Shown here in pieces: positions 1 through 64,000 of a DNA stretch of 64,000 bases. The stretch lies in NCBI GenBank assembly GCA_001662655.1, contig KV460215.1. One strand, given 5' to 3'. The notes under the pieces were generated by a model. That model had not been told where the DNA came from. It did not search any database and saw only the letters and a program-made list of their open reading frames with translations. This DNA is from Pseudogymnoascus verrucosus. Lineage: Eukaryota. Numbering within the stretch: the first letter of the stretch is position 1; the number at the start of each line of letters is the position of its first letter. The position numbers and the translations under genes were made by a program.

Positions 1-2054
1 AAGTCTACTGTTAGGTGGAGCAGCTGCAATTGAGCTCCTCAAATGGCGGTCATGGGCTACAGGGCTCGCATCATATAGGTTGCCGCCATTGTCAATAGTA
101 TTCTGGCCCTTCTTCGTAGGCAGCTTTTTGTATTGGATGATAGGGCTGCTATGGGCGGCCATACCTACACCAACAAAAGAATCTGCAAATGATTCTTCGC
201 GTGGACTCTCGGTATCATGGTTGTTCGCATGGGTATCACTGATACCTTGAGCTTCAATAGCTTTTGCATTGATATCGTAGTTTCTGTTGAGGACAAGTCC
301 CGTGTCAACTTGAGAGGTTCTCCTGAAGCTGGTTTGCTTGGTAGCTTTTTTATTGGTATCTGTACGATTCCCGTAGGGGATCGAGTCCTCGTCGCTTTGA
401 GAGTCGTCAAGGAAGCTGATTTTCTTGGTAACTTTTGGGTTGGTATCTTTGCGGTTACCATCGAGGGCCAGTCCCTCGTTGCCTTGAGAGACTTTCATGG
501 AGCTGTTTCGCTTGATAGCCTTGGCTGTGTTGCCGCCGTTTAAGTTCAATCCATCGTTGCTTTGAGACGCTTTAATGAAGCTAGTTTTCTTGGTAGGTTC
601 AGAATCATCGGTATGTCCCGACATCGCTTCATTATCGGAAGCCGTGTCTTGCCTTCTAGTCTCACTATTAAGCTTCGCTCCACATTGTTGAACAACTTTG
701 CCGATACTTGTGGCGAGGGTCGTGTCCCTGAATGTCAATTGCACAACAGAAAGCTCTGACGGGCTTGAGTTCACATAAGCTTGATTCCCCCCAGTGCACT
801 TGACGTGTAGAATGAGATCGGCGGGAGGCTCAGTCCCTATACTCCTATCAAGTGATGTTGGCTCAACTCGAACATCCGAGATCAGATGGAATGGAATGTC
901 GATGGCGGTGTCAAAACCCTTCTTTTCTGAATGTACATAGATATATACGCAATCCGCAAGGACCACACTTATGCTCCTGTGGCATATCGAGATAGCCTTG
1001 GTGTTCAGAAACTCCGGAAAAGTGACCATATTTAGTGCAAAATCTATAGTCCCGTTGCTAAACTGATTTAGCAAATTATCACTCCATGATGGGTAGCACA
1101 ACTCACTTCTCCGTGCCAGCTATCTTGTCCCAGATATCATCAAGATAACTTGAGAACCTTTTGTCCCATTGTGAGGCTGAAGGAGCTTGCTCCGGGTATT
1201 GGGCAATGATCTCTTTATCTGTTTCGACGGGAAATAACCATTCTTTTGGAATAATATCAGAGGCGGTAAGGGTCGTCAAAATCCGCCCAGAAAGAGTCCT
1301 CAATATTTCATTTCCTTCATACAAGATCTGGGAGCCAAGTTTTCGGCTAAAACGTTCACGTTAGTGGCGTGAACGAGATGCTCATTTAGCTTTACTAACC
1401 GTTTTTCATCTGGGATGAATCCAATCATTCCTACATTCTCGTCGGAGTGAGAGGTAAGCTCGAGGATCAAGAGGCCGACCTAGAGGCTGTCAGCATTTCT
1501 GTCAGCAATCCTTCCGTGCATGGTATGCAAATTACCCATCGTCTCGTCTTGTATGATTCGCTTTTATCACAGAATGTGACGAAGATTAGTTCCAAACAGT
1601 CCTTGCTGATATCAGACAGTGATTTTTGGATGTCGTCTGCTGCTTCCTGCTTCTTGTTTGCGTTGTGTAGAAATTCCTGGGCACAGTCAGAATGGACGAG
1701 CATATGCAGACGTATCACTTACAGCTAACAAGTACAACCCACGGTCTCTCAACAGGGAGTTCCCTGCGTGAATGAGGATCCGAACTATGGCGACGAACGC
1801 ACTTGGGTGAAGTTCGCTGCAAGCTTCCGGGAATGCACCTATGGCGGATACAGTTCTCTCCACTATGTCAGTGGCCACCTTTTGATCAGTTTGCCCGAGC
1901 CGTGCCAGAGTAGCTTTCATCTTCTTGATGATGCTCTCGGAAAGTCTACTCAAGTTAAGGATAGCACTTGGAGTTGAATTCGCGGTCTTACCGTAGAAAC
2001 ACATTTCGGCCCAAGGATGACTCGAGGTATTGAAGAAAGTCTTCAAAGGGACAA
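1..2054 (-). CDS. Multi-exon gene running off the window start; helical domain, then beta-rich (PH-like) domain, then low-complexity repeats; possible SYCP2/Red1/Rec10-like meiotic axis protein
   Basis: GT..AG introns at 1722-1677, 1535-1480, 1399-1347 and 1106-1058 join the short listed ORFs in frame. The last exon is open without a stop from 1057 to base 1 (manual translation). The 5' end is unresolved. Confidence 0.7.
300..600 (-). repeat. Four degenerate coding repeats, spacing 87/87/78 bp (about 29 aa)
   Basis: TTGAGA(G/C) anchors at 310, 397, 484 and 562. They encode TKKTSFIKASQSNDG, IKRNSSMKVSQGNEG, TKKISFLDDSQSDED and TKQTSFRRTSQVDTG. Confidence 0.7.
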
Positions 2055-2610
2055 CTATTCGGATCTCTTGATGGGCTGCTCAACAATCTTAAGACTGGTG
2101 GTGACCTAGTCCGTTTCGACCTATGTCCAGCCATTTTTGAGCGGCTACCCTCCACCGAGCAGCCGTCGTTGGTTTCAACTGTGGTATGTCATCAATGAAA
2201 GAGGTGGCTTCTAATTTATACAGATATTCGAATCTATCTGACCAGTGTCTGCCTCACTGATTTGACGATTGTGGCAATGGCCAATTGAGAGAGACTGATG
2301 GAGGAAATGGGGGAGAGTGGTAGAGTAGGCTGGGCAGAATAGCTGGTCTCAAGGGCCAACCACCCATCACCTGACCTACCCCCAAGTTGGCCTCACACCA
2401 ATATCAACTAGAAATAAAGGGGACAAGATAAATTTGTATATATTGTAGTGAAAGATAGAATTCTAGCTGTACACCAGAGATAAATTATGTACATGAAAAG
2501 CGTCTGGACCTTTGAAAGATGAAGATCCTGGTAGCACAACAGCAAAGAGACGCCAACGGAAGTCGAATACACTGAGGATATTATATCATCGCAGTTAAAC
2601 CTATCCTTGA

Positions 2611-2687
2611 GAAACGGAATACAACTGTAGATTGCTGAACCTCGACGAAACGGAATGCAACTGTAGCTTGTTGAACCTTGACGAAAC
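2611..2687. repeat. 36-bp tandem duplication
   Basis: gaaacggaatacaactgtagattgctgaacctcgac followed by gaaacggaatgcaactgtagcttgttgaaccttgac. Confidence 0.8.
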
Positions 2688-3713
2688 TGGCCCACCAACA
2701 CGCCCCAATATAAGAAACAAAGACTCTTACTGTATCTTTGCAATGTAAGAAGTATCTGAACGAATGATTGCCCTCGTATGGATATGATATCAATGGCTGA
2801 CGCGTGAGACGGGTAGACTCTCGACATGTCCAATCGCAAACTTCACATCAGTTTATCCATCGAAAGAGATACGAATCCGCGGAGAAACACGATAAGAAAT
2901 AGTTATAAATACGATAAGAGAAAGCCAGGCTTAACACCTATCGACGAAGAATAAGAGGGAGAAGTTCAACCAACAGTCTCGAATCTTGACCAAGAAACGC
3001 GTATACGGCATAGCATTGGACATAGCCTGATCAAACCTGACGGGCGCAGAGGATGAAATAAAGTGTTCCATACAAACACAGCCAGCTAGCTTTTTTGCCA
3101 AGTTATGGTAGTCAGATCAGGCGCGGCCATTGCTGACAGATATTATAGGCTCCAGTGTTGCCAAGGAGTCATATAGCTAGGTTGGCGATGATGATGATGT
3201 GTCATTTTGGGCCCTGACAACTCTGATACATCTGAATCCACCGGAGTTTGGACGTGAACCGTACTGGTTGACTGCATGAACTGTATCTTTAGAAACCCAG
3301 TCGGGGTATATTTTCAGGGCCAATCTTACAAAGCAGTCGCTGAGTGGTTTAGAGTGCAGATATGATTGGGTGGTCTCATGTCGCCCTAGCCATGGGCTTA
3401 CTGCACTCCACATTATCGGGGTACGGTGAAAGACAAACCTCCGTTCCGACGCCCACGTACAGTCCGAAGCGCGCGTCTGACTGTTTTTTCTAACTTCTAT
3501 ATTGAGTATAGGCAGAACTTTGCTCACGTCACTCTTTAGCCCTCGTTATTGAAGTTAATTTAGAAATGAACTTCTCCCGCACTCATTTTTGACTCATTGC
3601 AGTGATATTCCTCTGTTAAAGCTTCCAGTTCTTCCACAGAGCATTGGGATTCATTTGACATCCACAGTCGCTTCTATCCATATTTGACCCTTACCCTCCA
3701 CGAATCCACGACA

Positions 3714-4751
3714 ATGAGGAGATCCGCGTCCAAGGAGAGCGTCGGCGCTGCGGCTCACAAACAAGATGGAGCATCATCAGTAGTTTCCTACCTGGCAAAC
3801 ACGCTGCTGAAAGAGAAGGCCGTGGAGCCCACCCCCGCCACCAGCGACGACGAATCCAGCGGTGAAAACATCTTCTACCTAGCCTATGGCTCCAACCTAG
3901 CCAGGAAAACCTTCCTCGGGATGCGCGGCATCAGGCCGCTCTCCCAGAAGAACGTCCACTGCCCCTCCCTAACGCTCACCTTCGACCTGGGCGGCTTCCC
4001 CTACCTCGAGCCCTGCTTCGCCAACACACGTTACACCACTGATGTCCCCCCACCCGGACCCCCGGGAGTCGATTACCACAAGACGCACTGGAAGAAGGGG
4101 GTCGTGGGCGTTGTATACGAGGTCACACAGCAGGATTTCCTGAAGATCATGGCCACTGAGGGCGGCGGCGCAAGCTACCAAGACGTTATCGTCCCCTGCT
4201 ACCCCCTCGAATCCGATATCAGCGTGGTCCCTGAGGTACCCACCGGCGAGCCCTTCGACGCACACACTCTCTACTGCCCATGGCGGCCCGGCGGACTGAA
4301 TCGCCCTGATCCGAACCACGCACAGCCGTCACCGCGTTACATGAACCTCCTCACCTCCGGCGCGGCAGAGCACAACCTGCCCGACGAATACCGTGAATAC
4401 CTTGCCCAGATCCGACCATACGTGGCGACGAGCACGAGGCAGAAGATTGGGCGGATAGCGTTTGCGGTGGTGTGGGCGCCGATATTCCTGCCGATCATGA
4501 TGATCAGCAGGAAGCTGGTGGACGATAAGGGGGTGGCGCCGGGCTGGTTCAAGGCGATTATGGATGGGCTTAAGGTGGCGATGTGGGGGAGTTATGATAT
4601 TTTTTATAGGCGGATATATGGGGAGGGTGAGAGGACGGTGGAGAGTGAGCGGCCGCCGAGGTTTGCGGAGGAGAAGGATGAGGTTAGGCCGAAGATTTTG
4701 GAGGATAAGATGAGGGATTTGCAGGGTGTTTTGGAGGAGTGTGGGGAATGA
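3714..4751 (+). CDS. Gamma-glutamylcyclotransferase (GliK-like) with a C-terminal hydrophobic segment
   Basis: FYLAYGSNL, GVVYEVT..D...I.ATEGGG and PSPRYMNLL..GA.EH.LP motifs. First ATG at 3714. Confidence 0.85.
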   Translation: MRRSASKESVGAAAHKQDGASSVVSYLANTLLKEKAVEPTPATSDDESSGENIFYLAYGSNLARKTFLGMRGIRPLSQKNVHCPSLTLTFDLGGFPYLEPCFANTRYTTDVPPPGPPGVDYHKTHWKKGVVGVVYEVTQQDFLKIMATEGGGASYQDVIVPCYPLESDISVVPEVPTGEPFDAHTLYCPWRPGGLNRPDPNHAQPSPRYMNLLTSGAAEHNLPDEYREYLAQIRPYVATSTRQKIGRIAFAVVWAPIFLPIMMISRKLVDDKGVAPGWFKAIMDGLKVAMWGSYDIFYRRIYGEGERTVESERPPRFAEEKDEVRPKILEDKMRDLQGVLEECGE

Positions 4752-5117
4752 TTTGTTGGATATATGTAGAGCAGCTGCGACTATTTTGGACGTTATCTTT
4801 AGCCTGTTGTTGATAGCATTGTAAATATATCACGATATGTTTTTTCAAAATACGTCTATTTAAAATGGAAATTAATAAATGCTATTATATTCCTCGCAAT
4901 TATTCAAGCACATCTATACTCTGCATTTGTGAACCCATCTACTCACCCCCTATATAATGAACTATCCAAATAAATTAAACAACCCAATCCGCCCATTCCC
5001 TCCTTACATGCCACCCATCTATCGGCCTAAATGCTGTAGGAGGCGGGTGGGGGAAGGTATCTCGGTCGCTCTTTCCCTTATATTCTCAACTAGGCAATAC
5101 CGTCCAACAAACACCCT

Positions 5118-5190
5118 GCCTGGGTAGCTCAATCGGTAGAGCGTGTGACTCTTAATCTCAAGGTCGCGGGTTCGAGCCCCGCCTCGGGCT
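5118..5190 (+). tRNA. tRNA-Lys(CTT), intronless (copy 1)
   Basis: 73-nt cloverleaf: GCCTGGG acceptor, A-box TAGCTCAATCGG, anticodon CTT, B-box GGTTCGAGCCC. T-run about 36 nt downstream. Confidence 0.92.
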
Positions 5191-5866
5191 CAAATCCCGA
5201 GTTTCTCTACAGATTCTCTCATTATCTTTTTTGCATTTTTTTGCTCTGCCATCCATAAGATGAGGCCAGCTCGGCTGCTCTTTATTTTATACAGTGACAG
5301 TTGTGAAAGTATGAGGGAGTCGTGCTTTTGTGCCAGTTGGTGGTACACAGCTAGAGCTGGAGGTTGTGCGGATATACCTTTTTTTATTTAGGTGCTGCGA
5401 ATTGACGTCATATCCTCGGCGAGAAAAAAAAATCCGCAAACAGCATGCGACCAACTTCAGTGCAAACGAATAGCTTCATCTACCAGTTCAAATCATAATA
5501 ATTGTATGCTCGATATTTGCTCGGATTATATATACAAAATATAAAAAATTAAAGTAGTAACTTCACTTGTTATTACCCCTAAAATCTCTTTCTCCATCCC
5601 GCGTTCCTAAAAACCTTCATTCCTAGCAAAAGTTAAAAAAATAATCCGCCATCACTTGCCAGCAATGTAGACCTCATATCAGAAATTTGGTGAATGTTTG
5701 TCTCATAGCCAAGTCTCCCTAGCTCTGAAGTAGCAAATACTTTAAATTCGTTTGTAACATCATATAGGTCCACACATACACACGTGCTCCTCTTCCTTCT
5801 AGAGCCAGAATCTGCTGGAGAAGCAAAAATGTAATGAGAGAATCTTGTAGAGAAACTCGGGATTTG

Positions 5867-5939
5867 AGCCCGAGGCGGGGCTCGAACCCGCGACCTTGAG
5901 ATTAAGAGTCACACGCTCTACCGATTGAGCTACCCAGGC
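5867..5939 (-). tRNA. tRNA-Lys(CTT), intronless (copy 2), convergent with copy 1
   Basis: Reverse complement is identical to copy 1 and has nearly the same 3' trailer. Confidence 0.92.
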
Positions 5940-6371
5940 AGGGTGATTGTTGGGTGATGTTCCGTGTTCTGCTAGTTATGGGGGGAAGTGTGTGCGCGCA
6001 GTAAAATTAGCGTGGACTTCGGTTAGGGGAGGGCCCGGCGAGGACTGTGGTCCTAATGGGACCATGGATTTAACGGGATAGACATGGTTGGATTTATTTG
6101 ACATGAAATTCCTTGTGGATGATGCTATTTGCGATGGTTTATTGCTTTCTATTTTTGGTTTTACTTGGAATTATATTTCTCATTCATTAAACAAATGAAA
6201 ATATAATTAAATCCTGCTTCTCCAATTTTTCTATGAACTACACTTTTCAACATCACAACACGAATTTTCAAATGCACAAAGTTATGGTTCATAATGCTTT
6301 AATAATTTTCCAACGTTTACTTTTAAATCCCGGCACAACAACTCCATTGCTTATATACCCAGGAACGTTTC

Positions 6372-9300
6372 CTATCCATCCTCCCCCTTTATATCCACCC
6401 CCTCTTCCTTCTCACCATTCTCATATTTCCCCAAAATCCTCCAATCCCCCTTCCCATCTTTCCCCTTCCACTCCCACACCACTCTCCCATCATTAACCGC
6501 ATCAACCAGCTCCTTTCCAGCAACCTCCCTCTCCCCACTCTCCGCATCCCATACCCATCCCTCCCTCAACCAGCACCACCTCAGAAAAGCCCTTAACTCT
6601 TTATCCTTCGGAATCACACGCATCCATTCAGGCTGGAACCCCTCGTCTTCCGCCTCCTCGCCATTCCACCCCTTCGCTAACCCTCTGAGTTCATCTCTGC
6701 AGAAGATCCTCCAAGAGTCAATCGCGTAGGGTCCTTTAGTCAGGTGGCCAATTTCCCAGGCGCCTTCGCGCACGTCCTCGTCGGAGAGGATTTCGCCTTT
6801 CTTGATAGTCGCGTGGGCGTTCTTTGTAGGGTAGTTTTCAACGCGGTATCTCTTCCCCTTCACCGGCGGATCATCCAAGAATGTTTTGGCGTAACGAATA
6901 TAAGTATCTGCTCGCACGGATTGCAAGCCCAGATGGCGAGTCAACTCTACAATGACGCCCTTGTCTGCGTTCGCGAGGTCGGTAGCGGTAGGAAATAGTT
7001 CTATAAGCCTGTAGTATATGGGAATCGACGACTTCCCATACGTGCGGATGAGGAATGTGACACCGATAAGGAGACGGAGCGGGTCATGGCGTAGCTTCTC
7101 TTGGAGGAGGCCGAATGAAGGCGAGGAGAGAGGCGGGAATGGGATGCAAGAGACTACACCGCCAGGGGAGCGGAGTGGCTTCTTTGGTGATACTGCTGGT
7201 GAGAAGTAGGGGGATTTGGTGACTGCCCTTTCTTTTTTGACTGGGGAAAGTGTGGTAGCGGGTTCTGGAGGTTGTAAGAGCAACTTGTTTGGGGACTGCG
7301 CGAGGCGTGGGAGGATGACTGAGTTTCTTCGCGGGTGGATGGGTTTTGGACGGGTTGGACTCTCTAAATCGTCTGCTTCATCACTGGAGTTGCCTAGTGG
7401 TGGCGTGGAGCTTCGAACCATCTCGTATTTAAACGCTGGCTGCTTTGTAGATGTCATAGTTTGGACTGCGTCTATAGAGGACCCTTCCCGCGATTGGGAT
7501 CTGGTTACCCTGAGATCAAATTCATCTAGGGCAGAGTCTTCCCTGCTCTCATCTGAATCTGCCTCACTTTGAACGCTTAGACTATAAGCCGAGACCTTTG
7601 CTTCGCCATCAGTTTCAGCGCCCTCGTCTTCGACTGGCTCATCCTTGGTATCAACTATGGCTTCCCCATATGCACCCGGCGGTATAATCCTAGTTTCTTT
7701 TCTCACTTTCGATTCTCCTAGCCCTCTTTCCACCTCAGTAGCACCCGTGACGGGAGAGCTGGATTCTCTGCGACTGATGTACATCGTATTACCCGCAACT
7801 TCCAGGGCCTGACCACCACTCGCAGGGTCCTGGCTCCCTACGAGTGGTGTTCTTTTAGCTCACCGACCGCCACAAGTACTTCAGTCTTATTTTCATCACC
7901 GATAGATTTCCGATTACCCCGCTTGCGGCGCTTGTTGCTAGCGGGATTTGGTGCTGGGATCTCGGATAGAGGTTGCGTTGCTGGGATTATAGGAGCGGCG
8001 ACGGGTTTGCTAGCTGGTTCATCTACACATAAATCCATAGGTTCGGGCACTGCTTCCACAGCGGCGGGTGTGCTGGTAGGGATTTGCGTGTTTGTATCAA
8101 GTGCCTTCTTGGGAGGCGGCGGGCCACGCTTTCTCTTACGCTTGGCAGCTGCATTCAAACCAACGTCGTTGGCCTCTTCCATAACAATCGGCCTGGCTTC
8201 TGCTTCAGGCTGGGTGTTTACAGCCTCGACAGGAGCAATAGGCTCAGGTTTAATAATAGCATCGATCTTCACAAGCTCGGACGCATTCGAATTTGAGCCA
8301 GCGTCAGTTGCAGTAGTTGACTTGCGTGCGCGCTTCTTCTTCTTTGGTGCCCGAAGATCGATAAACCCGTCGTCCGCAGCCACAACCGGCTTTGGGGCGT
8401 TGGGAACGGCTACAGTCGGAGGCTTGATAGCTGGTGGGAGGATCGGGGTTGATCCAGGGGTGGGCTTGTTCTTAGCGCCCCTCTTCCTCTTATTCGAAGA
8501 CTTCTCGGTGGGCTCTCCACTCTCTGCTTTAATAGTGGCCAGGGTAAGCATAGCTGCAGCATTGATCTGCTCAGTAGGCGCTGCAATGGCGACCTGCGGG
8601 ATCTGGGCATTTGTTGCTGGGCCTGCCTGTGTGTCTGCAGCTGCTGTAACAGTAGCTGACACCACAGCCAGTGTATTTGCTAATGCAGCCTTGGCTTTGT
8701 TTTGTATGAATGCTGCCTTTCTTTCTTTTCTACTCAGTTTAGGGGCTCCAGAGTCGACTTCACTCGATCCAGCCTCTGCCGCAACAGCAACTGCTACAAC
8801 GGGGGTTGGCGCTACCGCGGGCGCATTTGCTAGTGCCGCCTTGGCTTTGTTTTGTATGAATGCCGCCTTTCGTTCTTTTCTACTCAGTTTAGGTGCTTCA
8901 GGGACGACTTCATCTACTTTAGCCTCTGCCGTGACGGCTGCTGCTACAACAGTAGTTGGCGCTACCGTGGGTGTGTTCGCTGACGCTTCATTGTCTGCTA
9001 CAATGGGAGTTGGCGCAACTGGGGGCGTAGTTGCTAATGCCTCCTTGGCTTTGTTTTGTATGAATGCTGCTTTTCGTTCCTTTCTAGTTAGTTTAGGGGC
9101 CTCAGCGGTAGGTTCGACCGATTCAGCTTTTGCCGCGACAGCAGCTGCTATAACAGCAACTGGTGTTACTGGGGGTGTATTCGCCGTTGCTGCCTTGGCT
9201 TTGTTTTGTATGAATGCTATCTTGCGTTCGCGTCTGCTCAGTTTAGGAGCTTCGGGGTTGAGTTTAGCAAATTCGGCCTCTGCCGCTTTAGCAGCGATGT

Positions 9301-10538
9301 TTGCTTTTTGTCGTTTCGATCTCCTGTCGTTAAGCATCACTTTTTCTGGTTGGCTTTCCGTTGTTGCTGTCTCGCTCAAAGGTGTTCCTCCGATGTCACT
9401 CTCGACTTTCGGCTTATTTGCATCCTCGGTCGAAGGTGTTCCCCCAACGTCACTCTCGACCTTCGGCTTATTTACCTCCTTACGGAAACGTTTCCGCTTC
9501 GCAGGAGGAGTCTTATTCTGTGCGGCGTCCTGCGGTACCCCATTAGCGTTAAACAAGTTGCCGACAGTCTGTTGAACGCTTGCGAGAACCTCAATGGCAT
9601 CGGTCAACTCCAGCCCAGGCATCTCAAGTGCAGTCAGCTTGCTCTCCAACTTGACTCCCTTAGCCCTGCACAGCTTCTCCTGTGCGCTCTTAGCTTCAAC
9701 CAGTGCCTGGTTAGCCCCCAACCCCAGCCCAATGCCAAAAGTCTGCACCTCCGTAAGATAGCATTCTAGTTGATTGACGCTCGGGGCCCCAGGTATAGTC
9801 TCAACGGCGTGCTTCTGTGCGAACTCGGCGACTATGGCGGCGCGCTGGTGGTATTTTAATAATGACCTAGGGGTACCAGGAAGGCCACTACGAGTTTGTG
9901 ACTTTGGCGTCGAAGGGATCGGTTTCGTTTTCACTGGTGTGGCTACCTGAGCTGCTTTGCAGGTGTTCAGGAGGAAATTGACATCTTCCTTAGGCGCCTC
10001 ACGAAGGTGCGCACGCAAGAACGCCCTGTCGCTGTCAGACTGAATATCGAAATCGGCGAAGACATCAGTGCTGACACCCCCATCTTCGTCTTCTGATCTT
10101 GGGGTCGTCTCGTCTGACGATGCCGGAGGAGTCGAGTGGCGTGGATGCGACGAGGGAGGGGCCACAAAATCGGGATGCTGTTTCGCGCGCGTTAGTGGGT
10201 GCTTTAATGGCGGGGTTTGCAATCGCGGTTGGGTGAAATTAACTTACAATATCCGATTCCGTATCCTCTACAGCATTCTGAAATGCGCCGTTGGTAAGTG
10301 GTAATAGCGGCGGTAGAGCACCGATCGCAAAACCAACACCTGCATCGCTATCGTCGGCCGCCTCGATGCTCTTCTTGATACCAGAGGCTTTCGCCTCAGA
10401 TTTCGCACTCAGAGACGAGGATGCCTGTTCAAGCGCCATAGCCACCCTTTGCATCGCAGGTATCTTGTTCAAGCTTTTTTCCCTCCTCGCAGCCTGCCTG
10501 GCCGACTCACTGGTCGACTGGCTAGGTAAAGGGCGCAT
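6372..10538 (-). CDS. Large protein with a C-terminal MBD4-like HhH-GPD DNA glycosylase domain and a long basic, Ala/Pro-rich N-terminus
   Basis: FGLLQEKLRHDPLRLLIGVTFL, HLTKGPYAIDSWRIFC and PKDKELRAFL match MBD4-type motifs. Intron 10247-10178 joins exons 1 and 2 in frame. A probable intron 7917-7838 joins the 794-aa and 470-aa ORFs; this junction is less certain and the locus could be two genes. Confidence 0.75.
8660..9260 (-). repeat. Four intragenic repeats of APKL(S/T)R(K/R)ERK(A/I)AFIQNKAK
   Basis: ccttggctttgttttgtatgaatgc occurs four times on the + strand; visible in the translation of ORF 7838..10222. Confidence 0.9.
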
Positions 10539-11150
10539 TTTCACCGTCCTTCAAATCTGGGATTTCCAATTGATATAAGACAGCTCCAACTGCACATGTA
10601 TATCAAATGAAATCGACCAGCCCGTGAATTGACCTCGTCGTGGATTTTGAGAGCGTGAAAGACCCCTCTGCGATTGTCGTGGTGTGCCTGAATATAATTT
10701 CTCGATAAGAATCTAGCTAGCTTATCGGGGAAGATACTTTTCTCTATCGGGCCAAGCACGATTGTCGGAGCTCTCGGCAAGATTTCCAGGGCAGAACGGA
10801 TTGCCGAACTAGTTGTGCCCGTTCAATTCCAGGCTTTGAAGTCGAGATGACACAATGCTAAAGTCGAAGACAATGCTCGTTCCCCGTACCAGGCTCTATT
10901 AAAGCACTGAGAATTGCGAATCACGTGAAATTACTTGGACATTAATAACAAGGCCAGTTTTCAACCAAGTTACAAAAGAAATAAGACGGTATATTGAGAT
11001 TTAGGTCCCGTATCTTCTCTTCTAGTAGACTATTCTCTTTGTACAACCAAAACGTAGAACTAGTACAATACAACAGTGTAATATGCGTCGTTGCATTCAC
11101 TCCCTTCTTCCTATCCAAGCCTCTCGCTCTAACTCACACCAAGGATCCTT

Positions 11151-12355
11151 CTACTTTCTTGGTCCACCAACCTTTGGCGGGTTGTAAACGATCTTCCTTG
11201 TCTTCATCGGAGCCCACTTGTATCTCTTAACCCAGATGCTGAGAGCCAGTAGCGCGGAGGTCATAATCAGAACCTTCATTCCCATCTTCTTGCGCTGGTC
11301 CATCTCGGGCTCGGCAGCCCAGTTCAGGAACTCGGTAACATCCTTGGCCATCTGGGAGGTAGAGGCCTCAGTTCCATCATCGTAGTCAACGAGACCATCG
11401 AAGAGGACACGAGCCATGGCAATACCGGTACCCGGGAAGTAAGGGTTGAAGTTGAGGCCCTCCTGGACGACGGCGCCTGCGGGAGGCTCCTCAGGGTAAC
11501 CGGTAAGGAGGTTGAAGATGTAGTCGCAGCCACCGTGGCGGGCCTTGACAATCAGCGACAAATCGGGAGGCAGGGCACCGTTGTTGGCGGCGCGGGCGGC
11601 CTCATCGTTCTTGTATGGCGATGGGAGGTAATCGGAGAGCTTTCCGGGGCGCTTCTCGATCTCGCCCTCATCGTTGGGCTCGGTGTCATACTCGTTCTCC
11701 TCGGCCATGGCCTTGGCCTCGTCAACGGTGTGGGTTACTCCGACCAGGGTTCTGTATGGGACGCGAGCGAGGGAATGGCACGAAGAGCAGACCTCGCGGT
11801 AGACCTGGAAACCACGGCGCAGGCTGAACTGTTAGCTTATGGAGGTTAATAGGGTTGATGGAAGCTTACGCTTGGTGGTCGAAGGTCTTGACGTATTTCT
11901 CGTGCTCCCATGGGTAGTGTGTTGGATGGAGACTGCATGTGAATATTAGCTTCCGAAGGTCAATTGATGGGATCGATGAGCGTATAGTACCCTTCTTCCG
12001 CAGGTGTCATGGCGTGAGCGGTAGAACCATAGAGATGATAGTACCAAGCCATCGAGCCAGCAGCAACGGCAGTGGCAGCGGTTCCGGCGGCAGTAAGTTT
12101 GAAGGGGGAGTTGACAGCTTCAGAGGCCGACGACGCAGCGCGCTACAGAACCAAAAGTCAGCAATAATCCATCAAACAAAGCACCCATTCCATCCCTGGT
12201 GCTTCGAATATCCCATCCCCATCCAATTGACACTTCCAGTCCGTCCGTCGTCGCACCCGATGCGGCTCTTGTCGGTTGTATCGTACCTTTGTGGTCCTGC
12301 TCACACTGCTCCGGACCGCGCCGAAGCGGGCAGCATTTCTAGCAAACATTGACAT
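11151..12355 (-). CDS. CYT1: Cytochrome c1, mitochondrial (multi-exon)
   Basis: REVCSSCHS heme-binding motif near 11780, [20 protein letters not shown]-terminal TM anchor and N-terminal mitochondrial presequence. Confidence 0.97.
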
Positions 12356-12511
12356 CGTGAATCAATTGCTCCTCGGCGGTCGACTCTCGAGGAGGGAACA
12401 GAGGGGGCAGACGAGAGCGGTCTCTGTGGTAGGCGGAGGTTCGTGCGATGTGGTGAGGTTGTCGGGCGTGGTCGATGTTTGAGTTCGAAAATTGGTCGGC
12501 CCTTACCTCGG

Positions 12512-12518
12512 CCAATCA
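12512..12518 (+). promoter_or_regulatory. CCAATCA box (candidate HAP/CBC site) upstream of CYT1
   Basis: ggCCAATCAg about 160 bp upstream of the CYT1 ATG, with further ATTGG copies nearby. Short motif, so chance occurrence is possible. Confidence 0.35.
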
Positions 12519-13029
12519 GAGCGAATTGATGACCCGGTTACATCTTATTGGTACGCGAGAATTTTCCGAGATCACCTCAACGACAGCTTCCGGTACCTTT
12601 CTCACGCGGATTATTGCGCTCTTCAAATTTGCTATCTACAGATTATGTAGTATTCATATCATAAACAACATTGATATTAATATACTGGATCTTTGTGAAT
12701 TGCCCATTATGATCCTTTTTTCCGCGAATGATGGCTCCCCTTTTCAATGATTGCCCACGATAGTGAGTTCGGGAAGGCGGAGGCTCAGCCTCGTTGCGCC
12801 TGGCAATATATTTTTATTACCAGCCCTTCTAGTTCCTGTAGGTGTCAAAGAATCGTACAACATTCTCACCATCCCTCACTATTGTGCACATAGGCAGCTA
12901 CGCCTACGTGTGAAGATCCCACATTGTTACGGTAGCTCCAGCCTTTACGCCCCTCCACCAAGGCCGCGACAAACGACCATCACCAACATGCTCTCCCAAC
13001 GCTGAGCTGTCCAAGTTCAGCGCTTCACC

Positions 13030-13882
13030 ATGTCGGGCCAGGAGCTGGTAGCTTACGACGAGTATCGTGACTATCCATTCCTGACCCCCGATGAGTTCGA
13101 GCTGGCATGTCATTACTTGGAAAGTATATATATAAACGCGAACTTGGGACAGGCGAGGAGGAAATTCAAGCTTCGGCTGCAGAGATCGCTGACTGGGGGT
13201 CCCTCATATGTCACTATTGCTACGCCTATTGCTATTGCGGATGGCGGTATCGATGAGCTCCTTGGCATGGGATTCTTGAGGGCGAGTGATGGTGCGGACG
13301 AGGATATGGATGGGCTCCAAGGCATGGACGTTGAGGGGGAAGATGGAGACTCTGTAAGTTCATACCTGGCTGCTAGTTTCTAGCACTCTCCAAACCCCAC
13401 TTGATGATTATACATGCTGACGCTTATGGATGGTAGGACGCTCTACGTTCCAACGGAACAGGCGATGGCTTACTCGACGGCCCATATGTCCAATATGAAA
13501 TCCACCTCCACCCTACCTACCGAACACCCGTCTTGTGGTTCCACCTACATAACCTCCCAAACGATGCTAGGGCGTTCGATATCGAGTCTGTCTACCGATA
13601 TCTTGTTCCGGATATCCTCAAGGATGAGCTGAGATCTGTTGGCGTTATTGGAGGGATATCCGCAGACGTAAGTCTCAAACCGTCTCTACAGAGTGTATAA
13701 AACCATGCTAATATCACACATAGCACCATCCCATTACGGACCTCCCCTGCTTTTTCATGCACCCATGCAACACTAAGGAGGCTATGGAACAGTTCAGAGC
13801 CAGACTCGGCGACTACTTGATGATCTGGCTGGGCATCGTTGGGTATTACGTTGGACTGAAGTTACCACTTGCCATGGCATGA
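13030..13882 (+). CDS. ATG10: Autophagy E2-like conjugating enzyme (3 exons)
   Basis: YEIHLHPTYRTPVLWF and HHPITDLPCFFMHPCNTKEAM (catalytic HPC), then YLMIWLGIVG. Confidence 0.9.
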
Positions 13883-14024
13883 ACGAACTTCCATAACAGA
13901 CTAGAGAAGGCTATGCCGAAGCTGACTACTTTTGTCGATCCCATTATCCCTCGTTTTATACCAAATACATGCTCTCTATCCAAACTCCACGTTAAATCAA
14001 CGTTAATTTTTTGTGCCGCCGTGT

Positions 14025-15341
<1,317 letters not shown>

Positions 15342-15456
15342 GTTGAGCTGAGTGTGTCTGGATCAGGTGAATCCAATTGTGAGGTGTTTGTGTTTGGAAA
15401 TATTATTTATTTCTCATTTGAAGGTGGTGGCGGGGTCGCTATTTATCGATATGAAA

Positions 15457-15462
15457 GAGTCA
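15457..15462 (-). promoter_or_regulatory. TGACTC candidate Gcn4/CpcA site upstream of the DAHP synthase gene
   Basis: GAGTCA on the + strand, about 115 bp upstream of the ATG of an amino-acid biosynthesis gene. Hexamer only. Confidence 0.35.
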
Positions 15463-16679
15463 CAGGTTAGGCGTGGAAATTGTGACAGGGATCATACCAC
15501 TGACAGCCTCGCGAGTTTGAATTCACGGTGGTGTTGGATTTTGCAGCTATTTTTCTTATTTCACTCATGCTTATAACTAGAATGCAAATAATTCATATGA
15601 ATCAATACTATTGCGCAATTAATGCAATATTTACCTTCCCAGGTAAAACCCTTACTTGTGAGGGTGAATACGTGTAGAGTGCACGACGCAAGGCCACGGT
15701 CCAAAATTTGTTGCAGTGCTCCAAAATTCGGGGGATTCAGGGAGTCTCGGCCAATCATTAGACCCACGGCGGCTTGTAAAGTGAAGGGCTCTCGACGCCG
15801 TCATGAGGGGGATAGCCATTGACCTTCCAAGCATTACAATACCCCGTGCAGACATGATAGACAGCACTGTGCTACTTGCAGTAAGACTTTGCAAGCTTCA
15901 GGCTTGATATTCCTGCAGCGTACAACCCCAACTTCACTCCCGCTCTTCACCGCTAATATCAAGAGCTAGAGTACCCCGCCACGTCGAGCTATTCCATCGA
16001 AACACGTGAAACCCAGTAAGACGCTGTCCAATGGGGCATTCTTTCATAAATCCTACTGTTCTGGTGCATCCTTACATAGAAGGATACTCTATGCCAAGTA
16101 ATATGGGATACGCAATGGCTCGCAGGTTGTCAAGCCAATGACATATATAACGAAAAGCGGCCGCCAAGATGCCCATGAGTGGCAAAAATTATAAACCAAA
16201 TGATAACTTCATAGCTGTGGTTCACATATAACGATGGGAACGTAGGATAATTCGGTCTCAGTTGTCCACCAGGAAACGAGTGTACGGTGTACGGTGCGCG
16301 GACCGTAGAGTGGCCCCGCCCGAGTCTCAAATACTGTACCCAAACATAGACTATGACGTTGTGGCTCCCTTCGCTCTCAACGCGGGACAGATCCTAGCAA
16401 GTGGGATAAACCGTCTGGTACCTGATTATCTCAACATAGTCAACATCCATAATCGAGTTCCAGTTTCCCTCCATTCGCATCTTTTTTTCTCTCGTACAGC
16501 GTTAGAGATCAAGCGATTGACTTCTTGAGAGCACTGGTGAAAAGCGTCATCCTTTGCTTACATGCAGCTTGTCATCACCAATCAGCCGCACCTGGTCCTA
16601 TAGCTGTTCTTCCCATATATTCTCACCCGCCCCTCCTACACCCAGACGCTTGCTTGTGCAGGCAAATCTCATAATCACC

Positions 16680-19600
16680 ATGGCACCGAACGAGTTGAAG
16701 GCCGCGAACGAGGTTTATCTCCTCCCGCTTCTTGACGATGGGTCTCCAGACGTACCTGGAGGATACATTTACCTGGAGCCAAAGTCTGCAGAACCAATCG
16801 TTGTACGCTTTGCTATCGAGGGCACTTCTTCCATATGCAGGCATGGGAGCTTATGGGTCAACATCAATGCACCGGGAGAGCCATTCAGGCGGGATGCCTT
16901 CAGGGAATTCAAGTAAGACACCCAATTTGGCCCCATGAATTGTTCATTCCTAACTCACCATCAGGCTGGAACCAGACTTCAACCGCACACTAGAGATTGA
17001 CATCCCGATTCAATCATCCGGCTCGTTCGCTTTCTATACGACATATTCCCCGCTACCAGACCTTGACGACGCAGGTTCAAACCCATCAGAACCGACCAAA
17101 ACTCCTCTCTACTACATCGATGTCGCCCCACGCCTCACCCTGGGTGATAAACAGCTCCCAATGGCTGCCCTCTCTATTATATCTGTCATATCGAAATTTA
17201 TGGGGAAATATCCGACGGATTGGCAGAAGCACCTGCGCGGAATTAGCGAACGTGGCTATAATATGATTCACTTCACGCCTCTACAAGGAAGAGGGAGTTC
17301 AAATTCGCCATATAGCATAGCAAACCAGCTAGGATGGGACCCGGAATGTTTTCCTGGGGGCGAGAAAGATATTGCCCAACTAGTCGATGTTATGGAGAAA
17401 GAGTATGGGCTACTGGGACTGACGGATGTGGTTTGGAACCACACTGCTGATAACAGTAAATGGCTTCAAGAGCACCCGGAAGTGGGATACAACATGTCCA
17501 CCGCCCCGTGGTTAGAGTCAGCACTCAAACTCGACACAGAACTGCTGAAGTTTGGTCGCGAGCTGGAGAAGCTAGGGCTGCCTACAGACATCAAGACTGT
17601 CGAGGACTTATTGCTGATCATGGATGGCATTAAGACCAAGGTCATTGGCAGCCTTAAATTGTGGGAGTACTATGCCATTGATGTTAAAAGAGATGTCGAT
17701 GCAGCTGTGGATGCATGGGTATCTGGAAATATCAAGGCTTCCGCCGAGGGATTTGCAAGCAAAGATGCTTCGCCCAAGGAGCACGCCAAGTTTATCACCG
17801 AGAAAGCCATGCTGGGGACCGACAGGCTGGGAGAACGCTATAGACGAAAGGTGGATCCAGCCATTGCAGCCGCTTTGTTGACAGAGTTGCATGGAAAATC
17901 CAACGGCAATGCCGCTGATAGTGGCGAGGTACGGAGTCATATCTCTAAGATTTTGGACGAGGTAAACCTGCCATATTACAAAGAATATGACGAAGATATT
18001 GCAGAAGTTCTGGAGCAGATCTTCAACCGCGTTAAATATGTACGCCTAGACGACAACGGACCAAAGCTTGGTCCGATCAACGATAAAAACCCACTCATCG
18101 AGTCTTATTTCACAAGGCTTCCTCAAAACGCCACCACCAAAAAGCACAAGCCAGAAGACCTGGCTCTTGTCAATAATGGATGGATTTGGGCAGCCAATGC
18201 CCTGGTGGACAATGCTGGACCAAAGTCCAGGGCCTATCTCCGACGAGAGGTCATTGTCTGGGGTGACTGCGTCAAATTAAAATATGGCGACGGCCCCAAG
18301 GACTCCCCTTATTTATGGGAGTATATGGGGAAGTATACGAGGCTCATGGCGAAGTATTTCACCGGTTTCCGAATCGATAATGCGCACTCTACTCCTCTTC
18401 ATGTCGCTGAGTATCTCTTGGATGAGGCACGCCGCGTGCGCCCTGACTTATTCGTTGTCGCTGAGCTATTCACTGGCTCAGAGGAGATGGACTACGTGTT
18501 TGTCAAGCGCCTTGGTATCAATGGCCTCATCCGAGAAGCTATGCAAGCTTGGAATACTGGCGAGTTGAGCCGACTGGTCCACCGTCATGGTGGTCGCCCC
18601 ATAGGCAGCTTCGAGGTTGATGAAATCTCTGGCAATGATGCTTCGGGCGATGAAGTGACAGAAATTGTCCGAAAGATTAAGCAAACTCCCGTCCATGCCT
18701 TGTTTATGGACTGCACGCACGACAACGAAGTTCCAGCACAAAAAAGAGACGCTCGCGACACGCTACCAAACGCAGCCTTGGTGTATTTGTGTGCAAGCGC
18801 AACTGGCAGTGTTTTTGGTTACGATGAAATATACCCCAAGATTATCGATCTCGTCCACGAGACGCGACTATATACGTCGTCATCATCTGAGAAGCCAGTC
18901 GACATTAAGGATGAAGAAGGTGGTATTGGAGGTGTCAGGAAACTCCTTAACCAGATCCATGTTGTAATGGGTCTCGATGGATATGAGGAGACGCATATTC
19001 ACCATGACGACCAATATGTCACCGTGCATAGAGTGCATCCCGAGTCGAGGAAAGGATATTTCTTGATTGCTCACACCGCGTTCCCTGGCTACAAAAATGG
19101 CAACGGAGCGTTCAGTCCTGTTCATCTTACGGGTACCAAGGCTAAACATCTTGGAAGCTGGATGCTTGAGGTTGATGATTCGGAAGAGGCCCGTGATGCC
19201 GCGTTGGGAGACAAACAATACCTCAAGGGGCTGCCTAGCAAGGTCACCAGCGTTTCCGGGATTAACATGGAGTCTAAAGATGATGAGACTGTTATTACTA
19301 TGGGAGGCAAGTTCCCGCCTGGGAGCATTGCTCTCTTTGAGACGTGGATCCCGGCAGCGGAGCACGCATCTGGTCTTGATACACACGTCACATCAGGAGC
19401 GAAAGAAGCCTTCTCCAAGGTTGATCTCGTGGATCTCAACTTCATCATGTACAGATGCGAAGCCGAAGAAATGGATTCCAGCAATGGAAAGGATGGCGTT
19501 TACGACATCCCTAGCCACGGCAAACTAGTCTACGCAGGACTCGAAGGCTGGTGGAGCGTGTTGAAGAAGGTCATTGGTGAGAATGACCTTGCACACCCAC

Positions 19601-21401
19601 TTGCACAGCACCTGAGGAGCGGTCAATGGGCCTTAGACTATACAGTTGGGCGTCTCCAGCGCAAATCCAAAGAGGAGGGATTTGAACGCCTAGAAGCCCC
19701 AGCGCAATGGCTTCAAGAACGTTTTGATGCGATTAGAAAGCTCCCCAGCTTTTTGTTACCGCGTTATTTCGGGCTGATAATCAAGACTGCTTACTCTGCA
19801 GGGTTAGACCGAGGTGTCGAACTCATGAGCGAGAATGTGCAGAAGGGACAGTGGTTCATGAAGAGCCTTGCAATGGTTAGTGTGCAGCAGACAGGCTTCG
19901 TCAAGTCCGCCTCCCTGTACCCAAAGCGAGCGGTGCCGTCTCTTGCAGCTGGACTGCCGCATTTTGCGGTCGAGTGGGCAAGATGCTGGGGACGTGATGT
20001 TTTCATCTCCGCGAGAGGCCTCTTTTTGGGAACTGGCCGCTATGCGGAAGCTCGCGAGCATATTATTGCCTTTGCTAGTGTCGTCAAGCACGGCATGATT
20101 CCGAACCTCCTTAGCAGTGGCAACCTACCCCGCTACAACTCTCGTGATTCGGTCTGGTTCTTCTTGCAGACTATTCAGGACTATACGAAAATTGTGCCCA
20201 ACGGCCTTGACCTATTGAAGGAGAAGGTTCCGCGGAGGTTCTTGCCTTATGATGACACATATTTCGAATCGGATGATGCAAGAGCGTATTCCACAACTTC
20301 GACTTTGGAAGATATCATTCAGGAAATATTCCAAAGACATGCTAGCGGCATGTCATTCAGAGAAGCTAATGCTGGCCCAAAGCTCGACATGCAGATGAAA
20401 CCTGAGGGTTTCCAGATTGACATCAATGTCAACTGGGACACTGGTATCATATTTGGTGGGAGCCAAGACAACTGCGGAACCTGGATGGACAAGATGGGTG
20501 AGAGCGAACGGGCTGGGACTAAGGGTGTCCCCGGTACTCCTCGTGACGGCGCTGCTGTCGAAATTACTGGACTATCATACAGCGCGCTGAAGTGGGTATC
20601 AGAACTTCACAAGGAAGGGAAATACAAGTACAGTGGCGTCAAGACGAACAATGCCTCCACGAAAGAAATATCCTTCTCTGATTGGGCCAGCAAGATCCGC
20701 GATAACTTCGAACGTTGCTACTACGTTCCCGCTTCGTCGGAAGAAGATGCGAAGTATGATGTCAACCCAGCCATTATCAACCGCCGTGGCATCTACAAGG
20801 ATCTCTACAAATCTGGAAAGGAATACGAGGACTATCAACTCCGACCCAATTTCCCCATCGCCATGACTGTCGCACCGGATCTGTTTGACGATAAGCATGC
20901 TTTGGGTGCCCTCTTCATCGCTGATAAGGCACTACGTGGACCAACCGGAATGGCTACATTGGATCCCTCGGATCTGAATTACCGACCCGATTACCACAAC
21001 TCCGAAGATTCAACAGATAAAGCGACATCAAAGGGACGCAATTACCACCAAGGCCCGGAGTGGCTGTGGCCGACGGGATTCTTCTTGAGGGCTCTGCTTG
21101 CTTTCGATCTGAAACGTCGAGACACGCCTGAAGGGCGGACCGAGGCTTTCCAGCAGGTGACCCGCAGGCTGGCAGAGTCTAAGAAGGCCATTGTTGAGAG
21201 CGAGTGGGCTGGGCTGACTGAGCTGACGAATAAGAATGGAAGCTTCTGTGCTGATTCGGTGAGTTTGAATGGAGTGATACGTGTATGATAATTAATGCTA
21301 ACGTGGGACAGTCTCCGACTCAGGCCTGGTCTGCAGGATGCTTCATCGATCTGTATCACGATGCTGCGCAGTATGACGTCTCGAAGTTGCAAGAGAAATG
21401 A
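16680..21401 (+). CDS. GDB1: Glycogen debranching enzyme
   Basis: GFRIDNAHSTP, VAELFTG, DCTHDNE, WGRDVF, TWMDKMG and YHQGPEW motifs. Introns at about 16913-16964 and 21260-21311. Confidence 0.97.
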
Positions 21402-21923
21402 ATGTGGAGTGAGTGATGGGGCAGGAGGTGGAATATAGCTTGAAACAGTGCATTAGAAGGACTACACGATTTTTTTTTGGAGAGTGGGACTGGAGTTTTT
21501 AGGATTCAGATGGGATAAGATTTTATGGCACGGGGGTGGCTTCAGTGGTTCCAATTTGGCATCCATATGAAAGAGGGAGTCCGTATCAATATACGAATCC
21601 ACGATCGGGCATGTTACCGCTATTTCCAAAAACCCATCACTCTTTTTCGTGTTCTCAAAAAAAACCTAATTTTCGCTCGGCCCCGGCGGCACGCTCTCTT
21701 CCCACTCGGCCACCCACCTCACTAACCAACCCGGCGCCGACCCACCAAACGCTTTCAGCACCCGCCACATCCCAGCACCACCCTACCCATGCCGTCCCGG
21801 GACATCCACCTAAGTTTTCCACCTAAGGATTTTTTCACCTTGCCTCCCCAACCATCCACAAGCCACCCTGCTTCGCCCGCGGCCACATAGTCGGTCTTAA
21901 CCTTCTGATCTTCAACCAAACCC

Positions 21924-22021
21924 GCCTGGGTAGCTCAATCGGTAGAGCGTGTGACTCTTACTTCCTATCCTTAGGATATGAGATCATCTCAAGGTCGCGG
22001 GTTCGAGCCCCGCCTCGGGCT
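21924..22021 (+). tRNA. tRNA-Lys(CTT) with a 25-nt intron at position 37/38 (copy 3)
   Basis: Exons 21924-21960 and 21986-22021 rebuild the same 73-mer as the other copies. Intron 21961-21985 contains the hairpin TATCC-tta-GGATA. Confidence 0.93.
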
Positions 22022-22710
22022 CAAATCCCGAGTGCTCTCTTGAGGAGTCCTCAATTACTTTTTTGGCATTTTTGCTGGTTGTGGTAATGAGGCACATGGG
22101 AGGTAATGTTTTTTGGTTTTTACGTTTGTGGGGCTTGTTTGAATTTTAAACTGAACTTTTTTTTATATTATCTATTTCTCCCAGGCTATGAGAATGAGGA
22201 CATCATTTTAAGATGCAAAATTATCTTTTATTTTTGTCGTTTGCTCTTCTCAGAGTAGTGATATTTCCCATGATGCAGCGGCGTGCTAAAAAAAAGTTTT
22301 CTGACGTCGCCGATATCTGCAAGGCTAACAATCAGCCTCGTCCCGCGCTCGTCCCTTGCTTCCCGGGTGATACCACCAACAACCACCAATAGCCAAACTC
22401 CAGAGAGAGCTGCTGTGATATCTTTCTATCACCTTGCACCTGCAGGACGGCAGTAAACAGCACAATTGGGCGATCCCACAGCTAACAGCTGTCACTCGGA
22501 TGACTGGCGTGCGGTATGTTGGTCCGAGCTGTGGCGTAGAGCTCATGCAAGGGAGTGTGTTATTGTTGGCGACGTCGAGGTTGGTATCTGAGCGATTATT
22601 GGAGGCAGGACCCGAATCCGGATATATCTTGCTGTCTGATGTGAGAGAGGAACGATGTGTCTCCGGATGATCGGCCGCTACTGGGTGATCATGTATTAAC
22701 ATTGAGCCAT

Positions 22711-22992
22711 GGCCCCCAGGCGGCCCCCAGGTAATATGTCCATTCAGGCAGAATATGAGTCTGTATATTGATAATGCAGGTAGTGTGAGAAACCAGCTAT
22801 ATTGATTCTTCTCACTCTGGGAGGAACAGTATGTCTGCGAATGATCTGGTACTACTAGGCGATCACGTATAACGTTCAGCCCTGGCCCCCAGGTGGCCCC
22901 AAGCGACACGTCCATTCAGGCAGAATATGAGTCTATATATTGATAACGCAAGCAGCGTGAGAAACCAATTGTATTGACGCTTCTCACTCTGG
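22711..22992. repeat. About 110-bp direct repeat, two copies 173 bp apart
   Basis: ggcccccagg..ccattcaggcagaatatgagtct.tatattgataa..gtgagaaacca..ttctcactctgg starts at 22711 and at 22884. Confidence 0.85.
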
Positions 22993-23086
22993 TTACACAG
23001 GACTCTCCGAGTATTGGGGGCGCTTTGGGTCCAAATCAGTGGCCGGAGAGTGCTTTATGGTTTCACTTTATATGACTTGTGGTGTC

Positions 23087-23430
23087 GTCTTCGAGGCCTC
23101 AGATCCCACAGCTACACAGCTCTACGCGCTATGCGTGTGTAACTTCTGCTGCAGCTGGCGTTACCTTGCTTCGTTCTTTCTGTTGCCTGTTTTGGCCACA
23201 GACTGTCTTCGAGACCTCAGATCCTAGAGCTACACAGTTCCACCCGTGCGGGTGTCACTTCTGCTGCAGCTTGTGTTACCTTGCTTCCGTGCTCACCATT
23301 GCCTGTTTTGGCTAAAGACCGCCTTCAAGGCCTTAGATTCCAGAACTGCACAGCTCCACACGCTATGGAGGCGTCACTTCTGCTGCAGCTGAGGCTACCT
23401 TGCTTCGATGCTCACTGTGCTCTGTTTTAC
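23087..23430. repeat. Three tandem diverged units of about 117 bp
   Basis: Units start at 23087, 23205 and 23321 and share acttctgctgcagct and taccttgcttc. A 13-bp tandem (tgctaaatctcct) follows at about 23505-23550. Confidence 0.85.
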
Positions 23431-23574
23431 CCTAAGAAATGGGGGCCCCGCGATTCTCATTTTTTGTATTCTAAGTTGTCCTCTCCTTCGTGATGATTGC
23501 CCTTCTGCTAAATCTCCTTGCTAAATCTCCTTGTTAAATCTCCTTGCTAGAGAACATCCCAATTCAAGTGCGTC

Positions 23575-25191
23575 ATGGCGACTTCTCAACCACGAGTTCC
23601 CTCACAGCATGGCACATTGGAATACCTGCGTCTTCAGTATGACAATGCCATCGCGTCGGGCGTCAAGCGTCGTCTCTTGTTTCCCCAAATGCTGTTCAGT
23701 ATGGCCCTCCTGGCTGGCTTCCTTCTCATAGACCACCGACGCAACCGTTTCTTATACCAGCTGCGATGGCTAGTTTGGTTTACCATAATTGCAGTTGAGG
23801 TTTCTAACATGCGTCATCGGATCTCCGTCGACCCAGCTGTTTCTTATGTCTCAGGCATTGCATCGGTATATGTCATAGTATGGAGCACGATGTGGCTGAT
23901 CTTTGAGCGTCCCCAGTTTACGGCTGTACGCATCGAGCGCCGACGTAAGGCAGTACAGAATGGGATTCGGGCCGGCTCTGGTGGTACTACTCAAGAACGC
24001 TCCGAGACGATTGGATATAAGATGAATGGGAATGGATATTCTCTGGAACAACAAAATGGCCTCGACGCCGAAAAAAGTCTGGCAGCAACCAATGACTCGA
24101 AGGGGGAGTGGGAATACTTCTGGCAACCATACCCCGATGTTTTGGGAGAACGCCTTGCTTGGGTTCTGGATTTGATATTCAGTTTCCGTGGGAGGGGATG
24201 GAACTTCTCCATCCCTACCAATCCAGCTCTCCCCGAAGATGTTGCCGCTTCCCTCGGCGAGCCCATTTCGGAGTCTGATAAAGTCCTGAAAAGCAGGACC
24301 GGAATCAAATGCTTTCGAACCCGCAAAGAGCTGGCAAGCTATGTGATATCCAGGTTCATACTCTGCTACCTCGTCCTGGACCTATGCAAATTCCAGATCA
24401 TCCACGACCCCTTTTTCCGCACCGGCGACGAGTCTCTCCCCGCCCCCCCATACCTCGACGGCCTCCCACCCTTCCTCATCACCCGCATTCGCCGCAACAC
24501 CCTAGTCCTCTCACTAGTGACCTTCATCCAATTCCACGCCCTCCTAGTCCCCATCATCGCCTCCCTCCTCCTCAGTCCCACCGTCCTCGGTATCCGCGGC
24601 GAACCCTGGATGTACGCCACAACCTGGGGCAGCCCCTCTACCATCCTCGACAAAGGCCTCGGCGGCTTCTGGAGCAGCTGGTGGCACCAGACCTTCCGCG
24701 CCGGATTCACCGCGCCGACGAATTACCTTATTCGCAAAGGTTGGCTGCCTGGTACGGGCATCGCATCGCAACTCGTCGGCATCGCTATCGCCTTCATCAT
24801 CTCAGGCGCTATGCACACCGCCGGCAGCGCCGTCCAAGTCCTCCCCACGCATCCAGAGCGCCAACTCACATTCTTCCTACTACAGCTCGTGGCGGTGACG
24901 GCGCAGACCTCGTTCTGCGCGGCGCTGCGGCCTTGGATTGAGAGGTTGCCGGTGTGGGCGAGGAGGACGGGGAATGCGGTTTTTACGTACCTATGGCTGT
25001 ATGCGACGTGTCCGCTGTTCATGAATGATATGTCGGCGGGCGGGACGTGGATGTATGAGCCGGTTATGGGGAGTCCGTTGCGGTGGTGGGGGTTGGGGCC
25101 TAAGGGGTATGGGTGGTGGACGTGGGCGCATGTTGAGATTGGGTGGTATCAGGGGAGGCATTGGTGGGAGAGTGGGATTGGAGGGCTTTGA
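23575..25191 (+). CDS. Membrane-bound O-acyltransferase (wax synthase / Tri7-like, MBOAT_2)
   Basis: Multiple TM segments; DLIFSFRGRGWNF, GLGGFWSSWWHQTFR, AFIISGAMH (catalytic His) and FFLLQ motifs. Confidence 0.85.
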   Translation: MATSQPRVPSQHGTLEYLRLQYDNAIASGVKRRLLFPQMLFSMALLAGFLLIDHRRNRFLYQLRWLVWFTIIAVEVSNMRHRISVDPAVSYVSGIASVYVIVWSTMWLIFERPQFTAVRIERRRKAVQNGIRAGSGGTTQERSETIGYKMNGNGYSLEQQNGLDAEKSLAATNDSKGEWEYFWQPYPDVLGERLAWVLDLIFSFRGRGWNFSIPTNPALPEDVAASLGEPISESDKVLKSRTGIKCFRTRKELASYVISRFILCYLVLDLCKFQIIHDPFFRTGDESLPAPPYLDGLPPFLITRIRRNTLVLSLVTFIQFHALLVPIIASLLLSPTVLGIRGEPWMYATTWGSPSTILDKGLGGFWSSWWHQTFRAGFTAPTNYLIRKGWLPGTGIASQLVGIAIAFIISGAMHTAGSAVQVLPTHPERQLTFFLLQLVAVTAQTSFCAALRPWIERLPVWARRTGNAVFTYLWLYATCPLFMNDMSAGGTWMYEPVMGSPLRWWGLGPKGYGWWTWAHVEIGWYQGRHWWESGIGGL

Positions 25192-25356
25192 GGGGTGAAT
25201 GGGAGTATTGATTATGATGAAGTCGACAGCCTACCTATGGCAATCTTTGCGGATCTTGGATGCAATTGCAGAACAAATTATTTTAGCCCTACAGTATTTT
25301 TATGAAGCGGACGTAGATACTACTCGCGTTTTAAAATAGATATCACAAAAGCTATA

Positions 25357-27196
25357 ACGTATTTCACGGGCGAGTCGCCCACACGGGCGAGTCGCCCACC
25401 AGAACACCAAAACACGTCTATTACTACTACTACTACACCATCACCCTACATAATGACCCTTATTCAATTGAAATTGATTCCTAGCGCCTCTCGCACGTAC
25501 GGGAATTATGTCCGATCTTCTCACATCGGCTACAGCGCTTCTGTCGGCCCTTAGAACCCACCTGCCGACTACTCTCACTTACCACCTCCGTACGGATTTG
25601 AGCATCAACCTCAGTAGTATGAAGGATATCCTCTCCCTCCCGTACGGAGAGGCTTCCCCCTTGCATTATACGTCTCTTACGCTTCCTTTCCCTCCTCTTT
25701 TTCTGTTCATTTGCTGCTTGTAGAGCCTTAACTTCTGCCTTAAGTAGAGTAGCAGAATGCATCATAACCTGAGCTCCTTTAGCAAGCCGGCTTAGTGCGT
25801 TAGTAATTGAGCTAGGAGAGCTATTCTGATGCTGTATAATGCGGTTCCTAACGTGCTCTGTTTGAAAGTCAAGCTCCCTTATAGTTTGAGGAGTCTTTGA
25901 AGTCCAATTGTTACTCTCAACTATAGGAGGAGTTGGAGTCCTCAAGTGTAGATTCAAGTAAGAGAGGACATTCTGTGGCTCGTACGGAACTAGTCCTATA
26001 GCTCGGAACCCGCTCTTAATGTTCTGCTCTGTAAATGCAGCTTTAAATGCTTCTTTAAATGCAGAGAGAAACTCAAGCTTTGTAATATGATTTAGGCTGT
26101 TCCGTACAAAGCTTTCAATCTGACGTCTGTACGAAAGCTTTAGTGGAGCAAAGCAGCTAACATCAAGTGGCTGAAGAATGTGCGAGGAGTGTGGTGGCAT
26201 ACAGAGGGTGATTATCTTCCGTTCTGTACAGTAGTGTTGGAATTGAGCTGAGAGGTGGCTCTCATGCCCATCGAGAATAAGAAGGCGATAGGTTCCGACT
26301 GTACGAGCATTTGTATGCCGATCGAAGTGTTGAATCCACTTGTACCCAATTGAATTTGAAGTCCACCCATTCTCACTTAGCGTAATCACCTAATCGTCTG
26401 GCAATCCTAAGTCCTCGTACCAAGCAGAGAGGTGATTCTGTGCCTTAAAAATGATAAACGGCGGGAGTGCCCATCCGTACGAATTGACACCTTGGATAAT
26501 TGACACCTACTCTCTATTCCCTAGCTGTATAGTCTTCGGACGGCTCTTTACTTCTAAGCTTGTGACTACCTTTGCAGTAGCAATAACTCCCATTGCAAAA
26601 CCTGCTTCATTAAAGTTGTAGATGTCCTGCTCTAAGATGCCGTATTTTGCAACTGTGTTTCGTACGAGAGAAAACCACTCTTGAATTATCTTAGGATCTT
26701 CGCATTTTGCTCGTTTGTAATCGTACCTCCGACTAAACTTTGATTTAATTTCCGTACGACGCTTTATAAAGCTAGTAGCCTAGTTTATCCCAACAGGGCT
26801 CTCGCCTCGTTCGGAGAGTAGAAGGTCTGCCATTTCTTGCACAGCTTGTGGCCGGGGTGGAAACCCACGTGAATCTAGGTCGAGGATGTATTGAACAAGA
26901 GCTGACTCTTCGTACGGAGTCAATTTTCGTGAGTTAGGGGTAGAATCGCGTCGAGAAGTCATGCCGTGAATCCGATCGCGTAAGGTTGTTCGGGGGATAT
27001 CGTACGATGCTGCAGCTGCTCGAACGCTTTGAAATTGGCCTTGCTTAATTGCATGGATAGCTAATAGTATTCTACCCTCTTGATTAGAGGATTGGGCTTG
27101 TGTTGGTTGTGGCATTGTTAACTATAGATGGGTTGACGCGTTTTGGTGTTCTGGTGGGCGACTCGCCCGTGTGGGCGACTCGCCCGTGAAATACGT
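25357..27196 (-). mobile_element. pogo/Fot1-like Tc1-mariner DNA transposon (element A), RIP-inactivated
   Basis: 62-bp TIRs (25357-25418 and 27135-27196) beginning ACGTATTTCAC, TA target duplications, 1840 bp long. Confidence 0.96.
25481..27115 (-). pseudogene. DDE transposase of element A (HTH, CENP-B-like, DDE_1, CCHC knuckle)
   Basis: LILDGHESH, SSHILQPLDV and CSRCEKIGHNSRTC motifs. In-frame TAG at conserved Trp positions 26780-82, 26507-09 and 26390-92. Confidence 0.93.
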
Positions 27197-27284
27197 TAGT
27201 TTAGTTTATAAATATTTGTTACGATCCTCACTTCATACTCAAAACCTCACCGAAGGCGTCGCATCATCCAATCCAAACCACCCT

Positions 27285-27357
27285 GCCTGGGTAGCTCAAT
27301 CGGTAGAGCGTGTGACTCTTAATCTCAAGGTCGCGGGTTCGAGCCCCGCCTCGGGCT
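27285..27357 (+). tRNA. tRNA-Lys(CTT), intronless (copy 4)
   Basis: Same 73-mer and essentially the same trailer as copies 1 and 2. Confidence 0.92.
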
Positions 27358-27586
27358 CAAATCCCGAGTTTCTCTACAAGATTCTCTCATTATCTTTTTG
27401 CACTTTTTGAGTGGCCGAAGAGTGGATCAACTCCACCGTAGAAGCTCCCGGTGGCAAAGCGCCTCTCATACCTATACAGGAAACCAAAAACAACGACAAT
27501 GCTTCTTCTTCTAATCTAGAGTCTAAATGCAAGCATGAATCCCCCCCTCCCCCCCCTTCACAACACCCTGGGGTCTGAAAAAACCG

Positions 27587-30500
27587 CTAGATCTTGCTCA
27601 GCTTCTCAGTACAGCTTTGTAATACCCTCTTCACCCCTAGCGCGCGCTCATTCGCAGAGGCCTCACGGAGCTGCTTCCCAAAGTCCTCACTCAACCCGAC
27701 CCTCCCTGCCTGATCCTCCCCAAACACGCCCGCCACAACTGCATCAATTACTGCTTCTGCAGCCTCCGCGCGTTTCGTCCTCGCCACCTCGCTCCCTACA
27801 CCGGACGGCACTTCCAGTAACGAAAAATAGCCCGCTGCAAGGGCATAGTTGTCTCCAGGTTGCGGTGTACCTTTAGCTAGGGCGGCGAACTTGAGTTTGG
27901 AGCGCTCATAGAGGGCCACACGTGCGTTTATGCTTGATTTCTGGCTTGCAAAGACTGCGTTCATTCGCTCGAGCAGTTGAGGGAGATGTGTGAGTGGGTT
28001 CTCTACAACCCCTGGCTCGGTGTTCACAGCGCGTATTAAGGCGGAGACACCGTTGGTGATTGTGAGCGTATCTAACGAGCTGGCTTTCTTGTCGTCCTTG
28101 TCGTCAACGTCCATTTTATCGTCGCTAATAGCCTCTTCGAGCCATGGCCAAATGACATTGTGCACCTCGGTGAAGAGGTCCGTGTCTGTTCTCGCCTCGG
28201 CGTATTCGCCCAGAGCAAGGAAAGCATGAGGGCGATATGCATCGTTATTTCGTTTCGCTTCGCGGATTGCAATCTTCGTCATTTGCGCGGTGATTTTTGG
28301 ATCCTTCGACCAAAATGTCTTGCTGGCCTGTGAAAATTTGACAAAACTAGTCAAGACCTTCTCCTTGCCATCGAAGGTTTTAACAGCAAGGGCCCTTTCG
28401 AGCGCCGGCCATATAGCCGTGGAGTGTGGGATGCTGATATCTGTGCCCGCAGAGGTTACGACATCTGCTATAGTAACAGCGGCTGTATGCTTCACTGTCC
28501 ATTTAGGAGAATCGAGACGCTCGACTGCGATGTCGATAATCTCCTTCAGATATAGAAGGACAGCGCGAGAACCGCCGACATTCTCATCCCAAGTTTTAGT
28601 AAACTGATCTCTAACATGCTCGTCAAAGTCATGCTTAGCCATGAAAACAAAGGGCAGGAACTCAGTTGCGAGTGCATTGAACCGGTCTGTCGCAAATTTA
28701 GACATTGCGTATATGATGTCTGCAGATACCTGCCGGTGAGACTCGTCTTCGGCTGCGAAATATAAATTCTTTGAATAAGTTGCGAGTTTGAGAATTTGCT
28801 GATTCGAACCAAGCCGGGCTAGGTAGCCTGCAGCTCGGGCATATGCTGCGCTGACAGTGGAATTCCGATCGCGGACGGCCTTTTCCATATCCTTCAAAAA
28901 GATATCTGCGTGGGGCTTAAATAAGAAAGAATGTCTGGTCGCAAGACTAACGAGTACACCACTGCATCCAACTTTTGAAGGCATACCAACAGCTGTCTTG
29001 ATGACGTTTTCCAGATGGGGCACCAGATCTTTCATTGTCTTATCGTCTAGAAGATCTAAGCATCGTTCGATGGCTTCCATCATTGGTGAATGCGAAATAG
29101 CAGTACTGCGGGCTTCATCAATCTTCTCTTGCGTGGTATCGTACTTTGCAGCGTTCATGTGAAGATAATTGATGATATCTGGCTCCAGTGTGCTCAAAAG
29201 GCCCAATATTTGTTCGATGAGACTAGGAATAAATGGCAGTAGTGTTTTTCCACCGCTCTTTACAAGCTTCAGAACGGTATCGTATGCGAATTTCTGAACC
29301 TCATTTGACGGGCTTTCGAGACCCCGCGTCGAGAATAGGAAGGGCATGACCTCTTTCAGCATAACCTGAGCATTTTTGGAGGATGTACCAGCTTCAAGCT
29401 GTCGTACGAGAATCCCAGTGAGGACTTGGCACAACTTCTCAGCCGCCTTTCTGACAGATCCTTTGATATCATCGAGAACCTTGAAAGCAACTTCCCAGAT
29501 TTGAGCCAGGTATTTCTCGTACTTTTCAAACTGCCGTCCTTGAACTAGGTCCGCAATAGCCGCGCAACTTGCTTCTCTCGTACGCCATTCTTTACCCAGG
29601 ATGTTCTTTAGTAGGTCATCCATGATTGCATCAAAGTGCTCGTCGATGACAGCCGTGGGTGATTTGACGAGGGCATTCCAGATGTCGTTCATAGATCTCT
29701 GTACGTTCGGGTTTGGATCAAAGCGGTATCTAAATAGCTTAGGGTACAGCTTTGGATCAACTGCAGACTCGGACAAGATACTGCTGAGACCAAATCTTCC
29801 AAAGGCAGCTCTTGTTGACCACGTTGCAGCATTAGAAGCCAAAGACATGAACTTGTAAACGAGACTCTGGTCTCCAACTTCCGCAGCAAGTGACATAATA
29901 TCTTTATAAGACGTGACAGATTCGCCATTGCCGGTTGGAAGGGCACCGGGTTCGAAAAGTTCAGTGTCTTCCTCGACTTTAATTTTTGTTGAAGTTCCGG
30001 TAAATGATGCCACCAAATCTGCAACGAGACGCTCTCGGAGGTCCTTATCACCTTGTTCATACACAAGACTCAGCCCCCGTGATGCAGTTTCTTGGACGAG
30101 GTCATCTCGTGCTGATAATAGGCCCATAAATGCTGCTTGGCACTCTCGTAGTCGGCTTTGAATCTCTTGGAGGTGTCCACAGTATTGGATTAAAGAAAAG
30201 AGCCAAATTCCAGAGGCTTTTTTCAACGAGGGTTTGGTGTTTTTGCAATCTTTCAAGATTTTGCTGACTACACCCTCCAGTGTTGATGATCTTGTTGGGC
30301 CCTTGTAGTTTGCTTCGACGTCCAAAGTAAGAATCAAAGAGTCGGACTCCCATCCCGTTGAAGCCACTGCCAACGCCTCGCCGACTGTGAAATGAACTTC
30401 GGCTTGTCTCAGCTCATGCAGTTCATACAAACCCTTTAGTATTATAGCGAGTGGTGACTCTGGAGTCTCAAGAGTCTCCTCATCAAAGATCAGGGTAAAT

Positions 30501-33327
30501 CTACCAAGAGCTGAGATCGCCTTCTCATTTCCTTTCTTTGCTTCTGTTGTCAGCACCTTGATGATTGCAACTGCATCATCAGGAGAGGCCTCAAGTCGGG
30601 CTTCAGTTACTAGATCCACGGTGCTAAGGAGGCCAATGGCTATAAACGCAGATTCTTTGTTACTGGCGTCAGTTGCATTGCTGGCCATGTTCAGAATCAG
30701 CGTGACAGCTTCATCTATCAGTGCTACTTCAACATCGGCAATGCGTCCATAGAAGACGGCGCGACTCAGAAGGTACGAGACGGCAATTGTTGAACCGTGA
30801 ACCTTATTTGCTCCTGCTCCAACTGCCGAATCCCAAAGCTTAACAGACTGAATAAGTGCTTGTAATATTTTGTTCAGTTGATCTGCTTCACTCGACGGAT
30901 GGGCTCCAAGCATGCCCAGAGACTGAGCCGCAGTCTGCCTTGTTGCAACGTCGTTGGAAGCGATGGCTGGTAATAACTCAGAGGCTCGAGTGGCGAGTTC
31001 GGATAGACATGCCTGGGGCGCTAATGCTCCCAGTTCAACAAGTGATTTTCCGCAGTCTTCGAGCCCTTTACCATGCTTCCATAGCATTCCTTCAAATGCC
31101 GCAGTAAAAAAGATGCTCAAGTCCTCATGGCTTATAGTTTTCATATGATCTTTGACTAATTGTCGCGACGACTTATCTGTTCGGAGTAGCACATTGAGCT
31201 GGCGTTCCCAATCTGCCTCGCTGCCAATATCCTTCCCTTGCTGCGTCGCTGCTATTAGAAGCATTCGGCGGCAGTAAGCAACAGCATGATGGAAGGCGTT
31301 TATTCTATTCCCTGAGAAGTTACCGAAGACGGAGACGCTGTCGATATCCATGCCGGTGAGCATGGTGTTGGCGATATGGGAGTTTTCCATGAGAGTTTTC
31401 CCGGTAAAGAATACTCTGACAAGCTCGCCCCAATTCGGAAGAACGAGGTCATTCGTTCCTTCTGATAGATTGAGCAGACGGTACCAATATGGATCCTGAA
31501 TTGAATTAGTTATTTTAAATTCAATTCTGGACAGGGGAAGAAATCGAGTTACTCACCAAGCCTTTATTACCCTCTTCAAGCACGTCGCTTCTTTCCTCCG
31601 CGGGGCTTCCCAGAGCGAGAATATCTACCCATCTCCCCACAACATCGCTATACTCAAGGCAGCGATTTGCCCAGCGTACGGTCACAAACTTAGCGCTGCG
31701 TACGATAGTGTCATCTTTCTCTTGTAACATATAAGAAAGCAACAGTGACCGAAGTTCGTCTCGCAATGAAGAGTCCAATGGACCAGAAAATGCATTTAAC
31801 AGACTTGCCAATGCCCCTTCAATGCTAATGAAAATGCTTTCAGACGACCTTTCTTCAGTCAGAGACCGAAACAGCCAACGAATGAGATCAAGGCCAGGTT
31901 CAAGGACAGTTGATGGTACTGTCTTTGCCATTGAGCCAAGGGTCTCATATGCCAATGCTCGAAGAGCCAGTTCATCAGTAGACCGACTGTTGGGCACTGG
32001 CCAACCTTGCTCTTCAATGAAAGAACGGAGGAAGGTTATGATAGAAGGAGCGGCACGCTTTAAGTCATCCGGTGAACCCATTCTAGAAACCCAATTCATG
32101 AAGTTGAACATTGCGTTCCGCAATTTCAAGGCTTCCAGTCCTTGCACAGGAGGAGCATCAGGCATGGCCGGTTGTATGCTTCCCTGAACAATTCGGACAA
32201 TCTTATCTGGATATGTTGTTGACGCAGTAGATTTTGCCATCAACGTGAGAATACGTGTCTGAAGTGGCGGCTTCGAAGACATATATATATCGAAAAGCTT
32301 GCTAATTACAGACTTATCTTCTAATGACACTGTGCTTCGTTTAAGTAAATCTTCTCCGAAACTAGAAATCCGTGAGTTGGTGTCCGCAGCTGCAAATATT
32401 GCTGGGATAAAACGTTCTGGGTCTTTGAATGCTCCGCTAGTCAGAAACTTAAGAGCCGTTATTTTGGTCTCCGTTACGTTGAGACCTTCTTGGGCTTTTG
32501 GATTCCAAGTATCCTCTTTTCCATTCTGAGTGAGAAATGCATAGTCATCAGCGGATAGACCAGTACTGGCAATGCTTCCTCCACCAGAGCCTGCAAGGGA
32601 TTTGGCTGGATTGAATAAAACAAGCTTTCCAAACCAAGAAGCAACGAACTCCGCATCTTCTGGATGTTCGTCAAGGCCTAGCTTGGTACGAAGTTCGTCA
32701 TCTTCCTTGCTCCCTCTTACCGGTAGCCTCATCTGTGGCAACAGGCGTAAGAAGAGATTAAAAACTGTGGTACAAGTAGGCTTGCCGGCATCTTTGGCGA
32801 TCCCGTGCAGCAGGATTGGCAGTAGATCAATTTGTTCCTACTGCTGTCAGTTAAATCTTAAGGGCCTGTAAAGACGACGGACAGTTGAGGAAAGCTTGCC
32901 AATACTCTGCTGAATGAAGAGTAAGTCAAAGTGCCGTATCATGGACGACTCCGGGTTGTCTTTATACTGCTGCAGCAGCGCTGCAACTGGCAGGACAACA
33001 TTTCTGCGTGCTGTTAGCTATGAGTATAGTAACCCCGCCGCCACAGACAAACTCACTGGTTTCCCGAGAGTCTAATTTTTATATGCTGACAAGTTGCAAT
33101 AACCTACACAGGTCAATAAGTGGACACCAGATGGAAAATATTAATAAGCCAAAATACATTACCTTGTTTCGTACTGCTTGGTGTTCACTTCCAAGCTTTA
33201 GAAGCACGGGAGGAAGATACACCTTCAGAACCGATTCAAGCTTCTCGTCCTTGGCAAGAGCTATCCTCATCTCAACTTTACCAACGAGCTCCAGCTCGCG
33301 GGCTTCGGATGGGGCGGACGATGCCAT
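27587..33327 (-). CDS. ECM29: Proteasome adaptor/scaffold, HEAT-repeat protein (multi-exon)
   Basis: N-terminal RELELVGKVEMRIALA..YLPPVLLKL; KLYPKLFRYRFDPN, WRTREASCAAIADL and VQETASRGLSLVYE. Confidence 0.95.
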
Positions 33328-34032
33328 TATGCCTCGCTCCCCACTGCTCGGATACGGCAATGATTATAAAGACACGCGCTGAACTCAAAAAACCATCGCT
33401 TCAGGGGAAGCAATCGAAAGTGTAAGATGGAGGAGTAAAGTGAAATAAGGAATGAGAGAACTACTCTCCGTATAATGTAGTTTGAAGGAGACTCGTAACT
33501 CTAGGTCTGCCTTAATCCTTCTTCGCCACAAGCCTATTCCTATCTCGTAGTCGGCGAACGAGCAGGCAGTTATGGTGATGTGTGTACTTAAGACGTGACA
33601 CCGGGTATATTATAATCCGACCCGACGTCACCGGAGGGCTTATCCAGGAACTTCCAAAGCCCACCACGTCGGTGGCCAGGTCCGTTGGCTATTGCATCAC
33701 CTTACGTTAGCTATCATCGACGGCGAAAAAGGATTCACATTTTTCTCCCAATCTCTACTTTACCTCCCCAGGGTCCGCAAATTCATTCGGACACAGCAAG
33801 TCTGGAAAGTTCATAGTTTCGACCAAATACCAGTTTTCGGCGGGGCAAGGCACCTTGGAACTATCTGCACTTAGCACGATAGCCCGCCACTACAAACGAA
33901 CCATAAATCCACACAACCTCACCCCGCTACGTTTGTCAACAACACCACGTCCTTTCATCCCTTCCATCGACGAGGAATATAATCTTCTTTGACTCAACTC
34001 CAACCCGAGAATTTCATCGCTCGGTAGGCGTC

Positions 34033-35754
34033 ATGGACGACGCAGTGGGGGATTTCTGCGCCATCACTGGCGCAACTCCCCAGGTTGCACGACACTTCCT
34101 GAACCTTTCCGATAGCAACCCAAACCAAGCAATACAACTGTTCTTCGACTCACCCGAGCTGGCATCTGCCGCGAACGAGGAATCTCAACAAATACCAGCT
34201 GCTCCAGCTGCATCCAGTCGCCCTCCAGCGAGGAGTACTTCGGGGGGTCGCGAAGACGAACATGGAGTCGTCCACCTAGACTCAGACAGCGACGACAACG
34301 TAATGGACGAAACCGATGATGATTTTGTGGAAACATCGCATACACCGCCGGCTCCAGCTCCATCGACCGCTCCACAAAACTCTGCATACGAAGACGACGA
34401 AGCTATGGCACGAAGGCTCCAAGAAGAGATGTACGCGGGGGGCGATATGGGTGGAGACTTTGACGCAGATGGCGTGAGAGCTCCTCTCGCAAGAACAACC
34501 GAGACACTGGTCGGACCAGGTGCGGACTGGGGCCCAGAAGATACGCAGAGCAACGCCCTCCAGCAGCTGCGTCAGAGGGCGGCCATGGCGAGACCAAGTA
34601 AGTCGATTCGTGAAGGGACAAGGGCTATTTCATTTCACTAATCCCATCCAGGAGGGAGGGCCAGCGTTTTCAACCAATACGCATCTTCATCTTCGATATG
34701 GGAAAATGCCGATGCTGGACCTGCAGCGCATAGAGAAGGTCTGGCGGCTGCCACGGGGGGTCAATCAGAGACATCTACGAAAGCTGCTAGACTTGCAGAA
34801 CTCTTCCGACCTCCATTCGAGCTAATCTCACGCCTTTCTTGGGATGATGCCCGCGATCTGGGAAAAGAGGAGGAGAAGTGGATTTTAGTCAATATCCAGG
34901 ACTCCGCCGTTTTCGATTGCCAAGCCCTTAATCGCGACATCTGGAAGCACGAGGGAATCAAAGAGACTGTCAAAGAGAACTTCATCTTCATGCAGTACTC
35001 CAAGGATGACCCAGCTGGACAGCAATACATCCAATACTACTTCCAGCAATATGAGGACCAAAATGCGTACCCACACATCGCCATTGTCGACCCTCGTACG
35101 GGCGAGCAGCTGAAGGTCTGGTCTGGCCCACCAGCTCCCAAGTCCATGGATTTCCTAATGCAACTCCACGAGTTCCTTGATCGCTACAGCTTGGACGTCA
35201 CCGTCAAGAACCCAGTCGCCAGGCGAAAGGCCGAGAAACCTCCATCCATGGAAGTCGAAAAACTCACCGAACAACAAATGATGGATCTCGCACTCCAGAA
35301 CAGCCTGTCGAATGGCGCTGACACCGAAAGGAAGCACCATGATCCCGATGATCTGACCAAAAGCATCGGTGACATCAGCAAGGGCAAAGGAAAAGAGGAG
35401 GAAGAGCCAGAAGCCCAAGATGAGGAAATGGAAGACGTCAACGAAGAGGTTAACCCTGCATTTGCGAGCATACCATCTGATCAGCCTCATACGGAACCTA
35501 CCCCTGACCCAGTCACCACAACGCGCATCCAGTTCAAGCACTCCGGCGGCCGCGTCGTGCGCCGCTTCAACGTCGCGGATCCCGTGCGGAGGATCTACGA
35601 ATGGCTGAAGTCCGATCCTATTGATGGCAAGATCGGCGTCGCGTTTGAGCTCAAGAAGAGCATGGGTGGCGACCTCATTGAGATCCTGGACCAGCCGATC
35701 GCCGATTCGGGACTGAAGAATGGGACGGTTATGGTGGAGTATTTAGAGGGTTAG
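34033..35754 (+). CDS. UBX5: UBX-domain Cdc48 cofactor (UBA-like, UAS, UIM, UBX; Ubx5/UBXN7 type)
   Basis: FCAITGA..AIQLFF, ELFRPPF, FDCQALNRDIW and TTRIQFK..RVVRRF. Intron 34598-34651. Confidence 0.9.
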
Positions 35755-36134
35755 TGAGGTGTGGGGGTTGGGTTAGATGAGATAAGGGCATTTGCATCGG
35801 GCTTTATGAATGGATGGATGGATGGGTGTGATAGGGGGCGTTTGGCTTGAGAGGTAATGATCACGGTCTAGATCTAGAATGGAGGAGAGAGAGAGGAGTG
35901 AGGTAGCTCATGTCATAGAATGGAGACGGTGGTGGCCACATCTGGACCACGCCTGGCTCGTAACAGAGAAGAGAGTAGCTAGCAGCCGCCGATCTTTTGA
36001 GGACGCGGATTTCAACAGAATGAGAGGCTCATATAAGCTGGAGCAGAAGTAGTAATATACATCATCTCAAAAATAAACTGCAAACGGCCGTAAATCATAG
36101 TCTAGGGTATAGCAATAGCAAAAGCAAAAACAAG

Positions 36135-36950
36135 TTAACGATGAAACACATGCGCTCCCGGAACCCACGTCTTATCCCTAACACAATACCACGAATCCGT
36201 CTCACTCGTTCCCTCCCCCTGCCCCTGACTCTGATCAATACTCGCATACAGACTCAACCCATGCTTCTCCAGGCACTCCAACAGCCTCAACAGCAACAAC
36301 CTCGTACTCATCGTCTGCTCCCCACTCGCCACCCACGGCCTCCCATGAATCTTAAACTCCCACGCCCCCAACGCCCTATCCTTCCACGCCTCCTCCTGCA
36401 ACAACCTCATCCCCACCAACACCTCCCTCACCGCCGCCTTGAGCATTTCATCCGCCCCAATCAGCCGCAGCCGGTCCGACTGATTAAAACTAATCGCGAT
36501 CCACTCCGCCGGCGGCGGCGGCGCCTGCTGCTGCCGGAACACAATCGTATCCTTATCCAGCTCCTTCTTGCTGCAATCCGTGCTGACGTGGAAGATCCAC
36601 CCCGAGCGGTACAGGTAGGCGAGGATCTCGCGCATGACGATGCGGGAAGGGATGGCGTCGCGGCCTTGGCCTGACCAGGGGTAGCTGCAGAGTTTGAATT
36701 CGTGGGAGGGGCCGTAGGGGGATTCGCGCTGGATGCCGAAGGGGTAGGAGGCCTTGATGGTGGCGCGGATGCCGTCGATGGTTTGGGTGGGGAATTGGAG
36801 GCAGCGGATGCGGTCGCTGCGGTGGAGGGAGAGGCTGGCGAAGGAGGTGCTGAAGGAGGGGGGGGCGGGGGGGTAGGAGGGTGCGGCGGTGTAGGAGGGG
36901 GGTTGTTGCGAGGGGCCGCTGGAGGGTTTTTCGGGAAAGAGGGGGTTCAT
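36135..36950 (-). CDS. Uncharacterised protein built from two copies of a domain of about 110 aa
   Basis: 271-aa ORF with coding-like GC. SLHRSDRIRC..EFKL.SYPW is echoed by SFNQSDRLRL..EFKI.GRPW. Confidence 0.8.
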   Translation of the reverse strand: MNPLFPEKPSSGPSQQPPSYTAAPSYPPAPPSFSTSFASLSLHRSDRIRCLQFPTQTIDGIRATIKASYPFGIQRESPYGPSHEFKLCSYPWSGQGRDAIPSRIVMREILAYLYRSGWIFHVSTDCSKKELDKDTIVFRQQQAPPPPAEWIAISFNQSDRLRLIGADEMLKAAVREVLVGMRLLQEEAWKDRALGAWEFKIHGRPWVASGEQTMSTRLLLLRLLECLEKHGLSLYASIDQSQGQGEGTSETDSWYCVRDKTWVPGAHVFHR

Positions 36951-38309
36951 TTTGAGGAGGGTGTTCTGAGAATTTTTGGTGCCAATAGGCTGCTCACTGA
37001 GCGTAGCTGTGTGTATATCGAGTTCGAGGGATATTGGGCTTGAATCACACCCTGTGGAATGATGAGTGAGTGCGAGAGAACGCAGACGAAGAGCTGATGA
37101 AATAGAGATTCCAAAGAATCAATCCATAACCTACCTATCTATATATATATATAAATAAATTCAGAAGGATCGCTCCTCTAAATCTCTCACTTCGAGGCTG
37201 TGTGGTGCCAAGTATGCAAGGCTGGGGATCTGACAGGAAGGCGCCAGGGCTGAGCCACGGATACGATACCCAAGTTGGCGGTATGTCGCGCTGGCGTGAC
37301 GTACGATCGGCCTCGTTATTTCTGTGCAGGAGAGTGCAGGAGAGTGCAGTAGAGAATGACCTGTACAGTACATAGTCCTGTACATAAATGACTCCTAAGG
37401 TTATATTCTACTTCTATCTAGTTTCTAGTTTCTAGTACTCTACTATTTGGTAAGGTACTATTGGTAAGAATACAGCCGTTATCGCTCATCAGCCTTCCTT
37501 GCATTCCTTCTCCACCAAAGCAACCAAAAAGTAAACAAAACTGCCCTGCCAACAAACCTGGTATATATATTTCCCACAACAACTAAATAAAAAATGCCAA
37601 TCGTGCACTTTTAAACCCATCGATCGCTCAATCCCAGAGGATTTACGGGATTTACAACGATTTACACGATTTACAGTCGTACTCATAAGGCCATCCAATC
37701 GGACTCGCAATACCCCAGAATATCGAAACGCCAAGTGGGAATGCCACGCTTAAGCGTTTCAGCTCCGATGCACCAAAACCCACCACGTTGCGTCAACTTA
37801 CACTTTCATGCCCAGCTAAATCAAACTTGTATACCCATTCATACATACGCCGGGATAGTTTAGTAGATGCCCTGGGTGATTGTTTATGCGAATCTGCAAC
37901 TCATACACTCCTTTACACTCTATTTTTGACTTTTTGTTTTAAGTGGTTCTCCAGCGAATGTGTAGCTCCTTCCTTCCTTGTTCTCTCTGATCGCGGCGGG
38001 ATAAGGCGCGTCTATCTGTCCGCTGCAAGTCTGCCCAAGATCCCAACGGCGACCGACTTTCTTTGAGCTTTGCTATATCGCCCCAGAGAACGATATATTC
38101 CACGACCAATACGCGATTTCGACGCGTCAAGAACGAAAAGAATACCAGCTGCGACTCAGCTTGGGGGAATACAGCGGGAAGCAAGGCGAACCCAGTAACC
38201 CAGCTCCCATTCAGATAAGGAAATCGCTAGAGTTACACAAAAAGCTCCACAACAGGGAATTCTAAATTCCCCAGACACAAAATCGAGAGAAAAACTTTGA
38301 TCTGCAAAG

Positions 38310-40612
38310 ATGACCAGCGGCATGGGAGGCTCGGTCGATCCTGAGACTCTCTATACGAAGCAGAATTGCATTGGTACGGCAGCATAGCTAATTATGCGTT
38401 TTGGAGCTCGTTGCTGACTATCTCCAGGCGGTGGGAGCTTTGGCAAAGTCTACAGAGGGTTAGCTGCCCCTCCGATTTACTATAAATTATATTTGCTAAC
38501 TCCGAGAAGTGTAGACAGACGCACCGGCCAGTCCGTCGCTATCAAGGTCATCGATGTCGAAAATGCCGAAGATGAGGTCGAGGATATCATACAGGAGATC
38601 TCGATTCTGTCGGAGCTCCACTCTCCCTATGTCACACAGTACCACGGCTCATATCTCAGGGGTTCGGATTTATGGATCATAATGGAGTTCTGTTCGGGTG
38701 GAAGTTGTGCGGACTTAATGAAGCCGGGCTCGATTCAGGAGGAGTACATATCGATCATCATACGGGAGCTGCTGATGGGGCTGGACTACCTGCATGGAGA
38801 TAAGAAGCTGCATAGAGATATCAAGGGTACGGATTCCATGCTGAAGGTTGAGATAATGGCTAATTTTATATCATAGCCGCCAACGTCCTCCTAGGTTCGA
38901 ACGGGCAGGTAAAACTGGCAGACTTCGGCGTTTCGGGGCAGCTCTCGGCCACCATGACGAAGAAGAACACGTTCGTTGGCACGCCATTCTGGATGGCCCC
39001 GGAAGTTATCAAGCAGTCGGGATACGACCATAAGGCGGATATCTGGTCGCTGGGGATTACTGCGTTGGAGTTAGCGAATGGGGAACCACCGTATTCCGAT
39101 ATTCATCCCATGAAGGTTCTGTTCTTGATCCCAAAGAACCCTCCGCCAAAGCTTGAGGGCAACTTCACGAAGGCGTTCAAGGAGTTTGTTGAGCTATGTT
39201 TACAGCGAGACCCGAGGGATCGGCCGTCGGCAAGGGACTTACTGAAGCATCCATTTGTACGCCGGGCGAAGAAGACTTCCTATCTTACGGAACTCATTGA
39301 ACGTCATGAGCGATGGGCAATGAACCACAAGAGCGATGCGGAAGACTCTGATGAGGAGCGAGACCAACCTCAACAAATGAGCCAGGAGAATGAAGACTTG
39401 TGGGATTTCGGTACTGTCCGGCCTGCTGGCGGGAAAGGGGGCAGTCGATTTGGTCTTGGCGCTATGGGAGAGTCTGCTACAAATGCCAGGTCTTCAAGGT
39501 CTTCTGAATCGGGCGACGACTACGCAGAGAGGCCGCGAGAACGGTCACCAACGAAAATGAAGGACTCTGGGTACATTTCCAGTGTCGATACGGTGAAGGC
39601 ACAGGTTCAAGGTGGAAGGCAAGTTTCACCACAGCGACGCCCTGTACCACCGATGCCACAGCAATCACCGTCCAAAGTCCCATTACCTCCCTCCCCTATA
39701 AAACCGTTGCCGCAGTTTCCACAAACACCGCGGACAGCATCCGTAGCACCATCGGAGGCAACCGATTCACCCGATTACGACGAGTCATTGCGCGAGCAGC
39801 TGCGCAAGGACATGGTCTTCCTAAACCTAGGCGCCACGCCGTCCCCGCAGCCACCCGCTCCACCACCGCGAAACATCGTGCTGCAGCCACCACAACCACC
39901 CCAGCTCCACCTCAACACACAACAACAACAACCATCCCCCACACGACCAACCGGCCAACAGCCACTCCCCCGCCTAACCCCCATGAAGCTCCCCGAAATC
40001 CCCCCCTTCCGCGGCGGCGGCGCAAAGCCCCTCCACAACTTCACGAACCAACCACAACCCGGCCCCTCCACCTCCAAACACCCTCCCTTCCCCCCAGCCA
40101 CCTCCCATAACCCGCCACAACTCCAAAATATCCCCCCGCCGCGGCAGCAGCAGCAGCAGCAGCAGCAGCCCGAGCTCATCCAGCCCGCGCCCGCCCTCCC
40201 GTCCAAACTCCTGAACAAGCAATCCGTCGACAGCCTCCGCTGCGACACGCCTCCCACCTTCCCCTCCCCGGCCCCCGAGTCCTCAGACGGCGAGCTCGAT
40301 GCGCTGAACCACGTCATCTTCCCGGCGCTGGAAGAGGCGCTCAAGCGGCGCGAGGTGCATCTGCAGCGGTGGCTGCATCGGAGTGCGGCGGGGAGTCCGA
40401 TCGCGACGCCGAAGACGCAGAGGGTGCAGGCGGGGCATGAACGGATTCGGAGGCTGGTGTTTAAGATTGCGAATCAGTTTAAGGAGATTGATCGGATTGA
40501 TCGGGAGGAGAGGGTGGGGATGGGGAAGGAGGTGGATGTTTTTCTGGAGGGGTTGCTGGAGGAGGTGTTGGTGAGGGTGGAGCCGTTGGAGGAGGAGGAG
40601 GAGGTGATGTGA
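38310..40612 (+). CDS. STE20-family GCK-III kinase (MST3/STK24-like; fungal MST-1 type)
   Basis: [26 protein letters not shown] and [18 protein letters not shown]-terminal LEGLLEEVL helix; three introns. Confidence 0.93.
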
Positions 40613-41321
40613 TGGGCGCGGGGGGGGGTGGTTTTATGAATACCCGTGATGATGAGGTTATGCTTGTGATATGATGGTTAGAAATGGGAGTGGGCTTGGG
40701 TGGGATGGGGGGTGGGATAGATGGATGGGGTTGGGTTTGGCGTCGGCAGGGGGGTTATGGGCGTCGAGGGCATTTTAGCCATGTGTGTTGACGGATTCGC
40801 ATTGTTGGGGCACTCTTCCACCCCCCGTTTTTTTTGTTATGTTGGATTGGGAATGGGGAGACCTTGGTGCGCTTTTTAGAGATAGGAGGGATGGGATGAG
40901 GTAGATGGGAAATGAAGAATTGAGACATGAGGAAAGTAGACAATGAAGAACTTAGCGGCTTGTTTGTTTGATCTTGATCTTGTTATAAGCATATATGCTG
41001 CGGTTTATAATGGAGCGTGACCGTGACAATCGTAGATCTCGGGTGTGCTATTCCAGGCAAAAACAACACAACACATACCGTCAAACTACGCTATAAAACT
41101 ACGCCATAAAAACCGTACGTGGATGTTTAAGAAAGGTTTATTGTGTATGTAGGTAATTTCTTATATGACCAATCTCGCACATCCAACCCCCCTCCATCCC
41201 GTACCCCCCACCCCTAATTCATTTCCCAAACGTATATCGCTGGTACGGTCTATCTCTAAACTCATCGAACGATTCTATATATACACTCTCACTGTCGTCC
41301 CCGGAATGGCATCAAGCCACT

Positions 41322-42677
41322 TTACATCTTATCGAGGACCGCGCGGGTGAACTCGTTCGTGGTGCTGTTACCGCCCATGTCGCGGGTGCGGACTTGTCTA
41401 AGCACAGAGTTAGCAAGAGTGTGGTAAATAGGAAGGGGAAGGGTGAAACATACCCTGCAGCAATAACATCGTACACAGCCTTGGAGATGCGGTTGGCGTG
41501 CTCATCAAGACCAAGGTGTCTCAGCATCATGGCGCCGGAGAGCAACATGGCAGTTGGGTTAGCCTGGTCCTTGCCCTTGATATCAAGACCGACGTGACGG
41601 CATCCGGGCTCGAAGACAGCGACATCACGACCCATGTTGCAACCGGGAACGATACCGGGGCCACCGACGAGGGCAGCGCCGACGTTGGACAAAATGCCTC
41701 CGTAAAGGTTGGGCATGACCATGACGTCGAACTGCTGTGGGCGGGAGACACACTGCATGGAAGCGTTGTCGACGATCATGTCGCTGGACTCGAGGGTGGG
41801 GAACTCCTTGGCGACGGCGTTGAAGGTGTTGCGGAACAGTCCGTCGGCAAGCTTCATGATGTTGGCCTTGTGGATACAGGTGACCTTCTTGCGGTTGTTT
41901 GCGAGGGCGAAGCTGAAAGCAAACTTGGCGATGCGCTCAGACTTGGCGCGGGTGATGATCTTGAGCGACTCCACGACGCCGGGGACGGACTGGTGCTCCA
42001 GGCCGGAGTACTCGCCCTCGGTGTTCTCGCGGATGATGGCGAAGTCGACGTTCTTGTGGCGGGTCTCGTAGCCGGGGATGTTCTTGATCAGGACGACCGA
42101 GGCGTAGATGTCGAGCTCCTGGCGGAGAGCGACGTTGAAGGACTGGTGGCCGGAGCGTTCGACGGGGGTGTGGAGAATGCCCTTGAGGCCGATCTTGTTG
42201 CGCTTCAGGGAGGCGATGGACTCGCGGAAGAGCTCCTCGGAGTGCTTTCTTCCGGACTCGAGACCGGAGACATCGACTTGCTCCCACTCAATGGGGACGT
42301 TGTCGGCCTTGAAGACGGTCTTCACGGATTCTGTGATCTCGGCTCCGATACCATCACCTGGGATGAGGGTAACTGTGTATTTGGAGCCATACTTGGTAGG
42401 CTGGCGGAGTGAATTGGTAAGCAAGTGGCCTCTTGACGACGTAGGGATCGAGTTCTAGTACCTTGAAGATATCACTCTGCACGCTTGCGAAAGACCTGCG
42501 GATCTCAGCAGAGGTGCTCGACGACGCGGAAGTGGCGTTCCTCACAAGGCCCTGATAAGAGACGAAACGTTAGCCACAGAAGTTGATTTGCGCGATTTTC
42601 ACGCCATTGCCAATGGTTGAAGGGCAGAAATCAGAATTGCTTACTTGCGCCGAGCGAGCAGAGCTTCGGGACAGCAT
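41322..42677 (-). CDS. IDH1: NAD-dependent isocitrate dehydrogenase, regulatory subunit 1
   Basis: VTLIPGDGIG, RENTEGEY, PNLYG, and EPGCRHVGLDIKG (IDH1-type). Multi-exon with a presequence. Confidence 0.95.
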
Positions 42678-43377
42678 GTCGCAGGTGGTAGAAAGAGGGT
42701 TTGGGTAGGAATGTTGAACTGGCAATCTCTTGCTCCGGATGACCGCGTGAAAAGTAGTTACAGCCTTGGATATCCCGCAGTCGCTTAGTAGTTGGAGAAA
42801 TCGTCACGTGTTGGGGTTGGCGCCTGTCAAGAACAACGTAAACTCATTGGCGTAAAATTCTTGGCGATGGCAACGTTCCTTTCGTCCATTTTTAGAGGCA
42901 ATCCACATTTTTCACGAGAAATATGATAAGAGTGGGAAAAGTGGGAGTAAAACATATAAATAATAAGCAATTTAAACTTTCACACCAAGGTAAGCTTATT
43001 TATTTGTTTATGTCACAATAATCGCAAATCACAATTATCATTTTCAATTCAAGAAGAAAAAAGCAATAGAGCCAAGCAGGTCAATTATAGACTTCAATCT
43101 ATATACATGGCTCTTTGATAACAGACTTGTGCTACCCCAATATTAGCAACAATTTTACTACAAGTTAAACCAATAATGAGCGTTCTCTTGCGAGGGCACC
43201 CATATAAAATAAAGCCAGCCACTTTTTATTTTGAGGTGTTGGGCCGACATGCACACACTCCCTCAATTAAGCACCAGAAGCCTGGCGCCGCGGATGATGG
43301 AGCTGGCGAAAGAAATAAAACGACCTGCGTACGAAACTGCAAAAATATATCCGTAGATTTACGGTATGAGTGGAAGA

Positions 43378-43630
43378 TCAAGCTCCAATGGGCACGCATC
43401 TGGGATCGGTTTGGTGACAGTCGTAAGGCTCGTCTGCATGACAGGCCATGAGGCAAGTCAGATACCTAAAATGAATCCATGGCCGCGTATCGGTGGGAGG
43501 AGTAGTGGTTGGTGTGGCGACTGGGGTAGTAGTAGTAGTGCGAGCAGTAGTAGTGGGAGTAGTAGTAGTTGGAGTAGTAGTAGCGGGGGGGCGATAAGGC
43601 CGATTAATTCCCTGAAAATCCCGTTTTCCC
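43378..43630 (-). CDS. Putative alternative terminal exon of ppg1 (GKR, Thr-rich tract, 4-Cys peptide)
   Basis: Donor GTAAGT at 43689 overlaps the stop codon; TACTAAC branch point; CAG acceptor at 43631. The spliced product is in frame. Confidence 0.5.
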
Positions 43631-43685
43631 CTGAGAAGACAGTTAGTATCAGCCAATGCACAGAGGAACATGGTAAGCTTACAAC

Positions 43686-44432
43686 TTACAAGCTCGCAAG
43701 AGCCTCTGCAGCAGCCTCGGCAAGGGCATTCGCCTCACGCTTAGCCTTGCCGCATGGCTGACCGGGGCGCCAGCAGATAGCTTCGGCAGCGGCCTCAGCA
43801 TCACGCTTAGCTTTGCCACATGGCTGGCCAGGACGCCAGCAGATGGGCTCGGGGGCGGCCTCGGCGAGAGCAGATGCAATAGCCTCAGCGGCGCGCTTAA
43901 CTTTGCCACATGGCTGGCCAGGGCGCCAGCAGATAGCCTCGGCCTCGCGCTTGAGTTTCTCGTCAACGGGCTCAGCTACAGTTATGTCAGCATTGGTCTC
44001 CTTGGAAGATATAGGGGAAGGGGTGAACATACCCTCGGCAACGGCCTCTGGCTCTGGGAACGCCTCACGGATGGCGAGCTTATCGAAGAATGCCCCAGCC
44101 TCGGGATTGGCATTGGCAACGGCATGAGCGAGCGCCAAAGCAGCGCGCTTGGCTTTGCCGCACGGCTGGCCTGGACGCCAGCAGATGGCAGCAGCTTCGG
44201 CCTCGGCCTCGGCCTCACGCTTGACCTTGCCGCATGGCTGACCTGGACGCCAGCAGATTGGCTCGGCAATGGGCTCAGCGATGGCTTCGGCGAAGGCCTC
44301 GGCGGCGCGCTTGACTTTGCCGCAGGGCTGGCCGGGGCGCCAGCAGATTGGCTCGGGCTCGGCGACGGCGATGGCGGCGGAGTTGGCGCCCACCACGAGG
44401 ATGGCGAGGCAGAGGTTGGCGAGATACTTCAT
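43686..44432 (-). CDS. ppg1: Alpha-factor-like mating pheromone precursor with six copies of ICWRPGQPC(G)
   Basis: Signal peptide, X-Ala/X-Pro Ste13 spacers and Kex2 KR sites. Intron 44032-43976. Confidence 0.95.
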   Translation of the reverse strand: MKYLANLCLAILVVGANSAAIAVAEPEPICWRPGQPCGKVKRAAEAFAEAIAEPIAEPICWRPGQPCGKVKREAEAEAEAAAICWRPGQPCGKAKRAALALAHAVANANPEAGAFFDKLAIREAFPEPEAVAEGMFTPSPISSKETNADITVAEPVDEKLKREAEAICWRPGQPCGKVKRAAEAIASALAEAAPEPICWRPGQPCGKAKRDAEAAAEAICWRPGQPCGKAKREANALAEAAAEALASL

Positions 44433-45898
44433 GGTGTCGGGTGGTGGGGTGGTGGCGATGGGCTATGTGTTTGGATATGAATATTTGCCTGTCACGCAGT
44501 GACAGATTGAATTGCTGTTTATTTGGTAGAAGTGAAGATGTTAGATGTGATACAAGAAAGCCGGAAGTAGAGGAGATATCGAGTCCTTATATGCATTTTC
44601 GACAGCATGGCAATGGGTCCTGTCGATGTGACTGTTTGAAAGAATGAAGTGTGACTGAAGACTGAGGAAAGGGTTGGCGGTGTGTGCCATGGATCGTGGC
44701 TTTGTCAATTCCCAATCCATCCATCAATACGCCCCTCACAACGCAGGGCAGTAGTGCACATTCCATCGCGGCGGACAGACACAGACCCTGATCGGCTGCA
44801 ACATAAAGCAAGTGTAGGGACACCCTTAGCTGCCAGCAAGGGACATATCAAAAGATCTGCTCGGAGGCGCTCTAGAACAACGGCAAGTCGGATGGTAGGT
44901 GAGTAGTCGCACTGGTCCCAAGAGGCCCCTGAGCGTATCAGCATCGAGAGAATCCGACAGGAGTCCGAACAACATTTCTTGCAACATACCTCTTTCGGAC
45001 CCGAACAAACGGATATCAACTTCAATAATCGACGGAACCACACCCTCTGTTCAGTAGTGGCGTCGTTTAATGAGCTCCGGGCCCCGGCCCCCTGCACACG
45101 CGCTCTCCTTCTAGCCCATCAACCATAGAACAAGGCCACTCAAGCGTAGAGGCATCATGGGACACGTACCCTGCGTTGTGGTGATCGATGGAGGATAAAG
45201 ACTAAAAATGACAAGCTTGGAAAGGCTCTCATCTACGATCGACCATCGCGCGCGATCGAGCGTTGGATCTTTGTGCTTGGGTTGGCTGAGGGTGTGTTGA
45301 GGGGTGCGCTAAGCCGGATTCTTTTGATACCCCGATTAGGAAATTCTGAGGCTAAGCGAGGTTTTTTGGCGGATGCGCCTGGGGAAGGAACGCAGGGTCT
45401 CAAAGAGAGGTGATGAGTGGCTTTTTGGCGGTCTGAGGGACGGGATGTAGGGGATTGTCGAGGGGAGCTGTCGGCTGATGTGCCGTGTTGTGTTGTGTTG
45501 TGTTGTGTTGGGGCTGCAGGTGAGTAAGCTTTGGGATAGGGGACCAGTGACTGTTCTTGGTAGCTCGAGGCGATTACCACGGCTCTGTGGAATGCGAAGC
45601 TGACTTGTTTGAGGCACTCGTTGCTTGTCTTTGGGCAGTGGTCCGACGGATTTCGGGATGTCGTCGCCGCCTAGAATTCGCCAATTGTCGGATGAGGCAC
45701 ATAAGGCGCAAGGAACAGGGGACCTGTTTAGGGCGTCTTGTTCTCTGCATCAGCCACCACGCAAGAGCCCATCGAGTACCAGACTTCGATAATACTGGGA
45801 CAAAGGCCGAGTCGTGCTGAGTGGTGGGATGAACAGTCGTTGAGATGCGACGCTGAACAGAAACAGCAATAACCTCCGTTTGGGCAACAACACGGCTG

Positions 45899-45988
45899 GG
45901 CTGAATAGACAACTTGTTCTCCCGCATCAATAACAACAACACAAAAGCCGGCGCTGAACAGACAACTTGTTCTCCGCATCACTAACAC
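45899..45988. repeat. Direct repeat of about 38 bp, two copies, upstream of ppg1
   Basis: gctgaa(t/c)agacaacttgttctcc(c)gcatca(a/c)taaca occurs twice. A partial third copy, cttgttctctgcatca, lies near 45737. Confidence 0.75.
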
Positions 45989-46339
45989 ACCTCCGAGAAC
46001 TCCTCAAGTACCAGACTTGGAATTCAGCGGGCCAAACGACCCCGAGACTCGAGTTTTCTGACTCCTCGACATGTTGGCCAGTATTGTGACTATCTTCACC
46101 CTATCTTGCTCCTTGATTTGTGACTATCTTCAATTCTTTTGTTGGATCCTGTCTCAAAGACATGTGAATCCCATCATCAGGCCGCAGGTGCCTGAGTCAA
46201 CTCAGTAAGGGAAGTCAGGTGGTATGGTAATCTCGGTGTGGAGAGGAGGCCAACAGCCTGCTTACGTTGACCCCTGGCTGAGCCACCCCGAGTCTCCCCC
46301 ACACCACACCGGTCACACGGCTGGAGGGACACACGGGAT

Positions 46340-47475
46340 GTTCAGGTTCATTCAGGAACAGACCCCCCTTTCCAGAAGATCTTGTGTTAGGCGAAGGTTG
46401 AGTGAGATCCTGCACGTAGGTTCATGCCTCAGACCTTGATCCATAGACGCCGTTTGTTCACCCCCTACCGCACGGAGAAAACAATAAACCCCCATCCTGT
46501 ATGACCCTGTGTTGGGTGATCCCGCACGAAGTTCCCGTCTCAATGCCCCTCAATGATACCCACCATTTAGACCCTGCGCTGATATCCTGCACGAAGATCA
46601 CCCCTCGATCAATACACAACCTGTCGCCCCTTCCTCAAAACAAACGCTGGCCTTGAGAGATACTGCACGCAGCTCACCCCCGTTTAGAAAGACCCTGTGC
46701 TGAGATCCCGCACGAAAATCAGCCCTCACCCCCTGGTCAATACACTACTCATCACCACCTCCACGAAACAAACGCCAGCCTAGACAGATCCTGCACGCAG
46801 TTCACAAAGACTCTGCACTGAGATCCCGCACGAACGCCCCTCAGCCCTCGATCAATACACAACCTGTCAACCCCTCCAACAATAAACGACAGTCGCGAGA
46901 GCTCCACGTCTCAATAAACCCACCTCCCGTTTAAAACAACCTTGCGTTGAGATCCTGCATGACGATCGGAACTCCAACAAAACCCCTATTCTGTCTGATA
47001 TGACCCTGCGTTGGGAGGCTGAGTGAGATGATGCAGGAGATGTTCATGCCTCGGCTTTTGATCTAGAACTTTGGCCCTTGACCCTTGGTCTATAGAGACT
47101 GTTTGATATTATTTGATGCAGGTACCGCTAGGGTCGAGAGATGCTGCATCGAGTTCATGTCTCAACAGAACCCCTTTTTTCTGTAAGACCTCGTGTTGGA
47201 AAGTTGAGTGAGATCATACACGACGTTCACATCTTGCCCTTGATCCATACAACACTGTTGTGATCACCAGAACCCAAGAAAACTGCAGCCTTGAGAGATC
47301 CTCCACCGACTTCATGTCTCGACAGAACACCCCTTTCCGAAAAAACTTGACTTGGCAGATTCTGCTCAGCATTCACACCTCCGCCCTTGATTCATAGTCA
47401 CCACTTGCCACACCCCCATTGAGGAAGCGCAGGCTCTGAGAGATCCTACGCAAAATTCACACCACTCCCTTGATC
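46340..47475 (+). repeat. Complex degenerate array with a GAGATCCTGCACG-like core
   Basis: About 14 same-orientation cores, organised in higher-order units of about 120 bp and 150-190 bp. Confidence 0.8.
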
Positions 47476-47600
47476 CACGAATACATTCTCGTATCACCTG
47501 ACGCAGGAAACGCCGGCCTTGAATATTACTCCATAAGCGCTCTTCTACCTTGGCACCTCTATAGTACAAGGCAACATAATTTCTCCTCCCTTCATCCCCC

Positions 47601-48648
47601 TTACTCCTCCATCTTATCCCCCTCCTCCCCCTCCTTCTTCTCCTCATCCTCATCCTCCCCCTCCAGCGCCTCCTTCGCCGCCTTCTCCGCCTCCGCCAGC
47701 AACTCCCTCGGCACCTCCTCATGCCTCCCCTTCGTCGGCCCATCCAGCGCACTAATCCACGTCATCTCAAGCTCAAACTCCTTATCCTTATTCTCCTCAT
47801 GCGCCACGTAGATAATCCTCGCCGCCTCCTTGACTCCATCCGCCAAACTCAACGTGCCAGCCGCAAGATCAAGCTTCTCCAGCTCAGCCTTCGCGCTCTG
47901 TCGTCCCTTCCCTGTAGCAGCACCGTAGTACCCCCAGTACTGTCCGCTGGGCTCAATCATGTACAGCGCGGGTCCGCCGTACGTCTTTCCCTCTGCCTTG
48001 CCGCCGGCGCCGGAGGCGGGTCCGTCGCCAACTTGCCCGTCGACGGGGAGCTCGACTTCGGAGTCCCAGCCGCCGAGGATGGCGGTGATGCCGAAGGGGC
48101 GCACGGAGGAGTACAGGGTGTAGGCTTGGAGGTAGCCGCCCATGCGGCTGGCGAGGTCGGCAGTCGAGATGGGCGCCTTGTAGACTTCGCGCCACGAGGC
48201 CGCTTCGTCGCGGGCGCGCGACGTGAAGTGGCGTCCGTCGGGTACTAAGCCTGACGAGACCTGGAATAGTTAGTATATATATTTCTTAGCCGCGGTTCAT
48301 ATAAAGGACATACAGCTCCCATGTGTCTATCGATGGTGGCGATGCGTTTGTTGGCTTCTGGCTTCAGCAGCTTGGATGTGACGAGCTTCTCGACGGCGAG
48401 GACGACGCCGTCCTTGCAGCGGATGCCGATGGAGGTGCCGCCATTCTCGACAGCCTTGACGGCATATTCGACCTGGAAGTTGCGGCCGTCGGGGGAGAAG
48501 ACGGAGTTCTGGAGATCGTAACCCGTCCCTATCGAGGTCTGGAAGCTTCAGGTCAGTATATATATCTCCCGTTTGTGTCTGTGATCATCGTGGCATGGGG
48601 TTGCGGGAAGCTAGGGTGAAGGGCGGTGGGGAGGGACTGGCTGACCAT
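47601..48648 (-). CDS. PRE10: 20S proteasome subunit alpha-7
   Basis: ATG-only first exon, then [51 protein letters not shown] and an acidic tail. Confidence 0.96.
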
Positions 48649-49470
48649 GATGTGCAGATGGTGGGGGGGAGGAGTAGATCTGCTTGTGGGTTGTAGATTG
48701 TGATGATTGAGTGAATTAGATGGAGTGTAGTTGTTTTGAGAGAGCTCGGGTTTGGAGGTGAGCTTCTTGATGGAGCTCCAGGCACACAGCTCGATGCGCG
48801 TTGTCTGGCGAATGGATCTCGACTGATGCGCTAGAGTTGAGTTGGACTAGCGCAGCCTTGTGGAGCTCTGTGGCTGGTGAGGTGAGGCTGAGGTTGATGT
48901 GAGGCTGGGTGGGTGGATCACGTGATAATTTTATGTGTTATACGCATATGTATAAAAAGTATAACATTATGATATGCATAATAGAGTCGTCTACATAACT
49001 TTCTACTTGCATCCTCATCCTTGTATTGCTCTTCTTCTTCTTCTTTTGTTCGTAACGGCTTCGGTCGCATGGCACACAACTACAAACACTACAAACGCCA
49101 TGAAGCGCTATAAACGTCATGCCTCCATCCCACGCGCGTACTCTTTTGTATCTATTCACTCTATTCGCCCCATACGTGAGTATCATTTTCTAGCCCCTTA
49201 CACACACTCTCCATATATATTTCGATATATATATTTCCATGTATATCCCCATATATATACATACCCAAACTAGATCAACAAACATCCACTCCTAACCTCG
49301 TACTTCCAAAAAGGAAGCAGATGTACCCAGTGAGTGGAATCAGACGCAAGCCTGCCAGTCGTGTCGCCAAGTCATTGGGAGCAATTATGAGTATTGGGTG
49401 CAAAACTGCCTGAACAAGTGGAACGCTAATGCTCATTAATGCCTATTAACTCCTACAAAAACCTATGAAT

Positions 49471-49522
49471 TCCTAGACTATCCTAGACTATCCTGCCTAT
49501 CCTGCCTATCCTGCCTATCCTA
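49471..49522. repeat. 9-10-bp minisatellite: (cctagactat)2 then (cctgcctat)3
   Basis: Directly visible in the sequence. Confidence 0.85.
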
Positions 49523-50279
49523 CCTCATCCTGTCGTCGCTTCCACCGTTTCAACGCAAGCCATAAATCAAAAAAGGAGGGGTACGCAATCGTGACAAGCC
49601 AGTACAAAGGGCCGCCTATCCCACTCATCCCACCACACCCAACCATCCCTGAACTTCTAATATATAATCTCCCAACCCAACAACCCCTCCCTCATCTCTC
49701 CTCTCACCAAAACTCTTCTCTTCCTCCTTAATAACTCTCAACGAACAACTCTTCTTTGGCTTCATTCACATCTTGCAAAGCTACAAATACACGCTGCGGA
49801 TCTCTCCTCTGCTTTGTCTGGCCCACTTTCTTGGCCCTTCCCCGCTGTCACACCGCTCGCATCTTCTCTTTCTCCATATCCACCCCACCTGCCGTCCTGA
49901 AACTCTGAGCCTGACTCTTGCTTCCCTTCCGTCGCACATACTCTCAAGTATATAGCATAGTCAAAATACAAAAAGAAAACCCAAAAAAGAAAACAAAGAA
50001 TCTTGCTTCGTTCCAAAGTCCGCTGCGCTCAGCTCTTTGCGTCTCGTCATCACTTTGCACACACACATCTAACATACCAGATCTGCTGGAAACCACACAG
50101 GGCTACACTTCATATCTGCTGTCTCCATCCCATATCTCTCACATCGCTCTTCTACTCCCTCACAAAGCAAGTCTGCACACATCCCCCGCTGCGCACCACC
50201 CACAAGGTCAGCATCCAAATACATATTGTTCACCCTACTGATCCTCCCCTCACAGGCTCACCAGCCACAGCCATCCACC

Positions 50280-51143
50280 ATGGCAGCAACGCAAGAAGAG
50301 CTCTCCGCCCTCTTCTCCCGCACCCTCTCCTTTCAACCCCCTGCTCCCGCCCCCGCACCAATCCACCAAACCACCCCACCGAGCGAAGCAATCACCTACT
50401 CCATAACGCAACACTACCACCACTCCTCGCACATCGCCTCCCAACCCGCCCCCGCCCCGGCCCCAGCACAAACTACCGACGACCACACAACATCCATAAT
50501 CCTCTCCCGCCACGGCGTCGACGTCTCCTCCCTCTTCCCTTCCCAAATCGCGCTCTTCCAATCCGCGGAGCCGGCACAACAAATGCGTCTCGTGGAACTC
50601 TGGCGTATTTCCCCGCCTACATACGGCGGACATGCTCTAGCGGCAGAGCAGCCGGCGTGGCCGGTTACGAGCGTCGCGCAGGAGGAGGCTGCCGCGCAGG
50701 CGAGGTATGAGCGCGCTATGCTTGAGGAGAGGGCTGCGAGGCATAACTCTATGGAGGTGGGAGGTGACGACGTGATGAGTGATGGGGAAGTGAGTAACAC
50801 CCCACTAACTCCCATTCTCGGCGGTGGAGATGGTCGCGGGGTTAGTGCGGTGGAGCCATACATGGCGTCTGGATACGAGGCGTTAGCAGCGCGGGAGTAT
50901 GAGATTTCGGCCCAGCAGCCGGCGAAGGATGCGTATTCGCATTTTGGGACGGCGATGGGCGGGGCGCCAACAGTGGCGTATAGTAGGGCGACGGATCCGG
51001 TGTATGCGGCGGCAGGGGCGGGGTGGGCGACGAGGGGCGAGCAGGAACAGAGGGCTGCGATGGAGGATGCGTATGGGGGGTTTGTGCAGAGGGGGTATGG
51101 GGGGGTGTGTTTTGGGTATACGGGGGATCAGGAGATGTTGTAG
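50280..51143 (+). CDS. Uncharacterised fungal protein
   Basis: ATG in good context (caccATGG). Contains ordered blocks YSITQHYHHSSH, ILSRHGVDVSSLFPSQIALF..RLVELWRISPP and EPYMASGYE. Confidence 0.75.
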   Translation: MAATQEELSALFSRTLSFQPPAPAPAPIHQTTPPSEAITYSITQHYHHSSHIASQPAPAPAPAQTTDDHTTSIILSRHGVDVSSLFPSQIALFQSAEPAQQMRLVELWRISPPTYGGHALAAEQPAWPVTSVAQEEAAAQARYERAMLEERAARHNSMEVGGDDVMSDGEVSNTPLTPILGGGDGRGVSAVEPYMASGYEALAAREYEISAQQPAKDAYSHFGTAMGGAPTVAYSRATDPVYAAAGAGWATRGEQEQRAAMEDAYGGFVQRGYGGVCFGYTGDQEML

Positions 51144-51658
51144 GGGCGGGGGTGATTGGATGGAATGGGATGGGAAATGGGGGGAAGGGGAGTACATATT
51201 GCGTTTTGTTGGGGGGTTTGATTCGTTGGTTTATGTCTGGGTGGCTTGGTATGGCATATATGGAGATGTGGGGTGGGTGAAGGGATAAGGGGTATATTAT
51301 ATGTTCTTCGTTGGGGTCAGGTTATTTCTTTCTTGCGTTCTAGGCAGCATTACCTCTTCTCTCTATGTTATTTGCTTGCTTGCTATTTGGTTCTTTAAGG
51401 GATCGATGTGGTGGGAAACTGACGCTTTTGTTGAGGTACGTCGCTCCCTCCTTTCCTCCCAAACTATAACCATGTCCCCAATCCCCCAAATACCCTCTTT
51501 CTTCTCCCCATACGACTATGCATGTAGGTCTAGGTGTTGGTGTTTATTTAAATAGGCTCTCCTTATATCGTGTGCTTAATATTTTTTATAAGAATTCTCA
51601 ATACCAATATACAATTTAATCAAATAAAATCAAATAAACTATTTATCAAAATTACATA

Positions 51659-53519
51659 ACGTACTTGCATAGCGAACGGACCACCATAGCGAGTGGACCA
51701 CTTTTCCTTACATCTACTACTTCCTACTATTAACGCGACTTTTCTCAACGAACTATAATGGAATCTTCTTCAATTGAATGTCGTATAATCCTTGCCCTTA
51801 AAGCACTTAAAAACGACCAAAATCTTACTAGCCGAGCTGCAGCAAAGATCTATGAAGTCCCTCATACGACACTTTTACGACGACGCGATGGCAAGAAGTC
51901 ACGACGCGATATCTCTGCCAACTCTAGAAAATTAACTAATCTTGAGGAATCTGTGATTCTTCGACGTATACTTGACCTAGACTCACGAGGATTTCAGCCC
52001 TAGCAAAGCCATATTCAAGAAATGGCTAATTGTCTTCGTACGGACCGTAACGCGTCACGCGTCGGACCACGATGGGTAGAGAACTTTGTTAAGCGCTACC
52101 CTAAGCTTACTATGGCTTTTCGACGTCAAATTGACTACTAGAGGGCTAAATGCGAAGATCCTAATGTCGTACGAGCCTAGTTTACGCTTGTGTAGAATGT
52201 TATTGCTAAGTACGGCATCCAAGACGCAGATATCTACAACTTTGACGAGACTGGGTTTTTAATAGGCATGCTCTTAAGCGCAAAGGTGGTTACAAGCTCC
52301 GAACGACGTGGCAAGCCTCGTACGAAGCAGCCAGGCAATCGAGAATGGGTTACAGTAATCTAGGGTGTGTGCGCGACTGGCTAGGCAGTACCTCCGTACG
52401 TGGTTGTTAAAGGCAAATATCACCTCCTGTCCTAGTACTAAAACGGCCAATTCCCAAAGGATTGGAGGATTTACACGAGCGAAAACGGTTGGACTACAAA
52501 CGAGATTGGCCTAGATTAGATAAAACACTTCAATCAGCATACTAAAGCTCGTACGAAGGGTGTTTATCGCCTCTTAGTCCTTGATGGTCACGAAAGCCAT
52601 CACTCCTCTAACTTTAAGGACTACTGCTAAGAGAACAACATTATCACGCTTTGCATGCCTCCTCACTCGTCTCATTTCCTCCAGCCTCTTAATGTTAGGT
52701 GTTTTGGCCCACTTAAGACCTCGTACGGCAAGCAAATTGAGAAAATGATGCGGATGCAGATTACCCACATTACTAAGGACGACTTCTTCGCTGCATTTTT
52801 AGAAGCTTTTAACGCTTCTATAACTAAAAAGAACATACAAGCAGGCTTTAAGGCTACTAGTCTTCTTCCGTACGACCCTAAGTTAGTAATTGCTCGCCTA
52901 GACCCAAAGCTTATTACGCCATCTCCACCAACCTCTCGCTCAGGAACTCCTAACTCCTAGGTTACAAAGACACCTCAGACAGCGTACGAGGTTAATCAGC
53001 AGTCTACAACTATTAAAAACAAGATTGCTAAGCACTAAGATAGCTCTCCAACCCATATGTACACTATAATTGATGCCTAAGCTCGAGGTATGTCGAAAAT
53101 GGCACACGAGCTAGTGTTACTACGGGCGGAGCTAAAGGCTGTACGAGCTGCTAATGAGGTGCTTAGCAAGCGCCGGAGGGCTAAAAAAGCACGTTTACGG
53201 CAAGGAGGGTCACTTAGTTTCCAAGAAGCTGAAGACTTAGTAGCTGAGAATGAGGTGGATAAGCAGATTAAGGAGGAAACACATCGTGGTAGTCGTCGTA
53301 CAGAGGTAGCTGAACCACGTACGCGACGCTGTGGCATATGCAGCAACACTGGCCATAATGCGCGAACCTGTCAAGTAGTAGTAGTTGCATCTGAAGAAGA
53401 CGATTCTGAGTAGTTTTAATTAATTTAATGTGGTTGGTGTTCGTACGGCTATTTTATAATGTGTACGTAGGAAAAAGTGGTCCACTCGCTATGGTGGTCC
53501 GTTCGCTATGCAAGTACGT
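51659..53519 (+). mobile_element. pogo/Fot1-like Tc1-mariner DNA transposon (element B), heavily RIP-mutated
   Basis: TIRs of about 47 bp beginning ACGTACTTGCATAGCGAAC; TA at 51657-58 and 53520-21. Confidence 0.96.
51758..53413 (+). pseudogene. DDE transposase of element B
   Basis: NFDETG, LVLDGHESH, QPLNV (D>N) and CGICSNTGHNARTC motifs. More than 10 in-frame TAG/TAA codons. Confidence 0.93.
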
Positions 53520-53521
53520 TA

Positions 53522-53945
53522 ACGTATTTCACATGCGAGTTGCCCACCCAAGCGAGTTGCCCACCCCATTTTACACCCAAAATCATGAATTTTGTAACTA
53601 AATATCTCAACAACTATTTATTGGTAAATTATAAAAATGTATATTTAGCCTTTTATAGGCATTTAAAGCATCTTGTCTAACTTTTAAAGCAACTAGTAGT
53701 ATAGTTATTAAGATACTAAGTTTTAGCCCCCACTTTAGACCTAAATCTTAGTACCTCAATATCTACAAGATCAATTAGTTTAAAAATCAGAAAAGATACT
53801 TTAAATGACTATGAAAGGCTAAATACATAATTTTATAGTTTACTACTATATAGTTGTTGAGATATTTAGTTACAAAGTTCATGATTTTGGGTGTAAAATG
53901 GGGTGGGCAACTCGCTTGGGTGGGCAACTCGCATGTGAAGTACGT
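53522..53945. mobile_element. MITE (424 bp) with TIRs of about 96 bp related to element A
   Basis: TIRs at 53522-53617 and 53850-53945, AT-rich interior with no transposase ORF, TA on both sides. Confidence 0.93.
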
Positions 53946-54602
53946 TATATATAGTGGCACCCCTATACATTAATTATTTACATTAATATGGACTTCTAAA
54001 TATTTTTCTTATGTGAGAAAGGGGGTAGGTTAAGCAATGCGTTGATAGTTAGTATGCTTAGGAAGGAGTTGATATGGATTCTGTCTGGTCTTTGGTAGAA
54101 TGTTGGTAAATGAAGTGAGACTTGCTATTTCTTTTTGTAATGACTACCACTTATTGTTATTTATATACTGAGATAATTTCCTAAATGCCATTCTATAACA
54201 GCCGTATAGCATCCCTTTTTTAGACAGCTAATGAGCTAATAAGAAATAGGGGTGAATCAAAGAATAATCTACCTCACTATATAATTGTTTTTACTTTCTG
54301 AGAAAGAAACCTATGAGCTTCTGTTTATTCTATCCCTATTATATACTGCTGATCACAACTAGATATAGACGCCATCAACTCGTAAAATCCACCTAAGCAA
54401 GCTACACACTGCATGGCCTGTCCAACCAGTTGTTTGCTGTTAGTCTAGGTTCTAGGAGCTCCGGCCTATGCAGTATGCATATCTCCCATCACAAACAAAC
54501 CTATATTCGAAATAGTCCCAAAAGACTGCTTAACAATGCTCGTATCCTCAGCATCAATATTGATAAAAAACGCGGATACATCTGGGCCTATACGAGGCCC
54601 AT

Positions 54603-56821
54603 TTACCAAAGGGGATGATCCCGTGGCAGCCGGCGGAACTGCATTTGATTAGCGTAACATAAACGGGATACGAGGGAAATATACAGACCTATCACAGTGA
54701 CAAATTTCGAGCCACATTTGCTGCTTATTATCATCCTCTGTTCGCCAGTAGTGGTGTCTTCGACCACCATGGCGAGGGCGTCGAGGAGTTGCATCTCTCG
54801 GATCATGACGTTGCCGATGTTCCTTCTGTAATCAGTTTTGTGCTTATACCTAGGTATTATTCATTTACTTACTTGCGGAATTTTACGACCTCTTCGAGAT
54901 ACTGGGATTGGAGGTAGGAAATGAAAAGGTGGCGTTGGAGAGATTCGATGGAGGTGAGAAATGAAGATGCTGCTTCGCTCGAGGTGAATGTGAGGTCGAT
55001 GTCGGCGTCTTGGATGTCGATGCGGTCGTTGTTTGTGAGAAATGCTTTTCCGTTTACGCCTCTTAGTGTGATATTGGTTTTGCTTCCATGCCCATCAACG
55101 GCTGTGAATTGTCCGACTGCAAATATGTGTTAGTGAAAAGTATAAATGTGATAACGATATCTAAATGCCTACATTGAATCACGAGTTGGTAAACGTCACC
55201 GCCTTCAGCACCGTCAGGTGAAATCCCGGTCTGAATAACTACCTCCGCATTCCGACATGAGAGAAGCCCTGAGTCATCTTGGGTGACATCTCCGTCGGGA
55301 CCGGGAAATAGCATTGAGACATAGTGTAGCAGCTGGACGCTTTCTATGATTTCGAGACTATAGCTGAGTCTGTCGGATTGTATTGTGGCGTTTCTAACAT
55401 CTCCTCGGAAGCTAGAAGTGCCACTGTAGAGTAAATATATAAGTATAGTTTTTCTTAATAGTTATTTGAGAAGCATACCTAATTGCGTCCAAAACCGAAA
55501 GCGAACCTCCTGTATCCTGCACGGAAGTGTACATGAGCATAGAAGGATCCTCTCCTGTCGACGCTGATCTGAGCCCCTGAACTAACGCTAGGTGCAACCT
55601 ATGCTGCTCGAAATCGGCAAGGCCTTAATGGCGTTAAAATACTTTGTTCTACTATTTAGGATGGAGTTGACTTACGTGTAGATAACACATCGGAGATGAG
55701 GAGTTGTTCCACTGAATTTGAGGATTTTGAAAATACATGAATCGTCCATGTCGGTCGACCAGTCGTGACACGGACAAAAATGCTCGGAGGCACCACTGGA
55801 GAACATCAGATCAGCCTCGGGGCTGTTTTAATAGGGGTTTGGTGGCTTACAAGTATAGTCTAGCTCATGGTAGTTCTCGCAGGAGCAATGGAACAGCTTT
55901 GAGTCCTGTTTCCACATCCATTCTGGATTGAATGCTGCCGTGTGGCATATTAAGTAGGATGAAGCTGTATTCAAGGTCTTCAGAGAAATAGAAAATGTTA
56001 ATTCCTTTTCTTCGGATTGCCGCCTGAAGCTAACATGACGTTCTGAGGGTCTAATGTCCTCGTCGCCTAGCTCCGAAGCTTCGATATAAATGGACATAGA
56101 CGACACCGACTCATTGGTTTTCTTCCTGGATAAACCAGAAGATGCTGCTGCATTATGTGGTACGGGTCTGTTGGCCGCCTTCTTTGGTTTCTTGAGTTCT
56201 TCCGAAGAAAGTTTCATACTCTTAAACCATTCGTGCATATCTTCCAGTTTCGCATGGCTGGCCTCGACCTGTAGCTTAACCTTGTCTGCTTGAATACTAC
56301 CAAAGGATCAGTAAACTCGAAAGACCAGTAGCTAATATAACTTACCAGTTACGAGCTGTAATTGCCAAGTTCAACGCCGTCACATGGATTCCAAGGCTAT
56401 TCCTCAATTTGTCCAAACCAGTCCCTTCGGTCGTAAATTTGATCTTCCTGATATTATCTTTGAGATCTTTTACCCATTTTTGCTGAGTCTTTTCGTCCAC
56501 TTGCACTTGCACTGCATCTGCTCGTAACTCCGGATACTTTTCTAGAACCCCATCTAGATGTTTCAGCGTTACACCACAATTTTCTATCATCCGGCCCAAT
56601 ATCTCATCCTCGGGGGGAACATTCTGATCCCCATCCGGGGATTTTGGGTTTTCTACTATTGCTGACGCAAACTTCAACGCCTTGCCGATGGCAAAAAGCT
56701 GGTTTTGGACTTCCTGGAACTCTGCGGTCGCTCCTTTCCGGCCGCTTGTGAGAGTTGTTCCCAGTTTATGGGCGAGGTCCGAAAGTAGGACTATATCCCC
56801 GATTCCTATACCAAACGACAT
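54603..56821 (-). CDS. Multi-exon gene with a fungal STAND-associated N-terminal domain (HeLo-like/SesA-like); 3' end uncertain
   Basis: MSFGIGIGDIVLLSDLAHKL..GATAEFQEVQNQL..C..TL..L..KY..KIKF..KLRNSL.IHVTALNL pattern. Several GT..CTAA..AG introns downstream. Confidence 0.65.
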
Positions 56822-57128
56822 TTTGCAAGGCCTTTATCACTTAAAACAAAGAAGCAAATTGGGATGGAAACGACCTTTTAATGATGTTGTTTCATATCGA
56901 CGAGGCTGTGCTAGATGCATCCTATATTGACGAAATACGTGTTGATTTACATGGGTGTGGCACAGCCCATGTAAGCTCAGCCCCCAGCCTTGCGTTGGCC
57001 TCAATTATAAAGCCCCATTCAATCGCCAATCCAAGTAGACGGGTGGTTGTATGCTATCGTATCATAAAGATAGATGCAACAGAGCTCAGTTTTGCTGAAA
57101 GACAGTCATTTTAGTGCTGTCGTTCACT

Positions 57129-60100
57129 ATGTCTTACTATGGAAATCGTCGTTATGAACAATATGATAACGCCGGGGTCAATAGGCTCCCGTCTGGGCTA
57201 TTCTTCACGGTCGCTCGGGTTGAACACATGGAACCGCCTGCGCCTGCAAAGAGAGCGCACGACGGTGTTAAACAGAAGAAAGTCATTAACCACGAAAAAA
57301 TAAACTATGACGACTTTGTGGTTCCCAAGTATAACTCGAAGAAGATAGGCAAGGAGATATATCTGCCAATGCTAGAGGTTTCCGTGGAGGTCGAAGTTGT
57401 AGCGACTATTGCATGGTCGAAGTTGACACAAACTTTCACAAACCGATCAAAGCAACCTATTAAGGAAGCGACATACTGCATGCCACTTTATGACAGGTCT
57501 ACCGTCACATCGTTCGTCTGCACCATTGGCTCCGATAAAATCCTTAAGGGAACCGTGAAGCCAAAGGAAGAGGCCAAGGCCGAGTTTAAGAAAGCTGTTG
57601 CAAAGCAACAGGTTGCGGCGCTGCTAGAAGAACATACGGCTGAGGTGTTTGAGACAGCCGTGGGAAACATCCCAGCTGAAACAACGGTCAAAGTTGAAAT
57701 CAGCTACATAACGGAGCTAAAAGCTGATCTCGGAGGAGATGGCGTTTTGGTCACAATTCCTACCTCAGTGGCGCCACGATATGGAGCAATCCCCAGCTCA
57801 ATGAGAGATGCTTTTGCAGAGTTGCTGGCAGTCCCTGAAGATAATGGGCTGCAGATCAAAATCCAAGTGTCATCGCCCGTTGCAATCACCAAGATTGAGA
57901 GCCGGACACATCCAGTCTCAATAGAGATGGGTTCTCATGGCACTAGAGTGACCAAAGATATTAGAGATTTCTCTAAAAAACAAGAGTCTCAGGGTTTCGA
58001 TCCCAAGAAGGCCGTAGCAACACTATCCGATAGAAACGCTTGCCTAGGGAAAGACTTTGTCCTCCTCATCCAAGCAAATGATAGGCAATTACTAGCCTCG
58101 CGCGCTATCAGCGAGCCACACCCAACGATTCCCGACCATTCTGCGTTAATGGTCTCTATCAATCTTCGAGATTTATATACTCCTAATGTCGTTTCTCCGA
58201 AAATGGCCAGTGAGATCATCTTTGTGGCTGATCGATCCGGGTCGATGAAGAAGAGCATGGAAGCTTTGAAAACAGCGATGAAATTCTTCCTCAAAAGTCT
58301 TCCAAACAACTGCATTTTCAACATTTGTTCTTTTGGAACTACCCACAAACTTATGTGGCCCAAGTCGCAACCTTACAACCAGGAAACTGTCGATCAAGCC
58401 TTGACTTACGTTGCCAATGACTTTGCAGCAAACATGGGAGGGACTGAGATACAGGGAGCGTTACGATACGTTGTTGATAACAGTGAAGTATCTGTGGCCA
58501 CTGAAATCATCACCCTGACTGATGGAAGGGTTTGGGATACCCCCTCCTTGTTTGACTTTATCCAAAAGACAAGATCCTCAGGGCTAAACCAAAACACCCG
58601 GTTCTTCTGTCTTGGTATCGGAGACGCCGTCTCTCATCATCTCGTCGCGGGAATCGGTCGATACGGCGGCGGATTGGCCGAAACTGTACTAACAGACTCA
58701 TCGGGCGACTGGATGCAGAGGGTTATTGGAATGCTACGTGCAGCATTAACGCCCTCGAGCTGGAAAGTCGATGTTACATTAGACGGTGTGTCTATCTCTG
58801 GAAAGGAAAGTGAGAACAAGCGTTGTATCCAGGCTCCACATCAGATCCCAGATTTCCACGCCTTCGCAAGATATTCAGTCTATTTTCTTCTCAATCAAGA
58901 GTTCGAAGAAAAGGTCGTCAAGATCAAGGCCACTTCCGTATATTCAGGAGAAACCTTCACTGCGGAAATTCCAATCGATAAATCAGATATAGGGAAAAAG
59001 TGGGTGCATCAACTTGCCGCCAAAGCTGTCCTGGGCGACCTCGAAAGCGGGTCAAGCTGGATCCATGATAAGAGCAAAAATACCACTGATGTGAAGACCA
59101 AGACAGAGGCTGATGAGGAAGCTAAGATCGAAGGCGAGAAAATCGGGATAGAATGGAACATATCGAGTAAATGGACAAGTTTCATTGTTGTCGATGAGAA
59201 AAGCTCGCTAGAAAAGCAGTCTCGCTGGTATCAAACCGGCCACTCTGATCTCGCTGAGTTGACACGGCCTAGATTCGAACCAAAATACGATAGTCATACT
59301 CTAGCAAGTGACGCCCAGCTAGGACTATCAGGCAAAACCGTGGAGGGCCAGGGATCTTCTCAGCCACATGACTTTTTGTCGTATAGAGCTCCACAGAGTT
59401 ATCGGGATGCTCCCCCCCCCGAGGATTATTCGATGTTCCCTCAGAGATCTAGGGATGCTACTCCCCCCGAAGATTATTGGACGCCCCCCAAGACAAATGG
59501 GAGAGGGCATGCATGCTACGCCCCCCACCAGATTCGTCACCACAGAGCCCCTGAAAACCGCGATTCGCAGGAACAACAGAGGGAGAAGCAGCATCCAGAC
59601 CCAATGTACAATTTCAAGCCGATGAAAGACGACTCGTTTTTACCCGGCGCCACGTACTCGTCGCAGGCACCCAGTATGGGACGCACCATTAAGCCCGCCA
59701 GAAGCTTTTCAAGATCAGGCACAAGCCGGTTTCCCATACCCCCGGACGAGGAGCCAGGAAGCCCACGCCCCCCGCAGCAGCCGGCGAGCAATACGAATGA
59801 CCCGCCAGTTGTGATAAACCAATACCAATTTGAAAACAGCGACGGGAGCGACGCTGAAGCTATGGCTGGGGTTACGGCCATGAGGCTGGGCGATGAATCT
59901 TTCGATTTTGCGTACGACGATGCGCCGTACCAATCCCAAGCTTCCATGCAAATTGCCACACAAGTTCATTTGTTCAGCGACGATTCTTTCCAGACGCTCC
60001 TAGAACCCAGCCGAGCTGCCCCACAAGATACATTTTACAGCGACAATTCGACGCAAGAGCCCACTTCCATGGAAAAGGGGTCTGAAAGGCACTCTCACGA

Positions 60101-61025
60101 TCCTTACTTTGTTCCTTCTAATCCTTTTACCCCTCTTGGTTCCAGTGCTGCTACTTTTCCTGATTATCCTATACAACCCAGTGATTTTTTCAATCCCCAT
60201 CCTCCGTCTTCAGGTCCCAGCAGCTGGAATCCAAACCCTAGCTATGTCAGTCCTCAAGAAGAGCGTTGTTTGTTCGCTCCTCCACCAGCACAGGGCCATA
60301 CCGCCCAAAGTTCACACTCCAGCGACCGTCCCCGGTCTTCTACTATCTCTCGTCCCAACTACTCCGGGATATTCTCACTCTACCCCGATCCACACATCTC
60401 ACCCCTCACCGTCCCCAACCTACTCACCACCCAACACTTCCTCGGCTACTTCAGCCTCACCGAGCAGCTCTGGACCCAGCTCAACAAGGAATACAATCAC
60501 CTCGCCTGGACAACCGCCAACTCCCTACTGCCCCGCCGCGGGGCCAACGACAGCGAATGGCTAGAAACGCGAGAGAAGGTCGTCGGTACCGCTATGGTAG
60601 TCGTGTACATTGAGGTGGTCCATGCAGCCGACAAGAATCTGTGGGATCTGGTGGTGCAGAAGGCGCGGGCGTGGCTGGAGAGGGAGATTCCGCATCAGAG
60701 GATCCGGGAGAAGGTATTAAGCAAGTTGAGGGGGTTGCTCATTACCCCCTATGACGAAGGGGTTGGTAGAATCATTGATGAGGTGACCAGTATCTCTGCA
60801 GTTGAAGCTCAGCCCAAGGATGATCTTGCGACCCCTGGCGACGAGGGGCCCGATGCGGGGGTTGGTGAGGTGGAGGGTATTTCTCTTCTATCAGCGGGAT
60901 CCGGGGACAGTGCAGGGATGCCGCAAGAGGGGCGAGGTAAGGGTGCTGAGGCGGGAGCGGGGACTGGTGCTGCGGTGAAGTACGTGGGAGAGGCGAAGGG
61001 GGAGAAAAAAAGACGCCGAGATTGA
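57129..61025 (+). CDS. VIT + vWA domain protein (VWA5A/PARP4-like) with a low-complexity C-terminal insert
   Basis: LTQTFTN..EATYCMPL..FETAVGNIP (VIT); MIDAS residues DRSGSM, MGGTEI and LTDGRV; SKWTSFIVVD; WDLVVQKARAWL. Confidence 0.92.
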   Translation: MSYYGNRRYEQYDNAGVNRLPSGLFFTVARVEHMEPPAPAKRAHDGVKQKKVINHEKINYDDFVVPKYNSKKIGKEIYLPMLEVSVEVEVVATIAWSKLTQTFTNRSKQPIKEATYCMPLYDRSTVTSFVCTIGSDKILKGTVKPKEEAKAEFKKAVAKQQVAALLEEHTAEVFETAVGNIPAETTVKVEISYITELKADLGGDGVLVTIPTSVAPRYGAIPSSMRDAFAELLAVPEDNGLQIKIQVSSPVAITKIESRTHPVSIEMGSHGTRVTKDIRDFSKKQESQGFDPKKAVATLSDRNACLGKDFVLLIQANDRQLLASRAISEPHPTIPDHSALMVSINLRDLYTPNVVSPKMASEIIFVADRSGSMKKSMEALKTAMKFFLKSLPNNCIFNICSFGTTHKLMWPKSQPYNQETVDQALTYVANDFAANMGGTEIQGALRYVVDNSEVSVATEIITLTDGRVWDTPSLFDFIQKTRSSGLNQNTRFFCLGIGDAVSHHLVAGIGRYGGGLAETVLTDSSGDWMQRVIGMLRAALTPSSWKVDVTLDGVSISGKESENKRCIQAPHQIPDFHAFARYSVYFLLNQEFEEKVVKIKATSVYSGETFTAEIPIDKSDIGKKWVHQLAAKAVLGDLESGSSWIHDKSKNTTDVKTKTEADEEAKIEGEKIGIEWNISSKWTSFIVVDEKSSLEKQSRWYQTGHSDLAELTRPRFEPKYDSHTLASDAQLGLSGKTVEGQGSSQPHDFLSYRAPQSYRDAPPPEDYSMFPQRSRDATPPEDYWTPPKTNGRGHACYAPHQIRHHRAPENRDSQEQQREKQHPDPMYNFKPMKDDSFLPGATYSSQAPSMGRTIKPARSFSRSGTSRFPIPPDEEPGSPRPPQQPASNTNDPPVVINQYQFENSDGSDAEAMAGVTAMRLGDESFDFAYDDAPYQSQASMQIATQVHLFSDDSFQTLLEPSRAAPQDTFYSDNSTQEPTSMEKGSERHSHDPYFVPSNPFTPLGSSAATFPDYPIQPSDFFNPHPPSSGPSSWNPNPSYVSPQEERCLFAPPPAQGHTAQSSHSSDRPRSSTISRPNYSGIFSLYPDPHISPLTVPNLLTTQHFLGYFSLTEQLWTQLNKEYNHLAWTTANSLLPRRGANDSEWLETREKVVGTAMVVVYIEVVHAADKNLWDLVVQKARAWLEREIPHQRIREKVLSKLRGLLITPYDEGVGRIIDEVTSISAVEAQPKDDLATPGDEGPDAGVGEVEGISLLSAGSGDSAGMPQEGRGKGAEAGAGTGAAVKYVGEAKGEKKRRRD

Positions 61026-61425
61026 AGCGGGTGGGATGGGCGTTGAAGCGGTCTTGGGTGTTTCTCCTCCATCAGCGAGATCAGGTGGGGGTAATAGCGG
61101 TGCGGCAAGAGGAATATAATAAGAAGAAGAAGGAGACTGTGATTAAAATGGAAAAAGGGCGTAGAAGCCGTTTCTCATGGTCTGTACGGCGGTAATGACG
61201 GAGTTTTGTGTAGTGGTTGATATACTCGGCGATGGAGTTGGGGGGGGGGACCAACGAATATATTGTTGTGTTATATGCGTTGTAGCTAGTTTATCTACCT
61301 CTGATATAGTTTTATACCGAAATCATTAACATACCTACAGTCGAGTGACTAGAAGAAAGCGGAGATAATCTTCCTGACAAAGTCGGCCTAACCAATATAT
61401 TTCAAGAGCCAGGGGAAGAAAAACC

Positions 61426-61770
61426 AGGGAAAGAACGACCTAGTAGAACGATAATCAGCAAGACCATTCCTTCCTATTCTATGACCTGGCAAATATATCG
61501 AAGGCACTAGGGAAAAGGGAAAAAAACTAGGGAAGGAACGACCCAGCAAAGTAGCTACCAGATCTGTGTTTACATAACTGCCCCTTCCCATCCCGTAAAA
61601 ATCACCCAAACATGCTTCCTCAGGGAAGGAACGACCTAGGTAGAGTAGTTACCTTACAAAAGACTGCCCCTTCCTATACCGTTAAGATAACCCGCCCTAT
61701 GCTTCCCTAAGAAAGGCACGATCTAGGTAGAGTAATTAGCAGATACGCGAGTTATATAGCCGTTCCTTCT
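61426..61770. repeat. Four diverged tandem units of about 90-100 bp
   Basis: AGGGAAGGAACGACCTAG-like core at about 61426, 61529, 61622 and 61709, each followed by a C-rich (ccccttcc-like) stretch. Confidence 0.75.
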
Positions 61771-62794
61771 TACTCTGTAATCTATTCCCCATATATACAC
61801 ACCAAAATACCTTAGTCTTCTTTACCACTAACACACACACACGCGCGCACACACACACACCACCTCACAAAACCAAACCATCTTATACAAGTTCATTCAT
61901 TCACATTTCACAGACATCTACCTATTCCACTCCACCTCCACCTCTACAACCCCACCCACGATCCCCCCCAAACACACATAGCGACTCTCCCCCTTCCATC
62001 CCCGACCGTCCATTAATCGGTGTCGTGTGTAGTCCTGTGTCCCTGATCGATCGCCGGGGTATAAACGGTTGTATGACCTCATTTCCTTCCCTCTTCTTTC
62101 TCTCTTTCCCCTCTTCCTTTCTTTCTTATTTCCCCTCTCTTTCTTTCCTCTTTCCTTCTTTCCTCCTCTCTCCTCTCTCTCTCTCTCTCTCATTCTCGCA
62201 CACAAAATAGCGACATCAACGTCAGTGTATCGACCTCGGACCGCCCACCGTAGCGACGGCGTGTATATATGTGTATCGTGTATCGACAACAAGCAAGTAA
62301 AAATAAGCGCAGTAATAAACGTGTATACCGTGTATGATGTAGATGGTGTGTGGTGAGACATGATAGTCTAAAAAATAAAAAAAGTATCCGTAAAAAAGGG
62401 AGCGGACGCCGCGCCCGCGCCGGCAAGTTTGTAGAGCGCTCGGCGCCGTCGTTTGTTTGGTTTGGTTTAGTTTCGTTTAGTTTGATTTGGTATGGTAAGG
62501 TTTGGTTTAGTAAGGTGATGTGACGTGATGTGTTGTTCCCCGCTCAATGTAAGTGAGTGCGGAGTGGTGATTAGATGCGCGGGGTATTTTGCACATGAAG
62601 GCTGTCGATTTCGCGATTTCGCGATGGTTATAAGTATCGTACCCGCAGCTGCCAGACAGCCAGACCCCTACGTGATAGCGACGTTGTGTGTATATATCGA
62701 CACGACGCGTCGTGGGTATAAAATTAAGGGAGAGCAAAGACGGTGGTATGGTATGGCATGGTATATATCATACCCCCCACCCCACCCCCCCGCC

Positions 62795-64000
62795 TCACCT
62801 CGGATCCTGCTGGTGCAACTGCGCGTGCTCGAGCTGCTGCTGCTGTCTGCCCTGACTACTCACTATCTCTCCCGCGCGAATAAGCGCCGACACCGGATCA
62901 AGCGGGGCATTATCGTCGTCCGGGACCGTCGGATGCGGGTGTCTCAGCTGCAGCGGTATTGGCTGTGGCCGGTGCGGCGGGCGCGTGGGAGACAGGTAGC
63001 CGGTTCGCTGGCTGGCCTGGTTGATGGAGGAGTAGTCCATGGCGAGGATGCCTGGCTTTGTTAGTCTCGGTGTAGAGTGAGGTGGTTGTGGGAGCTCTGC
63101 GCGTAGACTCACCGGACTGGGAGTTGTACGAGATGGACGCGGGTAGCTGGGGGGAGAGCGAGGGGTGTCGGATCGGCGGGAGCGTGTCGAAGTGCTGCGC
63201 CTGGGCCTTGGAGGAGTTGTGCGAGAAGACGGGGTGCATGGGGAATGATGGCCTCTCACGTGATGGATCCAGGGGTATGCGAGGGGCGAAGTAGGTGCTC
63301 TGGCGCGGGTCGGCGGCCGTGGAGGACGAGGTAGATTGCTGCGTCGAGACGGTCGATTCGGATGTCAGTGATGGTGGGGAAAAAGAGCTAATCGACGACA
63401 GCGACGGGCGCGGCTGGTTGTGGAAGGCCTGCGCGAACGAGGTCGGCGTCTCGGGCGCATTCAGGATCCCGGACTGGTTCAGCTTCGGCTCGACCTGGCG
63501 ATTGTACTCGTGAATTGGGAGGTTTGGTGGGCGGGTGTGATCCCTCCACGCGAGCGTCTGCAGGTTCGGGTTGATGACTGTGTCGCGATATCCCGGCAGC
63601 GCGGTGCTGGGCCCACCCGGTGACGTCTGGGCCTTGGTGCTTGGCGGCAGCGGGGCCTGCAGTGCCGTGTCGGCTGGGAACCAGGGCGCTGGGATAGGGC
63701 CGAGGGATGGGACGCGTGTCCTCGAGTCAAGTGAGGCTTCACGGCTCAGGCTGGATGGGGTGCTGCTTTTCGTGGTGGTGCTATTGCTGCTCGTATTCAG
63801 ATTCTCGAGCTTTGGCCTCTTGGAGTTCTCATTAAGTGCTGTAACTGTCAGTTTTGGACCTTTGGGATCCGCTCTGGACATGACCCTACCCTCCTGATTG
63901 CTCTCTTGTAGCTGCAGCTGCTTGGCCTTGAACTCGATCAGATATTCCGAGTACGTCCTATAGCTCTCCGTGCGCCTGTATTCCGCCAGCTCGACCGTGT
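62795..64000 (-). CDS. 3' part of an HMG-box protein; starts beyond the window
   Basis: The window edge translates as TVELAEYRRTESYRTYSEYLIEFKAKQ, resembling HMG helix 3 plus extension (HMG20-like). Two introns (near 63890-63840 and 63111-63051); C-terminal LDPVSALIRAGEIV. Confidence 0.7.

Follow-up and report, generated by a model that had tools for sequence, protein, structure and literature searches.

Over-represented oligomers such as the uptake signal sequences and Chi of bacteria are found in coding DNA, genome-wide. In Ac/Ds transposons, AAACGG hexamers are repeated subterminal motifs that are bound by the transposase. Repeated transposase-binding motifs have also been described in the subterminal regions of the pogo-like Lemi1/Emigrant elements (PMC1636448). 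The two transposon systems have in common a short word that occurs many times within one DNA transposon, in non-coding subterminal DNA that is kept in MITEs. For mPing/Ping it has been reported that internal sequences modulate cut-and-paste mobility (PMC9921582). To the extent covered by the relevant part of that report, the element body and not the TIRs alone can matter, as may be the case here; a palindromic hexamer or an override of codon choice is not mentioned in that part (PMC9921582).

The window (the whole 64-kb stretch of DNA that was analysed) contains two elements, A and B, which are dead Fot1/pogo-type cut-and-paste transposons in a Pseudogymnoascus genome. In both, the palindrome CGTACG is about tenfold over-represented. 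As in Ac/Ds and Lemi1/Emigrant, the word occurs many times within one element; however, 18 of the 19 copies lie inside ORFs, a neighbouring MITE-like element (424 bp, A-type ends) lacks it, and the copy number does not track the termini. Like uptake signals and Chi, CGTACG is used in all frames, lies far over the codon expectation and shapes the choice of codons and residues. Unlike them, it is in excess only in some clades of a single family of eukaryotic transposons, and the host DNA is unenriched. A comparison with the RIP of fungal repeats is also apt, as B (and mildly A) bears the signature and the stops of B are all TAG or TAA, but RIP erodes CGTACG rather than creating it. No report of CGTACG in fungal transposons was found in the literature. 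It is quite possible, and is put forward tentatively, that active lineages selected a palindromic CGTACG site for a putative binding factor.

Two transposons and their CGTACG sites

Element A has TIRs of 64 bp (98.4% identity) and the Pfam domains DDE_1, HTH_psq and HTH_Tnp_Tc5. Element B has TIRs of 49 bp (100% identity), and its Pfam matches support the Fot1/pogo type. The two transposase proteins are 49% identical. Relative to an earlier, sequence-only reading, the start of B is corrected to 51659; positions 51657-51658 are the TA target duplication.

The window contains 29 exact copies of CGTACG, 9 in A, 10 in B and 10 elsewhere, and a recount found all 19 element positions listed by the sequence-only reading to be exact (Table 1). 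One-mismatch copies, which it had also mentioned, are present too; TGTACG/CGTACA, for example, numbers three in A and three in B. It had described the sites as mostly non-homologous, in mixed phases and with one outside the ORF, and this is correct: A and B have a single site in common by homology, at alignment position 377, each of the three codon phases is represented, and the sites are spread along the ORFs with the single exception of 53442 in B.

Table 1. Positions of the elements, their ORFs and palindromic sites (L and P numbers are relatives)
Feature	Position	Strand	Sequence or remarks	Site in other elements
Element A, Fot1/pogo-type DNA transposon, 1840 bp	25357..27196	-	TA flanks 25355-56, 27197-98	
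Transposase ORF of A	25481..27115	-	TAG at residues 112, 203, 242 (Trp positions) and at 545	
ACGCGT directly upstream of A ATG	27136..27141		read from sequence	
A site 37	27001..27006		TCG TAC GAT, S-Y-D, phase 1	L001, L003, L005, L007, L009, L026, L029, L071
A site 67	26911..26916		CCG TAC GAA, P-Y-E, phase 1	only A, L001, L002, L071; CAAAAG, CAAAGG, CCCAAG or CCGAAG in other relatives compared; protein PE, SL, PQ or SQ in P0011-P0017
A site 120	26753..26758		CGT ACG, R-T, phase 0	L001, L005, L011, L026, L071
A site 150	26661..26666		CTC GTA CGA, L-V-R, phase 2	11/82 elements
A site 212	26476..26481		TCG TAC GGA, S-Y-G, phase 1	L002, L003, L005, L017, L071
A site 377	25981..25986		CCG TAC GAG, P-Y-E, phase 1	homologous to B site 377
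A site 490	25641..25646		TCC GTA CGG, S-V-R, phase 2	L002; CATACG, CATACA or TATACA in relatives
A site 508	25589..25594		CGT ACG, R-T, phase 0	only A; CGTACA in L002, CAAACG in L001
A site 539	25496..25501		CGT ACG, R-T, phase 0, C-terminal CCHC knuckle	9/82 elements
Element B, Fot1/pogo-type transposon, 1861 bp	51659..53519	+	TA at 51657-58, 53520-21; RIP-mutated	
Transposase ORF of B, 551 codons	51758..53413	+	13 internal stops, TAG/TAA	
B site 100	52037..52042		R-T, phase 0	L062, L074; TGTATA in L034, CGCGCG in L067
B site 143	52168..52173		GTC GTA CGA, phase 2	L034
B site 194	52319..52324		R-T, phase 0	L034, L062; AAG + ACN or GCN in most family members
B site 219	52395..52400		CCG TAC GTG, phase 1	L034
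B site 271	52550..52555		R-T, phase 0	9/82 elements
B site 328	52722..52727		TCG TAC GGC, phase 1	28/82 elements
B site 377	52869..52874		CCG TAC GAC, phase 1	homologous to A site 377
B site 412	52983..52988		GCG TAC GAG, phase 1	L062; CATACG in L034
B site 524	53318..53323		R-T, phase 0; RIP-type CpA>TpA product	CGCACG in L034
CGTACG in B 3' non-coding	53442..53447		between stop codon and right TIR	
MITE-like element, A-type TIRs, 424 bp	53522..53945		TA at 53520-21 common with B right end	

Excess of CGTACG in the window and in the family

Dinucleotide-preserving shuffles of the whole window (n=100) gave a mean of 7.31 copies and a largest count of 14, and the observed 29 was reached in 0 of 100. 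When the elements were shuffled separately (n=2000) the means were 0.28 for A (maximum 3) and 0.49 for B (maximum 5), and an order-3 Markov model predicts 2.5 and 3.6 where 9 and 10 are observed. Synonymous-codon permutation, which preserves the protein and the codon usage of each ORF, gave 0.93 expected copies in A and 0.96 in B (1000 permutations each, maximum 4) against 9 observed in each. The excess claimed by the sequence-only reading thus persists after dinucleotide and codon correction, a test that had been set beforehand. Its estimate of about ten copies in the other 60 kb is accurate as well; the host DNA that remains (60.3 kb) contains 10, where an order-1 model predicts 6.4 and an order-3 model 5.6, and is not enriched.

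Across 82 family members each alignment site was counted once, which removes the effect of shared ancestry. In this distinct-site test CGTACG is found at 40 sites versus 17.1 expected and ranks first of 3808 hexamers, for which the median observed/expected ratio is 0.72. Other alternating two-CpG hexamers have ratios of 0.6-1.2, except ACGCGT. Among hexamers with multiple copies, CGTACG leads in A, B, L001, L034 and L005, and any other hexamer has at most 6 copies per element in the 69 elements tabulated. The flanks of the 40 sites are weakly palindromic (T 20, G 9, C 6, A 5 at -1; A 19, G 12, C 6, T 3 at +1), giving, weakly, the extended word TCGTACGA.

The high counts belong to the A-clade, the B-clade, the L068-clade and L045, which use mostly different sites; on the protein tree, clades having 0-1 copies stand between them. 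Without these four a mild excess is left (13 sites versus 8.9, rank 35 of 3986). As the relatives are metagenomic with hosts unassigned, this comparison does not separate host-specific from clade-specific causes. Positions at which a synonymous choice could spell CGTACG are filled in 9 of 15 cases in A, 9 of 14 in B, 8 of 11 in L001 and 8 of 14 in L034, and the filled share is 50-73% in about four signal-bearing clades. Low-count clades have just 1-9 such permissive positions, most of them 1-6, so the protein sequence itself has shifted in the high-count clades. The use of permissive positions, the top hexamer rank and the distinct-site test indicate a cause at the DNA level beyond protein constraint, as had been proposed.

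It has to be asked whether the word needs a function at all. Founder effects from word-rich master copies, together with codon-context or tetranucleotide biases outside the null models, could produce a signal that is concentrated in four clades. Synonymous sites have not come close to saturation (entropy at third positions has a median of 1.65 bits, and many codons are nearly fixed), so ancestry inflates pooled counts, and GACGCG reaches 182 versus 35 in the pooled test. GTAC itself is high, with 16 and 19 copies per element versus 2.2/kb in host DNA. Stop-free copies may have many CGTACG sites (8 in L034, 6 in L068, 5 each in L045 and L062) or none (L004, L018, L024, L052, L053, L064, L066 and L079), and the latter show that the word is dispensable to the family as such. 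This explanation is nevertheless somewhat unlikely. It has to account for the first rank in a test free of ancestry, for 9 sites each at different places in lineages that share 49% of their protein sequence, for the filling of 60-64% of permissive positions whose number is itself raised, and for ratios of only about 1.2 for CGCGTA and TACGCG, which are permutations of the same units.

Inheritance, decay and RIP

Of the 9 sites of A, 7 also occur in L001, and of the 9 coding sites of B, 6 occur in L034; these relatives from elsewhere are ~87-89% identical, and L034 is stop-free. Several sites turn up repeatedly in the family, that at position 328 among them. The sites of A and B go back to intact ancestors and are inherited, the relatives that share them having no stops or only a few. 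They were acquired independently at different positions in separate clades, and they are decaying in individual copies. The earlier view that shared ancestry is no explanation is right between A and B and wrong within the subfamilies.

A mutational or repair bias targeted to repeats or heterochromatin might push transposon DNA to CGTACG, for example through sequence-specific T:G mismatch correction in methylated DNA, of which bacterial very-short-patch repair is an analogue. The excess is seen in transposon DNA alone and not in the host genes nearby, most variants at the sites are CpG<->TpG/CpA transitions, and a strand-symmetric process would give a palindrome. On terminal branches, however, none of 85 one-step precursors turned into CGTACG and 18 of 42 conserved motifs were lost, although this polarisation is not rigorous because CpG hypermutability makes parallel loss mimic gain. 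Individual copies lose and do not gain the word, which argues against the mutational sink that the sequence-only reading had offered. The direction of the decay is as expected: at sites 271 and 328 A reads CGTACA, and relatives in its clade retain CGTACG. In other genomic copies the motif bases mutate like other bases, as in 52727 G>A (B site 328) and 52869 C>T (B site 377). RIP-mutated copies lose sites, L002 retaining 5 and B lacking 2 of the 8 sites of L034 (150 and 517). In addition, many clade-specific sites are 3-5 bases from the outgroup state, with transversions and amino-acid changes, as at site 194 where AAG GCA became CGT ACG. Such a bias is judged improbable.

CpG loss is equally frequent inside the motif (21/84) and at other CpGs (490/2438). 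The motif CpGs are kept no better than others, and there is thus no sign of purifying selection in the sampled copies. In dead copies purifying selection is not expected to show in any case.

The RIP signature is clear in B and mild in A, with RIP indices shifted relative to host DNA. Among the polarised changes in B, 58 of 89 are C>T or G>A; its RIP-type C>T changes number 30 in CpA and 16 in CpG context. It could be supposed, and the sequence-only reading had named this as a ground for its own refutation, that RIP made the sites from CGCACG or CGTGCG by CpA>TpA changes. B site 524 is such a case, and both precursors lie slightly under the family baseline of 0.73 in the distinct-site test (0.59 and 0.63). 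This shortfall corresponds to about 4 of 40 sites, though, and a CpA>TpA change accounts for only 1 of the 18 coding sites; the remaining 17 occur in relatives or are older than copy-level RIP. RIP here favours CpA preceded by Y (-1) and avoids a G at -1 and a C at +2, the flanks that GCAC needs to become GTAC. These are the least mutated CpA contexts (3/43 and 5/45 in B, 1/60 and 2/28 in L078). Phase-1 sites also rest on conserved Tyr TAC codons, and RIP cannot create such codons from a conserved residue. A RIP origin is extremely improbable, as the sequence-only reading had foreseen; the enrichment is independent of RIP. Since RIP here hits CpG too, it erodes CGTACG.

Possible selection for a palindromic site

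The preferred reading is that CGTACG, weakly TCGTACGA, would be a DNA-level word gathered along the element body by active lineages in a few clades, an accumulation that may have overridden synonymous codon choice and partly altered the amino-acid sequence. A and B would be dead descendants of two such lineages that inherited their sites, which CpG decay and RIP are now removing. The likeliest mechanism would be element-level selection, by a transmission advantage, for a cluster of palindromic sites bound by a putative dimeric sequence-specific factor. A host factor seems likelier than the transposase, and it may act on how the autonomous copy is expressed, silenced or rescued rather than on the cutting chemistry. 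The selected cis-code of the sequence-only reading, with a putative function, is the best of the options it listed, and its interpretation overall is partly supported.

Its proposal that the sites resemble the ACGTA termini found no support. TIRs were found in 44 family members and 38 of these have ends of TA followed by ACGT, some of them with 0 internal CGTACG. The enrichment is independent of the termini.

An action at the RNA level, on structure, stability or translation of the transposase mRNA, has also been considered. The word is mostly in the ORF, with 1.08/kb in coding DNA versus 0.25-0.56/kb in the non-coding parts of elements, a contrast that is weak because only ~100-150 bp per element are non-coding outside the TIRs. 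Phase-2 sites give the codon pairs GTA-CGA or GTA-CGG, and GTA-CGA is an inhibitory codon pair in yeast. The use of all three phases speaks against a codon-pair effect, B has its non-coding site, and a self-complementary word of 6-8 bases would not form a stable RNA structure. This makes an RNA-level role very improbable.

ACGCGT is the MluI cell-cycle box of fungal G1/S promoters. Like CGTACG it is a two-CpG palindrome of ACG and CGT, and it is the second-ranked hexamer of the family in the distinct-site test (ratio 2.07), mostly upstream of the ATG. It differs in being another word, located in the 5' region while CGTACG is in the ORF, and factor binding is putative. It is concentrated in 5' non-coding regions of elements (11 copies in 3986 bp, or 2.76/kb, versus 0.09/kb in host flanks), which fits the idea that the elements collect short palindromic regulatory words. 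The counts of ACGCGT and CGTACG are barely correlated (r = 0.14).

The two transposons and the host DNA around them

Elements A and B belong to the Fot1/pogo group of Tc1/mariner DNA transposons. Pfam matches the DDE_1 domain at 1.6e-32 in A and 4e-29 in B, and HTH_psq and HTH_Tnp_Tc5 are present in the transposases of both; this combination in each ORF places the elements in the group, and their TIRs, TA flanks and lengths agree with it (see the table). The two proteins are 49% identical. The ORF of A has three internal stops, each a TAG in place of a conserved Trp codon (residues 112, 203 and 242), and that of B has 13 TAG/TAA stops. In some ascomycetes UAG is recoded to UGG by A-to-I editing of mRNA in the sexual stage. 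It is possible, by analogy, that such editing may recode the stops at the Trp codons of A.

Features of the window discussed in the text
Feature	Coordinates	ORF strand	Description
Element A	25357-27196	minus	1840 bp; 64-bp TIRs; TA both sides; single ORF
ORF of A with internal stops	25481-27115	minus	
Element B	51659-53519	plus	1861 bp; 49-bp TIRs; TA both sides; single ORF
MITE-like element	53522-53945		424 bp; AT-rich interior; A-related TIRs, 82-84% identity over 44 bp
ACGCGT in A	27136-27141		
ACGCGA in B	51733-51738		one-off from ACGCGT
tRNA-Lys(CTT) gene	5118-5191		
tRNA-Lys(CTT) gene	5866-5939		
tRNA-Lys(CTT) gene	27285-27358		

The neighbouring ORFs are unremarkable genes of the host, namely those of ECM29, glycogen debranching enzyme, a VIT/VWA protein and a kinase. 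An IDH1 ORF in the window matches a Pseudogymnoascus protein at 99% identity, which identifies the host as a member of that genus. The window also has three tRNA-Lys(CTT) genes, and A lies 88 bp upstream of one of them. The MITE-like element adjoins B and the TA at 53520-21 is common to both, thus one of the pair inserted into the target duplication of the other. The top hexamers in host DNA outside the elements are TATATA (48 vs 7.5 expected) and ATATAT (49 vs 10.1 expected) under an order-1 model, an excess that is probably due to TA microsatellites.

Abundance of CGTACG in the elements and in their family

CGTACG occurs 29 times in the window, with 9 copies in A, 10 in B and 10 elsewhere, and the positions listed for the two elements by the sequence-only reading are all exact. 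Dinucleotide-preserving shuffles of the whole window gave a mean of 7.3 copies and never more than 14, and 2000 such shuffles of each element gave 0.28 copies for A (maximum 3) and 0.49 for B (maximum 5). The order-3 Markov expectation is 2.5 in A and 3.6 in B. The 10 copies in the remaining 60.3 kb compare with 6.4 expected. GTAC is also raised, with 16 copies in A and 19 in B vs 2.2 per kb in host DNA, and within the elements it is mostly C-/G-flanked. When synonymous codons were permuted inside each ORF (1000 permutations each, keeping the protein and the codon usage), 0.93 copies were expected in A and 0.96 in B, with a maximum of 4, and 9 were observed in each. A fills 9 of its 15 permissive positions, where synonymous codon choice could spell the word, and B fills 9 of 14. 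The enrichment claimed from the sequence therefore survives both dinucleotide and codon correction. By the codon-aware measure CGTACG is the top multi-copy hexamer in A, B and three of their relatives (L001, L034 and L005).

A single one of the 19 element sites is non-coding and the others are spread along the ORF. A regular, nucleosome-like spacing was considered and set aside: the gaps between sites are 76-172 bp in B, plus one of 335, and range from 52 to 495 bp in A. Per kb, coding sequence has 1.08 copies of the word, the short non-coding parts, which include little sequence outside the TIRs, have 0.25-0.56, and host flanks have 0.23. A role of the word at the level of the mRNA, on which this coding location bears, is very unlikely.

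A protein search gave 2833 relatives among 8000 scored candidates. A scan of metagenomes matched 364 stretches, 285 of them encoding relatives, and the best 80 of the 285 (L001-L080) make up with A and B a family of 82. The family is widely distributed: it occurs in metagenomes from soil, ponds and other environments as well as in several related genomes, thus the meaning of the word can be addressed with public data. The 80 loci hold 138 copies of CGTACG in total vs a dinucleotide expectation of 21.4, and the spread is very uneven. Relatives of A have 4-8 copies each (8 in L001, 7 in L003 and L005), except L007 with 1, and in L071 half a gene holds 6. For relatives of B the number is 3-8 (8 in L034), for a third clade it is 4-6 (6 in L068), and L045 has 5. 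The word is absent from 32 of these best 80 loci. In the protein tree, clades with 0-1 copies lie between those with high counts; one case is the pair L004 and L006, which is sister to the A-clade and has none.

Seven of the nine A sites are common to L001, and six of the nine B coding sites are common to L034, which has no stop codon. The sole site common to A and B is position 377 of the transposase protein alignment. The sequence-only reading had stated that shared ancestry does not explain the sites; this holds between A and B only, and within lineages it fails, the sites being common to relatives. Among the 82 elements, site 328 recurs in 28, site 150 in 11, and each of the sites 37, 271, 377 and 539 in 9. 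A's sites encode residues (SYD, PYE, RRTE, LVRN, NSYGW, VPYEP and RTCE) that are identical in the closest intact protein relatives (P0003-P0010), and several of these residue sets are also kept across the wider alignment. The CGTACG-rich branches (A-clade, B-clade, L068-clade and L045) have more permissive residues, 8-15 vs 1-9 (most 1-6). Several clade-specific sites are many bases from the outgroup state, as at site 194 (from AAG GCA to CGT ACG).

How much of the excess is left when ancestry is removed? The pooled codon-aware count of 144 vs 27.8 is confounded by ancestry, GACGCG likewise giving 182 vs 35, and was superseded by a distinct-site test in which each alignment site is scored once. 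In this test CGTACG has 40 distinct sites vs 17.1 expected and ranks first of 3808 hexamers, for which the median ratio of observed to expected is 0.72. The second rank goes to ACGCGT, with 30 distinct sites vs 14.5. A general effect of alternating purine-pyrimidine words, RIP-immune RCGY words, palindromes or two-CpG words was rejected: the class ratios are 0.6-1.05 (0.84 for all palindromes), other alternating two-CpG hexamers lie at 0.6-1.2, and only CGTACG and ACGCGT are exceptional. With the A- and B-clades removed CGTACG has 22 sites vs 11.3 (rank 3 of 4035), and with all four rich branches removed it has 13 vs 8.9 (rank 35 of 3986). From this drop it follows that the richness in CGTACG is a clade-specific trait upon a mild family-wide background. 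An unmodelled compositional or founder effect, to be weighed with both this restriction to clades and the first rank among distinct sites, is unlikely. If the word is such a compositional by-product, the case is a warning that a k-mer excess in transposons needs testing per independent site and not per copy.

RIP and the direction of change

B is a RIP-mutated repeat, as seen from its TAG/TAA stops and from its excess of C>T or G>A changes (58 of 89 polarised changes, 30 at CpA and 16 at CpG). The RIP signature of A is mild, with 23 of 75 changes besides the three TAG at Trp codons. An origin of the word by RIP is hardly credible. It fits only one of the 18 coding sites, site 524 of B, where L034 has CGCACG; at the remaining 17 CGTACG is already found in relatives or is older than the RIP of the single copy. 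In the distinct-site test the ratio is 0.59 for CGCACG and 0.63 for CGTGCG, the two RIP precursors. As the sequence-only reading had argued, the sites do not arise simply from CpA>TpA changes.

The context of RIP was read from RIP-mutated copies set against close relatives with fewer mutations (0-1 stops in L034, L022 and L023), in the pairs B vs L034, L002 vs A, L078 vs L022 and L055 vs L023. RIP-type C>T changes strongly prefer a pyrimidine at -1 (YCA, YCG). The least mutated CpA contexts are those with G at -1 and C at +2 (3/43 and 5/45 in B, 1/60 and 2/28 in L078, respectively), and the avoidance of both makes GCAC>GTAC a cold context, which also stands against the word as a RIP product. 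CpG is largely spared in L055 and L078. In B and L002 its rate of mutation is close to that of CpA (26/191 vs 34/177 and 44/146 vs 32/177), thus RIP erodes CGTACG. The idea that the word hardens codons against RIP was rejected because Y at -1 and R at +1 place its outer C and G in a RIP-prone context.

For 67 of the 82 leaves, changes were polarised by parsimony, each leaf being compared with a sister and an outgroup. The sequence-only reading had offered a repeat-targeted mutational sink as one source of the word. The terminal branches speak against this: there, 18 of the 42 motifs conserved in sister and outgroup were lost (24 retained) and none of 85 shared one-step precursors was converted into CGTACG. 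Loss of CpG is 21/84 inside the motif vs 490/2438 at other CpGs. A itself has CGTACA at sites 271 and 328, where its clade relatives retain CGTACG. This decay in individual copies means that the richness belongs to the parental lineages, which argues against a sink and fits accumulation in active lineages. Relaxing the criteria gives 33 motifs that occur in one leaf only and 35 that a leaf lacks, and control two-CpG hexamers have 8-29 unique occurrences; many of the leaf gains are one CpG transition from their neighbours and could be parallel losses instead. A repeat-targeted bias of repair or mutation is quite improbable. Contigs of four organisms contain the B family; in one of these, among 423 aligned pieces, C>T (111) and G>A (115) changes predominate. 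Motif bases are mutated in 2 of the 40 variants listed out of 452, at 52727 and 52869.

Possible roles of the word

We tentatively read CGTACG as favoured in the active lineages of some clades, in its simplest form as a putative cluster of palindromic binding sites along the element. The candidate cluster of protein-binding palindromes is based on the palindromic core, the excess of independent sites and weak T/A flanks. Over the 40 sites T stands at -1 in 20 and A at +1 in 19; few have A at -1 (5) or T at +1 (3). With its weakly favoured flanks the word is TCGTACGA. A link with the ACGTA termini had also been proposed, but TA|ACGT ends are found in 38 of the 44 family members with TIRs found, whatever their internal count. 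The MITE-like element, which has A-type ends, contains no CGTACG. Its lack of the word, with the independence of the termini, suggests a role in the expression, silencing or persistence of the autonomous copy and not in cleavage.

Three other roles were rejected. A junction of element tips would call for an A at -1 together with a T at +1, and these flanks are the least frequent of all (5/40 and 3/40). Subterminal repeats bound by the transposase do not agree with sites along the whole ORF, the empty MITE-like element or termini that are independent of the count. A preferred target CG-TA-CG is not seen, as CG precedes TA in 0 of the 38 left flanks read.

A stronger form of the favoured-word reading is rather doubtful. 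Separate lineages would have convergently written CGTACG in the genes of their transposases, using about 60% of the allowed positions and changing residues for more, because a host factor that binds the word gives the autonomous copy an advantage in transmission. Such a copy might, for instance, evade heterochromatin or RIP-linked silencing, be expressed at a set point of the cell cycle, or be rescued by recombination once mutated. If convergent writing is true, the word would be a transposon counterpart of the bacterial Chi or uptake-signal words. Known systems for comparison are the subterminal hexamers of Ac, very-short-patch repair, bacterial Chi and uptake words, and the MluI cell-cycle box. 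A literature search over listings and the openings of abstracts gave no paper that deals with CGTACG in transposons of fungi. If selection does act on the word as a site, this means that a DNA transposon of a fungus can hold a dense cis-code inside its ORF that overrides the choice of codons and residues, and one palindrome of 6-8 bp would be a handle on a host factor that aids or restrains transposons in RIP-proficient fungi.

ACGCGT, which we take to be the MluI cell-cycle box, is concentrated in the stretch that separates the left TIR from the ATG. The 5' non-coding sequences of the family hold 11 copies in 3986 bp (2.76/kb) vs 0.09/kb in host flanks. A has ACGCGT and B has the one-off ACGCGA (see the table), and in the 5' region ACGCGT may be a promoter element.

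What the first reader, a model, noticed from the sequence alone, without database searches (positions are those of the whole stretch)
43378..43691. Pheromone precursor with a splice-switchable stop codon that would append a second Kex2-released peptide
Seen: on the - strand the gene ends AGC TT|GTAAGT t|GTAAGC ... TACTAAC ... CTCAG|G GGA AAA CGG GAT, giving two tandem donors (43689, 43682) and one acceptor (43631). The downstream donor keeps the TAA. The upstream donor is a perfect GTAAGT that removes the stop and reads in frame into L-G-K-R-DFQGINRPYRPPATTTPTTTTPTTTARTTTTTPVATPTTTPPTDTRPWIHFRYLTCLMACHADEPYDCHQTDPRCVPIGA*. Known: KR is the Kex2 site used elsewhere in this precursor. Inference: an 80-aa mucin-like stalk with a 4-Cys head could be co-secreted with the pheromone (adhesin, tether or second ligand), controlled by donor choice. 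I know of no described equivalent.
Basis: partly seen in the sequence, partly recalled or inferred. Interest (0 to 1): 0.82.

Follow-up and report, generated by a model that had tools for sequence, protein, structure and literature searches.

The report
Pheromone gene with stop-spanning intron
The mating-pheromone precursor gene of this Pseudogymnoascus fungus has its stop codon built into an intron's splice donor, so splicing most likely adds a fast-evolving, cysteine-rich tail that public gene models already carry but no paper I searched describes.

Summary
On the - strand lies the alpha-type pheromone precursor ppg1, with six ICWRPGQPCGK(V/A)KR repeats. Its protein is identical to the published P. 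verrucosus ppg1. The TAA stop (43688-43686) lies inside a perfect GTAAGT donor (43689). A second donor, GTAAGC, sits 7 nt downstream (43682). TACTAAC and CAG (43631) follow, then a frame open for 83 codons.

A syntenic relative (L001, 76% DNA identity) keeps TTG-TAA, both donors, a CTAAC branch and an acceptor. In the same phase it has 129 open codons: an S/T/P-rich linker with 24-nt repeats and no indels, then 8 Cys. Four of five NCBI Pseudogymnoascus models carry a tail. The P. destructans tail aligns with the window's in one frame across two in-frame indels and ends at the same stop. VKM F-4281 keeps the C-x3-C-x7-C-x6-C spacing. So the exon is probably translated (about 0.7), giving a 312-aa form beside the 229-aa canonical one.

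Against this, the tail shows no codon-usage signal, does not align at DNA level with L001, and matches no known family. I obtained no RNA junction data, so use of both donors as a switch is untested (about 0.25). It counts as a new variant of a known kind.

The parts
44033..44432 (-). ppg1 exon 1: ATG at 44432-44430, signal-peptide-like N-terminus, three ICWRPGQPCGK(V/A)KR repeats
   Evidence: The protein is identical to the published P_verrucosus_ppg1.
43976..44032 (-). Intron 1: 57 nt, GTATGT...GCTGAC...TAG, a multiple of 3 with no in-frame stop
   Evidence: It is removed in the published model. ORF callers read straight through it (P0002, P0003).
43690..43975 (-). ppg1 exon 2: three more pheromone repeats and the spacer ...EANALAEAAAEALAS, ending in TT of the Leu codon
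43686..43688 (-). TAA stop of the canonical 229-aa precursor, lying inside donor 1
43684..43689 (-). Donor 1, GTAAGT. Its use removes the stop and keeps the frame (phase-2 intron of 59 nt).
   Evidence: It is conserved in L001 at 3252-3257.
43677..43682 (-). Donor 2, GTAAGC, 7 nt downstream. Its use keeps the TAA (52-nt intron in the 3' UTR).
   Evidence: L001 has GTAAGT at the same offset, 3259-3264. The string GTAAGC is about a third as frequent as GTAAGT in the Neurospora intron tables.
43642..43648 (-). Branch-point consensus TACTAAC, with the branch A 12 nt before the acceptor
   Evidence: L001 has GGCTAAC at the same 12-nt distance.
43631..43689 (-). Intron 2: 59 nt from donor 1, 52 nt from donor 2; the acceptor CAG ends at 43631
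43378..43630 (-). Exon 3 coding part: completes the Leu codon, then 83 codons and TGA (43380-43378)
   Evidence: It aligns with the tails of P0006 and P0007.
43621..43629 (-). Gly-Lys-Arg: a putative Kex2 site at the start of the tail
   Evidence: The same GKR occurs in P0005 and P0133, and a KR in P0006.
43492..43584 (-). Thr/Pro-rich linker: 15-nt period (TTTTP units), no indels among copies
43381..43479 (-). Cys-containing head (C-x3-C-x7-C-x6-C), modelled as a small three-stranded beta sheet
   Evidence: In the AF2 model the 10-residue blocks over 41-80 have mean pLDDT 61-78.
43225..43230 (-). AATAAA, about 148 nt after the tail's TGA and about 456 nt after the TAA
   Evidence: Read. Its function is inferred.

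Best explanation
This is the alpha-type pheromone precursor gene (ppg1) of Pseudogymnoascus verrucosus or a very close relative. In this lineage the ancestral Leu-stop end of the gene (TTG TAA) has become part of a 5' splice site (TT|GTAAGT). Splicing of a short, consensus-quality intron (59 nt) deletes the stop and joins a third exon in frame. That exon encodes a dibasic (GKR) site, a Thr/Pro-rich linker that is probably O-glycosylated, and a roughly 35-aa module with four Cys. The main product would be a 312-aa bipartite pre-pro-protein. Kex2 would cut it in the secretory pathway into six pheromone peptides plus one separate Cys-rich glycopeptide of about 80 aa. Transcripts that keep the intron, or that use the second donor 7 nt downstream, still end at TAA and give the canonical 229-aa precursor. 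Shown here: the sequence anatomy, its recurrence in a syntenic relative, and protein-level conservation of the tail within the genus. Inferred: that the intron is spliced, which donor is used, Kex2 cleavage, glycosylation, and any function of the tail. Its rapid divergence with a preserved frame and preserved composition suggests either a composition-dependent carrier or pro-domain, or a fast-evolving reproductive ligand.
For: (1) Identity of the gene. Best named hits are Pseudogymnoascus pheromone proteins. The protein is identical to P_verrucosus_ppg1 in the S9 File of PMC10569646.
(2) Intron signals. GTAAGT, TACTAAC and CAG lie within 59 nt. L001 is syntenic: the Iso_dh gene downstream is 84% identical. 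L001 keeps TTG-TAA, GTAAGT, CTAAC 12 nt before the acceptor, and TAG, although the rest of the intron has diverged. Neurospora spliceosomes splice even chance-occurring signals, and spurious signals are depleted from genes (PMC4408805, abstract and passages).
(3) Open frame in the donor-1 phase. There are 83 codons in the window and 129 in L001. These stay open in 265 of 5000 and 59 of 5000 dinucleotide shuffles. The L001 frame has no in-frame ATG before about residue 100, so it cannot be a separate gene.
(4) Four of the 5 NCBI Pseudogymnoascus models seen continue past the junction into a tail: P0005, P0133, P0006 and P0007.
(5) Frame-preserving homology. For the window tail against the P. 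destructans tail, BLASTP gives E=3e-7, 18 of 45 identical, one 9-aa gap, and both end at ...CV..A-stop. The N-terminal blocks also align, with 13 of 2000 shuffles scoring as high, on the other side of a Thr tract that differs by about 21 residues.
(6) Against VKM F-4281, all four Cys align without gaps; 0 of 2000 shuffles reach the score.
(7) Cys is enriched only in the reading frame. The L001 head has 8 in 48 codons against 2 and 2 in the other frames (22 of 20000 shuffles). The window head has 4 in 40 against 1 and 1 (651 of 20000). Cys counts are even in all 5 lineages: 4, 8, 2, 2, 4.
(8) Linker repeats have periods of 15 nt (window) and 24 nt (L001) with 0% indels.
(9) In a 98%-identical DNA relative (X3, record 12) no indel is listed in exon 3. 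Of the 6 listed substitutions there, I read 4 as synonymous. That table is truncated.
Against: The tail has no codon-usage signal. The log-likelihood ratio per codon is -0.05 in frame, against +0.45 and +0.40 for exons 1 and 2. GC3 is 0.40, against 0.76 and 0.61. The window and L001 tails do not align at DNA level, although the flanking genes are 76-84% identical. The blastn alignment stops at 43678. The heads of L001 and of VKM F-4515 show no significant similarity to the window's: 1917 of 2000 and 1234 of 2000 shuffles score as high, and BLASTP against P0005 gives E=0.9. The (ACT)n tract is open in all three frames, which inflates frame length. The only published manual model of this very gene ends at TAA. 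The P. pannorum-type NCBI model P0014 skips the tail and fuses to the next gene. The NCBI tails are computer predictions that require an open frame, so they are not independent proof of translation. No family, fold or homologue was found for the head.
Confidence: 0.7

Rival explanations
1. The first reader's switch, which refines the best explanation rather than excluding it. Both tandem donors are used at meaningful levels. The ratio of donor 1 (pheromones plus tail) to donor 2 or intron retention (pheromones only) is regulated, for instance by mating stage.
For: Both donors are competent by sequence. The string GTAAGC is about a third as frequent as GTAAGT in the Neurospora intron tables: 1031 against 3205 and 1737 against 6165 string occurrences in two supplementary files of PMC4408805. 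The second GTAAG is kept at the same +8 offset in L001, although the neighbouring intron bases differ. The alignment of an 89%-identical DNA relative (X3, record 13) and the L001 blastn alignment both run through the second GTAAG and end at 43678. Spurious splice signals tend to be purged in fungi (PMC4408805).
Against: There are no RNA data for either junction. With 22 of 39 third codon positions identical, five retained bases have a chance probability of about 0.03, and the test was chosen after seeing the data. Only 2-3 lineages are available. Donor 1 is the better match in the window (GTAAGT against GTAAGC). A local hairpin over the donors in the window is absent from L001, so no conserved RNA switch is visible. 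The short form needs no second donor, since intron retention gives the same protein.
Confidence: 0.25
2. An ordinary 3' UTR. The intron is either not removed or is removed at donor 2, so translation always ends at TAA. The downstream open frame is then a by-product of a Thr-codon microsatellite and of gene predictors that extend frames.
For: The tail lacks codon bias and has low GC3. It diverges as fast as non-coding DNA between window and L001. The ACT tract is open in every frame. The published manual model ends at TAA. Other Leotiomycete orthologues (Diplocarpon, Mollisia, Acephala) end at Leu-stop with no tail.
Against: The window and P. destructans tails share a frame across two in-frame indels and share the stop position. 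Four Cys are conserved with VKM F-4281. Cys excess is frame-specific and Cys counts are even. L001 has 129 open codons with a 24-nt repeat period and no indels. The perfect upstream donor is kept in both loci whose DNA I read.
Confidence: 0.2
3. Exon 3 is a separate small gene with its own start. In the window an in-frame ATG inside the intron gives MFLCALADTNCLLRGKR...
For: The window frame 43378-43734 contains that ATG, followed by a mildly hydrophobic stretch and KR.
Against: In L001 the frame opens only at the acceptor and has no ATG before about residue 100. No ORF caller in the 15-billion-protein collection called such a protein. There is no room for a promoter, because the ATG lies 27 nt after ppg1's stop.
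Confidence: 0.02

Closest known systems
Ascomycete alpha-type pheromone precursors (Ppg1 / Ccg-4 / MF-alpha type), including the published P. verrucosus and P. destructans ppg1
   Same: Both have a signal peptide and tandem copies of a short C-x6-C peptide with a PG/GQ turn. Each copy is preceded by XA/XP (STE13) dipeptides and followed by KR (Kex2). The P. destructans orthologue is expressed only in MAT1-1 strains (PMC4169168, passages).
   Different: No searched text describes a non-repeat, Cys-rich C-terminal module or a stop codon inside a splice donor. The searches were made, with passages from PMC10569646 and PMC4169168. Four NCBI models of non-Pseudogymnoascus Leotiomycetes end at Leu-stop.
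Ustilago maydis Hum3 (Kex2-separated repeats followed by a hydrophobin domain)
   Same: Both are bipartite secreted pre-pro-proteins: Kex2-processed repeats upstream and a Cys-rich domain at the C-terminus (PMC4617103, table passage).
   Different: Hum3 is from a basidiomycete. Its repeats are amphipathic repellent-like peptides, not pheromones. Its C-terminal domain is a hydrophobin, whereas Pfam finds no hydrophobin or any other family here. In Hum3 the fusion does not depend on splicing out a stop.
Cryptic C-terminal extensions made by alternative splicing or stop-codon readthrough in fungi (Freitag et al. 2012, as cited in PMC4207609)
   Same: One gene yields a short and a C-terminally extended protein, depending on whether the first stop is bypassed at the RNA level (passages).
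   Different: Those extensions are short peroxisomal targeting signals on cytosolic enzymes. Here the extension is an 83-aa secreted module behind a protease site. I did not read Freitag 2012 itself.
Linker plus small disulfide domain tails of secreted fungal proteins (e.g. CBM1 behind Ser/Thr-rich linkers; the name is recalled, not from a call)
   Same: Both have a Thr/Ser/Pro-rich linker followed by a 4-Cys domain of about 35 aa at the extreme C-terminus.
   Different: Pfam gives no CBM1 or other hit. The best Foldseek rows are pacifastin-type mini-inhibitors at E=2.2, which is not significant.

Membership tests
Alpha-type fungal pheromone precursor (ppg1/ccg-4) | Tandem repeats of a conserved 9-14 aa peptide (criteria as stated in PMC10569646) | tested here: met
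   There are six copies of ICWRPGQPCGK(V/A). This is the same repeat and count as listed for P. verrucosus in S3 Table.
Alpha-type fungal pheromone precursor (ppg1/ccg-4) | Repeats followed by KEX1/2 sites (KR/RR/KK) and preceded by STE13 XA/XP dipeptides | tested here: met
   KR follows all six repeats. EP, AA or EA dipeptides precede them.
Alpha-type fungal pheromone precursor (ppg1/ccg-4) | N-terminal signal peptide | not tested
   The hydrophobic N-terminus MKYLANLCLAILVVGANSAA was seen by eye. No signal-peptide predictor was run.
Alpha-type fungal pheromone precursor (ppg1/ccg-4) | Sequence homology to named pheromone precursors | tested here: met
   152 proteins had E<=0.001 among 8000 scored candidates. 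They include named pheromone / ccg-4 precursors, for example P. destructans at E=2e-82. The protein is identical to the published P_verrucosus_ppg1.
Alpha-type fungal pheromone precursor (ppg1/ccg-4) | Mating-type-dependent expression | not testable with these tools
   This is reported for the P. destructans orthologue only (PMC4169168).
Spliceosomal intron (intron 2) | GT donor, CTRAY branch 9-25 nt before a YAG acceptor, and typical fungal length (criteria from PMC4408805) | tested here: met
   The window has GTAAGT, TACTAAC (12 nt) and CAG within 59 nt. L001 has GTAAGT, GGCTAAC (12 nt) and TAG within 79 nt.
Spliceosomal intron (intron 2) | Removal from mRNA | not testable with these tools
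Alternative 5' splice site pair | Two competent donors sharing one acceptor | tested here: met
   GTAAGT lies at 43689 and GTAAGC at 43682. Both strings are frequent among Neurospora 5' splice sites.
Alternative 5' splice site pair | Both junctions present in mRNA | not testable with these tools
   There are no RNA data.
Kex2-processed repeat protein with a C-terminal hydrophobin (Hum3 type) | Hydrophobin domain after the repeats | tested here: not met
   Pfam finds 0 families on the window tail. On the L001 tail it finds only a sub-threshold, unrelated hit.
Known Cys-rich domain families (CBM1, CFEM, hevein, knottins and others) | A profile or fold match | tested here: not met
   All searches gave nothing usable. 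Pfam found none. PDB sequence search gave 0 hits for the window tail and 4 hits at E>=0.15 for L001. Foldseek against the PDB gave 0 matches at E<=0.001. The search of 1.84 billion representatives gave 2 hits, both unrelated repeat proteins. The ESM Atlas gave no usable hit.

The most novel reading that the evidence does not exclude
The tail is a mating-type-controlled, hypervariable, disulfide-bonded glycopeptide made from the same mRNA as a pheromone that is nearly invariant across the genus. It would supply the species-specific recognition, or a tethering/adhesion function, that the conserved pheromone cannot. The tandem donors, together with intron retention, would set how much tail is made per pheromone. 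This would speak to the puzzle raised in PMC10569646: related Leotiomycetes share identical alpha-factor repeats, which leaves mate discrimination unexplained.
Probability: 0.1. Interest if true: 0.85.

Novelty: new variant of a known kind. Interest (0 to 1): 0.6.

Why it matters
If the long form is real, it matters in four ways. First, the published gene model of ppg1 for P. verrucosus and P. pannorum is truncated. The literature is also inconsistent: the P. destructans model carries the tail and the other two do not. Second, alpha-pheromone precursors of this genus, which includes the bat white-nose fungus, would deliver a second, rapidly evolving secreted product under mating-type control. 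Third, it would be a clean example of a new C-terminal exon created by turning a stop codon into a splice donor. Fourth, the tandem donor gives a simple, testable handle on whether fungi tune the make-up of a secreted peptide cocktail by splice-site choice.

Tried and rejected
**RNA evidence.**
- The single run search listed 4 runs. Only one is recorded as RNA (X1, a soil metatranscriptome, share 0.08).
- The single read laying gave no X1, X2 or X4 contig over 43627-43740, so neither junction could be counted. This says nothing about splicing.
- The pile-ups of X1, X2 and X4 on 43513-43626 are short matches, mostly under 95% identity, with loose ends on both sides. They are other organisms' (ACT)n-like repeats and were discarded.
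- One X1 contig stops exactly at the exon 1 end (44033) with 10 unaligned letters. This is a weak hint that intron 1 is spliced in a relative.

**Searches for the head.**
- Word-indexed searches with the 40-aa head found no candidate, in both 'near' and 'longer' modes.
- The exhaustive HMMER search gave 2 hits, both unrelated repeat proteins.
- The ESM Atlas gave nothing.
- Pfam, the PDB and Rfam gave nothing usable.

**Other attempts.**
- The metagenome scan matched 284 stretches and returned 3 loci. Only L001 is an orthologue; L002 and L003 are unrelated.
- No whole genome is held for the window.
- Hexamer counts in the window do not separate real donors from background. GTAAGT occurs 18 times against 20.2 expected, and GTAAGC 19 times against 24.1 expected. 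I dropped this as a measure of donor strength.
- An RNA hairpin covers both donors in the window (31 nt, -7.7 kcal/mol, 2 of 200 shuffles fold as well). It is absent from L001, so I rejected it as a conserved switch.
- The AF2 model of the tail has mean pLDDT 55.5, with 10-residue blocks over 41-80 at 61-78. It gave no Foldseek match at E<=0.001.
- Earlier-findings look-ups returned nothing.
- Papers on P. destructans transcriptomes do not help. PMC5810475 has no mention of the pheromone. PMC12505510 lists VC83_06943 as isocitrate dehydrogenase.
- The Supplementary Methods of PMC5750222, which describe how the VC83 models were built, were not read.
Full report
**What is there.** Read on the - strand, 44432-43686 is a classical alpha-type pheromone precursor. 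It has a hydrophobic N-terminus and six copies of ICWRPGQPCGK(V/A)KR, separated by Ala/Glu/Pro spacers. A 57-nt intron (44032-43976, GTATGT...TAG) is a multiple of three and free of stops. The best named relatives are Pseudogymnoascus proteins. Among them is the P. destructans 'Pheromone' VC83_06943 = ELR03405.1. With intron 1 removed, the window's protein is identical to 'P_verrucosus_ppg1' in the S9 File of Wilson et al. 2023 (PMC10569646, supplement passage). S3 Table of that paper lists the same repeat with six copies for P. verrucosus. The window is therefore from P. verrucosus or something very close to it. The downstream neighbour on the same strand is an Iso_dh gene.

The gene ends ...AGC TTG TAA, with TAA at 43688-43686. 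GTAAGT starts at 43689, inside TTG-TAA. A second donor, GTAAGC, starts at 43682. TACTAAC lies at 43648-43642, and CAG ends at 43631, 12 nt after the branch A. Using the first donor gives TT+G = Leu, followed by GKR and 80 more residues down to TGA at 43380-43378. These comprise a Thr/Pro-rich stretch with a 15-nt period and no indels among copies, then a head with C-x3-C-x7-C-x6-C spacing. The three exons joined in a script give one frame of 312 aa. The TAA form is 229 aa.

**Is the intron real?** I could not get RNA evidence; the single run search and read laying are covered under 'what did not work'. The case therefore rests on signals and comparison. The metagenome scan returned 3 loci. One of them, L001, is an orthologous locus. 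Its ppg1 is 76% identical at DNA level, and the Iso_dh gene downstream is 84% identical. The other two loci are unrelated.

L001 ends ...AGT TTG TAA, with GTAAGT at 3252, a second GTAAGT at 3259, GGCTAAC 12 nt before the acceptor, and ATAG ending at 3330. Apart from these elements the two introns have diverged. Collins et al. 2015 (PMC4408805; abstract and passages) report that Neurospora splices even chance-occurring signals, and that spurious signals are depleted from genes. A consensus donor, branch and acceptor 59 nt apart would therefore be expected to be spliced. That expectation is inference from another fungus.

**Is exon 3 coding? Evidence for.**
- In L001 the frame set by donor 1 is open for 129 codons. 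These are an S/T/P-rich linker of five to six 24-nt units with 0% indels and a head with 8 Cys.
- The L001 frame opens only at the acceptor and has no ATG before about residue 100. It can be translated only as a continuation of ppg1.
- Dinucleotide shuffles keep the frame open in 265 of 5000 trials for the window and 59 of 5000 for L001.
- Cys codons are enriched only in that frame. The L001 head has 8 in 48 codons, against 2 and 2 in the other frames (22 of 20000 shuffles reach 8). The window head has 4 in 40, against 1 and 1 (651 of 20000).
- Of the five NCBI gene models of Pseudogymnoascus ppg1 that I saw, four continue past the junction into a tail: VKM F-4515, F-4517, P. destructans and VKM F-4281. 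The fifth, VKM F-3775, is a chimera that jumps to the Iso_dh gene.
- An ORF-caller protein in the same 90% cluster as the F-4515 model ends ...AIASL (P0134), whereas the spliced model reads ...AIASF-DGGKRE. This fits the same TT|G donor.
- The window tail and the P. destructans tail align with E=3e-7 (18 of 45 identical, one 9-aa gap). Both stop right after ...CV..A.
- Their N-terminal blocks (QGINRPYRPPATTT against QNSKRIFRPPHYTT) also align; 13 of 2000 shuffles score as high. These blocks lie on the other side of a Thr tract that differs by about 21 residues. So three blocks share one frame across two in-frame indels.
- Against VKM F-4281, all four Cys align without a gap; 0 of 2000 shuffles reach the score.
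- Cys counts are even in all five lineages: 4, 8, 2, 2, 4.
- A 98%-identical DNA relative (X3, record 12) shows no listed indel in exon 3. Of the six substitutions listed there, I read four as synonymous. That table is truncated, so this is weak.

**Is exon 3 coding? Evidence against.**
- The tail carries no codon-usage signal. The log-likelihood ratio is -0.05 per codon in frame, no better than frame +1, against +0.45 and +0.40 for exons 1 and 2. GC3 falls to 0.40 from 0.76 and 0.61.
- The window and L001 tails cannot be aligned at DNA level. The blastn alignment stops at 43678.
- The heads of L001 and of F-4515 are not significantly similar to the window's. For these, 1917 of 2000 and 1234 of 2000 shuffles score as high, and BLASTP against P0005 gives E=0.9.
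- The ACT tract is open in all three frames.
- The NCBI tails are predictions that need an open frame by construction.
- Wilson et al. modelled this very gene, and P. pannorum's, as ending at TAA. They kept the tailed NCBI model for P. destructans and did not comment on the difference. I saw the S9 File passage and text passages with no mention of a tail.

On balance I put about 0.7 on the long form being made.

**What the tail is.** No family was found.
- Pfam gave 0 hits on the window tail.
- Two word-indexed searches with the head found no candidate.
- The exhaustive search of 1.84 billion representatives gave 2 hits, both unrelated repeat proteins.
- The ESM Atlas gave nothing usable.
- PDB sequence searches gave 0 hits, and 4 hits at E>=0.15.
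- There are no paralogues in the window or in L001.
- AlphaFold2 on a 4-row alignment gives a disordered linker and a small three-stranded sheet (residues 51-73). The 10-residue blocks over 41-80 have mean pLDDT 61-78, and the whole model 55.5.
- Foldseek finds nothing at E<=0.001. The best rows are pacifastin-type mini-inhibitors at E=2.2.

The tail has no hydrophobic C-terminus, so a GPI anchor or membrane span is not suggested; that judgement is by eye. A dibasic site occurs early in every tail, but it is KR in only three of five lineages (window, F-4515/4517 and P. destructans). In L001 it is KK, and in F-4281 it is RK/RR further in.

**Evolution.** Four NCBI models from other Leotiomycetes (two Diplocarpon, Mollisia, Acephala) end at Leu-stop with no tail. 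The simplest reading is that the ancestral TTG-TAA end, followed by GT, became a donor in the Pseudogymnoascus lineage and recruited downstream sequence as an exon. This is inference.

**The switch.** Donor 2 is a competent site by sequence. GTAAGC is about a third as frequent as GTAAGT in the Neurospora intron tables. I counted string occurrences in two supplementary files of PMC4408805: 1031 against 3205, and 1737 against 6165. These are rough counts. Its GTAAG core is kept at the same offset in L001. The alignments of L001 and of an 89%-identical DNA relative (X3, record 13) both run through it and then break. With 22 of 39 third codon positions identical between the two loci, five retained bases have a chance probability of about 0.03. 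That is post hoc and rests on few lineages. Donor 1 is the better consensus match in the window. Intron retention would give the short protein without any second donor. I rate a functional two-donor switch at about 0.25.

**Comparison with what is known.** The gene is a member of the ppg1/ccg-4 family; the repeats, the processing sites, the homology and the identity to a published sequence were all tested and met. What is unusual is the appended module and the way it is attached. Two known systems come closest.
- U. maydis Hum3 has Kex2-separated repeats followed by a hydrophobin domain (PMC4617103, table passage).
- Some fungal enzymes gain a C-terminal peroxisomal signal when the stop is bypassed by alternative splicing or readthrough. 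This is Freitag et al. 2012, which I know only as cited in PMC4207609.

Neither involves a pheromone precursor. My literature searches were 'Pseudogymnoascus' with 'pheromone precursor' (3 papers), 'destructans' with 'ppg1' (2 papers), and 'pheromone precursor' / 'C-terminal extension' / 'Kex2' / 'cysteine-rich' (5 papers, none relevant). None described such a tail. Palmer et al. 2014 (PMC4169168, passages) show that ppg1 (GMDG_06142.1) is expressed only in MAT1-1 P. destructans; they do not discuss its structure. Palmer et al. 2018 (PMC5750222, passages) state that RNA-seq reads were generated to assist annotation of the VC83 models. I did not see their Supplementary Methods, so whether this particular model has transcript support is unknown.

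**What did not work.**
- The run search listed 4 runs, only one recorded as RNA. The laying gave no X1, X2 or X4 contig across 43627-43740, so no junction could be counted.
- Pile-ups on the ACT tract are other organisms' repeats.
- No whole genome is held for the window.
- Hexamer counts in the window do not discriminate donors.
- A hairpin over the donors in the window (2 of 200 shuffles fold as well) is absent in L001.
- Earlier-findings look-ups were empty.

**Verdict.** The exon is probably translated and is a feature of the Pseudogymnoascus lineage, although it evolves very fast. The splice-choice switch and any function remain open. It is a new variant of a known kind, of moderate to high interest. 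A single junction-count experiment would settle the main point.

Noticed in passing
L001:3575-3610, and window 43396-43419 (- strand): The L001 tail contains FCRWPAGRCG. This has the same C-x6-C-G spacing and several of the same residues as the pheromone core ICWRPGQPCG. The last Cys pair of the window, P. destructans and VKM F-4281 heads is also C-x6-C. The head may descend from a degenerate pheromone repeat.
   Followed up: no
window 43665-43695 (- strand): A 7-bp hairpin pairs donor 1 with the 3' part of donor 2 and the bases after it; GTAAGCTTAC is a palindrome. It folds at -7.7 kcal/mol, and 2 of 200 shuffles fold as well. It is not conserved in L001.
   Followed up: partly
window 43976-44032 (- strand): Intron 1 is 57 nt, in frame and stop-free. 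Prokaryote-style ORF callers therefore read through it (P0002, P0003 and others). The NCBI model of VKM F-4517 (P0133, 307 aa) keeps it as coding, while that of F-4515 (P0005, 288 aa) removes it.
   Followed up: partly
window 43000-44254, run X3: One coded run holds two versions of this locus. One is about 98% identical and contiguous (record 12). The other is about 89% identical in the CDS, with all listed differences at third codon positions. In that version 384 other letters replace 43315-43677 (363 nt, a difference of 21), and similarity returns at 43258-43314. This could be two species or two copies in one sample.
   Followed up: no
window 43258-43314 (- strand), 3' flank: A 57-nt block downstream of the tail's stop is retained in the 89% relative (7 differences), although the tail itself does not align. 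It may be a conserved 3' UTR element.
   Followed up: no
window 41315-42803 (- strand) and protein P0014: The NCBI model of VKM F-3775 fuses the ppg1 3' half to the downstream Iso_dh gene. A 2025 paper (PMC12505510) lists VC83_06943 as 'isocitrate dehydrogenase' (FPKM 8.04), while NCBI gives that tag to the pheromone protein. This is probably a labelling mix-up between neighbouring genes.
   Followed up: partly
proteins P0004 / P0132 (Logan ORF calls): In one related lineage the second pheromone repeat is replaced by a Tyr-rich insert (…YDTSIWYYPPGDYHC…), and one repeat has CWRPCQPCA. This shows repeat turnover within the genus.
   Followed up: no
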